Notes: generated from the sequence alone by a model not told the origin. A stretch of 64,000 nt of DNA from Chiloscyllium plagiosum (GCF_004010195.1 NC_057756.1:2978776-3042775); one strand, 5' to 3'; shown: positions 1 to 64,000, numbered from the stretch's first letter. Numbers and translations: made by a program.

Positions 1-1010
1 GTTGCGAGAGATTTTGTTCTTATTGTACCAGAAAAGCGAGCTCTGTATCTTCCTTCTATGCTGAGATTCGTCCTTGTCACATGTCCGTTAAACTATTTTG
101 CTGTCGTCAGCTAAATTATAGTTCATGCTCGTATGGATTTTTTTAACACAGTCATTCGTGTAGAGGGAGTAGAGACTGAGTCTGAGGACGCTTCCTTCGG
201 GTTTCCAGTGTTGTGTGTTATCGTGGAGGAGTGCAGTCACTTAGCTACTTTGAGGTCTGTGGTTCAGAAAGCTGAAGATGCATTTGAAGAGGTCAGTGGC
301 GACAGCAATCTCACAGAGATTTAACAACATTCTGGAGACAATAATGGTATTAATGGCAGAGCTGTAGGAAATGAGTAGGAATCTGAAAAAGTTGTCCTTG
401 TATCCAGATGTTCTCGGGATGACTGTTGGGCTAGGGATGTGACCTGTTAGGTTGGTTGGCGATTTGTAGGCAATTGCAGCAGCCTTGGAGATTGGAGTTG
501 CTGGAGACAAGGAGCAGCTTGTCGAAACTCTTCATGATTATTGAAGTCAATATAACTAGGTGGTAATCATTAAGGCAAATTGCATGTGCTTTCTTAGATA
601 TTAGGATAATGGTGCATCGGTGAAGCAGGTGGGCACTTTGGCTTGTCGGGGAAAGAGCTTGAAGATGTTGATGAATGCTTCCGCCAATTGGTCCGAGTAG
701 GATCACAACATCCGCCACGAACACCATCCAGGCTCGTAAATGTGCTTGGGTTTACTGCCAGGATATCCGATCTGATTTCAGCTGTGGTATGTGCATTTGG
801 GGCTGTTGCTGAAGTTGTCACTGCATCTCTGGCATTATGCTCAAACCAAACATAAAACGTATCGAGCTTGTTAAGTAGGGATATATCATTGCGTGGTTTC
901 TTGCTGTTGGAATCAACACACCAATCCAGTTTCATGTAGAGTTTAGCTGAGAGGCAAAGATCGACTTCTGCAATTTGAGTTTTAAGTAAGGCAATGTTCA
1001 ATGGAGACAA
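1..1010 (-). mobile_element. Degenerate Rex1/Babar-like non-LTR retrotransposon RT fragment
   Basis: Frameshifted minus-strand peptides (LNKLDTFYVWFE, CLNDYHLVILTSIIMKSFDKL, FRFLLISYSSAINTI) match the Rex1/Babar ORF pattern and resemble the copy at 58740-62870. Confidence 0.75.
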
Positions 1011-1652
1011 ATACTGCCCAGAGTAAACAGAAAAGCCAGCTCACAGAAACATTAAGAACTGTGAAGGGTGTGAAAAATGCTATTTGTCAGCAATCTGTGC
1101 CATGAGAAGAAAAACATGATTCTTACAAAAATTAAACCTAGATATCGAAGGAGGAAAAGTCAGAAATAACATTATACTAACGGGTTTGCGAACTGCAAAC
1201 AAGTCTACAAATCACAGATCAGACAACAATGCAAAGTTAAAAATTATTTACAATCAATTATTAAGAACAGCTAGCAAAAGTAACGAAGGGACAGCCGGCA
1301 AATGCATTAAAAATAGAATAATTCATACTTATATGAAACGTGAAAAGGCTGTTTACGAGTACTACTGGCCTACTAAAGGCAGAGAATGGAGATGTTCTCA
1401 TCGACCACGGGAAATGACATGTATGCTGAACACTTATCGTGCTTGGGTATTGAGAGCATAAAAGGAGACTAGCTTGCCAGAGGTCGACTCCCTTTCTCGC
1501 CAAGAATTATTCCGAGCATCATGGATAGAGTCTAAATGAAATTTGCTTAACTGAATCATCAATAATGCAAAAAATAATTGAACTGAAAATATGCTTCTAA
1601 TTATATAAAACGATAAAACATGTTGCAATGTCATGTTTTTTTTTCCTTCTAG

Positions 1653-1688
1653 ATCTTAAAGAGCTGAAGGGTAGATTGGAAATGCTTG
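1653..1688 (+). CDS. 36-nt phase-1 micro-exon, (D)LKELKGRLEML
   Basis: Acceptor tttttttttccttctag, donor G|gtgagt, open in phase 1. Lies left of the scaffold gap. Confidence 0.75.
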
Positions 1689-1779
1689 GTGAGTAAAAAT
1701 AGCTTTTCCACATCTAGTCCATAAAATATGTTGTTGTTGCTTTAAATATATTTCTATAAACATATTTAATTAAAAGCTT

Positions 1780-2930
1780 TTTTTTACTTCTTTTACAAAA
1801 CATTTATACATAAAGAAAAAATAATCATCAGACCAGAAAAGAAGTATAAAAATCAAAACAAACATATTGAATAAACACTGGCTTAACTTACATTCAAGTT
1901 ACTTAAATTATATACTGTCAACTTACTTTTTTTCTGTATTACTCATCAAAACTCCACTGAGGCTCCCATCCCTGGGAGTAACCCTACAGTACCCATATTC
2001 GTTTTCTTCCAATCTCCTCGTCCTCCCGGAGCCCCACGGGTGCCCATAAAATATTCCATTGCAATAACACGGCCCTGACTCATCTTGCCGACAAGTCAGC
2101 TTCAATGTAATTTTAAAAGGGCCGCCACATCCTATAAAACTGTTTCGTGTTGTGTTGCAACAGATTTGTGAGGTAATCTTGGGGGAGAATCTCCATCACC
2201 AGCTTACGCCACACCGTAAGACTTGATGTCCACTTTAGTAAAATGTTCTTCCTAGCGCAATTGGCAAGGATATGACACAGTCTCTTCCTATGTTCTCCCA
2301 GAGAGGGCAAGTTTGGCAGCCCCAAAAGAAGAATTACAGGATCCATGTTCATTTCAGTCCACAGAATGCCTTTTAACTCCCTTACTATAGCACTCTAATA
2401 TCTATGGATATTCTAACATTACTAATAACAATCTGTGTGAGTGCCTATATGAATCTTACATTTCGAACATTCTAGGGACACGCCTCTCTTAAACTTAGCG
2501 AGCGTTTCTGGTGCCGTATGAGACGTATCTATGATCTTCAAGTGCATAAACTGTGCTACTGTTACATACTGAAATTGTCCTTGCATTCCCCTAGATATCT
2601 TCCCATATCTCCGGTGAAATGTCCTGTCCTAACTCGCGGTACCACGTCCTTCCATATCGCCCAGAGCACAGCCTCTCTGTAAATGATATAACGTACTAAG
2701 TGAAAGAGTACCCGTACACCAAAGCACTCTTTTCTCCACATCTGATTTATAACATTGGGCCAGGGGTGTGGTCTTCCTCTATATATAATCCCTTATCTGG
2801 AAGTATTGGAAAATGGCCTTAATGGATAACCCATATTTATGACTTAACTGACTGAATGACTTCAGGACTCTCCCTCGAACAAATCTCCCAAACATAGAAT
2901 TCCTTTCTCTTACCTTGATCCTAACATTCA
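1780..2930 (-). mobile_element. L1/Tx1-like LINE ORF2 3' fragment
   Basis: Minus-strand peptides ILANCARKNILLKW...QFYRMWRPF and FQYFQIRDYI are typical of the L1/Tx1 ORF2 C-terminus; an A-rich tail lies near 1780. Confidence 0.7.
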
Positions 2931-3225
2931 TAGCATAGTGGTTCTCACTGTTTCCATAGAACGCCAGGATCCTGGAGTCGATTTTTTGTGTGGAACGTGC
3001 CCATTCGCAAAGTGTCTGCAAGGGTTTCCTCCGGATACTCCGTATTCCTCCCACAATCCAAAGATGTGCAGATTCGGTGAATTGGCAATGCTATATTGCC
3101 CATCGTGATCAGGACTATATAGTGTCTGTGCATCATTAAGGGTAAGTGCACATAAAAATGTGTTGGGGAATGGGTCTGGGTGGGTGACGGCTCAGAGAGT
3201 TGGTGTGGACGTTTTGGGCCAAATG
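2930..3225 (+). mobile_element. HE1-type SINE, truncated by the gap
   Basis: gggtttcctccgg...ctcccacaatccaaagatgtgcag...ggtgaattggc core shared with the other HE1 copies. Confidence 0.8.
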
Positions 3226-3725
3226 NNNNNNNNNNNNNNNNNNNNNNNNNNNNNNNNNNNNNNNNNNNNNNNNNNNNNNNNNNNNNNNNNNNNNNNNNNN
3301 NNNNNNNNNNNNNNNNNNNNNNNNNNNNNNNNNNNNNNNNNNNNNNNNNNNNNNNNNNNNNNNNNNNNNNNNNNNNNNNNNNNNNNNNNNNNNNNNNNNN
3401 NNNNNNNNNNNNNNNNNNNNNNNNNNNNNNNNNNNNNNNNNNNNNNNNNNNNNNNNNNNNNNNNNNNNNNNNNNNNNNNNNNNNNNNNNNNNNNNNNNNN
3501 NNNNNNNNNNNNNNNNNNNNNNNNNNNNNNNNNNNNNNNNNNNNNNNNNNNNNNNNNNNNNNNNNNNNNNNNNNNNNNNNNNNNNNNNNNNNNNNNNNNN
3601 NNNNNNNNNNNNNNNNNNNNNNNNNNNNNNNNNNNNNNNNNNNNNNNNNNNNNNNNNNNNNNNNNNNNNNNNNNNNNNNNNNNNNNNNNNNNNNNNNNNN
3701 NNNNNNNNNNNNNNNNNNNNNNNNN
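3226..3725. other. Assembly gap (500 N)
   Basis: Run of N; the round size suggests a scaffolding gap of unknown true length. Confidence 0.98.
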
Positions 3726-5585
3726 TCTCCTAGAAGTCGTTTTGCGAATATGTCGATTGCTGAAATTGTTATGCTTGCACGTTAATTCAACGACAACGTC
3801 TCGTGGAGTGTATGTACCAGGCCGTGTACAAATATACTTGTTCGTGCCAAACTATCTTTTTGAGCATTCGAAAAGAAACCAATGTAAACATTCTGTCCAT
3901 TCTTGCAGTCCATTTTTTTCAAAAAACAAAATCTCTGAAATCAATATATTTGCATGACAATTCTGACATTTAATCATTTGCTTTTGGAAACAGAAGGATC
4001 ATTTCTCTATGCTGTGCTGATGTTGAACAGCACTGTGTCCGTGTTCTGCATTCATTAACTAAGAAGCACAATTTTGCTTCAAAATTTGTCATTGAACTTT
4101 GAGTACGCTTTCGCGAAGAAATGCTCTTCATTCTCATCAAGGACGTAAATGTCTAGTACTTTCCCATTCAATGTTCACTTGTGTATTTGTACCATAGAGT
4201 GATAGTTCCTCAATCGGGACTCATGCAACGTGGAAATGTACCGTTCAATCCAACCAGTCCACAGCAACCAAGTTTGTCAACTGAACCTCTCTGCGCTTCG
4301 GTCATATTGGACAAAATCTTTCCTGTTCATGTCCGTTAAATGCTGTAACTATGTATGCACTCGCCACTTTCTCTGACATTTCATCACAACAAAATATCCA
4401 GAAAGAAAAAGTCGTTTTCACAAACTTATCGTGAACAGCTTTTATTGGTGTATTTCATATTAGTTAGCACCGCTTCTGTACATACTATCCTCGGTGAAAA
4501 ATACAGTTCATATTTTTTTATAAAAAGCAGATCTTTGTATTTTCGTGCAACAATGTAACCATCTCTTATCCTTGTTTTCGAAATCACTGGCATCCACTAA
4601 TCTTTGTGGCTTCTGTACTAACCCTTATGTTTCTGCAACAATATTATGATGAATGCAATAAATTTGGAAGCCATGTATAATGTTTATAATTTGCATTCAT
4701 TAATCCAGTGATTGCAGGGGTAACGTTAATTGCACATCCCTAATTTTCATTGAGAATGTACCACAATGCTGAGTCCTGGATTTGCATTTCTATCAGTGGC
4801 TTCAAATCAAATGACAAAAATACAAAATTTCATTTTTCATGCATTTCCTGAGTTGTTTATTTCATGCACCAAATGTGATTACAGGAATGCATCGGCTTCA
4901 AAATATATCGAAAGGTCTTTTTTATTAATCTGTTTATGTTTCTCTTTATTCACTGATGAACAACGTGTCTGCACAAACCAAGCAAAATACGTGTTCAGAT
5001 TAAAAATTGGAATTGCTTGAAATCCTCAGTAGTTCTGGCAGCATTGGTGCAGAGAAACTCAAGTTCACATTTCCCGTCGAGTGAAACTTTTTCAGAACTC
5101 AAAACTTGCATTCGAATAGTTTCGATGTTTTCCCCAGTGCGAACGCAGATGGAAATAAATTTTGCAAGCATATTTGGGCAATACTGTTGGGGTGGTTTGG
5201 AACAAAACATCAAATGGCACGTGCCTGCATATGCACTGATTCGTTTGGAGATTCGAAGGTATTAGTAATTAAAGTTGAAATAGTTTCAATTCTCGGTTGA
5301 TAGATTTTCCTGCATTGCATAAAATTCTCTCTTTTTCCTTGTTGCTGAAACTATTCCTACTGCACAAATGTCCATCAGGGGAAATTCCTGCTGGACTTCA
5401 TTTATTATTATTTGAGATAGTACCAAGGAAGCGGCTCCACATTTTGAACATTACTCTGCTTTTTAATAACCTTATATTTTAGTATTCAGGAAGGTTGGCC
5501 ATGTGCCAATAATCAGCTCTTGCAAGTTGAAGGTTCTGAATTTACTTTTGGGGCAACAAATTTCGGAATTGTGTTCGTTAATTAG

Positions 5586-5603
5586 ACTTTGAATCTCTGT
5601 ATG
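5586..5603 (+). CDS. Candidate 18-nt phase-1 micro-exon, (D)FESLY
   Basis: Perfect donor G|gtaagt, modest acceptor gtgttcgttaattag. Confidence 0.4.
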
Positions 5604-6178
5604 GTAAGTGAATCCAAAAACAAGACATGAAGAGCAGATGCAATCCAAAGGTTAATACAACTCGTTATTTTCTTCCAATTTGCGCTATATTCTCAATGTC
5701 CTTATTACATGTTCTGTCTGCAACTGTCCGCAATAGCTCCAGTTCGCTTCAACTTTCCAACTGTATTTTAGACGTTAAAATGGTAATCTTTAAACTCCGA
5801 AAGTGTTAGTATTATTGTTAATAATTGAGGATAGGTTTCGACCAGAGCCAATTCACATTCACGGCCCACTACTGCTACTGATGATAATAGGCAAAGAGAA
5901 CCATTCTAGTCTTAGAATCGGAGAAACTATAAAACATAAGATACCATCGGAGACTAATATTATTTCCACGCAAATAAACAAAACGTTTGTGTCACTTGCG
6001 TCCCACAATACATTCTTAGGTATAAGATAAGGGACATGATAATTGCATCGAAAATCATAAACATCATTGCAGAGTAGACACGAAATAAACACGAGGAAAT
6101 TGAGCATTATGCAACTTATCTTCGCAACTTGAGAGAGCAAAATGTTTTACAAATATGTTGATATGGTTTCCTCAACAG

Positions 6179-6205
6179 ATAATGAAATACTATTGAAAGA
6201 TCATG
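6179..6205 (+). CDS. 27-nt phase-1 micro-exon, (D)NEILLKDH
   Basis: ggtttcctcaacag| ... G|gtaatg, open frame. Confidence 0.6.
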
Positions 6206-6514
6206 GTAATGAGCGTTTTAATATTCTCTGCATTGAATATCAAGAACTGTCGTTGACCTGTTTATACATGTGTATAATTTCTCATAGGGTATAGACGTTT
6301 TGGAATTTCAATTGTAAGCACGTTATTTATTGTGTTCGAAAATGCTATCGGAATTTTTTATTCGCAGTTGCTATAGATTACGATTCTCACGTGGTCTTTA
6401 ATGTGACAATACTGGATGTATTACTTTATTTTACTGTAACAGAAAATGACGAAATAATTTGCAACTTAGTTTGATGAGCATGTATATCTTTATCTGATAT
6501 GTCATTACTTTCTT

Positions 6515-6705
6515 CTTAATTCAAAGATGTCCATGTTAGTTGGATTGGACATGCTAAACTGTCCATAGTGCGTTGGGGTATATGAAGTACAAGTGATTTA
6601 GCTAAGCTAAACGTGTGTTCAAGGGGAAATGCAACGTAGCTGGGTCCAGATGGGATGCTGTTTGTCGGATCAGTGTATAGCTTATGGGCTGAATGGCTTG
6701 TCTCT
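6515..6705 (+). mobile_element. HE1-type SINE 3' fragment
   Basis: caaagatgtccatgttagttggattggacatgctaaactgtccatagtg matches the HE1 body. Confidence 0.65.
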
Positions 6706-7350
6706 TTAATTTTCAACACCTGTGTCAGGAGGAAGCTGCACTTCTGGTGCAAGCTAATCGTTTATTTTTACTTGAAGGAAGTCCTGAGTGCTCCTTGATT
6801 CAAATCGACTTGTTGTAAATTATAATGAACATTTGTTTTCCACCTTTCTTGTTGAATCTGTTTTGCTTTTCGTATTCGTTGCCTGATGATCAAGGACACG
6901 GATGTCACATTGGACATTAATACATTCTGGCCACTTATTCACTATTCATCGATATGCATCACCTAGGATCGCACCATATGTTTTAACCCATTCCACTGAT
7001 TTAAGTTTATCAATTTAAGATTTAAGTTGATTCATCATGACAGAGCATATTTCCACCAACCTTTGTTACAGTTGCCGTATCAGAAATATACAATCTGGAC
7101 TCCACCTCCAATTCATTGATAAAGATTGTAAAGGCATCAGCAAGCACTGATCCTTTCGACATATAAACACTTACTGTCGTTAATCTTTAGTAACCTTTTG
7201 AACATCAAACCAAATTCCATGGAAATTATTTGTGGTTAAGTCCTACTGAAAACGTTATCAAAAACCATCCAATTGCCATTCCAATCTTAATGCGATGAAA
7301 GAGTTAAATAATAATCCAGCAGAAATTCAGACTGTCTATTTACCTTCCAG

Positions 7351-7377
7351 ATGAACAAATGGGAGAACTTCAAAAAG
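7351..7377 (+). CDS. 27-nt phase-1 micro-exon, (D)EQMGELQK
   Basis: tctatttaccttccag| ... AAG|gtaaca, open frame. Confidence 0.7.
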
Positions 7378-7964
7378 GTAACAATGTGGAGACTAGCAAT
7401 GTTAAGTACCTCCTTTGTGGTTCGGTACATAAATGTCAGTAATTAATTACATAAACGCTATGTTATTAAATTCATTAGTATGCTTTAAATAAAAAAGAAA
7501 TTGAATGTTTTTTGGTAACTTCCCGTACAGATACAGCAGTAGTTTCAATGTGTTAGAATGAGAAATCTCGACATTAGATCGCTGAGCTGATACGTAGCAC
7601 ATCATGACTGATGTGACAACTTTGACAACTTTGACAAACAAAAATGGTGACAGTGGACGATTGAATGAAATGAATACCATCTTCAATGTTTAGAAAATCA
7701 CATTTTACGAGTCTTTTTTAACACTGTGAATGACACGGGCAGGGCATCCCCATTGACAAAAAAATGCAAAGACACTAAGAGAAGGAGAGGAATGTTTTGC
7801 AAAATGCACTGAAAGCTCCCAGTGGCGATCAGGAAGAAATGCATTGTCTTCGACCAACTCTATGGAGAAACGACAAAGGTACTCCAGGCAAATGACGACT
7901 ATGCACCAGTTTATTTTCTAACATATTCCTTTGATTTATAATGTTAAACGAATGCTTCTGTTGC

Positions 7965-9280
7965 AGGGAAAATGTTTGAGTCTATTATGAAGGAAGGAAA
8001 TAAAAACAAGGTATCTAGATAGAAATTGCACATTTAGACAGATACAGCATGGGTTCATGAAGTGCAAGTCAAGTGTATGTAATACTTTGTAATTCTATGA
8101 ACCAGTAGATGTGGTGTATCTAGATTTCTAAAACACATTCGACATGGTTCCACACAAGAGACTGCACATAATATAATGGTGAAAGACATTACAAGCAATG
8201 TTTTTGCATGCATAGATAGAGTTAAAGTATACAACAAAACCAAGGAGCGGGCCTACATCAGTGCTAGTATTATTGCAAACTCAATTATTCACAATTTACA
8301 TTGATAATTTATAGTTGGAGATCCCGTTTCATGTATCAACGTCTGTGGATAACACTGCTATGAATGGTGGCGCAAAATGTACAGAGGAATGTGAAAACTT
8401 AAAACAGAACATAGCTAGTTTAAGTGAGTGGGGAAATGTCTGTCAGATGGAGTGCAATGTTAATCAATGTGAAATCATCCATGTCGGTCAGAATAATGGT
8501 TAAAATTTTTAATCGAATGGTTAAAAAAGCATGCAGCACACTGCTGTTCAGAGGGTTCTTTGGTGTCCTTGGACATAAGTCAGAACAGTTTGGTTAACAA
8601 GTGCAACAGATAATTAAGAAGGCAAATGGAATTTTATCCTACAATGCTTTGGGATTAAGTTTAAAATCAGGAATGTTATGTTACATCTGGATCGGGTGCT
8701 GATGAGGCAAAACCTGGAACATTACGTGCAGTTTTGGTTTTCTTACTTGAGAAAGGATATTCTGGCATTAGAGGGAGATGTACACGAGGTACACTAGGTT
8801 GATTCCGGAATTGAGGGGTTTGTTTTATGAGGATAAACTGAGTAGACTGGGACTATATTCATTGGGATTTCGAAAAACGGGTTGAATCTTGCAGAAATAT
8901 ACAAAATTATGAAATGAGCTGATATAATAGAAGTGGCAATGATGTTTCCACTGACGGGGGAATCCGGGACAAGAAGGCACACCATCAAAATTAGAGGGAA
9001 CAGATTAAGGACAGAATTGAGAAGGAATGTCTTCCTCCAAATAATTGTGAATCTATGGAATTCCCTATCCAATTAAGTGATCGAGGCTTCCTCAATAATG
9101 TTTTTAAAGCGAAGATAGATAATATATTGAACCCTAAAGAAATTACATTTTACGGTGAGAGGGCGGTTAAGTGGAGCTGAGGACAGGAAAAGATCAGCCA
9201 TGAACTTATTGTTTGGTGGAGAAGACTCAAACGATCGGATGTCCTACTCCTGCTCCCAGTTATTGTGTTCTTTTGTTCTT
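7965..9280 (+). mobile_element. Degenerate CR1 LINE 3' half
   Basis: RT and C-terminal remnants (WGNVCQMECNVNQCEIIHVG) followed by a CR1-type 3' UTR. Confidence 0.8.
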
Positions 9281-11104
9281 ATGTTAAACTGGTCACAAAT
9301 ATCACTCGTTGGACGACATTTACAATGCGGTACCGTTATATTGTGAAAGTATTCCATCGATGAAGCTCGATATTTCATGGATAAACTGGATGATTACATT
9401 TTTTAATAAAACCAAGCATTTTGCCAATGGAAAAACACTGAACAGAGATTGAAAATCCATTCAGAATATATTAAAAATGCAACAAACGCACACAATTCTT
9501 CTTGAACGAGCTGTACTTCCTGTACATTAGAACTTGAAATTTTCTTCCAGTTACAATAGTAATTGATTAGCAGTTTGAGTGATTTGCATGACATTAAAAT
9601 AACTTGAATATAATCAAGAATAGCAATGGAAGTGCTGAGGTCTCCAGAATTAAGGTTAAAACGGTTACAGCAATAATGTTGCAATACTGGAATTAAACAG
9701 ATGAAAGCGCAACTACAGTATGAACTGGCTGTCACAGGGGATGCCGGGTAATGCATGTGCACTTCTTAATAGTTTCCTATGGATATGTATTGATTTTATT
9801 TAATGTCATTCCTACATCCTTGCATTCCATTTCCGTTTAGGAAAGTGCACACACTTTGAAATACTGATCAGTAGATCCGTTCTTCAAAGTTAAGTATATT
9901 GATTCGATAATCTCGTATAATTCTGATATTGTATTCAATACAGAAATTATTATTTTCCAATTCACATGGAAATGGCGTAATGGTAAAGGAAGGCAGTGGA
10001 TGCGTGATCAGAAATAAACAGCAACAGAAATTAATCGGGAAAGCCAGTTGCGGAATTAGGGAGGGAATTCTAGGACATGGCATCAGCGACAGGAAGGAAC
10101 AGTGATTGCAAGTCGGAACGCTGAGTGGCTTGGAGAGAACTTGTAAGTAGCTGTGTTGGAGTATTGACAGCGTCCGATGAATGCCCAATTTGAAGTTATT
10201 AGATAGGTTCGCATTCTGTGCCATTTAGCACAGTAATAGTGCCGCAAAACACAATGGAGCTTATTCTCGACTTGAAGTTTGGAATTTTCTCCGAAGACTT
10301 CTGCGATGCTTACTTGTACTGCGACTGTTTTTGACAGGAATATCTGCAGGTGGTATTCTGGTACAAATGATGTTGAGTATTTTTGTTCCCGTGCTAATGG
10401 GTCTGTCATTTCCTGCTGGAGCTCCAGCCCAGCAGTTAATTCCTGTGAGACCCGACCAGCTCGATCAGTCATACTGCTGCTAGTCTACTGTTGATGGTTG
10501 ACTTTTATATTCTTCACTCAGAATACATTTTTGTGACCGTGCCATCATCATTGTGCCAGTCCTCCATGTTGTCAAGGGAAAACAATACGTAGTAAACAAC
10601 AAGCAGTTTACTTTCCCACGTTTTACCAGAAGCCACGTAACTTCATATGATCCAGAACAAATTTTGACCACTCGCAGGGCAACTCCATTCACCTGTATAT
10701 CACTTTGGTGCCACCACTGCTGTGTCTGTCAGGTTAAGTTGAAGTGGATATATTCAGAGTTAGTGGTAGCAATGTATGAGACTTTGCCTGTAAATTATGG
10801 TTCTGCGAAAATGAATATGTCATGCTGATGCTTGATTCATATGCTAACAAATTTGGCATCGGGCTCACATTTTATTAAGGAGACCTTTACGGGGTAGACA
10901 GGGCTTTTGTCGCCAATGTGTTTTCTGGTGTCTTTGTCGATGCCATGTGATCTGTCAGGGTTCCTTTATTTTAGATCATTTATCATTAGTGTTAACGTGG
11001 CTGTTTTGATAACACTTTAATGGAAATCACTTTCATAATTGCAAACTTTCCCATAGACAAAGAAAATAGTGAATGTTCATCAGGTTTTTGTGAATATACT
11101 CAAA

Positions 11105-12210
11105 ACATTCGTCATGGTGGACTCGTTTGCAGGGTGAGATCACATGGAATGCAGGGAGATCTAATCATTTGCATGCAAAACAGAGGATGGTGATGGAGGT
11201 TTTTTTTTATCAATTAGTGGCCTGTAACCCAGCGGTATGCAACAAGAATCGATGCTGGATGCTATACAAATGATTTTAGAAGTGAACATAGGAGGTATAG
11301 TTAGTAAGATGGCAGTTTGCAAGTGACACCAAAATTGGAGATGTGGCAGACGGCGAAGAAGATTACCTTAGGTTACAACGGGATCTTGTTCAAACTGGCC
11401 ACTTAGTGGAAGATGAATTTTAATTTAGATACAAAATGAGGCTCTGCATTTTGGAAAGACAAATCAAGGCATGACTAATACTTTTAATGGTAAGGTCCTA
11501 GGAGGTGTTGCTGAACAAAGAAATCTTGGAGTGCAGTTCATAGTTCTTTGAAAGTACAGTCTCAGGTAGATGGAACAGTGAAGCAGTCGTTTGTTATGCT
11601 TGCCTTTTATTGGTGGCAGCATTGAGTATAGGAGATGGGAGATCATGTTGTGGCTGCACTGGACCTTGGTGAGGCTACTTTTGGAACATTGTGTGTAATT
11701 TTAGTCTTCCTTCTTTTGGAATAATGCTGCGTAGTTAAAAGATTTCAGCAATGACTTACAAGCATGTTGCCAGGTTAGGAGGGCTTGAACTTAAGGGAGA
11801 TGCTGTATCGGCTGGCAGTGTTGCTCCTGGAGCATCCGAGGGTGAGGAGAGAGAGTATAGAGTTTTATTAAATCATGAGGGGAATGGATAGAACAAATCA
11901 AGAATGTATTTTACCTGCATTGATGGAGTTTATAACCAGAGGGCGTAGCTTTATGGTGAGGGGAATTGATTTAAAAAGGACTGAAGGGGCAACTTTTTCA
12001 CACACAGGGTGGTATATGTATTAATGAGCTGCTGGAGGAAGTGGTGGAAGCTGGGACTCCTTCAATCGTTAAAAGTCATCTGGATGGGTATATTAATAGG
12101 AAAGGTTGAGAGAGATTTGGACCTATCTGGTCGGAATGGACGAGTTGGCCAGAAGAGTTGTTTGCAGTGTTGCACATCTCTCTGTATCTATAACTCTATG
12201 ACTGAATGAT
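11105..12210 (+). mobile_element. Degenerate CR1/HER1-like LINE 3' fragment
   Basis: tttgcaagtgacaccaaaattggag (decayed FADDTKIG), collinear with 54500-55500; ends in tctataactctatgact. Confidence 0.85.
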
Positions 12211-12559
12211 TGAATGGCTTCTGAAATACAAACAAAAATGGTTAGCATTGTGTTGTGTTTTACTTCATGGTTTCCGTATTTAAACGTTGGGTACCCCTTG
12301 AGATATATAATGATATGGAATAATTAAATAAACCTGCTCCTAATGTGGACCCAAGGGCATTTAGTTAGGGACAATTAATTCTCTCTGCTCAAATGGTTAC
12401 ATTCCTTGAATAAATAAATCAAAATTCGGGACTCGAATTTGAATGGAAGTTTGATGAGACTATTATTTATCTGTTATAGAGAAGAATTAACTTCGTCAAA
12501 GAATGTTTCTCTGCAAAGTGGAATGTGTTTTCTTTCCTTGCATTTTATTTATCGCCTCG

Positions 12560-12690
12560 TCTTTCTGAAGGAAGTTCACTGTAGTCGAAACTTAACTCTG
12601 TTTTCACTTCACAGCCGCTGTTCACCATGATATTTACTTTTTGTTTCGGATCTGCATCACTCGCAGATCCCTGTTTTAGTTTCTTACATT
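12560..12690 (+). repeat. Penelope-derived terminal fragment with decayed hammerhead-like core
   Basis: ctgaaggaagttcactgtagtcgaaacttaactctg; related fragments near 15500-15600, 21640-21760, 39810-39900 and 50370-50580. Confidence 0.5.
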
Positions 12691-12784
12691 TGTTGCCATT
12701 CTCGTCAAAAGGAAGTAACTCAAAACTGACTAAATGCATTAACTATGTTGAAGTTTTTGTATCTTCTTTTTCCTTCCATTACAG

Positions 12785-12820
12785 AACTGAAAGAATGCAA
12801 AAGTCGTCTTCGAAAGAAAG
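12785..12820 (+). CDS. 36-nt phase-1 micro-exon, (E)LKECKSRLRKK
   Basis: Long pyrimidine tract tcttctttttccttccattacag, perfect donor AAG|gtaagt; aligns with the 1653 exon (xLKExKxRL). Confidence 0.8.
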
Positions 12821-13140
12821 GTAAGTGAAGAGAGACACATTTTACAACTCATCAACATTTTGATTTATTTTCCCCTTTTACCGTATTGCTTTCCTTTTTT
12901 CTGTTTATTGTCAGTTTTTCAAATGTATGATTTGCTTGACCAATGCCATTTTCAAACCAAAACAAAAAGAAGTGTAAACTTATTTTATGTACTGCAAAGT
13001 TCAATGGAACTCATGTATATCACAGAGACAACGAAACCATATCATTCAAAGGCAGGGACTGAAACATTATACAACTGTCAGCAGAGGAATGGGTGACATT
13101 TACTGAATGAAACTAAAATCGTAATGACAATTTAGGCGAA

Positions 13141-13320
13141 CGTGGGTGCTGCAGATGCTGGAGATTAAAGTCAAAAGTAGAGTGACTGCTGGAAAAACAC
13201 GGCAGGTCAGGCAGCATTCGAGGATCAGGAAAATCGACGTTTCGTGCAAAAAAAAACTTTTCATCAGCCCATTCCTGATGAAGAGTTTTTGCCCGATACG
13301 TTGATTTTCCTGCTCCTCAG
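13141..13320. repeat. Penelope-derived palindromic element (partial)
   Basis: Same family as 23635-23864, with inverted arms around ttcatcag...cctgatgaa. Confidence 0.75.
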
Positions 13321-13494
13321 TGATCAGCTATGACTATGTAACAACTGTAAAGAATCTTCTCAAATGAAAAGTGATTGCTCATCACCAAGGTGAATCAGAC
13401 AATATGCTGCAAAACTCAGGTCTTTAATTGAGCACGTAGTTCCATGTCGTCTCTCTTTTTTTGCATTCTCCTTAACCCTATTTGCCAAAGCTAT

Positions 13495-13798
13495 TAGATT
13501 ACTCTACAGTGTGGAAACAGGCCCTTCGGCCCAACAAGTCCACACCGACCCGCCGAAGAGCAAACAACCCATACCCCTACATTTACCCCTTACCTAACAC
13601 TACGGACAATTTATCATGGCCAATTCACCTGACCTGCACATCTTTGGACTGTGAGGGGAAACCGGAGCACACGGAGGAAACCCACGCAGACACGGGGAGA
13701 ATGTGCAAACTCCACACAGTCAGTCGCCTGAGACGGGAATTGAACCCGGGTCACTGCTGTGAGGCAACAGTGCTAACCACTGTGCCACCGTGCCGCCC
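13495..13798 (-). mobile_element. Near-complete HE1-type SINE
   Basis: Reverse complement begins gggcggcacggtggcacagtggttagcactg (tRNA-derived head, box B ggttcaattcc) and ends in a LINE-like tail ...cacactgtagagtaatcta. Confidence 0.92.
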
Positions 13799-15160
13799 TA
13801 GAAGAAATTGTTTCCATTGTGTCCTTTCATTGCAATTAATATTTTCACTCTGTTTATGAAAATAAATACTGCTTTAAAACAAAGCCTAATTGACTGGGAC
13901 TTTTTTATTTGAAGAGGTTAGGTTAGTGTTGAACATTGGATCCCACATAACTAAACGCATATGGACCATTCCATCCAACCAGACCACTGCTGAAGTGTGA
14001 GCATACATGCCCACAGCACTGGACACAGTAACGCACAATACTCGCTGCTGCTATTCCAACACAAAAAAAAAACAACCAAAATGAAATGACCAGTCCAGAC
14101 CTAATACTTTTTCAGAACCTCGTGAACCAGACCTTATTGCTTACGACACACCAATTCAATTGGTATGATCTGTTCAGAAGAGCATCTTTCATCCCTCTGG
14201 CCATAAGATAAACTTGCCAAACTCAAAAATGTCCTTTTACATAACAGTTGTAAATCTCCTACTTGTCCTTATGTTATTTGATAGACCTTCATTCACCGTT
14301 ACACTGACTGGCTCCATGATTCAATCTTACATTGGTGGACAGGACATAATATCAGTTTACATTCCAACCATTTTGCAATGTCTGTGATGAGCATGGAAAT
14401 GACCTTAGTTTCGATCCAAATAACCTCTTGGCCATTGCATTACTCAGGACAGGTTAGATCCTCCAATTACCCGACAGAACACTGCCAGAATTGAAACACA
14501 TAGTCCACTCCTAAACCTGCTGGAATAAACAGGTATTACTGCCTGTTTCATGGTCCCCAGCACGTACCTTATGCACACACGTTGTTTTACAGTGACAAAA
14601 TATATTCCCTACTGATGCCTGAAACATTGCCACAAATGGTCATTAATTGCCCTGGAATCCTTCTGGTGTTCTGAATTGATCTATTTTTGATTCCTCTGAT
14701 AGATATGGTCATTTGTGTACCAGGAAGCAGGCAGGAAATCTGCACTAGAAAATAATTTAACATCATGTTTTGCTCAATGCATTTGCTCATTTACGTACAA
14801 CTGACGTCTTCCAGGTCAGTGTTGATACTGCCGCTAATGTGGACTTCATTTTGTATTCTTACCATGCATTTTATGATATTCAGCATTCACTTACAGTCGT
14901 TATTCGCCTTTTCCAACAGTTCACATAGACAAAACGTAGCAATTCCCAAATCCTGTTCAATATGCTCTTCACTTATTATATGTTTCATCAATAAACCAGT
15001 GTCACGACAAAAACCAGGAGCAGTAATTACTCAAATAAATATATTGTTTTGTTGATTTAACATTACCTTTTGAAGGAGGAAAAACAGAGTGAGACACATG
15101 TCGCTGTGTAAGCCTTCCAATCACTTCACCTAACAATGATCTCCACTTAGATTTTGCCAG

Positions 15161-15196
15161 CAAAATGCCTTTCATTCCCATTGAAACAATGGAAAG
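15161..15196 (+). CDS. Candidate 36-nt phase-1 micro-exon, (A)KCLSFPLKQWK
   Basis: gattttgccag| ... AAG|gtagga, open frame. Confidence 0.45.
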
Positions 15197-15611
15197 GTAG
15201 GAAAGAAGATTCGGTAATCCAACAGATGAAGAAAATCAGTTATTATGGTTAATCTGTGCATCTCAGCAACCATCGATATCATCTTTATAAAAGGCCTTCC
15301 GTCTGTTTAATACCAACAAATAAGTAGCAATATATTTTCATGCTATTAGATGTTCAATTAGTTTCACAGAGTGCCAAAAAGCATATTCTAGCCAAAGTCC
15401 ACTGTCAGATAATAATCATCTGTAAAATGACTTCAGACTGTATAGAGTTGAAACTCGCATAAATCCAAAATGGCAGTGGAGGAAATCTCGTTTTTGATGT
15501 TCTGAGGAATTTATGGTCAAGGAAGTGTCAATCGACGTGAAACATTAACTCACATCTCTCTCCATCAGGTGCTAACAGATCTGCTAATCTTTTTCTGACA
15601 ATTCCTATTTT

Positions 15612-16833
15612 TGTTGTGGTTCTGTTCGCCGAGCTGGAATTTTTTGTTGCAAACGTTTCGTCCCCTGTCTAGGTGACACCCTCAGTGTTTGGGAGCCTCA
15701 TGTGCAGCGCTTCTGTGGTGTTTCCACCGGCATTTATAGTGGCCTGTCCCTGCCGATTCCAGTTGTCAGTTTCAGCTGTCCACTGTAGTGGCCGGTATAT
15801 TGGGTCCAGGTCTATGTGTTTGTTGATGGAGTTTGTGGATGAGTACCATGCTTCTAGGAATTCCCTGGCTGTTCTTTGTTTGGCTTGCCCTATAATGGTA
15901 GTTTTGTTCAAGTAGAATTCATGTTGCTTGTCGTCTGCGTGTGTGGCTACTAAGGTCGTGGCGTTTCGTGGCTAGTTGATGTTCATGGATGCGGATCGTT
16001 AGTTGTCTTCCAGTTTGTCCTACATAGTGTTTTGTGCAGTCCTTGCATGGGATTTTGTACACTACATTAGTTTTGCTCATGCTGGGTATCGGGTCCTTTG
16101 TTCTGATGAGTTGTTGTCTGAGGGTGGCTGTTGGTTTGTGTGCTGTTATAAGTCCTAGTGGTCGCAGTAGTCTGGCTGTCAGTTCTGAAAAACTCCTGAT
16201 GTATGGTAGTGTGGCTAGTCCTTTGGGTTGCGGCATGTCCTCGTTCTGTTGTCTTTCTCTTAGGCATCTGTTGATGAAATTGCGTGGGTATCCGTTTTTG
16301 GCGAATACCTTGTATAGGTGTTCCTCTTCCTCTTTTTGCAGTTCTGGTGTGCTGCAGTGTGTTGTGGCCCTTTTGAATAGTGTCTTGATGCAACTTCGTT
16401 TGTGTGTGTTGGGGTGGTTGCTCTCATAGTTCAGGATTTGGTCTGTGTGTGTGGCTTTCCTGCAGACCTTAGTGGTGAATTCTCCGTTCGGTGTTCTCTG
16501 TACCATCACGTCTAGGAATGGGAGTTGGTTATCCTTTTTTCTTTCTCTCGTGAATCGGATTCCTGTTAGTGTGACGTTGATGATCCGGTGTGTTTTCTTT
16601 ATTTCTGTATTTTTAATGATTACAAAGGTGTCATCCAAATATCTGACCCAGAGTTTGGGTTGAATTTGTGGTAAGACTGTTTGTTCTAACCTTTGCATTA
16701 CTGCTTCTGCTATGAGTCCAGAGATCTGAGAGCCCATGGGTGTTCCGTTGATTTGTTTGTATATCTGGTTGTTGAATGTGAAGTGTGTTGTGAGGCACAA
16801 GTCCAGTAGTTTAAGTATGCTGTCTTTGTTGAC
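15612..16833 (-). mobile_element. Penelope-like element, RT plus GIY-YIG endonuclease, 5' truncated
   Basis: ORF 15919-16800 has GTPMGS and WVRYLDDTF (RT) and NVVYKIPCKDCTKHYVGQTGRQLTIRIHEH (GIY-YIG). Confidence 0.95.
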
Positions 16834-16843
16834 AACGCAAAGT

Positions 16844-17529
16844 CAACGGAATGAGGACATGCCACAACCCAAAGGACGAGCCACACTACCATACATCAGG
16901 AGCATTTCAGAACTGACAGCCAGACTACTGCGACCACTAGGACTTATAACAGCACACAAACCAACAGCCACCCTCAGACAACAACTCACCAGAACGAGGG
17001 ACCCGATACCCAGCATGAGCAAAACTAATGTAGTGTACAAAATCCCATGCAAGGACCTCACAAAACACTATATAGGAAAAACAGGAAGACAGCTAATGAT
17101 CCGCATCCATGAACATCAACTAGCTACGAAACGCCACGACCAGCTATCCTTAGTAGCCACACACGCAGACGACAAGCAAAATGAATTCGACAGGGACAAC
17201 ACTACCATTATAGGGCAAGCCAAACAAAGAACAGCCACGGAATTCGTAGAAGCATGGCACTCATCCACAAACTCCATCACCAAACACATCGACCTGGACC
17301 CAATATACCAACCACGACAGCGGACAGCTGAAATTGACAACCGGAAGTGGCAGGGACAGGCCACTATAAATGCCAGAGGAAACACCACAGAAGCGCTTCA
17401 CAGGAGGCTCCCAAGCACTGAGGATGTCACCTCGACAGGGGACGAAAGGTTTGCAACAAAACTTTCCAGCTCGGCGAACAGAACCACAACAATGAGCACC
17501 CGAGCTACAAATCTTCACCCAAACTTTGA
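16844..17529 (+). mobile_element. Inverted second copy of the Penelope 3' end (GIY-YIG plus terminal repeat)
   Basis: Near-identical inverted repeat of about 15612-16250; ORF 16736-17617 contains NVVYKIPCKDLTKHYIGKTGR. Confidence 0.95.
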
Positions 17530-17843
17530 ATTCCTATTTTTGTTTGTCGGAGACATCTCGAAATATCACCCGTCGCGGGTTGCAAACACTGTAAAAGTGA
17601 TAAATGCAAAAGTATGAAAGGTAGTTTCTTGGAAAGCACGACACATTTCAGTAAAGTGTCAGAAATAACAGATTTCTTGTAAATTTATATGGTACTGAAA
17701 GTTCAAAAGGATGAAGGAACCATTCATATTCAGATATTATTGACAAGGAAACTCACATACTAATAATCAACTGGCATCGTGTTTGAATAATATAAGGTTC
17801 AGCTTATTTCTATTAATTTGTATCTACCAATAATGTTCAACAG

Positions 17844-17870
17844 ATGACAGACTCTCTTTGAAGGAGGAAG
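17844..17870 (+). CDS. 27-nt phase-1 micro-exon, (D)DRLSLKEE
   Basis: atgttcaacag| ... AAG|gtactt; acceptor and peptide resemble the 6179 exon. Confidence 0.55.
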
Positions 17871-20014
17871 GTACTTAGTTCACAATACTCTCAACACCTT
17901 TCTCTGTTATAATTGACTTCATTTCCATTGTACGAATTATAATCTCTTCATTGTCACATAATCCGAGAATAAGAGAGTTAATGCATTATTGATTATGTTC
18001 CTTCCATAATGTCTCTATCTATTCTCTAACCATTTCAAATGATTCAAAATTGTTGCATACTCCTGTAAGGCTTCACTGTGTTTTTTCTTATTGCAAGTGA
18101 TCATTCATAATCCTCATGATCCCTCACGTTAAACGAGGTTCATCCACAGTTACTGATGCGTTGCCTTCCCGTATTAACTAATGGTGTGCAAAAAGAATAT
18201 GTTCTCTTAACACAATTCTCTCTTGCGAAATTTACACAATAAAGTGTATCAGAATGTTAGATGCGGACTCAAGATAATTGACAGCAATCCACGAAAATTT
18301 GAATGAGTTTTAAATTAAATTTTCTTTAAACATGACGTTGTCAGATTTGTACATTTGCCAATCGAAAATGGTAAAAAAAAATACTGCTCAGAAATCTACG
18401 GTTGTGATGTTGCAAATTCACATTGATATGCTGTTACCACTGCTGTACAGTGAGAGCAGATTCACCTTTGTTTACTTTACAAGCTTACCAGAATTTATTT
18501 TAGGTCATCTTCCTCTTAGTAAATTTGTTCATCAAGGCCAGTTACACAGACCAGCAAAATCATTGCATCTTTGATATAGAGTCATTGGCGTCCTTCTTTT
18601 TGCAGCACTTATGACTGCCTTTGCTCTTTGTATTGAAGTAATTCGATAAATTAAGCTTACTCGCAGTGACATTCTACTCCTTCGGAATTTTCTTAAAATG
18701 CTCTGATTATTATCAATATATGGCTCCAAGATACCTATGTTTATGATTGATTCCTGTTTGCAGCTGAACATGACGTGATTGTGTCCTGCCAACGAGTTAG
18801 CTGAATTCATTATTTGCAACATCTTCCTTAAGTCTCACTGAGACCCTATTGCCTGTTTGGAAAGTTGAATACACATTTATTTTGTTCCTGCTATTGACTT
18901 TATGCAAAGTCAAAGCCAATCTTACCCTTGATATTGCTTAATAAATTAGCTGCCAATTTCTTTGTAAAGATTACCTAGCTGTTGAGAATTCTGGTTCACA
19001 TGTGTTTATTGTGCTTCAATCAACCATGGTTTTTCTCGTGGAAGTAAATAAAACACGCCTGAAAATTGCATCTATCACTTTTTATTTTCAATAGACAATT
19101 TGCAGCGATTGTGGATCAATCGATAATATAATTTTGGTGATCAATCATATTTGCTTAAAAGAAGGAACGAAGAATCACAGTGTTGAAGATTGGCAGATGA
19201 TTGCATTTAATAGTGAGACATTGGATAGTTGACATAAAAGTGTAAAACATTCAAAATTCCAAACTATTGTGTACTTCAAAAAAAGATTGCTCAAATGTTA
19301 CTAATCATGATCTTCGATTGTTGTCGTTCATCTTCCTTCACAAGTGTAATAAATTTGCTCATGCTGTGTTTTCTTATTACAACTATTATCCTTAACTAGA
19401 AATTTGTTAGACATGACCTTGGTATTCCACTCAGAGATCCATATATTATTCATTGACTGCAATGCAATCAGTCATGTTGTGCGAAATTATCTCAGCACAT
19501 TAAACATTTTGCATTCAATTCATTTAATTATTCATTAATTTTGTTTAGTCCCAATGCCATAAAAATAATCAGTCCAAACAATTGACGCTTTGCACGCACA
19601 AACACAAACATAAAAATAATCTCCATTCCACCACCACCACCACCACCCTGTCCCCGCCCAGACCATGCAGAATGTTGGATTGCACACACACACACTCATC
19701 AATTTAATCAATGACCCTCTTGTTCATAGAAATACACTTTTGTTGCTTTTGTAATTGCTTTAATTTGCTCACTACCTTTCATCTTCGTTAGCATTATTTG
19801 GGTTACATTTTGCAGTATTAATCTTAGATTATGTTCAATCCTGCTGAATATAATATTTCAACACTTTTTGCAGAGGTTGCTTTTGCCAGTACTAACTTCG
19901 AACATTGACAGTTCATGTTCGAGAAATCACCAGTGACGTTTGCAGTCAATGCTTAGGCTTATGTAATTTAGAACTGTCGAAATTTGCACAAATAAAGTAT
20001 TTGTGTATAAACAG

Positions 20015-20038
20015 AGGATATAAGATTACTTACCAAAC
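20015..20038 (+). CDS. Candidate 24-nt phase-1 micro-exon, (E)DIRLLTK
   Basis: tttgtgtataaacag| ... AC|gtaaga, open frame. Confidence 0.45.
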
Positions 20039-20379
20039 GTAAGAAACATGTTTGATTAACTCCCAATTTAAATTGAAGCTATTAAAATGATGATGTGTAG
20101 TGGTAGACTTTGCTATTTTATTAATATTCCTTTCATAGTTATTTCGGATGGTCATTGTTGACTTAACTTGAAGTTTTTGTGGCAGTTTGTTTCAGGAGCA
20201 TGATTCATTCATGCATTAACTGCGCAAATTTTACAATAACTTATTGTGATCATTGCAATAACTTGCAGTTAAATCATGATTTGTTATGTAAGAGATTTGT
20301 TATTTGGCTTGTCACTTATGAAAGCCGATGCAATGATACTTTTTGCCTCCATCATAAAGTGCCATGCCATATCGTAACT

Positions 20380-21560
20380 TAATGTGGATTGGAGATGGTG
20401 TAATTCCAACATTCTATTCTCCGTGTCATAGTTCTGTGTATTTATTTTACTCGCTCCAGTTTAATAATGCATTTCTAACAGTAGAGAAATAAAATTCTGC
20501 AAAATACATCAAATCTAGCCTTACAAAGACTTGTACAGCTTTAACATGACGTGTGAATGTTTGTAATAAATACTCTGACAAATGAAGAGAGCCATATTGA
20601 ATGTTTTCTTCACTATCCGTCCTACATCGTTCCAAGGAACGATGGACCTGAACCTGTGTCTGACAATTGTCCCTTATCCCAACATTAATTGTGCAAGTTC
20701 TGCCTGGAGGGACACCCCAAAATTCACCATACCTCACTTAACTACATCTGCGATTCCATGGCCCAGTGCCCCAGATGATCAAATTCTCTACCGTTCACTT
20801 ACGTTTTGATCTCTGGCATCTATTATTTTCTAATTCTGACTCTTTGAAGTCATTGCTTTTTATCTGCTTGAATGCATTTGAGTCCATGTCATTTCCATGG
20901 TAAATACTGATGAAAAATGTTTATATAGGAGCCTGCCCTTATTTTGTGGATCCACACTTGGATGGTCTCGTTGACCTATATGTTATCTTGCTGTCATCTT
21001 AGTTACGCTTTTGACATAGTATACTTGTAGGATGTCTTTTGATTCTTCTTACCATATCCAGCAACGATAGCCTATTCCCACCGCAACTTGCTCTCCTAAT
21101 TTCCCTGTGAAGTCAACTCTTGGACCCCATACTCCTTGAGGGATTCGTTTGATTCCAAATGCTTCTACACGACAAAGGACTCCACCATATGTTTTAAAAT
21201 CAAAACTCTCATCATCTCTATTTACCTCGTGTTCCCTATTCTTGCCAGCCTTGCCTTTTCTGCAAATAGAAGTACAATGACAGGATTTTGTTATATCACG
21301 TTTAAACTTCTCCCACTTGGCAGATGTCCCTTAACATGTGAACCAACCTGCATATTTAAATTTTGAATATTCCTCTCTAATGATATCAAATAATTTTTGC
21401 CCTAATTTTGAAATTCAAATTATGGATCAGACCTCTACTTTTACAAACTGTTTTAAATGAATAGAATTGTGGTTATTATCTCAAAGTGCTTCCTCCGCTA
21501 ATACTTCAGTACTTTCTCCTGTTCTGTTTTTCTGCACAGGAGTTCAGGCGTTGTCCTTCG
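20380..21560 (-). mobile_element. Highly degenerate CR1 fragments
   Basis: Minus-strand remnants (QVQVHRSLE, FVRLDLMYFAEF) with CR1-like composition. Confidence 0.6.
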
Positions 21561-21994
21561 CATACGTTTAGAAAGTAGAAATCCCCATCAATTACAACCC
21601 TATTATTCTTACAAGTATCTTCAATTTCCCAAGATATTTCTGACGAAGTAACACGAGAAGAGAAACATTAACTCTGACTTCTCTCTACAGTTGCTGCCAG
21701 GCTTGATAAGTTTTTTCAGTAATTTTTGCTTTTGATCGTAAACATTTGCTCCATTCGTTCCAGTGACTATTGGAGTATCTATTTTAGAATCTCATCAAAG
21801 ATGTGCCCCTCTTTTAAATGTTCTGTTCTGTTCTGTGGACCATCGTCAGGAATATCATTTTTAAATTCTGATATGCTTTCTGCAACCAAAAATGCCATTT
21901 CCATCCAATCGTGCCACCCCTTCTATCTATCGTGTTGTACCTCTCACCTGGAGCATTGAGCTGCCGGTTCTAACCTCTTACAGCATTGTTTCTG

Positions 21995-24900
21995 TAATTT
22001 TTCATGGTTTAAAGAAGACACCTCCGATAATTTCCGAACGTTACCCTTATTGTATTTTTCTCGTTTTAAATGTAGATGTGCAAACTCGGTTCCAGATGTG
22101 ATGTGATGTGATGTCTACTAAAACACAATTTATTTCAACACTACAGTTAAAAAAAAACATTTGACAATTTAGAATGAATTTACTATTATAAAACTTAAGT
22201 GAATATTGGATACGGCACACATAATGAATTAAACTTCCGAGCACAGCAAATCTCATAAGCATACACCTTATCAGAATGATAAATTTAGATATAGACTCTT
22301 ACCCGCAGTTCTCCAGTATCAATATCAAGAGAAATTTCCGGGAAGTTCGAAGGCCAGAATTGTTAACTGAAGCTCGAACTCCTCAGGAAGCCCAAAAAGC
22401 TTCTGATTCCCATATTTTTCCAACATTGTTTTTCAAGAATACCTAAAGGCCTGCTAAGTTGTTGGTTCGGCCGTTTTCAGTTGCCAGTTCTGTACCTCTA
22501 CTTTAGCAAAGTTCCTTCAAGAAGTAAAAAAGAACAGGACAGCATAACCTTTTTTAAATTGACAGCATCGTCAAACCACACCCCTTTAAAACCATCAACA
22601 CACCGAAACGGCTTCATGTTAAAAGCTGTGGTCTTACTCTATTTGTACACTGCGATGCCTATACATTTCATTGAATCCATCAAACATTCACTGCCACATT
22701 TAGTCCATTTACTTCTGACAGCAAACAGCTCCATCTTTCTTCATCATTGCAAGACAACACGTCAGTAAACAGGGTTTGTCATACTCCAATGTGTATACTT
22801 TTCAAAGTGAGTGGCTGCATTAATTAGTGCCATTTCAAAAGTCTGGAATTTTCATGCTAAACTTTGACAAAAACATGGATGGGTCATGAAAATAAACGTA
22901 GTTGTCGCAGGCACATGCATTGTAAGATAATTGCTGAAATGTTGAGAAGGCAAATCAAGCTTAATGTTGCTCCTTTAATCGTTAAATATTTCTGTTGATG
23001 ATTATTTACTTTACTGGAGCAAACACACAATAGTTCTTTCTGTTTTCTCATCATCTTTCTGCAAGAGTACAGCAATGATGCCTACATCATACGCATTGAT
23101 ATCTACTTAGAATAGCTTTGTGAAATTATGTGTGACTAATGCTGTATATAGTGGTTAAAATAACTATCAGGCTGTCAAGTATGTTCTGACAGTTTGCCAT
23201 ACACTGAAATTTTCTGTAGTTCCTTAATAAGTAAGTCAGTGGAGCAAACACCCTGCTGAAATTCGGTAGGAACTTCGGATAAAACACAAGCAATCCGAGG
23301 AATCAAAGTACTGCATCTTCGATGGTAAGGGAAATGCCCATTATTTCTTTTCCATATTCTGTGGGACAATTTCTATTTATCCAATAACATGGTTCACTCA
23401 TCTCAACTGTGCTTTTGTAAATTCATGCTTAGCCAGTTTGATCACAATGCCTGCCTGCTGAAGCCGATCAAACATTTCCAACAAATTTTGCAAATATTAT
23501 TCCAATGTGTGACCAAAATTCATAGGTTTGTAGATGTGCAATACCCCATTCCTTCATGTGGAAATAACTGTGAAATGTGGCTAGCGAATATTTCTTCCCA
23601 AATGGCATAAATTTAAATTGTCATATTATAATTTGTTGAAAAATGTGGTGCTGGAAAAACACAGCAGGCCAGGCAGCATCCGAGGAGCAGGAGAATCGAA
23701 GATTCTGGCATAAGCCCTTCTTCAGGAATGAGCTCATTCCTGAAGAAGGTCTAAAGCCCGAAACGTCAATTCTCCTGCTCCTCGGATGCTGCCTGGCCTG
23801 CTGTGTTTTTCCATCACCACATTTTTCAACTCTTTTCTCCATCATCTGCAGTCCTCACTTTCTCCATATTATATTTTGTGTCACAAAAGGAAAAATTGTC
23901 TTCACCATTCCGGTTAAAGGTACTTGACTGCATCCTTTGAGTTTCTCCAACTTAGAAATGAAAGCTGCTTGTTCCAGCTTCTCAATGCAATCTTCGAAAT
24001 ATGGAATTGGATATGAGTCAGACCGTGCAACTGCACTCATTTGCTCTCGGTCTCTCGAAATTGTGGAGTGCCATCTGGTTTTGGTATCAGGGCGATGGGT
24101 GAGCTCATTTTGATTAGGATGTCTTTGAGCATGTGTTCAATCTCTTTTTGATCAATTGCCAAATTCAGAGGGTTATATCTATAAAGATTTTGCTTAATTG
24201 GACCTGCATTTCCTATATCTGCATTTCCTACATCCGCATTGTGATTAATTAGATTAATATTTCTCATCTTATCTCCGCATATATCCCCACACAATAGCAA
24301 TGACATGCTCAGGTCATTTTGGCTTTTCTCTGGACTGGATCTGAATAATGTATCGCTATTTTTGAGAATCACTTCATTGTCAAATTTAAGTTGAGGAACA
24401 TACAAATCCGAATACTGTGTTCTTGCTTATTCACACTCAGGAATGCGTATTGAAGTTGCTGGCTTTTTCATGCCTGAGATTTTCCAAAATTTTGACAATT
24501 TTGCAACTTCTGGCATAAATCAACTCCATCCTTATGCTGTCCAGGTCAGTAAAATTTTGTTTGCATTTTGGATTGTGTTTCTCATACTCATGTATGACCT
24601 CCAAATGGTAATTAATTTTCAACCCGCAGCACGTCCTTTTCATAAACTGCAAGTAATACAAGTTGATGAACGTCTACCCATTTCTCATCCGCTTGAACAT
24701 GTAATCTTATCATTGTCAGGACATCTTTTTAAAGATCGGATCGTTCTTGAACGCACTTAAATTCTATTCACTGTATGCTTTTTGAGACACTTATTTATGT
24801 TTTTCATCTTTCTGAAGTAGTTATGTTAATTACTCTAAAATAAAAATATCAACTTTGTTCTGCACCTGTTCTTTTGTCTCCGACATTTAATTAAGCATGG

Positions 24901-26685
24901 TCCCTGATAATGGTACTTCAACCTCCATGTCTTTATTATTTTATTTCTCCACCAACTTTGAGCCCTTGTCAGCACACAATCGGGAGAAATACTTGGATGC
25001 ACGTCCTATAAACCCTCCGTTTTTCACTGGGCTATTTACCACAGTCGGTAGTACTCCTATTTGTGATTCAGCCGTATTATTTACAAGGACAAATTGTATT
25101 CCTGGAGACGAGAGTTCCTCCTGACCTGCTGTCACTTGTTCGCAATTCTTCACTGGACTCCCCAAACTCACTTTAAAAAATCGAGAACATTTCGTGTCAC
25201 AATGGTAGATTTTTTTTTCCTCTGTCAATAACGTGCTTCTGAATGATACATATCCCCATGCTTAAACAGGAAAATTTGGCATGATTCTGTGTCTCTTAAT
25301 TTGTAATTTATTTTGCCTGATTCTGGCATCTATGGGCACATCTCATAATCAGAATTAAAAGGTTTACTAAGATGAAGAACATTCATCTCAACCAAACTCC
25401 GACTAAGTTGTACACTTTGATGCATCCTTTCCGCCCCTATTGTCCTTTCCTTTACCACGTCAAAAACATAACTGGCCTGTCGCTCTTTCCTACATCCGTC
25501 TTTGCAGTGTTGTTTTTTTCAAAACCACCAACGCTGTGACTTTATATTGCCTACATTATTGCAGTGAAAAAAAAACAAGAGCTTTACTTTCTTCTCTTAT
25601 CCCTCATGAATTTACTTCTTACTCTGTGGTAAGCTATCTTTATTAATTTTGATGTGATATCATTCATCTTTCCGACTTGAGGATTTCTTTTTCTCCTATC
25701 TCTATCCAGATTAAAAGTGATGTCGGAAGCCAAATTTGATTTATGAAGCAACTCGCATTCATTAGCCATTTCAGCTGATAAACTTGCATCTTGCACTCTG
25801 TGCTCTTCCATGTGAGTTTTCATTAGTTTGGGAAGTGAATATTTGAACTACTAACAAATACTCATACCTTCTTCCAGCCCCGAACAACTCTCAGTGACCG
25901 ACAGAGGCATTAATACACAAGGACTGAATTGCGCCTCGGAAACTAAAGACACTGGCATCTGCCACTTTCTTTTTTGGGCCCAAATTCCAACCCAACTTGG
26001 AATATCGATTTCGACCCGGACATGAGCTCACATTCTGTTATGAACGAGACCAGACCACCCCTTCAAAAAAATTCAACAAGATGGTCGCCTGCACCCTAAC
26101 TTTAAATGATCTTCAATCTGCAATGTATAGGTTTCCGATGGGATGCGATTGGTGAAACTACTCGACATGAAGAAAGGCACACTTTATTTCAATATTATAG
26201 TCAAATTACAAAAAAAGGAAGAGGAGTTCAGAATAACCGAACTATTGGAAAACTTAACCGAATAATAGATAAAGTACCTACACATAATTAACTGCTGCAA
26301 TCGTCTAACTTCTCATACCCCTCATCAAAAATGTAAAATAAGAAATAGTTGCTGACATACAATTCTCCAATGAAGGAGAAAATAATATTAGGTGAGATTT
26401 CGGACAAGATGGCAGCTAGGAATCATTGGCCAATACTTGGAGCTTTACTGCGATCCCAAATATCTTCTGACTGCTAAATCTATACAAAAGGTAAACGAGA
26501 GAACGTGTTCTATGAGAACTGGCCAATTCTATTCAAGTTTCTTCCATTGATCCAGCATTTCATTTCTAAAAAAGTGCCAATAAGTGGTTTAGCTCGGACG
26601 TCTGCAAAAGCCTCTGTCTGTAAAATCTCTCTTCGGAAAAGACAGAGGATAAAATAACCTTTCTTAAAGTGACAGATTTTCAACA
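21995..26685 (-). mobile_element. Degenerate Gypsy (Gmr1-like) LTR retrotransposon with both LTRs
   Basis: RT remnants (PIKQNLYRYNPL, SDSYPIPYFEDCIEKL, PFG..), integrase Zn-finger remnant at about 24470-24560, gag-like MKTHMEEHRVQDA, and diverged direct repeats at about 21995-22575 and 26036-26685. Confidence 0.8.
23635..23864. mobile_element. Penelope-derived 196-bp palindromic element inserted in the Gypsy RT
   Basis: Inverted arms 23635-23830 centred on gaatgag|ctcattc; flanking direct repeat catattata at 23622-23630 and 23865-23873. Confidence 0.88.
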
Positions 26686-27335
26686 ATAGCTATGATATGC
26701 CAATCACACTTTCACATCCATGCCCTTACCTGCCAAGCTTCTTGCATTGAAATACATGAAATTTAATGTATTAGTCTCCCTCGCTCTCTGCATGCTCTTG
26801 CCTGACTTGTCACTTTCACTTACTCTCTTGAACTTTGTATCAGCCTGCACATCCTTTGTCGCTTCACTACTGCTTAGGGTCTGACGCCACTGCGAGAATA
26901 CCTTAAGGAGTCCAAAGTGGTGTAGAAAATCTTACTGTCAGATATTGATCACTCCCACATCAAGAACAATTTCCTTGAAGGAAAGCGAAATCACTTCTTG
27001 CAAAATTGTTAGTGTTCGCAAATATTGCACTTTCTGGACACAAAATTTCAAATGTCTATCAATGCACTTCAACAGAAAGCACGTATAGTGAACAGAACCA
27101 CTATACATTCTGAGAAATAATATGAGAGGGCAAGAAATTCCAGGCAAATGATTTTAAAATATAGAACATTTACATTGCTTTTCTTAAGTAGAGTATACGT
27201 TATCTGGATAAATGAGACATATTGATTTAAATGATGCTGGAAACATCAAAGCACAGAAGACCATTACATTCAGAATGTCTTTCCCCACAGATTTTAAATT
27301 TCTCAGCTTTTATACAACACCTCCCAAACCTCCAG

Positions 27336-27362
27336 CCTTCCTGGGACTTATGGAAATCCCAA
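27336..27362 (+). CDS. Candidate 27-nt phase-1 micro-exon, xFLGLMEIP
   Basis: cctcccaaacctccag| ... AA|gtaaat, open frame. Confidence 0.35.
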
Positions 27363-27503
27363 GTAAATCATTCAGTCCAGAAAAGGAAAATCCTTTATGA
27401 ACTTATGAATGTTTTAAACAATAGGGCGTTGCCAACATATGTGGAATTTCTGAGCTTGAAAAGTATCGGATTTTTTATTGATGGATTTTCATTTTAAGCT
27501 CAG

Positions 27504-27545
27504 ATGAAAGTGAAAACAACTTTTTACCAAAAGCAAAAACCAAAG
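27504..27545 (+). CDS. Candidate 42-nt phase-1 micro-exon, xESENNFLPKAKTK
   Basis: ttttcattttaagctcag| ... AAG|gtatct, open frame. Confidence 0.4.
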
Positions 27546-27777
27546 GTATCTTTCTGATTTCGGGGATGAGAGTCATTTACAGAGAATAAGGTATCATGCA
27601 GTTCGGCATAAGTTGAAAGTTACAGTTCGGAATATGTGTTTGTGCGTTGACTAAGTTTTACTTCATCTTGCTGAGTGACGATAATTTTCATGAAAAGTTC
27701 AGCTTTTGAATTACAGCTCAAGGGCTGATGGGTTAGTCGTGTCCCTTTTTTTCTTTCATGTTATAATTTCCTTGTAG

Positions 27778-27804
27778 GTACGATGCATAAAGTCCTGAAT
27801 AAAG
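27778..27804 (+). pseudogene. Probable dead 27-nt micro-exon, (G)TMHKVLNK, donor damaged
   Basis: Very strong acceptor; after 27 nt the sequence reads AAG|gagtaa, with no GT. Confidence 0.35.
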
Positions 27805-28081
27805 GAGTAACCCAGGAAAAAATAGTCATAATTTCCGTTTTTCTTCGTATTAAAATATGGAGCTGCAGGAACAGTAGACTTCAAATTTCAGATATTCTTT
27901 TTTTTTTGTTAGAATGCAATTGAAGGCCCGGTACTGATTCATGCCAGAGATTCAAAAGCGTCCTAAAGACATATATTGTAACAATTCATGTTAAATAATA
28001 TTTCTTTAAATGAATGTTTATTTACTGAACGTAATTAAGTTATATATTGGACATACCAAGTCAATCTCGAGATTTTCTTAG

Positions 28082-28117
28082 AAATTTTGGCAAAATGAGT
28101 GTGGAAATTTGACACTT
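28082..28117 (+). pseudogene. Possible dead 36-nt micro-exon with in-frame TGA
   Basis: gattttcttag| 36 nt |gttcgt (same donor type as 34957 and 50278); phase 1 reads EILAK*VWKFDT. Confidence 0.3.
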
Positions 28118-29303
28118 GTTCGTTATAATGTGCGTGTAGCCCCGAAAAGCATTGGATAAGTTGTCACAGGGCAGATTCGTGAAGAACTTATGAATGTTTT
28201 AAACAATAGGATGTTGCCAACATATGTGGAATTTCTGTGCTTGAAAAGAATCGGATTTTTTATTAGTGGATTTTCATTAATTACTTTAAGGCTTTATTGA
28301 AGGTGCACTTAATGATTTGCGGGGCCACTGTTATTATTGACATAATTGTTCTTTTAAAAAAAAACATGGTGCATAATATATACTCTAATTGTTGCATATG
28401 ATAAGAAAATAAAAACTTATTGTGAACGCTGTTGATATTCGGGTTGATATCAAAAGGGCAGAAATTGTGGATGGATGAAAAGACCCCTTAAAAATATGCA
28501 GAAAGATTTTAAAAACTCAGTTACGATAATTATTGGCGAGCAGTGAAACTTCTCTTTCTAAATGCAAAGAGAAAGAGTTGAACATTCAATCATTTTAGAG
28601 ATGTTTAAAAGGTTCTAAATAAAGTCAACATCACCATAGGCTGTAATAATAGCCATTCAGACTGGGGGGAAATAGTTTGGAAAAGTATTATGAGAACTTT
28701 TTTTAGCCTTAATTTCGTGTCTTGTTGTATTAATGGTAGCATGCTTCAGATTATTTGCGAAGGCGTGATTTGTTTTGAGAAGAAAACAATTTGCCTGCTG
28801 GGTTGGATATTGAGCGACGTGCAAAAAATAATCAAATGATGAAACAGTCTCTCAGGGAGAATGGGTCATTTTTGAAAGCAGTGTGCATGACATTTTCTTT
28901 CTCTGGCAACACGAACAAAGAAGTCATTCAGTACTGCTTCTGAAATGTTCTCCAATGAGAGATTTCAAATGGTCCAATCACACACTTCGGCAGGTTTATG
29001 GATAGTCCGAGGACATAGTCTAAACAAAACAGGTCTAAAGAGACGTATTTGCCGTGCCAAGAAGTCCATTTTTTCCTTCGAGATCATCACTTCCCCAAAA
29101 CGACCCCAACCCCGTACACCAACGTGGTCACGCCTCCTAAAGATATTTTCCTCAGGTGCAGAATTATTTGATATTTTGATTCTACAAAATATTCTGGCAT
29201 TCTATCCAACATCAGCCGCTATTAGGAAATTGGAATGAAACAGAAGGGAAAAACAATGTGTTTACTCTCCTTCGGTCTGACTTACTTTAATCTTTCGTTT
29301 TAG

Positions 29304-29339
29304 TAATACAAGACTTGAAGAAAAAGTTGGATGATAATG
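29304..29339 (+). CDS. 36-nt phase-1 micro-exon, (V)IQDLKKKLDDN
   Basis: ctttaatctttcgttttag| ... ATG|gtaaca; same hydrophobic register as the 1653 and 12785 exons. Confidence 0.75.
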
Positions 29340-29974
29340 GTAACAACGTTTAAATACGTTTGATTATTCCTTATTATTTTAAAACTTTTGAAAAAGCTTC
29401 ACAAATTAACAATGTGAAAGACAGGCCAGAGACTACCAAATAAATAATCTCGCATACTGTTTCTGTGCTGGCAAAACCTGGCTTTACAGGATATGGTAAG
29501 GTCTAAGTATTTGCATTACTTTTGAAAAAAGACAAAATGCACCCAATTGAAAACAAATCTGGCACGAGAATATCTGATGCGTCATCGTCAGATGACCCTT
29601 TTGGCATGCAATAAAAGTTCCAACATTGCCTCCCAATCTTAATGCGATTTCGAATATTTTGATCTTGGATTGATAAGAATTATAATGTAAAAATAAATTG
29701 GTAATTAAAAATTCATAATTTCAAACAAACAGTTCCGGATTGGCTCGACCATGGTTTGCATGAGGTCCACGTATATCATTAAATCACCAATGCGAATTCT
29801 CAGAACAAGCAGGTAGATTCTGTTGGTCAGAAAAAAAATTACAACGTGGAACGTTCAATATATTTAAAAGGTTTGATTCGCCTACAGAACACATGCTCCT
29901 GAGTAATTATATGTATCAATTCCAGAATACACAAATGCATGGACTATGTTCCCAGCTGATGCTCGTGGAAGTCA

Positions 29975-30275
29975 CAGAATCCTTACAGTATGGAAACAAG
30001 CTATTTGGTGAAACAAGTCCACACTGACGCTCGGAAGAGGAACCAACCCAGACTCATACACCTACATTTAACCCTGGCTAATGCACGTAACTGACACATC
30101 CCTGACGACTATAAGCAACTTAGCGCGGCCAATTCCCCTAATCTGCATATCTTTTGATTGCCGGAGGAAACAGTAGCTCCCGGGAAAACCTACACAGACA
30201 TGGGAAGAATGCGCAATCTCAACGCAGTTGGCCAAAGCTGGAATCGAACTGTGGCTATTGGCGCTGTGAAGCATG
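29975..30275 (-). mobile_element. Diverged HE1-type SINE
   Basis: Collinear with 13495-13798. Confidence 0.8.
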
Positions 30276-32000
30276 AGTTTTCCCTTATAACTTTGCACTG
30301 ACTCAATAATAGTAAATATACACTTTCTAATGGGAGAATAACATCCTGAAAATAAACTTGAGTTAACTGCAAAACACGTAAAAATGTTTGCTGCCCTGAA
30401 ATTGTCATAGAGTCATAGCGATGTACAGCAAACCTTGGGTTCAAGTCTCATCTGCCCAAGACGTCTGTTAAAGCAGATTTCTGCGAAATGATTGCAACAT
30501 ATCTCCAAAAGACGTGTTTATTGCTTCAGTAAGTCTGTGGGATGGCCTTTAAGCAGGATTCAGTCATGATCAATTTCATAAGGGATTATGTAATATTTTA
30601 TTACTCAATTATTATATGTGTGATTCCATTCCAGTGTGATGTTAGTTATGTAGACAGCATATTTAAAGCTTGAAATAAAACAAAATGTTCAATTATCCAA
30701 TAGTATTTGGCAGAGATCCACTTGTGCTCAAAAAGCTTCAAATAGCAAAGTCCAATGACGTGCATCAACATTATGGTCATGTTTTGCAGTGAGAAATAAT
30801 TAATTGAATAACGTATGCTATGCTAGAAGTTACAGTTGAAATCAGTATCACAGCAACAGCCAGATCTCAGTACATTCATTTGCACATACCGCAACATTGA
30901 TAGACAAATAGTCAGGGATTGCACACGTGGGCAAAACAAGAAGTGAATGCTGTCCAAATTTGTTTTCGTTTTTAAAAATAAATCTGTGTTCTAATTCTGA
31001 AAAGGACAAGACAATAAGATGCGACTTTTATTCTCTTGTATTTTATTTATCGAATTTTGTTTTCTTTTCCAATGAAGTATTTCAGTGCAAGTGAAGTATA
31101 TTTTGGCAAAAACGCTTGAATCAACACCAACAAAACGCTGCTGCTTCTATGAACAGCAAAATAGAATGTCAATCCTCAATTGGTGTAAGAGTGATGGAGG
31201 TCATGACGAAACAGTAGAAGGCATATCATAAACGAAACATCAGACAAGCAATTGACCAAGAAGTTTTGCTTCCATTCTTATCATGCCTGCTTCTCCTTGC
31301 CGCAGACTGCAGAGCAGGTTAAGGTGGCACAAAATCACGTTTTTCTTTTTCAGAAATCTGCAGACTGCACGTGTAGTAACATGACAAGTTAGTGTCAATT
31401 AATCCTTATCTCAGCATGGAGATTTCATATTTATCTGCAAATTAGATGAAATTGATTAGTTTCTTCAATGTCCGAGTCTGCAGTAGATACAGTCACGTTT
31501 CAACAATATTGCCAGCTTGTCGATCAAAGTTGAACATTTTCTGCAATCGTTTCAATCATTACAAAGACTGAAATGTACTTTTAAAAGCAACTTGATATGA
31601 GGAATTAAACTCATCTATTTTATCATGAACAAAGCAGAAAGAACAATAGCACACACAGAAAAAGCTTTGAATAGTTTCTAATCTCAATCTATGATTATTC
31701 ACTGTGCATTTATTTCTAAGCTAACTATTGTTGGTGGTGAGTTAGACGGTATTTTCCATAAAGTATTTAGGGAAAAAAAAATACTTTCAGCAGATGGAAG
31801 GAATGTAAATTCATCAGATAAAATAGTTTTCATACCAGTGTCTATTTCTCAGCTGACAAAGTGTTTGGGAAAAATTCTGCCATTAATATCTAAATGTGTA
31901 GGGTGTCTGTGGAATATTGACAACCTGATTGGTTTATTTTAACCATACTGAACAGCCTGTTAACAAGAAATTAAACTTAATTTTGCACTATTTGAAACAG

Positions 32001-32027
32001 CACAGACACAGAAAAGGAAGAAAAGGC
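32001..32027 (+). CDS. 27-nt phase-1 micro-exon, (A)QTQKRKKR
   Basis: ttttgcactatttgaaacag| ... C|gtacgt, open frame. Confidence 0.5.
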
Positions 32028-32166
32028 GTACGTACTTTGCAATAAATATCCGAGAACGGAACTTTTTCACATGCAAAAGAACATTCTGTTTAAATATATA
32101 AGATAAAGAATAGTACAGTAATCAGCAATTAACGACTTTAATCTTTGTTTTCAACGAACATTTCAG

Positions 32167-32193
32167 CTGATTCAGTGGAATGTCGAGAAGTTG
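32167..32193 (+). CDS. 27-nt phase-1 micro-exon, xDSVECREV
   Basis: tttgttttcaacgaacatttcag| ... G|gtaagt. An in-frame alternative acceptor 9 nt inside would give 18 nt. Confidence 0.65.
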
Positions 32194-34336
32194 GTAAGTT
32201 GTAACCTATGTAATGCATCGTACTATCTGGTGAAATTTAAAAGAAAGAGATGCCACCTTCACTTGAAGTCACAAACGGGAAGCTATTACATTCAATTTAC
32301 CACGTGTGTCCAGTCTGAACATTATGACATTGGCATATACATTACTGGTGAGACATTTATGTAAAACTGCATAGAATTAAAAGATAAAGATCATTAAATT
32401 TAGCGAATGCTTTGAAGTTTCTCAAGCATATGAAACTAATTTCAATCAGATTGTTCTAAATGTATTTTGACTTTAACACTCTAAGCCTTCCCTTATTCGC
32501 ACCACATTCTTTTTACCTATCCAATGCACAACAATGAAAGCAAACATCTGCTAATGAATCAACATTTTTGTAAGCCAGAAGGAAAGAGAAATAATGTGAA
32601 ATGAGAACATAAGTAAAGTTTTTTAAATACTCATTCAAATCGATTCAGGCCTAATGCAAGAAACCAGGATGGAATATGTCCGGGTTTTCCACCAGATATG
32701 ATGCAGTTTAATTTGAAGCGATCACATCAACGAAGGGTTCATAATTAAATCACTTGTACTTATCCTTCCTTTTCCTGTCTCATATCCATAGAGCTCACAT
32801 TCATCTTTACATGTGTTACTACTTGTTCATCAAGATTTCGTGACATGATTCTGAATGTCACAGAGACATCTGGAGATGGACATTTGGCGAATTCAAGCAA
32901 TGTGTGAAGACACATGCCATCCAGCCAAAAGCAGCTTGTTGTTTTTTTCTTATTTATATATTTTTTAAATGACACTAATGTGGAGTTTCCGAACGTTTAC
33001 GAAAATTATTTTAAGGATATATTTTGCACCATACTTCCTTTCACGCAAAATAGATTTAGTAGCAAATAATTAACACACAGAATGCTCACAACGCAAATAA
33101 ACACATTGTGGCAGCATTAATCGGTTACTAAATATCAGAACAAAAAGTTGATTGAGCTCGACGGTTGCTCAGTCTCAATTTGCTCACATTGTGTCTTTTG
33201 ACGATTAGGTGAGTAGAAGCAATTGTAAAGTAGATTGCGTATTTACTTAGAAATGCAGGATAACATACCACTACTCCTCAATCACAATTCAGCATAATTG
33301 GTAAATCAGTTGCCTGTGAAACACAGTGATATACAGCTGTCAGCAACATTCAATTAAGGTGCAACATGTTCCCTTCAATGTGCCAGCTTTCATTATGTCT
33401 AAATGAATTTGATATCACTGCAGGGGTGTGGCGAGAGTTGCCCTAAGTCTGTAAAATTATTGCTGACATCAAAGCTGTCTGCACCACACCATCTTAAAGC
33501 ACCTTTTCTTTAAAAAAAAGAAAAAGTCGTTGACAAATACTTCTCAAACATTTCATTGGCTCTCTCACACTTACTCGGTTTTATGATGTTTTGCTTTGGT
33601 GGAGTCCAAATTTACTCTGTGTTATTGCGACAATGATGAGACTGACCATTGTGAGCAATGTTGCAAGTTAATTCAGTTCCCTCGTAAATACAGTATTGTT
33701 GACAATCTCAGTGAAGTTCGAAAAAACTAACTTTAGACAGTGAAGAAAGAAGGTATTGCCGTTCTGCTGAGTGAATGGATGTTCATTGATACTTTAGGAA
33801 GTTAATTCCCATGTTGATTATCGATCAATCCCACCTGACATCCCACAGTGGACCAAAAAGGAAAACAAAAAGTACGTTCACATAAACCAGAACTTGTTTT
33901 AAAGTACCCGCAGCAATAAAATTACTCAAACTGAAACGGAAGGCTTTTGTGATACCAAATGATTAACTTACAAGTTTTGCCAGGTGCAACGTACATTTTG
34001 AAAAGGACAATTTTAGCAGCAATCTCACATTCGTTACATACCACTCGCACAGTCAGTCTCCACAGTAATTCTCCCAATACTCAGAGTATATTTCAATCAA
34101 TTAACGTTTTCTGTCCATGCATATTGAAACTCTTCTTCCCTTCATGATCTTTCATGGAAATCTCATGATATACAAATATGTTTCTTAAGGCAAACTCTTG
34201 CCTCTTTTTATGACTTTTTGTTTGAATTTTGGTAACACCGTGATTCTGGGTTTTATGACCAACATCTACGTGAAACAAATATGGAATTGGACTATCATAT
34301 AATTATTCGTATCCAATTGTTACTCCTTTCGTTCAG

Positions 34337-34363
34337 AGCTTCAAGATCTTCTCCAACGTACTA
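34337..34363 (+). CDS. 27-nt phase-1 micro-exon, (E)LQDLLQRT
   Basis: tactcctttcgttcag| ... A|gtaagc, open frame. Confidence 0.7.
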
Positions 34364-34930
34364 GTAAGCAACTTCACATATGAAAAGACATCAAACATGA
34401 TATACGACGGGTGATAAAATCTGAAAGTAACAGCAAAGTATCTGAAATAGCTCTTCGTTGATAAAATAAAACAATTACTTGTAAATGGATGCGAAACAGG
34501 ACCAAATAATGTTTAATGCTGTCCACGGTGCTGATCTTTCAGCAGTAGTTGGAGTTCAGAATTTCTTTTGTTCTAATGTTTTGCAATATTAGTATTTCAA
34601 AATAATTATTGACTCTCATTTGGAATAATTGGATTATGTACTGCGAGATGATTTATCCAAACTATGCCTTGTTCCAAAAATACATATTTTGAAAGGAAAG
34701 TCGAATCTCTGTAATAGACATAGAATGGAATGAATTTCAAAGTAAAGGATTATGAAGTCTTTCCTAAAAGGGACAATGCGACAAAAGATAACACTGCTTT
34801 AAATAAATGGCGAGTGAGAGAAGCGTGGAACATAAATAATTCATGTTGGAAATCGTTTTAAGTCCTATGCATGGAAGTTATTTGCATGTCATAAAATATA
34901 GGTCTTTGTGTTTTCTTTTTCGTCATTCAG

Positions 34931-34957
34931 TGGACACATTATTTGAGAAAGAGAAAG
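34931..34957 (+). CDS. 27-nt phase-1 micro-exon, xDTLFEKEK
   Basis: gtgttttcttttcgtcattcag| ... AAG|gttcgt, open frame. Confidence 0.65.
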
Positions 34958-36132
34958 GTTCGTGCTCCATAGAAATGTGCTGACATGGCAACGTTAAAAC
35001 CAGTGCAAATAATAAAACAAAAATAAAGAATGGCCAAGCTATAGTACGTTATTTCTCCTAATGTGTGAAATTCAATGCTGTATTGGATGCTGTTGCCATA
35101 CACACCCGCTGTACTTGTTTAAAGGCGATTGAATCCAGTCCTAAATATTAAAGTATCGCCATGCCCTACGATGATAAGTCAAGAGTTTAGTTTTGATGGT
35201 AGAGTCGAAAGCATCTGAGAACCATTTTGCAAATCTTGTTATGAACGAACGAAATCCACTGAATTCTGTTTGCATATGGAATATGTGTTTTTCCTTTGTT
35301 TCATAGATGAGGAAAACGAGGGCAACTTAATATTAATTTGTGAGATTTTGATAAATGTCAAACCCTCTGCACCTATAAGATATACAGAAGAGATATGAGT
35401 GCGCTCAAACATGAATGTCAAATATTATAGACTTTCTATATCATGTAGAAGGATTTGCTAAGATTTGTCATAAAATTTCCATTTATCGTATTATAATCTA
35501 CGATTTTCTTTCAGAGAAAGTTGTCGAATAATTTCTCTATGCCAAAAACATTTTTAAATATTATATGTTCAGGACGGTGCAGAAATAAATCTGTTAGCAA
35601 TTTTTTAAATATCTTAAATAGCATGCAACAATCTCAACTTCGGCATTCAAGTAAATCAAAACGTTTATTGCTGCGATCATCCTTTTTCCTTTTAATTATT
35701 CTGATCTTTTTTAGAAAGTCTTCCTGTAGTTGAATTTAGCTATGTTCAATGTTAATGGAGAACAAAGGCAATGCTTGTAGCTTTTCAATATATTTTATTT
35801 CTGGCCCACGACTGATAACTGTTGTTGATATACTAGCACGTTTTTCCAGAGACAGAATGCATTATAACGATCAATATGATTGGCATTGCTGTCCAGTTTA
35901 TTCACTGACATTGTTTTTGAAAAAAAAAACGGAGATCAGGGTTGCACCTGCAGCTTACTGTAGGTTACGGAAATTCCGCAGATGTTGTTGTTTTAGCATT
36001 AAATTCTACTGCAGATTCAGAAAAAAACAATGAAACTTCCAAATAATTCAAAACACAAATGCATCAACATTGACAGAACACAAAACACACCAGCCTAAGT
36101 GAGTATTATTTCTGATTTTTCATTATTATCAG

Positions 36133-36168
36133 TTCTGAGAATTGGTGAAGAATTTCCAAAGAATAATG
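36133..36168 (+). CDS. 36-nt phase-1 micro-exon, (V)LRIGEEFPKNN
   Basis: tctgatttttcattattatcag| ... ATG|gtaaga; the 3' end ataatg|gtaa is shared with the 29304 exon. Confidence 0.7.
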
Positions 36169-36834
36169 GTAAGAGCTACTATTCTCGAGCTTCTGTAATT
36201 TACGAGGAATATTCAATCTGCAGTGGAACATTCCTTGAAAATGTCGTACATAGACACAAATCTCTTTGTTCCCTCAATATGGAAGTTGATCTTTGCCTGT
36301 GTTTATTCATGACACTGACACTTGGAATCTTTCAAAATGTTTGACTCCAATGGCGAATCGTCGTTTGTGAGCATTCTTCATATATGTGATTTCGTACAGA
36401 TTTGCATTTCTAGTAGAAACATTTTGCCAGTTTATCTCATTTTCGTTGCTTCTCCTGTGTGAAAGTATTCCGGTTTTTGAATTCACCTCTGAATAGTTCT
36501 TGATCACTCATTTGATTCCAGAATATCATATCCCGCTAAATACTTTCTGCCTTGTTTATACAATGTTCGCTGCTAGATTACCCATTCACAATGCTTCTCG
36601 GTGATGCTTGGATATGTTGCTTGTAACTAATTAATAATCACTTTTCCTCGCCCACAAACCATCCCTCATTAAATATCCGCCTGAAAAGTCAACTCTCGTA
36701 TTCTGCTTATGCTGCTTGATTGCTGTACTTTTACCAGCTCCTTATTTTATTGGTTCTTGTCATCAAATGCGCTGCTCCCCCACATATAGCACAATTTACA
36801 CCTAATAGTCTCCCTTAGCAGTTGTTCATTGTCC

Positions 36835-39700
36835 TGCTGTGTCATACAGTCAGATTCATACAGTCTATCAGCACAGAGACACGCCCTTTGGACAAACTGT
36901 TTCATCCCGACCAAAGTGTCTGCATATGCTAACCCCAATCCCCTGCATTTGGCTCATATCCATCAAACATTTGCTATTCACCTATTTGTCTAAATGCGTT
37001 TTGAATATTATTCATGCATGCTTCTCAGTGATTTTCACTGACAGTTCATTCCAGATGCATAACACCTTCTCTGTTAAAACATTACCTGCCAGGTTCCCTT
37101 TTATTCTTTGCCCTCTAACGCGAAAATGATGCATTCTAGCCTTGCTCATGATCTTATACACGTCTGTACGATTTCCCCTCAGTGTCTGACATTATAACAA
37201 AATCTTGCACAAAATCTTCCAATAATCCAGATTCTTGAGTACTCGCATCATCCCTGCAAATTTCCTCTGCACTCTTTCCTGTTCGATAACGTACTTCCTA
37301 TTGTGACATAATCAAGACTGAACAAAATATTTCAAATATAGCCTTACCAATGTCCTGTACAACAGCAACATAACTTCCTACCTCCTATCCTCACTGCCGT
37401 GAGTGATGAAGACCAGTGTGTCATCTTCTTTACTGCCCTATCCACCTATGACTATAATTTTGGAGAACACTGCACCAAGAAATTAAGAACTCAAGATCCC
37501 TGTGTTCCACTACACTTCTTATGGTCGTGCGATTCTCCATGAAACTCTGATTTTGATTTGACTTTCCAAAATACAACGTTTATTCCTTTCTGAAATGCCA
37601 TTTGCCATTTCTCGGCCAGCATCCACAGATGTTCTGAGTTCTGCTGCAATTTCTGATAATCTTCCTCACTGTCCATGATAATAGCTATTTCAGTTCAGTC
37701 TGCAAACATAAGAATCATGCCTTGTACATTCTCATCAAATCATTGATGTAGAGAACAAACAGCAATTGGCCAGCACCAAACCTTGAGACACTCCACTAGT
37801 CACGGGCCTTCAGTCCGACAGGCATCATACCAACATATCCCTCGGCTTCATGCAATCAAGCCAATAGTGTATGTATTTTGCCAGTTCCCGCGGATTCCAT
37901 GAAATCTAACCTTCCAGAGCAGTTTACCATGTGAAATCATATCAAATGCCGTTTTGAAATCCTTATCGACTATATCTACTCATTTTCCCTCGTCAAGCTT
38001 TCTGGTAATTTCTTCAAAGAAATCTAACGCATGTGTGAAACGTGATCGCCCATGACAAAGCCGTACTGACTATTCCGAAACAAACTCTGTTTTTCCACAT
38101 GCATATACATCTTGTCTCTCAGAATTTTCTTTATTTACGTTCCCATCAAACATGTTTAGCTTATTGGTGAAAAATCTCCAGTTTTCTTTTTCTTTTGGTA
38201 CCCTTTTTCAGTAAGTGAACAACATTCGCTACCTTCCAGTCTTTCTGGAGCACAGCTGTGATTAACAATAATACAAAAAATATCAGCCTGGGCACAGCAA
38301 TTTCTTTGCTAAATTCTTGCAGTGTTCCTGGATATATCTGGTCCCGAAAAGAGATTTATCCCATTTCATGAATTGTGTTATATCCAAACATTCCACGAAT
38401 GTGACAGGAACTGTGCCCAAAATATGATGACCAACATCGTCAAGTTCCTATGTCTTCACATCTTTGTTCATGGTTAACACAAAGCAAAAACAATTTACTG
38501 AGGTATTTGCCCATCTCCTGCCCTTCTAGCCATACATGTCGACTTTAGTCCTTGAAGTGTCCTATTCTCTCTCCAGTTATTGGTATGCATTTAATGCACT
38601 TCAATAACATTTTTTGGATTGACCAAATCTCCTTAGCCAAGGCGATCTCACGTCCCCTTTTTGCTCTGCTGATTTCCTTCTTAAGTAAACTCTTTTATCA
38701 TCTACATAGCCTCCATGCATTCGCTTGATCCTCGCTGCGTCGATCTGAGCCATGCCTTCTTATGTTTCTCTGATCAAAAAATCAACATCTCTTGTCTTCC
38801 AATATTGCCTATTTCTGTGAAATTTGCCCTTCTCCCTTAAAGGAAAAAGAAAGAACTCTAGAGATCGTATTTTAAAGGCCTCCATCTTGACAGAGGTCCT
38901 TGTGCCTGCAAAGAAAATATTCCAATAAACTCCTGGAAACCGTTTCTAAATCTATCAATGTTCGACTTGCTCGAATATAAAACTTCAACTACACATTCAT
39001 TTGCCATATCCATCTATTCTTACCCTCACTAGCAGCTACACTAGAAGACATTTGGAGTTGATGACCGTCGACGTCCTGGATTTTAACTTTTCTTCTCGAT
39101 CTCTCGTCACTCCACAGGACATCATTGCTATGTTGACCTATATCCTTTCTGACAAAGTGCACACTGACCTCTAGCTTCGCAGCCTTCTGCTTGAGCACGA
39201 CCTGCAGCCACTCAGAGACATCCTGGATGAGGCAACACACCATCCTCGATTCACGTTTGCGCACACAGGATCTTCTGAGCATCCCTATAACTATTGAGTC
39301 TCGTCTCACTAACATTATGTTTAAGTTCACACTTTATGACTGCACTGCAAAGTCAGGTATAGTAACAAGGAACTTGGAACTGTTGCTTAACATTGAACAG
39401 TCATCATCCCAACAGTACCTAAAACGGTGTAATTTTTTCGAGGGAAATGATCACAGGTGATTCTTGCACTCTCTGCCTACTCCCTTTGCGTTTCCTTATG
39501 GTCTCTCAGCTGTTCTAAGCCTGCGCTTAAAGTGTGACCACCTTTGTAGATCCCTTATCTATGAAAGGCTCAGCACCTCAAATGACCCTAAAAGCATCCA
39601 GCCGTAACTCTAGCTCTCCACACAGTCTCCCAGGAGCTGAAGCTGGTACACTTCCCACAGTTGCATCATCAGACACTCTAATCGTTACCCACTTTTTGTC
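36835..39700 (-). mobile_element. Degenerate, internally deleted CR1 LINE (ORF1 esterase and ORF2 remnants)
   Basis: DSEEDYQKLQQ...AEKWQMAF (ORF2) and MLVRRDSIVIGM...SRMVCCL (SGNH-like ORF1). Confidence 0.85.
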
Positions 39701-41384
39701 TTCCCAACGTTTTTTTCCCTGTCTTTGGACTCTATCTCCATCAATTAGCCTTCCCCAATCCTTCCACTATATCTTCGTGATAAAAAGTCATAACTCACCT
39801 AATCACCATTCGAAGATACGTCACTCCCCTCAAAATGTTAACTCTGATTCCTCTGAGCAGATACTACCAGATCCGACGAGATTTCCTATCGAGTTCTCTT
39901 TGCACTTCTTCTCTATCACGGGTGTCAAATTAAACTGAATTGAGTAATTATCTCGAGATATTTAGTATCATTCCCTAAATGTTACAGGCGATTGAATATC
40001 GCTTACCCCTTGCATTCCAACTGTTGCATAAACCTAGCTATGCATTCCACTTACATTGTTCACTGGCAGTTGTGGCTTATACTTTTTGAACAAAATTGTA
40101 CATCAAAGCAAACTTCGACTGTTCATGATTAATATACGAGTATGTAGGGTTCAGGGTGGACACGGGTGAGTGCTAAAAGGAGGAATCATGCTGAATCCCT
40201 GTCAGCGATGTAGAACATTCAACCATAAATTCGAATCTTTTGTGTTGTTTTTCAATTCGACCTCAGGTGATTCACAATCGTCATTGTTTCTCATTTCTTG
40301 ATAACTGTGCCTTCTGGATCTGTGTTGCTTCTGTCAATACTTTCAGCCATTTATCTGTACATACCAGTTTCGATAACTGAACCATTTGATCGAAATTAAA
40401 CGGTAATTCACATGAAGATCTAATCAGTCTCCTGTGGAAGTTAGGTTTAATGCCAATTCAATAAGAATAACGAATGATGTTGAGACGCTATTCAGTATTC
40501 AAATAACAATTCATAGATGTTTCGCAGTCTTGTACCGAATTGGAAAAAAAAAGTCCAAATTTCGGAAACTAGATTAAGATTCTATCAGCAGTTTAAATAA
40601 ATTTCCTGATCTTACCAGTCCCCGATGATCTTTGACTGACAATGTCAATTACTTTAAATTTTTCGAGTGAAGCATTCAACTCAACAAAGCTAGATCTCTT
40701 CGCTTTGCTGAGCCTAAACATTCTCCACGGCCAGTAAAAATAAATTGTCTTTTTTTGTAATGATTTGGTATAATTAATTGAAAGCACTGTAGCGAGTTTA
40801 TGGTCTTAGACATGCAGTTTTCAGTTTAACGTGTATTGGCAATGCCAGGATATGAACGACGGGATCAGCAAATAATTATTTTCCATAATTAATATGATTT
40901 CTTTAGTAATGATCACAGAAAGTTGTTTAGCATGATATCATGATGGCTCCAAGAACAACATGTGCAGAAATCCGCCCACCACAACCACTACACTGGGAAA
41001 TAAGTTAAACAAAGGAAAATTATGAATGGAGTAAAAACTGGGTAACAGCACGTCGCAGAATATACTTAGTTTAAAGATGTTTATCTTGATTTTCCAATGT
41101 AACAAGTGTTCGCAGCATGTCAATGGCATCAATCACGTTTTAGATAGCCTCCAGAGCCTGCACTCTGCAAAAGAGGAGGAAGAAGAATGAAAAGACACTT
41201 TTTATTCTTCCTCAATTAACTTCAGGCATAGATGATTTGATCAATAACAGGACGGGTGGCACTTGTTTCCAATCTGCCCTTCTGAAGACCATGTTCATGT
41301 TTGATTTATTTTTACAGGTAGATGACTTCATTATAATCTTGCATCTAAGCCCTTTAACAAACGAATGGTTTTGGACTGGATCTA

Positions 41385-41475
41385 TGATTCTTGATGAAGG
41401 GCTTTTGGCCGTAATGTCGATTCTCCTGTTCCTCAGATGTTGCCTGACCTGCTGTGATTTTTCAGCACCACACTA
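41385..41475 (+). repeat. Single arm of the Penelope-derived palindromic element
   Basis: ttgatgaagggcttttggccgtaatgtcgattctcctg...cagcaccacact. Confidence 0.75.
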
Positions 41476-41852
41476 ATCTTGTCTATGAACACAAAGCTGC
41501 GTCCCAATTCGCAGCATTTGTTGTCAAGCACAGCAGATTTGTCAAACAATATTATATGCAATGTAATTTAATTGCCACTGACTTAACAATCTCGTGGTTT
41601 TTGAAATACTGCAGCACATCTCCGTTACAACAACAAAACAAAGTATCATGACATCTTAGAAAGAGATCCCAAACTAAATGAAAACTGTGTGATAATCCAA
41701 TCCTCTCAGAATAAACCAATGAAAAGCGATGCATGACAAATGAAACTATCACATCAAAGATGACCATCCATAACAGACTTGCCGTGGTATGTTAGTTGTA
41801 TATTCCATTTCTTAGCGGTGACCTTTTTGACAAACAAACACACCTGCACTAG

Positions 41853-41873
41853 CTAATAAGTTTAGCACAGCAG
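41853..41873 (+). CDS. Weak candidate 21-nt phase-1 micro-exon, (A)NKFSTA
   Basis: cacctgcactag| ... CAG|gtaaaa; poor pyrimidine tract. Confidence 0.25.
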
Positions 41874-42632
41874 GTAAAAACACATAATAGAAATAAGCAC
41901 AACATCAGACAGACGATCAAACTGTAATACTGAAGACACAAGTCTTCTTTATAAACGGTAGAAGAATTAATATGGATTAAAATAGTGCTCCGCACCATGC
42001 TGACGATCATCAGAAGACTGATGTAAAGTGACTGAACTAATTTAGTAAGATAATATTTATATAAATCAAGCTAGTCACTCATTCTGAAATTGCTTTCTGC
42101 CACTTCATATCAATCACCATCTCGTTAAAATTTCGTTCAAAGCACAACAAAAGAAAATTGAAATAAAATATATAATTGGAGACACACTCTGAGCCACAAA
42201 GCTATATTTTACAATGTTATCAAAAAAGAGTCCTAACAAATCAGAAGGGAGTATTGACGTGTGGGCATAAAACGAAACAAAAAATGTCATCATACTTAAG
42301 AAATGAAAGGGAGAGTCTTGTGTCAGTTGTTACAGGGCAATAATTCCTGTGAATTGAAACGCCTGTAGTCCTGCTTGAGCTTTCTGAGTTCTGAAGCAAA
42401 TGAAATGACTGTTTAATTACTTTGCCTCTGAACCCTCACATCATAATGTAGGGGTTCAGTAGTTATGATTAATCGGAACTCAAAACCTAAAAAATGCAGA
42501 AGCCATCCCTGTTTATTTACAGGGTACTTTGTCAATGCTGTCTCTTTATGAAAAGGTTATTTTTGTCCTGACTTTCATTTTTTAAATTTTGTTGAATAGA
42601 GTTTCGAAAATAGAGATATAGCTACTGAAGAC

Positions 42633-43347
42633 GGGTGCAGGACCATTCGGCGCAGCTATTTTGGCTCGAGCGATTCAGAGCGGCCAGTTTGGCATAACAT
42701 GTTTTGGCACAGATCCATTTAAGCACATAAAGGTTTTGGCGCAGCTCATATTTATTCATTTTCAGGCTTAGCTAAAAGCATTAATGAAAGCAATAAAAAG
42801 AAAAAAAATGTTTATCTTCTTTAGTAAAAATATGGAAAAGGAAATAAAAATAAATGAAATAACGTAAATATGAAAAATCTAAAATATGACGTTTATTCAA
42901 AATTATGGGCTATTTCAGCATCTGACACTTTTATCTTTGAAATGACGGTGTCTCTTTCTACCTTAGATGCTGAAGCTGCATGCAAATGTTCATTAACTTG
43001 TTTCACTAGGTCACCATTTATAAAGTGAGCGTTGCAAATGCCCTTCCTCTCACATCTCCAAAACGTTATCAGCAGCATATCTATCAAATACGTATATATA
43101 GCTGTCGTATGAGCACTTTTCCTTTCCATACTTTGACAACAAAATTGTTGATGGCATTTTAATGAGTTATATTTTATTTTAGTAATTACTACAAACTACT
43201 GAATAACTACAAAACAGCTCTTCGCCAAAATGGGTCTGCACCAAAACAGTTCTGCACTTAAATGGCTCTGCGCCAAAATGGGCTATGCCAAACCGGCCAC
43301 GAAACATCATTCACGCCAAAATGGCTGCGCTAAATGGTCCAATTTCG
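42633..43347 (-). mobile_element. Non-autonomous Mutator/MULE DNA transposon with FLYWCH remnant
   Basis: 9-bp TSD actgaagac (42624-42632 and 43348-43356), imperfect TIRs of about 110 bp built from ttttggcgcag subrepeats, and internal ORF YTY...TFWRCERKGICNAH...VNEHLH (FLYWCH pattern). Confidence 0.85.
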
Positions 43348-44867
43348 ACTGAAGACAGCATAAGTGAGCAATTTAGGAGACCTTTACGATTTCCATTGTA
43401 CGTTGGAACAATTGATTAATTTTGAGTGAAAGTGGCCAGCTCTCACAAACCATTTTTCTCTTTTATTAGCTATAACCGTCAACAACTATTTGGGTTATCA
43501 GAAGTATTGGTTGCTTCAGTGAGTGCTTGCTTTCTGCTACTTCCTTCGGCATTTCTCTCATCGTTTATTTCACCCTGGATAGCAGAATTGTATGTCAGAA
43601 TTTGTATCTGAATTTGTCTTTGGCTAACGAATACTGCGGAGATGTAACTATTTTTTGTAGTAATTAATTAATAGTAGGTATTTCATCTATTATTCAGTTA
43701 AGATTTCCAGTAGTTATGTTAGTCTAAATGCTACTTCCCTTTGTGTGCATGTTCATTATACTGTAAAACTAAATTGTGTTTTGCTTCACATTGAGCATTT
43801 TGGCCAGTGGCATCACATCTGGAATAGGCTGTTTGCATCAAACTTTCAAATAAGGAAATGTGAGGGTGTGGGCTACAGTCTTGAAACTATTTTTATGGTG
43901 TTCTGTCTTGTCCACAACATGCTGAAGAAATTGTCCGTAGAAAAGAAAACAGAATTTGATGGAGAAGTTCAACACTTCCAGCAGCCTGTGAGGGGAAAGC
44001 ACTGTTATGTCTACTATTAGCTGGAAAGAAGTTGTACATGTGCTTCTACCAGTGTTCGGGTTCTGGTTCTGTTAATTATCGAGCAGAAGAGAGATAGAGA
44101 CTGGCAGAGTTTGGCAAGGAAATGGTTGATGAATAATGTTGTTCAGTTCCTCTGTTCGACAACACATTTTGCATGGCACATAAAGAAGAGTTGAATCTGT
44201 ATCCACTGTGCAATAACTTTATTAATTTAATTAAAACAGTTGTGCAATTCAGATCCTCTGTTTAGGAAAAGATTGACGAGAGGCATGCAACACATAGAAG
44301 GCTAAATTCCCAGTAACCAGTGGTTTGTTTTTCAATGATGTTCTTTGAACAGTTTACATAAACAAAGTTTGATATCGAAGAATAGAAGCTTACGCTGGCC
44401 AGTAGAATTATCCCGGATCGTGGAGATAACTCCACACTTCCAAGCATTGGGTCCACAATTCCAGAAAAGTTTGTTCACCAGAGGTTTCCATGATGGTGCG
44501 CCATAATCATTCATTTGTGTTTCTTTTTCCCTTATATTCACAAACATTGGTACCTTATCTTCATTGGATCTTAAGTCATATGACGACCCATGGCTTTCTA
44601 CGAGAGGCTCACTCCAAGAACACCTTTAGGCTTCTCACTTTACTGCTCGACCAAATCTTCATTTTGCCCTTGCTTCATCCTCAGAGGTCAATCTGCTCAA
44701 AGAGGCTGAACACAATGTTTCGGATCCGCATAACATCTGTTCACAATTATTGCCGTTATTTGTAAAGAGCCCCAGGTCAACAATAGACATCTAGGTAAGG
44801 GGGAAAATAACCTGGCATTTGGGTAATGTGTATTTGAACAAATCCTTGCTATATTTGAAGCAAAGCA

Positions 44868-45835
44868 TAGAATATAGAACATAGAGAAGTACAGTGCAGA
44901 ACAGGCCATTTGTCCCACGATGTTGTGCATAGGTTTAATCCTAATGTAAACTATAGTTACCTACGCACCCCTCAACTCACTGCTATCCATGTATATGCCT
45001 AGCAGTCTCTTAAATGTCCCCAATGACTCTGATTTCACCACCACAGCTGGCAACACATTCCAGACATTCACAACTCTCTGCGTAAAGAACCTACCTCTGA
45101 TGCCTCCACTATATTTCCCCCTAATATCTTAAAACTATGAGTTCTTGTACCAGTCAATCCTGCCCAGAGGAACAGTCTCTGGCTATTGAATCTATCTATT
45201 CCACTCATTATTTTGTACACCTCTATCAGGTCTCCTCTCTTTCTCCTTCTCTCCAGAGAGAAAAGCCCGAGCTTATTCAACCTTTGTTCTTACGGCAAGC
45301 CCTCCCATCCAGGCAGCATCCTGGTAAGCCTTATTTGCACCCTGTCCAAAGCTTCTGTATCTTTTCTATAGCAGGAAAGATCTGGACACAATATTCGAAG
45401 TGTGTTCTCACCAGGGACATGCAGAGCTGCAGCAAAACCTCGCGGCTCTTAAACTCGATTCCTCTGTTAATGAAAGCCAAATGCGACTCATGTGGAGAGG
45501 GAGGAGGCAAATATCCTCGCTAGAGGCTTAGAAAACTCTTTTTTTCGCTTCCCAGAGCGGCCTCGGATAAATCTGGTGTGGCCCTGGGGACTTATCATTC
45601 TTAATGATTTCCAAAATGTCCAGCACATCAACTTCATCAATCTTGATCTGGTCAAACCTGTATCCCAGCTCCACTAAGTTTTCATTTACAACAAGATCCC
45701 TCTCCTTGGTGAAAACTGAAGCAAAACAAAACTCATTTCGGGCTTCCCCTGTTGGCTCAGATTCCACACACAAGTTCCCTCCACTATCCCTGATCGGCCC
45801 TACCTTCTCCCTGATCATTTTCTTATTTCTCACGT
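44868..45835 (-). mobile_element. CR1 LINE 3' fragment with internal deletion
   Basis: LGLFSLERRRKRGDLIEVYKIM and KNDKSPGPHQIYPR abut near 45480, so the RT core is missing; tail (catagaa)n. Confidence 0.9.
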
Positions 45836-47830
45836 ATGTTGTGAGAAGCTTTGGTTTAGGGGATGTTTACTGGCATGAAAGGAGATGTTCAAATTCCAAA
45901 ATTCATGAAATCGATATTTATTGCTGAAGTTTATGCAATACCCAAACTAAAGACATGGTGTTGTCCTTTCCAGTTTCCCACCTCCGCCAGTGAGCCTCGC
46001 TGGATGACCACCCCAGACCCAAACAGTTAGAGTGGTCTTTGAACACAATATTTATTTTTCAATGTGGCAAAAACCTGGGATCTCGAAGTGATTTCTGTAT
46101 TCAGTTTGTTTAAAATGCAATTAGTTTGATCACTTTCTAGAGCATCGACGATGTGTTTGTGAATATTCGATAAGCATTCCCATGTGTATTATTTTCTGTG
46201 CAATTTCGTTCCTGTTTTTCCGAGAGGTGAAAATGTAATTCTGTCATTCAAATTACTCATGTCGGCTAATTTCACTAACATTGCTTCTCTTTCTTTAAAA
46301 CCTGATTGGGCACTGACGCTCCGTCCTCTGTCCTTTGTTATGTGAAATATTTTCATGCAAATAATGCATTGAATCAGCTCTTCTGGCGTGTTTCGGATGC
46401 AATTAGATTATTTTATCAATAAATAGGTAAGAAAAATGTAAATGAAAAAACTTCTAAATCTGTGGTAACTTCAGCGCCTTGAACAACCGAGCAAACGGTC
46501 CTTACAATCTCATTTCATGCCAGTTGCATTTTCCCAGCGTTTGAAGTTAATCTTAGGCTGCAACTGGGAAGAAACTTTATTTGTCATGCTACAGAAACTT
46601 GAGAACAGTATGTAATGCAGTTCTCAATCCTTCTTCTATCGAACATATTAAATAGTAGTCAAATCATCAAAAGTGCCAACTTACAGTTGCTCCACGTTTT
46701 ATGAAAGCTGCATCCTTGTAATAATAGACAAACACATTTTCACTTGTGATCATTTTGCTCTGTTTATCTGTCATCTAAGTTAGCTGGAAATGCTACGTGA
46801 ATGTAGTTAAAAAATGACAATGAGAAGGTGACCTCAGTGCCCATTTAGCCAGAGAGTATTGTATTTCATTCTCAGAACATGATGGAATATCTTATTTTGA
46901 CTGCCAGCCTCTCTCTAGTTCGCTATATAAAGTGAGTTTCTTAAGTGAGTGAGGTTTGGACTGCTCGTGTTATAAAGACGTCCATTATTTTCTACATTTC
47001 CTTCCCTATATTTTCTTAATTTAAATAAAATGCTTTATTTAGGACAGAAAAAATAACTCTGCTTTCATGTAACCAAGCCTAGTAGACTTGTAGGTCACGT
47101 CGTCTATAATGATATTTTTTATAATAACTGGCATTGTATGCTACTGCTTCTTCATCACGTCTCAATCTGCACAAAGGACTTTCAAATTTCCAACTCTATT
47201 TATTAATCATGGACGATATCAAGTGTTCGCAAAACATTATTTTGACTTTTTTTTCTGATTGATCGCAAAGGAAGACAATAAATAAATAAATAAGCATCGA
47301 GCGACTGCAGACAGATCATGCCGACGGATGCCACAAATTCTGATCTCGTTTTAGAATATTCTACGCACTCTTCAAGATGAATGATTTGCTCTAACGGTGG
47401 TAGCACAGCGTGCGGGTACAACTTACAAATAATGATGTTTTCCAAGGATTTCTATCAAGATTTTGACAGCTGTGATATACTTTGCCAAATGTTGACAACA
47501 AATGACTGGGCAGTTTTCCCAAATGTTTTTATTTTTCTCAACTCTCTCTTTACGAGATATGCCAAACATAGGTTGTCAAATTTTCCAAGGACATCTATTT
47601 TTTGTGCCTCTGTTTACTCATGTCGACTATTGTGCGCACACTTTACTGAATTGCAAGGTTTTTTGTCCTACTTATAGTCTAATGACTGGCGTACATTGAT
47701 CATAGGAATTATATCGAAAAACGTAAGATGGTTAGAAACGTCTCAAATCATTTTATTTAAGTTGGAGTCAACAGATAATTAATCAAATGAAACAGTGTTC
47801 AGACTTTCCAATTACCTTTTTTTATCTCAG

Positions 47831-47851
47831 ATAATGTATTGCTATATAATG
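47831..47851 (+). CDS. Candidate 21-nt phase-1 micro-exon, (D)NVLLYN
   Basis: Strong acceptor ttacctttttttatctcag, weak donor G|gtggtt; resembles the 6179 exon. Confidence 0.4.
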
Positions 47852-47932
47852 GTGGTTTTCATAATGTTACAATCGAGTGAACAGAGAGGCAATGAAATAA
47901 ACTTATATTTATTCACTTAATATTGATCATAG

Positions 47933-47968
47933 ATAAGACATCATTGGAAAATAAAATAGAAGGCCATG
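47933..47968 (+). CDS. 36-nt phase-1 micro-exon, (D)KTSLENKIEGH
   Basis: tattcacttaatattgatcatag| ... ATG|gtgagt, open frame. Confidence 0.7.
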
Positions 47969-48134
47969 GTGAGTCTTTCATTCAATTAATCTGAGTTGGA
48001 AAAGTGTATGGAAGATGCGGAATTTGTACAAAGGATTAAACCCTAAATATTCTGGCACGTCTAAATGGCTCCTCATTGTTGCAACATCTGAATTGAAATG
48101 CAAAGTTGAAAAAAAAATGTAAGCACAACAAATA

Positions 48135-48137
<3 letters not shown>

Positions 48138-48195
<58 letters not shown>

Positions 48196-48213
48196 ATATA
48201 TATACACACACAC
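48138..48213. repeat. (TA)n(CA)n microsatellite
   Basis: Directly visible. Confidence 0.97.
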
Positions 48214-49704
48214 GTTATCTGACAGATGTAGCCGATGTTGGATTAGCCAACAGTTAGTGTCTATTCCAAAATGCTTCGAGAACTTAGTGGTAAAATGCTT
48301 TACCAGACAGTATGCAAAAGCTGTTAGGGAAAAAGCTGTGCTATTTTTATTCAACAGCATTAGGTAGAATGTACTGTACTTCGAGAGGAAATGCACGTCT
48401 CCCTGTTCCCATGTGGCTATTGGCTTATTCCTCTCCCAATTAGATCTTGGCTTGGAATCAACTGTATAAGATGTCTTGTGTTTCTGTGGTTAACTTCGAA
48501 TGCGTACATTTTGCTACCACTGTATGAGAATGATTAAACGAGGCAATGTCCATGTCTCAAAATGGATACCAACAGAACTGCCATAATTCTCAATTGTGAG
48601 TCATGTACAGGCATTTAGGAACCGTGAGGTGAACATATCTTCGCACAATTTCCAGTTGCTAACGAGATCGTCTAACTACCATACATATAGCACGACTTTC
48701 TTCAATGTCAGGTCAATATATCCTGCCGAGTATTGGCGGGAAATAATACAGTGCTGATTGTTTGATTGAAGAAAAAACAAAAATGTCCGTTTTGTTCTTT
48801 TTGATATGCAATGCCTTTCACTGGTGACTTTACTGAACCTTTCTGTCAGTCAATATTGACTGGTGCCCTGATAATATTGGATCTGACCATGTCCGTTTTA
48901 AACATCTCAAAGTCAGGAAATTATCAAAGCATGAACTTGCAGGCATGTATATTAATCAAGAATCAGGAGACTCGTAGGTGTCAGTAAACGTCTGAGGAAT
49001 TGTTTTCAATGTAACTAAATGCTTGATATAAAGCAGTGCTCGGCGTTATTGCCATCAGTGGGAACAAAAGTATTTCCACAGTGACGACATTTCATCATAT
49101 GTTTTGATAAGTGTTTGACAAACCTGTATTTCTATTACTCCTTGGAGTGATGGAGAGTTCTCCCTTTTGCATACACTTCTTTAAAATAAATCTGGTTAAG
49201 GCTGCAAAGGAAAAAAAATGCTTGTCGCTATTTCAGAAAGCAGCCTGAAAACATGGAACGGGTTATGTTTGTAGAATACACACACTGCTTGTACTCTGGC
49301 CAGCACCTGTCATCGTTTTGTGAATATTATAGTTTGGGAGATGCTGGCCAGATTGACTGTGCCTTGGTCTTTCTACAAATGACATAACTGGTCAAATTGC
49401 TGCAGTTCTGTGCAGATGTCAGTGTTTTGAATGCAATGGAACTGTTTTCCAACTGGAATTTCAAATTTTGAAGCACAATATCTCAGCATTATTCCGAAAA
49501 AAATTCGCCCACCCACGATACAGTGGAACTCCTTTTATGCAGGGTGACAACAACAGTGGGGATTCCAATAGGAACTGCAGATGAAATGAAAGCCCGAAAT
49601 ACTCAAAGTTGTCTTGGAAGTGATAAACAATGAAGGAATGAGATAAAGAAAAATGATATTTTCTGTAAATCCACGAGTACACTATTAAGGTATTTGTGTC
49701 AGAC

Positions 49705-49995
49705 TAGATTCCCTACAGTGTAGAAACAGGCCCGTCGGCTCAACAAGTCCACACAAACCCTGTGGAGTGCAACCCATTCCCCTATATATAAGCCTGACAA
49801 ATGCGTCTAACACTATGGACAATTTTGCATAACCAATTCACCTATACTACACATTTTCATGATTGCAGGAGGAAACCCACACAGAGACAGCGAGAATGTA
49901 CAATCTCAATACAAGCAGTCGCCCGAGTCAGGAAACAAACCCGGGTCCCTGCCGCTGTGTGGGAGCACTGCTAACCACCGAACCACAATGTGCAC
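49705..49995 (-). mobile_element. HE1-type SINE
   Basis: Collinear with 13495-13798. Confidence 0.88.
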
Positions 49996-50242
49996 CTTCA
50001 GGCTACTTTATATTCAGTGTGATAGATTTTGTTTAGCTTCACGTCGTTGTGCATGGCAAAAATAAACAGGTACGTAAATAGATAGATAGTAGAGAGACAG
50101 TCAGATACAGAAGAAATCACAAACATTATTATCAAGACAGCTTGTAAATGAACATTAGTACCTACGTTTGATTTGTCGATTGTTTTAAAATGCTGATGCA
50201 ATATATATAATCTGCTAACTGTAGTACCTGTTCTCGTTACAG

Positions 50243-50278
50243 ATAACAGAGAATTAAAACAGAACAGAAAGCAAAAAG
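50243..50278 (+). CDS. 36-nt phase-1 micro-exon, (D)NRELKQNRKQK
   Basis: cctgttctcgttacag| ... AAG|gttcga, open frame. Confidence 0.65.
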
Positions 50279-50813
50279 GTTCGAAATGGAAATTGGATAA
50301 ATTAAATGTAGTCAGTAAAGAAATGTATGGTATAATTTGATTATCAAAATGAATGTTATCAAAAATCCGTGAAAATGCTGTAGAAACTCAACAGTTGTAG
50401 CAGCATTTGTGGGAGAAATAATATGGGAATTTCGATTCTTGTTGACTATTCACCAAAAGTGTTTCAGAACGCACCCAGGGTGCTGGCAAAGAGAACCCAG
50501 ACTCGAATTATTAACTTAGCTTAACCTCCACAGATGCTGCCAGAGCCTCTGAAATTCTGAAAGCGAATTTGCTTTCGTTTTTTAGTTTTTCTTTCTTTAT
50601 GTACTCTTGTGTGATAGTCCTTTTCCATTCGCACAAGGTGTTTGCAAAGGAGAATTGACTTTGGTGTTCAGAAACGGAATATTCGGATCAAAATAAACAA
50701 CTAAATCTGAAACATATGTAAGTATTGATACGCATTAACAAGAATATGCGAGCAACTTAGATTTTCAGGCTTATAGGATCAATTGTTATTCTCTTTGTTA
50801 TGCTTTCATTCAG

Positions 50814-50834
50814 ATGATTCAGCTTTATTCACTG
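50814..50834 (+). CDS. Weak candidate 21-nt phase-1 micro-exon, (D)DSALFT
   Basis: Strong acceptor ctctttgttatgctttcattcag, weak donor G|gtctaa. Confidence 0.25.
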
Positions 50835-51759
50835 GTCTAACGTTTATTGCGGAATTGTGATTCAGAATGTGGACGCAAGCAGCATTGAAAAGCTCTGCAA
50901 TTCGTTTTTTGTATGTACAGACTTTGTTCTGTTTCGAAAGCAATTGTAAATGTTTTATCCAGTGCAATGAGTCAGAGTGCACGAGGACAAGCATGGATTG
51001 TTTCTGAGAACGGAAGTGATTGCGAGTCAAGGTGACAAGTAGTATAACTCATTACAATTAATTTAAATAAGCAACAAATGGCATATTATGTTTCTGGTAT
51101 CTGATGCCTCATGGATAAATGCTTGGTGACTAATGCTTCAAATGTGCTGGAAAGATTAAAGGGAGGAACCATTTTTTGGTTCACCTCTATGCATCGTGAA
51201 ACAAAGAAAGACTACCATCAAAACACAGACATTGTTAGATTGGAGAGAGAAAGATAGGTATATGAATGGATACCAAATCCAAAAAAGCAGTGAGAATGAG
51301 AAAAATATCTCATAGAAAATAAACGCATTCTCGATCGACAAAATCTGGAATTCTTCATGAAAACGATTCGATGACGCATTGGAACAATTATAAACAAAAC
51401 TACAGCACAGTACAGGGCCTCCAGCCTACGATGCTGGGCCGAAAATTAATCTTAATCTAATATCAACTAATGGACACACAATTCATTATACTGCCGACGG
51501 TGTGCTTATCCAGCAGTCGCTTAAGATGACCCAAAATACTCTAGTGCACTGCTTTAAACTGAATATTTGCTTTTCGAGCTCCCATGGCTTCCAAAAATGT
51601 TGAAAGGAAAACTGCGTTTTTACATCGTTTCTGAGTTTCAAGAACGTCGAGAGGGCATAACAGCAACATTATAGAATTTACTTTGAAGTTCCAGAATAGT
51701 TCCTGAAATTAAATGTTACACTGTTATGATTGTGCAAATGTAGCTATTTTCTGGGTCTG

Positions 51760-54700
51760 TAGATCGTCAAGGAGCAAAAATGGCCTTTGCAGTGGTATGT
51801 ACTATTTGTCAGATGTGGGTGTTTAAAGAGAGTTTAAGGGTCACTGAGGATTATATCTACCATAAATACTGTTGGATGCGAATCTTATCAGGTCGAGTGG
51901 ATCGGTTCGAGAAACCGATAGAAGCGATGAGAAACTTGCAACAGCAACAGTATGTGATGAATTGCAGTAGTAGGAAGGGGAAAAGTCTCAGATATAGTCA
52001 AATAGGTGGGTTAACTCCAGGAAGGGTAAGAGAGGTAGGAGACTTTTGTGGATATACCCACTTCAAACAGGTATACTGATTTGAAAAATGTAGGGGTTGA
52101 TGGATTCTCAGGGGAACGTAGCACGAACAGCCAAGTTTCTGGTATTGAGACTGGCTCTAATGCAACGAGGGGTACGTCGACTTCCAAGAGATCAGTTGTG
52201 ATAGGGGATTCTGCAGTCCGAGTTACGGACGGACATTTCTTGGCCAGCAGAGAAAAAACAGAATGGTGTGTTTGTTTCCTGGTGCCAGGGTCAAGGATGC
52301 CTCAGAGAGGGTGCAGAATGTTCTCACGTGGGAGAGGGGTCACTAGGAGGTCATTGTCCACATTGGAACCAACGACATAGGCACGGAAAATGTTGAGGTT
52401 CTGAAGGGAGGTTACAGAGAGTTAGTCAGAATTTTAAAAAGGAGGCACTCAAGAGTAGTAATTTTGGATTACTCCCAGTGATACGAGCTAGTGAGGGCAG
52501 GAAGAAGAGAAGAGAGCAGATGAGTGCATGGCTGAGGAGCTGGTGTAAAGGAGAAGGATTCACATTTCTGGATCATTGTAATCTCTTTTGGGGTAGAACT
52601 GACCTATACAAGAAGGATGGATTGCCCCCAAATTGGAAGGGGAATAATATACAGGCAGGTAAATTTGATAGATCTGCTTGGGAGGGTTAAAAACTAGTGT
52701 GTGGGGGAGGGGGGGGGGGGGGGACCCAGGGAGATAGTGAGGAAAGAGATCGATTTGACAAGGGTACAACTGAAAACAGAAGTGAGTCAGGGCAGGCAGG
52801 GACAAGGTACGACGAATAAATTAAATTGCATTTATTTCAATGGAAGGGGCCTAACAGGGAGGGCAGGTGAACTCGTGGCATGGTTAGGAACATGGGACTG
52901 GGATATCATAGCAATTACTGAAACATGGCTTGACGGGCAGAACTGGCAGCTCAATGTTCCAGGATACAAATGCTACAGGAAAGATAGAAAGGTAGGCAAG
53001 ACAGGAGGGGCAGTGGCATTTTTGATAAGGGATAACATTACAGCTGTCTTGAGGGAGGATAATCCCGGAAATACATCCAGGGAAGTTATTTGGGTGGAAC
53101 TGAGAAATAAGAAAGGGATGATCAACTTATTGGCATTACATTATAGATCCCCCAATAGTCAAAGGGAAATTGAGAAACAAACTTGCAAGGAGAGCTCAGC
53201 TATCTGTAAGAATAATAGGGTAGTTACGGTAGGGGATTTTAACTTTTGAAACAAAGACTGGGACTGCCATAATGTTAAAGGTTTAGATGGAGAGTAATTT
53301 CTCAAGTGTGTACAAGAAAATTTTCTCATTCAATATGTGGATGTACCTACTAGAGAAGGTGCAATACCTGACCTCCTCTTGGGAAATAAGGCAGGGCAGG
53401 TGACTGACGTGTCAGTGGGGGAGCACTTTGGAGCCAGCGAGCATAATTCTATTCAGAAATAGTGATGGAAAAGGATAGACCAGATCTAAAAGTTGAAGTG
53501 CTAAATTGGAGAAAGGCAAATTTTGGCGGTATTAGGCAAGAACTTTCAAAAGCTGATTGGAGTCAGATGTTCGCAGTTAAAGGGACGGCTGGAAAATGGG
53601 AAGCCTTCAGAAATGAGATAACAAGAAAGTATATTCCTGTCAGTGGAAAAGGGAAGGCTGGTAGGTACAGGAAATGTTGGATGACTAAAGAGGTTGTGGG
53701 TTTGGTTACGAAAAAGAAGAAAACATACATCAGGATAGATCGAGTGAATCCTTAGAAGAGTAAAAAGGAAGCAGCAGTATACTTAAGAGGGAAATCAGGA
53801 GGGCAAAACGGGGACATGAGATAGCTTTGGCAAATAGAATTTAGGAGAATCCAAAGGGTTTTTACAAATATGTTAAGGATAAAAGGGTAACTAGGGAGAC
53901 AACAGGCCCCCACATAGATCAGCAAGGCGGCCTTTGTGTGGAGCCACAGAAAATGGGGGAGATACTAAATGAATATTTTGCATTCGTATTTACTGTGGAA
54001 AAGGATATGCAAGATATAGATTGTACGGAAATATATGGCGACATCCTGCAAAATGTCCAGATTACAGAGGAGGAAGTGCTGGATGTCTTAAAACGGTTAA
54101 AGGTGGATTAATTCCCAAGACCGGATCAGTCGTACCCGAGAACTCCGTGGAAAGCTAAAGAAGTGATTGCTGGTCCTCTTGCTGAGATATTTGTATCATC
54201 GATAGTCACAGGTGAGGTGCCAGAAGACTGGAAGTTGGCAAACGTGGTGCCACTGGGTGGTAATAATAAACCAGGGAACTATAGACCGGTGAGCCTGACC
54301 TCGGTGGTGAGCACGTTGAAGGAGGGAATCCTGGGGGACAGGATGTACATGTGTTTGGAAAGGCAAGGACTGATTAGGGATAGTCAACATGGCTTTGTGC
54401 GTGGGAAATCATGTCTCATAAAACTTGAAATTTTTTTTGAAGAAGTAACAAAGACGATTAATGAGTGCAGAGCAGTAGTTGTGAACTATATGGACTTCAG
54501 TAAGGCGTTCGATAAGGTTCCCCATGGGAGACTGATTAGCAAGGTTAGATCTCATGGAATACTTGGAGAACTAGCCATTTGGATACATAACTAGCTCAAA
54601 GGTAGAAGATAGAGAGTGGTAGTGGAGGGTTATTTTTTTCAGATTGGAGTCCTCTGACCAGTGGAGTGCCACAATGATCGATGCTGGGTCCTCTACTTTT

Positions 54701-55500
54701 TGTCATTTACTTAAATTATTTGGATGCGAGTATAAGAGGTACAGTTAGTAAGTTTGCGGATAACACCAAAATTGGAGGTGTAGTAGACAGCGAAGAGGGT
54801 ACTTCAGATAACAACAGGATCTGTACCAGATGGGCCAATGAGCTGAGAAATGGCAGATGGAGTTTAATTCAGATAAATGCGAAGTGCTGCATTTTAGGAA
54901 AGCAAATTTTAGCAAATTTCAGGAATGAAGAAGGGCTTATGCCCGAAACGTCGATTCACCTTCTCCTTGGATGCTGCCTGACCTGCTGCACTTTTCCAGT
55001 AACACATTTTTAAGGACATTGTTCAGGCCACTGTTGGAATACTGAGTGCAATTCTGGTCTCCTTCCTATCGGAAAGATGTTGTGAAACTTGAAAGGGTTC
55101 AGAAAATATGTACAAGGATGTTGCCAGGGTTGGAGGATTTCAGCTACAGGGAAAGGCTGAACAGGCTGGGGTTGTTTTCCCCAGAGCGTCGGATCTGAGA
55201 GGTGTCTTTGGAGAGGTTTACAAAAATTATGAGGGGCATTGATAGGATAAATAGACAAAGTCTTTTCCCTGGTGTCGGGGAGACCAGAACTAGAGGGCAA
55301 AGTTTTAGGCTGAGAGGGGAAAGATATAAAAGATACCGAAGCGGCAACTTTTTCATGCAGAGTGTGGTACGTGTATGGAATGAGCTGCCAGAGGATGTTG
55401 TAGAGTCTGGAACAATTGCAACATTTAAGAGGCATTTGGATGGGTATATGAATAGGAAGGATTTGGTGGGATATGGGCCAAGTGCTGGCAGGTGTGTTTG
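51760..55500 (+). mobile_element. Near full-length CR1/HER1-like LINE (ORF1 Zn-finger/SGNH esterase; ORF2 APE and RT), inactivated
   Basis: CTICQMW, VVIGDSAVR, LNCIYFNGRGL, IIAITETW, VGDFNF, PGNYRPVSLTS, YMDFSKAFDKVPH and KFADNTK; multiple stops and frameshifts. Confidence 0.95.
54918..55011 (+). repeat. Penelope-derived arm with hammerhead-like motif, inserted in the CR1
   Basis: tgaagaagggcttatgcccgaaacgtcgattc...cacatttt interrupts CR1 ORF2. Confidence 0.85.
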
Positions 55501-56345
55501 GACAAGATACAAAGAAGGGATAGTTTCTTTTATGGAAGGGCAGAGGCTGCAGAAGAAGTTGGACATTCAAAGATAGTGAACAAAGCAGTAGTAGGTGCCA
55601 AATAATGCAAGTAAGCGTGATGTTATACTCTTCAGTGGGAAGACCATAGAGTTAACTATACCTCGAAGGTAATGCTGAAGCACGGGGTTACTTGGGAGTC
55701 CTTTTCAGAATTCATTAAGTTTTAGTTTGCACTTTGGATGGAAATTGTACTATTAGCATTAATTTTAAGGGGGCGCATATACAAGAGCAAAGATCTACTG
55801 CTAATCTGTTTCAGACTACCCTCAGGCTGTATTTCTAACATGGTTTTGATCATAGTTTCTACGGAACAATAAGGAGGCGTTCGTACAGGTCCTGAGACGG
55901 CCACAAGAATTACCTTGCAGATGACACACTCTGCTTACGTGGACCAGGTGAGTATTCACGGCATGTAACTGCTGACGTGTAGAAAGGATTATGGCCATTT
56001 GTTTGAAATTTAACGAGCAATTAAATGCACGGATAGAGTGGAGGTGGAGAACAGGTTTTCAATGGTCCGAGATGTTAGGACCTATCGACACAACCCCAGT
56101 GTGAAGCGACGTCCTTTCTGAACGACAAGAGGAGGAATTTCTTCAGTCAAATGGCAATTAGATTCTGGCTCTCACTGTGGTCGACCGTGGTTCCCATCAA
56201 GTCATTGAGTATATTCAAGAGAGATAGATGCAAGCTACTAGAATCAGGGGTTCCTCGGTTAACACAGGAGAAATCAGTTAAGAAACATAGCAAACATCAT
56301 AAATGGACCAAACGGCCTGCACCTGTTCCTCAATTGTATGGACAC
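55500..56345 (+). mobile_element. Older degenerate CR1 3' fragment
   Basis: Decayed CR1 C-terminal and 3' UTR motifs (gaggaggaatttcttcagtca, aaacggcctgcacctgttcct). Confidence 0.6.
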
Positions 56346-59300
56346 ATGGACGAGTATGCGGAGTAAATGTACAAACAAACATGTGGATGTTTCAGCCTTA
56401 TGGATAACTTCTGCATACATGCACAATGATTTGATTTTATATCCGTGTTTGTGTATGGAAGGATTATTCTATGATAGTAGGACTAATAAAAATTATGTAA
56501 CCATCCATTCAACTACATCACCTCCGGATATTAGGAGCTTGAAAGGCTTTATACAGCAAATAGTAGTGGTGAAATAAATACAAGGGATTTAACACTGTGT
56601 ACCGCTATCCCAGTTTTTCAACTAAAATATTGGGCTGGGCTATGTTTTTTTTTTCCCTCCTCACCCATTATGCATTCGTCATGACTCAAAATTACAAAAC
56701 AAAACGGCTGCCCAATTCGGTGACAAAGAACACATCAGTACGAATTTATTACATCACATGGAGCTAAGGAGCTTGAACATTGTAAAATCTTCTGGTTTAT
56801 CAAGTTCAATGTCAAAAATATTATCTTAACATGCGCAATTTCTAAAGCATTAAGAGATTGCTATTGGACTGTAATTTCATTATCCTGATCCTCAATATTG
56901 CTGTGCAATATTACACTTACCTTTCGAACATCCGATTTTCATTCGGATGGTTGGGTAGTTGAATTCAAAGTCGTTTTCAGTGTTATTTGCACGTGTATAT
57001 GCTAGTCTGGCAGAAACACAATTGGAATCAATTGTGTATGAAGGAGGTGCCTGTTAGTGAAATATATATATTTTTTTCAATGAAACTGAGTTACAATAAA
57101 AGATAGTCTGGTAGGGCATATGATTGGTAACGGTTATAGGAGTTAAAAGCACTACATTACATTGGAAAAAAAAAACATTCTATGACCATTGTCCTTTCTT
57201 GATACTTCACACTGTGGAATAAGCTTGCCAAAGTACTTAAAGCGCAGAGTAACTTGAAGGATGTAGGGTAATCGTAATAGGTGTGAGACAATCTAGGAGA
57301 CGGGTCAAACATGTGGAAGATAGAACATAGTATGGATGACGTTGAGTGTGACGGTCAAAGATTTAATCTGGGCTTTAGGTTTTGAATACATTGATTATGC
57401 TGATGTTCTGTTCAAATACTTGCAATTAAATGTGTTATTCTGCATCAATAGCAAAGGGTTTGAACACATGTTCTGAAAAAATTGTTCCAATTAAACGTTC
57501 ATTCACATGCTAACTGCCTTGGAACGAACTCTGTTTAAGATTACAGAATGTACAGAAAGGAGGTTATTTAATTGATCATGTGTTTTAAGGAATTCGATAT
57601 GGTGTGGGTTCATTATGACATAATATGCAAGCTTTACATTAGATAGTCAAAAAAGTCATAAAAAGTTCTTGCAAATTGTCATACCTCGAAAAAACGTTGG
57701 CGACAACTACATTGTGATATATGACAGTCGTTGTGATGTCCATCCAATCGCTTTTGACAATTTCAATGAATATGTAATATGATATAACACCAGTTACTAT
57801 CTATCAATTCATGCATTTTTACTTTTTACAGATTAGTATTATGACCAGTATCCCACGATATTTAAATATTCTGAATTTTCATTCGTTGGTAATATTCATT
57901 GATTTAAATATCAATGAATATTACCAACAACATATAAATTTGCATTCAGAAAATTACACGATAGGAAAATGCCCTTCACCACACCATGCCTGCGGCAACC
58001 ATCATGTCATGCAAAATTTATCCCATTTACCTGCAGATTTTTGAAATTCCTCTACGACCTCGCTGCTCATTTGTTTGTGTAAATGCGTTTGGAACAATAT
58101 TATCATGTCGGATTCTACCACTCCTCTGGTAACACTTTCCTGTCACCTACAAAGTTTACCTGAAAAGAAAATTCTTCAAACATCTCCTGTAAATATAATC
58201 CATCAATCCTTAAACCTTTGTCTCCCAGTATTTAACAAATATTCCACACTTTCACACTTAGAAAAAGAAGACTCAGACTCCTCAGTCTATCCATGCCTAT
58301 CATATTTGTTCATACTTCTATTAAGCCCACAAAGCGGACACTACAGCCAAAGGCGTCAAAATGTGTCTAAACTTTCAAATAGCTAGTGCTCTCCAGTCCA
58401 GGCAGCACCTGGACGTCGAATGGCTGGAATGCCTGGTGTGATATGAGTGCGTTTTTCAGCATCGAATGGATGTGAGGCCCATGCAGCATTACTTCAAAGG
58501 ACTGTAATGTTGAACTTTGCATATCTGTATTTTCTCAATTTATTCATGTTCTCTGGTATCGAGTTACCTTTCTAGCTGACGAAGCACAATCTATCCGAAG
58601 ATACCTGGAAAGTAGCCCAAGCATTTCTGCAGAACATGTGACTGGTCTTGGAGCAGCAACTCGGCAGTAACTGAAACCAAGAACTTCGGCAATGAATCCG
58701 AAGTAAACTCCTTCAGGTAAAAAAAAAACACACAGTAAATTGTCTGCTTCACTGGGTCCTAAGCAGGCCCTCTGCAAAAATACACTGAAGTGCAACCTAT
58801 TTGCTGCACAGGGTCCTAGGAATGATAACTTAAATGGAAGCAGTCGCAATCCACTTCACCAAACCACTAGACGACTCAAACATAAGAAACCTGCGAGGAA
58901 GATGAGTGAGCATGCTGGCCTGCTAGTAAGACCGAGATTATGTGTTTTCAAGAACCCCCTTCCTAGATTACTCCTAGCAAATGTACTATCTCTGGAGTAC
59001 AAGATGGATGAACTCAGATCATGGCTCTACTTTCAGCGTGAACTGTGGCACTGTTGCATACTCTGCTTTACAGAAACCAAGCTCATCCCATCCGTTCCCG
59101 ACTGTGCACTTCAGGCTGATGGGTTTTATATCCATTGTATGGAACGTACAGCGCCATTGGGTAAGACAAAGGTTTGGACGGGTTTACCATTTAATCAACA
59201 ACTTGCGGTGCACGGACATTGCAACCCTGGGTAGCTATTGCACCCAAACCTTAACTTCCTTACAATCAAATGCTGCCCCTTCTATCTACCACCGGGATTT

Positions 59301-59802
59301 ATCGCTGCTATGGTAAATATTGTGAACATACGCCACAAGCAGAGGAAGCTCTGAATGTCCTGTATTCCAGTAAGAACACCCTGGAGTCGTTACACCGCGA
59401 GGCCCTGTTTATTGTAACTGGCGACTTCAATCAAGCCAATCTAAACAAAGTGTTGCCGAAGAACTAGCAGAACATTACCTGCCCCACCAGGGGTACAAAC
59501 ATTTTAGACCACTGTTACACCATTGTGCAAGATGCCGTCCGCTCCATCCCCCGCTCTCTTTTCGGGAATTCTGAACACAATGATGTGTTTCTTCTCTCGG
59601 CTTGCAGGCAAAGGCTCATCCAGGACATCCCCTCGCGGATATAGGTCCAATGCAGGTCAGAGGAGGCAGAGGATCAACTTCAGTGCTTTCTGGAATCGAT
59701 CGATTGGGCCATGTTTTAACAGTCTGCAGATACATTGGACGAGTATGCCACCACCATCACAGACTTTATCAGCAAGTTTGTGGAGGGCAACAAACGAACT
59801 GG

Positions 59803-60115
59803 TGGCATAATGTCTCAGAAGTTAGCATTGCTGCCTTACAGCCCCAGGGACGCTGGTTCGATCCCAGCTTAAGGCGACAGTCGGTGTGGAGTTTGTACAT
59901 TCTCCTCGAGTCTGCAGAGGTTTACTCCGGGTCGCCTTGTTTCCTCCACAGTCCAAAGATGTGCAGATCATGTGAATTAGCGATGCGAAATTGTCCATAG
60001 TGTTAGGTGAATTAGACAGGCTGAAATGGGTCTGGGTGGGTAACTCTTCGGAGTGTCAGTATGGATTTGGTAGGCCAACGGCCCAGTTTCCACACTGTAG
60101 AGAATTTAACCTGAA
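59803..60115 (+). mobile_element. HE1-type SINE nested in the Rex1/Babar LINE
   Basis: tRNA-like head (ggttcgatccc) and HE1 body. Confidence 0.85.
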
Positions 60116-60354
60116 TATAGAGTCAATCCGTGTGTTTTCCAACAGGAAACCCAGGATGAATGAAGGCCTAAAGAAACTGCAAAAACCAGGCTTGAGGCCT
60201 ACAGATCAGGAGACCCACTCAAATATAAAGATTTCAAGTATGATCTTCACAGAGTCATTAAGACAACCAAGCACCAATACTGATTAAAAGTAGAGATGCA
60301 GACAGACAGCGGGCAACCATGGCAAGGACTGAATGACATCACAGGTTCTAAACC

Positions 60355-61775
60355 TGTGAAGACTGTTTAAGGAGCAATTGTTGTAACTGATTCACAAATT
60401 TGTTACCCTAAGACCCCCAAAAAGGGGTAAGGTTAAGGAGCCTTGGATACCGAGAACAGAGGAGCTTCAAATCAAAAGGAAGAAGAAAGCTTACACAAGG
60501 TGATGAAACAAGCATGTAGCACACCTTCAGACGAATATAACCTTATTAGAAAAGAGCTCAGAAATAGACTGAGGAGACCAAAGTGGGGACACGTAAAAGG
60601 CTTGGCAGGGAGGAAAGGGAGAAGACAAATGCATTTGACTTTTACGTGAGGGATAAGAGAAAAATCAGGGAGAATGTAGGACTGATCAGCGATAGTGTAG
60701 GAACTTGTGCGTAGAGTCTGAGCAGACTTGTTTGGCTTACAGAGGCAGAGAGTAGTTGGTGATGGAAAGTATTCTACATGAAAGTCAGTGGTGAGTGGTG
60801 TCCCACAGGACTCTGTTCTTGGGCTCTGCCGTTTGTAGTTTTCCTAAATGGCTTGGGTGAGGAGGTTTAGGGGCGGGTTAGTAATTTTGCCGATGACACA
60901 CAGGTTGACTATTCCGTTGTTAGTATCGAGGGCTATTGCAGACTGCAGCATGACATATATAGGTTGCAGAGCTGGGCTGAGAAATGGCAAATGGAGTTCA
61001 ACCTGAATAAATGCGAAGTGATGCAGTTTGAAAGGTCGAACTTGAATGCTGAATATAAGATTAAAGACAGGATTCTTGGCAGTGTGGAAGAACAGAGGGA
61101 TCTTGGTGTTCAAGTGCATCGATTCCTCAAAGTTGCCCCCCCATGTGGATAGGGTTGTAAAGAAAGCATTTGGGGTTTTGGCTTTCATTAATGGGGGGTT
61201 CGAGTTTTAAAGCCATGAGGTTTAGCTACAGTTCTGCAAGACCTTGGTGAGACCAGACTTGAAACATCATTTCCAGATTTGGTCGCACTGTTATAGGAAA
61301 TACACGGACGTGTTGGATACGGTGCAAAGAAGGTTTGCCAGAATGCTGCCTGGACTAGAGGGCTTGTCTTACGAAGAGAGGTTTGAGTAATCTCGGACTT
61401 TTCTCTCTGGAGAGAAGGAGGAAGAGAGGTGACCTGATCGAGGTATACAAGGTAATGACCGGCATGGATGGAGTAAACAGCCAGAGACCTTTCCCCAGGG
61501 CAGGATTGACTGTCATCAGGAGACATACTTTTAAGATATTAGGAGGAAGATATAGAGGAGACGTCAGAAGAAGATTCTTTTCACAAAGAGTTGTGAGTGC
61601 ATGGAATGCGTTGCCAGTGGTGGAAGCTGAGTTATTTGGACATTTGGACATGCTCATGGACATCAGGGAATTGATTGATGCATAGGTTAGGTTATTTTAC
61701 TTTTAATTAGGAATAATCCTCGACACATCGTGGGTTGAATGGCCTGCTCGTTGCTGTACTTTTCTATTTATTATT
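60355..61775 (+). mobile_element. Internally deleted CR1 nested in the Rex1/Babar LINE
   Basis: QSWAEKWQMEFNLNKCEVM and LGLFSLERRRKRGDLIEVYK; same subfamily as 44868-45835. Confidence 0.9.
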
Positions 61776-62867
61776 TTCCATAACAGGAAAAAAAATTAAG
61801 ATAGCAGACGATGACACATCACTCCCAGGTCATCTCAACGCCATCTATGCTCGTTTTGAGAATAATTTGGGTAGAGAGGTAAAAGCAATTATGATTTTGT
61901 TTTTCTGACAAATGTATCCCAACAGTCATTGTATCAGTTTTCCTTCGTAAGAATAAAAGGAAAGCAAAGGGACCAGACGGACGACCAGGTCATGTATCAG
62001 GGCATGCGAAGATCAACTGGCAGATGTGTTCTAGGACATCTTCAAACTCTCCCAGCAGCAGGCTATTGTCCCTGTTTCAGGCGGTCCAACATCAACCCTT
62101 GGCCTCAGAAGACTCATGCTACATGTCTCAATTACTACTGCACAGCCGCCCTAACTTTAATAATCATGAATTGCTTTGAAAGGCTGGTCGTGTCATTAAT
62201 CAACTCCAGCGTCTCCACTACTCTTGACCACTCTAACTTGTCTACAGGACCAAAGGTTCCACGTCAGATGCCGTACCACTCGCCCTTCCCTGCTTCCTAG
62301 AATATCTTGACATCAAAAACAACAACCTAAGGACCCTGCTTATTGAGTACAGTTCAATCTTTAATACTATTACACCTTCAATACTGATTAATGAATTTAG
62401 CAATCTCGGACTAAGCCCCACTGTGTGCAACTGGATCCTCACTTTGCTGACACACAGGCCTCAATCAGTGAAGACTGGGGCAATACCTCATGATCACTAA
62501 CACTCACAAATGGAGCCCTCTTCAACACTGCGTACTCAGTCACCTACTGTACTCACTGTATAACCATGATTGCGACGCCAAATACCAGACTAACGTCATT
62601 TACAAGTTCCCTTATGACTCCGCCCTCGTCGGTCGAATCTCAGATGGCGACGAAACAGATAGCAGACGGGAGGGGGAAGACTTGTAAAAATGGTGCACTA
62701 GAACAACCCAGCTGTCAATGCCGGCAAAACCAAGGAAAGCATTATTAACTTTTTATGGGATATTATTCATGACCCTCTACACATTAAAATCACAAAAGTT
62801 AAATGAGTCGTTTGTGTCAAGCTGCTGGGAGTGATCATCCACAACAATCTTTCTTGGGCTCTTCATG

Positions 62868-63112
62868 TGGGCGCACTAGTTACGGTGGCACAGTGGATAG
62901 TGCTAGTGCCTCACAAGTCTAGAGCGGGTTCAATTCCCGCCTCAGGCAACAGTCGGTATGTAGTTTGCACAATCTCCCTGTGTCTGCGTGGGTTTCCTCC
63001 GGGTGCTCCGGTTTCCTTCCACATTCTAAAAATGTGCAGGTTAGGTGAATTGGCCATGCTAAATTGCCCGTAGTGTTAGGTGAAGGGGTAAATGTAGGGG
63101 AACGTGATCTGG
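62868..63112 (+). mobile_element. HE1-type SINE, 3' truncated
   Basis: acggtggcacagtgg...ggttcaattcccgcctcaggc...ggtttcctccgggtgctccgg. Confidence 0.88.
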
Positions 63113-63920
63113 GCCTCGCACTCCAATCAGCATTTGATTAAAATCCTTCGTTGTCATTGAGACATGTTTTGGTATTTTTTCTTGGTTTATCGTTGTGATC
63201 TACCAAGTGAGGATTTATCCAATCTGTCACGAAAGATGGAATTCCAAACTTTGACTCCCACAGGATTGAAGGAACGGCGATTTCTTTGCAACTGAGGACT
63301 GTAAATGGATTGGAAGGGAAATTCAAGATGATCATGTACCCATATATCTTCTGGCCTTTCCATTTCGATGAAAGTGCTTCTATATTTGGTAGATACTGTC
63401 TGAGAATCGTTGTTGAAGTTCTGCAGTAACTCTTCTGAATAGCGTACATGACTGTCACTAACCATTCGTGATGGTTCGGGTGAAGTATCTCGAATATGCT
63501 ACTATTCGAGTGGTTTGCGCTTTTGTGAATGGTGCCAACTACTGAACTATTGTTGGAGATGCACCCAGGCATGAAATTGTGAGTTATTCCCACACGCTGG
63601 CGCGTTGCATCTTGTCAATGGTGGACAGACATCGGGGAGTCACGTTGCAAGTTACTTGTCGTGGTATTCCAATTTCTGACTAGTTCCTGTAGGCGTTGTA
63701 TTGAAATGACGAGTCCAGTGGAATTACTGGTCAACGGAATGCATAGGAACATTGATAGTGAGGGTTTCAGTGATGAGCATATCATTGAGTTTCACGGACT
63801 GTTGATTAAATTGATCATAGTAATTGGTGATGTCTATGGCTATGGCGAATTTGTTGATAACAGTTTTCTTCTTGCATGCATGGTTATTCTTCCCTCTTTG
63901 ACGTTCAGTATTCATTTGAA
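63112..63920 (-). mobile_element. Degenerate CR1/L2-clade LINE 3' fragment
   Basis: Minus-strand remnants (TLTINVPMHSVDQ, VRYSE.L) and a LINE-like 3' end; clade uncertain. Confidence 0.55.
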
Positions 63921-64000
63921 TTTCAGAGCTGGTACAAAAAATTGAAGGAAGAAAAGTGGTAATCCTACTTGTCTTTGGTTCTATTATCAATTTCTTTTTC

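Follow-up and report, generated by a model that had tools for sequence, protein, structure and literature searches.

The window analysed here, a 64-kb stretch of DNA (64,000 nucleotides in all), carries on its + strand a series of short AG...GT intervals of exactly 27 or 36 nt, which raises the question of whether these are the exons of a gene or merely splice-like pairs. An initial annotation had proposed that they form the interior of a + strand micro-exon gene. That core proposal is supported by four sequence-based lines of evidence: an excess of such pairs specific to strand and length, an open frame specific to one phase, conservation restricted to the exons, and the placement of related exons in two genomic regions. 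We consider it likely that the window comes from the interior of a very large + strand protein-coding gene, putatively spliced from 27- and 36-nt exons. The predicted exons would then truly be coding, as the micro-exons of a very large family of coiled-coil genes.

Candidate exons in the window

All 14 intervals lie where they had first been placed, each with a pyrimidine-rich tract and a YAG acceptor followed by a GT exactly 27 or 36 nt on, and all 14 are stop-free in phase 1. Most were said to end in G, and 12 of the 14 do so, the exceptions being those at 34337 (A) and 32001 (C). Nine reach a composite splice score of at least 21 (1653, 7351, 12785, 29304, 32167, 34337, 34931, 36133 and 47933), a threshold passed by 50 phase-1-open pairs on the + strand and by five on the - strand, where none scores 23 or more. 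The remaining five (6179, 15161, 17844, 32001 and 50243) score 17-20, a range in which the - strand is nearly as rich. We grade the 14 as nine strong, three plausible and two doubtful; all are on the + strand.

The strong set includes five predicted 36-nt phase-1 micro-exons. DLKELKGRLEML (1653..1688) scores 27, in the highest class (ttccttctag...gtgagt), and the same score is reached by ELKECKSRLRKK (12785..12820), which is single copy genome-wide at up to three mismatches and belongs to an E-L-x-[DEA]-C class; seven of the 75 matches to this class genome-wide lie on contig C47, which holds the window, all of them on the + strand. VIQDLKKKLDDN (29304..29339; score 21) and VLRIGEEFPKNN (36133..36168; score 22) both lie in single-copy DNA by depth (run X1), and DKTSLENKIEGH (47933..47968; score 22) has the donor gtgagt. 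The 27-nt members of the set, likewise phase 1, are DEQMGELQK (7351..7377; score 21, purine content 0.74, G-ending), ADSVECREV (32167..32193; score 22, donor gtaagt), ELQDLLQRT (34337..34363; score 22) and (V/M)DTLFEKEK (34931..34957; score 23). The last two have paralogues, and because exon 34337 ends in A the codon that follows it reads ATG.

The plausible candidates score at background level or have a weak site, and are retained on the character of their ends or peptides. DNEILLKDH (27 nt, 6179..6205; score 18, background) ends in G and is helical with an Asp start, DDRLSLKEE (27 nt, 17844..17870; score 17, background) fits the 9-residue peptide class, and DNRELKQNRKQK (36 nt, 50243..50278; score 17) fits its class while possessing a weak donor, gttcga. 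The two doubtful intervals are AKCLSFPLKQWK (36 nt, 15161..15196; score 20), which has a purine content of 0.53 and a peptide neither helical nor charged, and AQTQKRKKR (27 nt, 32001..32027; score 18), which ends in C and has the next exon 139 nt downstream; both are probably chance pairs.

Strand, length and frame of the splice pairs

The simplest alternative is chance: an AT-rich 64-kb window contains many AG...GT pairs of all lengths, from which good-looking ones could have been picked. The window taken alone is compatible with this. When splice sites are filtered strictly (a YAG acceptor, no fewer than 11 pyrimidines in 17, and a donor matching RAGT at three or more of its four positions), its + strand features three 27-nt and three 36-nt pairs against a mean of 2.06 and a maximum of 7 for the other 119 lengths, which is no excess over chance, and simple motif counts are similar on the two strands. 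The enrichment that had been predicted for the + over the - strand is thus absent from the window by itself, but appears over 354 kb comprising the window and its flanks, on the + strand only. Here the strict pairs number 33 at 27 nt (Poisson P = 2.7e-9) and 19 at 36 nt (P = 4.7e-3), where other lengths have 9.59 on average and 18 at most; those ending in G number 17 (P = 1.8e-11) and 10 (P = 2.5e-5), where the average is 1.86. The - strand of the same 354 kb holds 7 and 4, with a mean of 8.24. Weaker candidates of 18, 21, 24 and 42 nt had also been listed, and these lengths show no enrichment on the + strand over 354 kb (13, 8, 7 and 10 against the mean of 9.59), nor do strict 45-nt pairs (7, against the same mean).

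Among the 107 strong + strand pairs of 27 or 36 nt, phase 1 is open in 80, compared with 52 and 57 for the other two frames, and 51 end in G, compared with 92 of 523 at neighbouring lengths and 8 of 80 on the - strand. An excess confined to two lengths, one strand, one phase and a terminal G counts against chance, as do duplicated exon pairs with mostly synonymous changes and the clustering of related exons in only two genomic regions, both described below. For the array as a whole chance is refuted, and as an account of this locus we regard it as extremely improbable.

Duplicated exons, sister arrays and extent

Several of the exon peptides had been proposed to resemble one another. Such likeness is found for some exons, most clearly when 34337 and 34931 are set against copies outside the window, and not for all; an ungapped BLOSUM scan of the exon peptides recovered no duplicates besides the single exon pair 34337/34931. 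The paralogue of exon 34337 at window +64017 is identical at 21 of 27 positions, with three of four differing codons synonymous and flanks of 23-30% identity, and that of exon 34931 at window +65411 is also identical at 21 of 27, with flanks of 24-34%. Both lie approximately 30 kb downstream of the originals, just past the window end, and a further copy of exon 34337 is found at C47:3,999,754. Across the duplicated pair, third codon positions hold 8 of the 12 changes and five of the eight changed codons are synonymous, a bias that points to selection after duplication. The 100-nt flanks of these exons, at 23-34% identity, are unrelated, and blastn detected no intron similarity around them. The possibility that the exons are parts of mobile elements was rejected: by depth they lie in single-copy DNA (DNA run X1, window 28500-48400), which means that they are no components of repeats, and their flanks do not resemble one another. 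We infer that blocks of several exons were duplicated time and again to build the array, after which the introns would have diverged fully and filled with transposons, the exons being kept under protein-level constraint.

The same exons could be a decayed relic, the remains of once-functional micro-exon genes that have lost transcription or splicing. Consistent with this, repeats have invaded the introns heavily, 155 flank ORFs revealed no gene ends, and RNA support is absent where RNA coverage of the locus is thin. Of the sequencing runs listed for this stretch, those that contain it are all DNA. Three RNA runs (X5, X6 and X7), from a choice by species label that comprised two single-cell RNA runs and small 'RNA?' runs, gave no GT..AG joint at window 28500-48400, a locus that is barely covered and at which 27-nt pieces may be unplaceable: X6 contributed 0 reads, X5 contributed 19, of which 18 are partial, at repeats, and X7 contributed 313 short contigs, almost all on repeats. 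Against decay, in about 50 exons phase 1 is still open and the two splice sites are preserved, while the flanks of the duplicated pair have reached random identity, and the synonymous bias of the duplicated pairs suggests post-duplication selection. We consider a relic quite unlikely, and favour exons that still form part of a coding gene.

An expanded array had been proposed and is present, but its real span is far larger than envisaged, at least 496 kb from window -195,047 to +301,378 (contig C47, approximately 2.784-3.280 Mb), and it has sister arrays elsewhere. In all parts of the array that were read, the coding sequence comprises 27- and 36-nt exons only, at a density of about one per 6-8 kb, separated by kilobase-sized, repeat-filled introns. 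The exons are symmetric, with phase 1 at both ends, and usually end in G, such that the split codon is mostly Asp, Glu, Val or Ala. Like exons were seen in two sampled stretches, -200 to -180 kb and +300 to +320 kb, and up to +209 kb.

This 0.5-Mb stretch could instead be divided among several tandem paralogues of approximately 30-100 kb each, with their own unseen first and last exons. Exon classes do recur every 28-30 kb or so (34337 at +64017; EIR exons at +116878, +145244 and +209563), and several distinct units are evident over megabases, including one in opposite orientation (C47, 1.33-1.92 Mb). Yet in 314 contiguous kb no phase-1 exon of greater length combines good splice sites with a coiled-coil-like peptide, a CpG-island scan gave a single strong candidate that is itself a repeat with 18,800 first-look candidates, no Pfam domain apart from those named below occurs among the 155 + strand flank ORFs, and a single phase is common to all exons, as expected in one reading frame. 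A division into paralogues therefore seems unlikely, and one very large gene is the preferred reading. The Pfam scan covered 83 ORFs at window -100 to -66 kb and 72 at -60 to -57 kb and +156 to +214 kb, and returned only RVT_1 (reverse transcriptase) and one weak DUF1965 match below the cut-off. In the parts scanned for gene ends, neither a first nor a last exon was present, and no promoter, stop codon or domain-coding exon; Rfam returned nothing in the window. Two homology searches, both very weak and silent on whether homologues exist, identified none. A 45-residue read-through ORF around the 12-residue exon at -71867 gave three word-sharing candidates, none with E <= 10, and a profile of 16 exon peptides, padded with 20 residues of intron origin and run against 1.84 billion representatives, had one match (E = 9e-4), which fell on the padding.

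To catalogue related exons we scanned the 3.56-Gb genome with a degenerate motif for the 36-nt exon, E-[ILM]-x-x-L-[KRNS]-x-x-h, including its splice sites; generic splice-plus-length patterns are too unspecific, with 250-5,500 random matches expected genome-wide. The motif gave 70 matches, and a reversed control 48. Of the 70, 16 lie on contig C37 (20.77-22.30 Mb), all on the - strand, and 17 on C47 (0.52-4.39 Mb). With an Asp required at residue 11, a constraint picked after the 70-match scan, 13 of 13 matches fall in these C47 and C37 regions and the controls give 0. The motif scans place related 36-nt exons in two regions only, C47 0.5-4.4 Mb and C37 20.1-22.3 Mb. Besides the array that contains the window (C47, 2.78-3.30 Mb, +), at least four further blocks hold related exons, at C47 0.51-0.92 Mb (+), C47 1.33-1.92 Mb (-), C47 3.96-4.39 Mb (+) and C37 20.1-22.3 Mb (-), and these may be sister genes or sister segments. 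A genome scan for retrocopies with exact exons matched only the exon itself, and a motif-pair scan for intron-less copies matched only a transposon family and a satellite. A bolder reading, which we offer tentatively, is that at least five arrays over approximately 4 Mb comprise several hundred symmetric 27/36-nt exons, transcribed and then joined by splicing, perhaps in varying combinations, to give coiled-coil rods that differ in length. These would be the largest micro-exon genes yet seen, with a 9-nt quantum hinting at a collagen-type scaffold whose Gly-X-Y was replaced.

The predicted product and known exon arrays

Each exon is predicted to encode 9 or 12 residues of amphipathic α-helix, and the product would be a long coiled-coil-type rod of at least approximately 700 residues. 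When the peptides of 44 exons are joined, their hydrophobic periodicity at 3.5-3.8 residues is 0.309, a value that 0.9% of residue shuffles reach (P about 0.009; shuffles 0.204 +/- 0.04), and Asp or Glu comes first in 27 of the 44 exon peptides. The heptad register of the observed exon order is no better than that of permuted orders, 31-41% of which reach the observed value, and so lends no support to the listed exons being spliced one after another. With a single phase throughout, any subset of exons could be skipped without loss of frame, and splicing may vary the length or content of the rod.

If spliced as predicted, these exons would mean that a vertebrate assembles long helical proteins out of exons of 9 and 12 residues, hundreds of them, dispersed over megabases; neither such a scale nor such regularity has been described in BG tails, Schistosoma micro-exon genes (MEGs), collagens or titin PEVK. 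The titles and abstracts of open-access literature searched by topic describe no such family. ORF tracks, like many gene finders and aligners, would all but miss genes of this kind, which would thus be a test of the completeness of vertebrate annotation; their one shared phase would make them a natural setting in which to study frame-safe exon skipping and the definition of 27-nt exons by the spliceosome amid 5-15 kb introns.

A parallel with butyrophilin and BG genes had been drawn, and the array could on this account be the hugely expanded cytoplasmic tail of a butyrophilin/BG-like receptor (Ig V, transmembrane, coiled coil). Passages of one study describe chicken BG tails as many tiny symmetric exons with border-split codons, a presumed α-helical coiled coil and exon duplication, and give tail exons of 21 nt (seven residues, sometimes eight) and an intron 1 of 113-354 nt (PMC4046983). 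The array is alike in its tiny symmetric exons, split codons, short, presumably helical pieces and probable growth by duplication, and the periodicity at 3.5-3.8 residues (P about 0.009) has the heptad character of a coiled coil. It differs in its 27/36-nt exons, in its span of at least 496 kb, and in its kilobase introns, set against the intron 1 lengths in those passages. Strict + strand pairs number only 8 at 21 nt and 7 at 24 nt against the mean of 9.59. In BG and butyrophilin genes, exons for the Ig V-like and transmembrane parts sit immediately 5' of the tail array, and in butyrophilins B30.2 follows on its 3' side. No Ig or transmembrane exon was found in the 83 + strand ORFs at window -100 to -66 kb, and no Ig, transmembrane or B30.2/SPRY exon among all 155 flank ORFs; the array goes on 195 kb upstream and past all DNA read. 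Kinship is not borne out, and a receptor tail is very unlikely.

In Schistosoma MEGs, as passages of two reports have it, most coding sequence lies in very small symmetrical exons whose skipping is frame-safe (PMC4350168; 10.1101/2023.06.21.545858); passages of the former describe small secreted proteins that have a signal-peptide exon and are encoded by exons of 3-81 bp in mixed sizes, in genes that 'appear to be restricted to platyhelminths' (PMC4350168). The array shares a coding region of mostly very small symmetrical exons, with only 27 and 36 nt enriched. Compared by description, it is unlike MEGs in its two sharply preferred sizes, its helical rod-like predicted product and its extent of hundreds of kilobases to megabases.

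Collagen genes offer a third comparison: COL7A1 has 118 exons of 27-201 bp, 107 of them in frame, encoding a repetitive rod (PMC6831832). The array is similar in its many in-frame exons, its predicted repetitive rod and its lengths, 27 and 36 nt being multiples of 9 nt, and of such multiples these two are enriched and 18 and 45 nt are not (13 and 7 pairs). Exons of non-fibrillar collagens often start with a split Gly codon, and thus feature phase 1 and a terminal G as in the array. Unlike collagens, the exon peptides show no Gly-X-Y repeat or Gly periodicity, the split codon is GA(N), GT(N) or GC(N) rather than GG(N), and the periodicity is 3.5-3.8 residues rather than 3. In titin PEVK and in triadin, too, small exons of one phase follow one another in long series and encode repetitive, charged sequence; those of PEVK are Pro-rich and about 75-84 nt in length, and triadin is a very Lys-rich and Leu-poor protein with introns of about 10 kb between its micro-exons. 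The array peptides, rich in Leu, Glu, Lys and Asp with heptad-like hydrophobic spacing, are unlike both.

Predicted micro-exons in the window and its surroundings

Seven 27-nt and seven 36-nt micro-exons had been proposed in the initial annotation as part of an unrecognised gene, and at all 14 positions a pyrimidine-rich tract and YAG are indeed followed by GT exactly 27 or 36 nt downstream. Every one is free of stops in phase 1, in which one base is carried over from the previous exon, and 12/14 bear the terminal G ascribed to most of them. We grade nine of the 14 as strong, three as plausible (window positions 6179, 17844 and 50243) and two as doubtful (15161 and 32001). Judged by the depth of a DNA sequencing run (X1), the exons sit in single-copy DNA; exon 12785 is unique genome-wide, allowing up to three mismatches.

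Splice pairs were counted with a strict filter that required YAG, pyrimidines in 11 or more of the 17 positions from -20 to -4, and a donor agreeing with R-A-G-T (+3 to +6) in three bases or more. The window alone holds no 27/36-nt excess, with three strict + strand pairs of each length compared with a mean of 2.06 and a maximum of 7 over 119 other lengths; simpler pair counts agree in finding no excess over chance. An excess, absent from the window alone, is present over 354 kb, comprising the window, 100 kb per side, 50 kb further downstream, and two samples of 20 kb each, one upstream (-200 to -180 kb) and one downstream (+300 to +320 kb; signed positions are counted from the window start). 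Here the + strand carries 33 strict pairs of 27 nt and 19 of 36 nt (other lengths: mean 9.59, max 18; Poisson P 2.7e-9 and 4.7e-3), or 17 and 10 when only pairs ending in G are counted (mean 1.86; P 1.8e-11 and 2.5e-5), whereas the - strand, with 7 and 4 (mean 8.24), is not enriched. The weaker candidates of 18, 21, 24 and 42 nt that had also been put forward show no enrichment in these 354 kb (13, 8, 7 and 10 strict + pairs, respectively, vs the mean of 9.59), and neither do 45-nt pairs (7).

Across 314 contiguous kb, phase 1 is open in 80 of the 107 strong 27/36-nt + strand pairs, compared with 52 and 57 for the other two frames; 51/107 end in G, vs 92/523 pairs of neighbouring lengths and 8/80 on the - strand. 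By a composite splice score devised during the analysis, phase-1-open pairs scoring at least 21 number 50 on + and 5 on -, and those scoring at least 23 number 15 and 0. Based on these strand excesses, we estimate 45-60 real exons in the 354 kb, approximately one per 6-8 kb.

Extent of the array and its predicted product

Exons of the same kind run through the contiguous stretch from -86,752 to +209,563; the upstream sample adds those at -195,047 (EIQFWQKAVQDL), -191,362, -188,371 (ELKDCKLKKEDP) and -184,478 (ELDACQKKLREI), and the downstream sample those at +301,061 and +301,343 (VIRKLIELHEIA). Since the samples at both ends contain exons, the array, real as first reported, is much larger than proposed, at 496 kb or more. 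The 155 + strand ORFs examined in the flanks yielded no domain-coding exon, and 314 kb contain no longer exon in phase 1 whose peptide resembles those of the array. A promoter-like CpG island was not found either; the sole strong candidate, positions 1-2200 of the upstream flank piece L006 (window -60,000 to -57,800; GC reaching 0.56 and CpG o/e 1.1), is instead a dispersed repeat of ~1.9 kb. A first look gives 18,800 candidate copies of it across the genome, 84-90% identical, and its + strand ORFs, the longest 235 aa, have no Pfam match.

The + strand exon peptides have the character of a charged amphipathic helix (DLKELKGRLEML, ELKECKSRLRKK, EIRRLKNLLNDA, EIRKLRSTIEKE, DLNETKKALREA), as do nine-residue examples such as ELQDLLQRT, ELEETLEKL and EKTQIEKDH; peptides of equal-scoring - strand pairs look random. 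Asp or Glu comes first in 27 of the 44 best exons. Hydrophobic periodicity of the joined peptide at 3.5-3.8 residues is 0.309, compared with 0.204 +/- 0.04 in shuffles, and is reached by 0.9% of 2,000 residue shuffles. Permuting the exon order leaves this periodicity unlowered, with 31-41% of permutations reaching the observed value; the helical character therefore resides within the exons, and the permutation test cannot show, and gives no support to, a continuous heptad register from the listed exon order. Overall, the sequence predicts an array of symmetric micro-exons coding for a repetitive rod.

The architecture resembles three known systems. BG cytoplasmic-tail arrays share small split-codon exons that encode a coiled coil (PMC4046983), but the present array has no 21-nt preference, and no Ig or TM exon was found where examined. 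Schistosoma MEGs share small symmetrical exons, which permit frame-safe skipping (PMC4350168), and collagen genes share many in-frame exons from 27 nt upward (PMC6831832), although the peptides here have no Gly-X-Y repeat. Where tested, the array departs from defining features of BG tails and collagens. No description of 27/36-nt coiled-coil exon arrays was found in titles or abstracts of the literature searched, and homologue searches with padded single exons, which represent contiguous translations and not the spliced product, gave no meaningful match.

Duplicated exons and putative sister arrays

The exons at 34337 (ELQDLLQRT) and 34931 (VDTLFEKEK) have counterparts at +64017 (ELQDLLQKT) and +65411 (VKTLFEKET), with their order preserved and 21/27 identity in each. 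Third codon positions in the phase-1 frame take 8/12 of the base changes, and five of the eight changed codons are synonymous, while the 100-nt flanks are at the random level (23-34% identity) and blastn does not detect any likeness between the introns at the two loci. Taken together, these features are the signature of old exon duplicates retained by protein-level selection.

The whole genome (3.56 Gb, 101,977 contigs) was scanned with degenerate motifs, each describing one exon class with its splice sites. A broader 36-nt motif gave 70 matches, including 16 on a second contig, C37, at 20.77-22.30 Mb, all on the - strand, and 17 on C47, which holds the window: six + (0.52-0.92 Mb), five - (1.33-1.92 Mb) and six + (3.10-4.39 Mb). 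The remaining 37 are scattered and comparable to 48 control matches. The clustered matches are conserved at residues left free by the motif, often with Asp-Ala or Asp-Leu at positions 11-12; with Asp added at position 11, 13/13 matches fall inside the C47/C37 regions and controls give 0, a constraint picked after the fact that therefore shows the cleanness of the signal and is not an independent test. The EIR class has 10 matches (reversed controls: 8 and 7), five of them on C47 + (0.513, 3.096, 3.124, 3.188 and 4.148 Mb). For the E-L-x-[DEA]-C class there are 75, seven of them on C47, all + (0.763, 0.850, 2.790, 2.794, 2.992, 4.357 and 4.383 Mb), and a look-alike occurs on C37. The 27-nt motif has 14, four on C47 + and one on C37 -; its match at C47:3,999,754 is identical at 26/27 positions to the exon at +64017, and C47 matches follow a colinear order in the 4.00-4.23 and 3.04-3.12 Mb stretches. 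A satellite of ~14-nt units (GAAATACCAGTGCT-like) at C5:82,430,927-82,434,271 (-) was a chance match in the motif scan.

The genome is predicted to contain at least five arrays. Putative sister arrays, defined by motif matches only, span C37:20,080,247-22,303,008 (-), C47:513,326-916,888 (+), C47:1,325,782-1,919,882 (-) and C47:3,960,571-4,393,364 (+). The C47 block at 1.33-1.92 Mb lies on the opposite strand and must therefore be a separate gene; C47 2.78-4.39 Mb may comprise one gene or two. On C37, two identical 36-nt exons lie 12.8 kb apart (21,738,773 and 21,751,580).

Repeats and read data in the window

The window, on the + strand of C47 at 2,978,776-3,042,775, has a GC content of 35-44% and a 500-N assembly gap at 3226-3725, the N run of which produces artefactual long six-frame ORFs nearby. 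The transposons noted between the exons are LINE fragments, at 15919-16842 (-), 52698-53249 (+) and 54112-54594 (+), with Pfam matches to RVT_1 (reverse transcriptase) on both strands and to the Exo_endo_phos endonuclease on the + strand.

Sequencing-run records list no RNA run that contains the window. In window 28500-48400, neither a contig set of uncertain RNA origin nor two runs of single-cell RNA and a DNA run revealed a GT..AG joint; outside repeats, RNA reads covered almost nothing, and one RNA run placed no reads at all. Over the same 19.9 kb, X1 differs from the assembly at ~110 listed single bases and by small indels, e.g. it lacks 11 nt at 32324 and has 12 extra nt at 42522. The 40 differences shown all miss the predicted exons, where only ~1 would be expected.

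High-copy repeats occupy 29828-30491, 36468-38459, 42444-43107 and 44436-46427, at X1 depths of hundreds to 42,000 vs ~10-25 elsewhere. An ~86-nt element at 41387-41472, without an Rfam family at gathering score, has eight more copies (74-84% identity) within 264 kb, and its bin reaches a DNA depth of 13,381 vs ~10-20 in single-copy bins. Reads appear cut at a (TA)34 microsatellite at 48138-48204.
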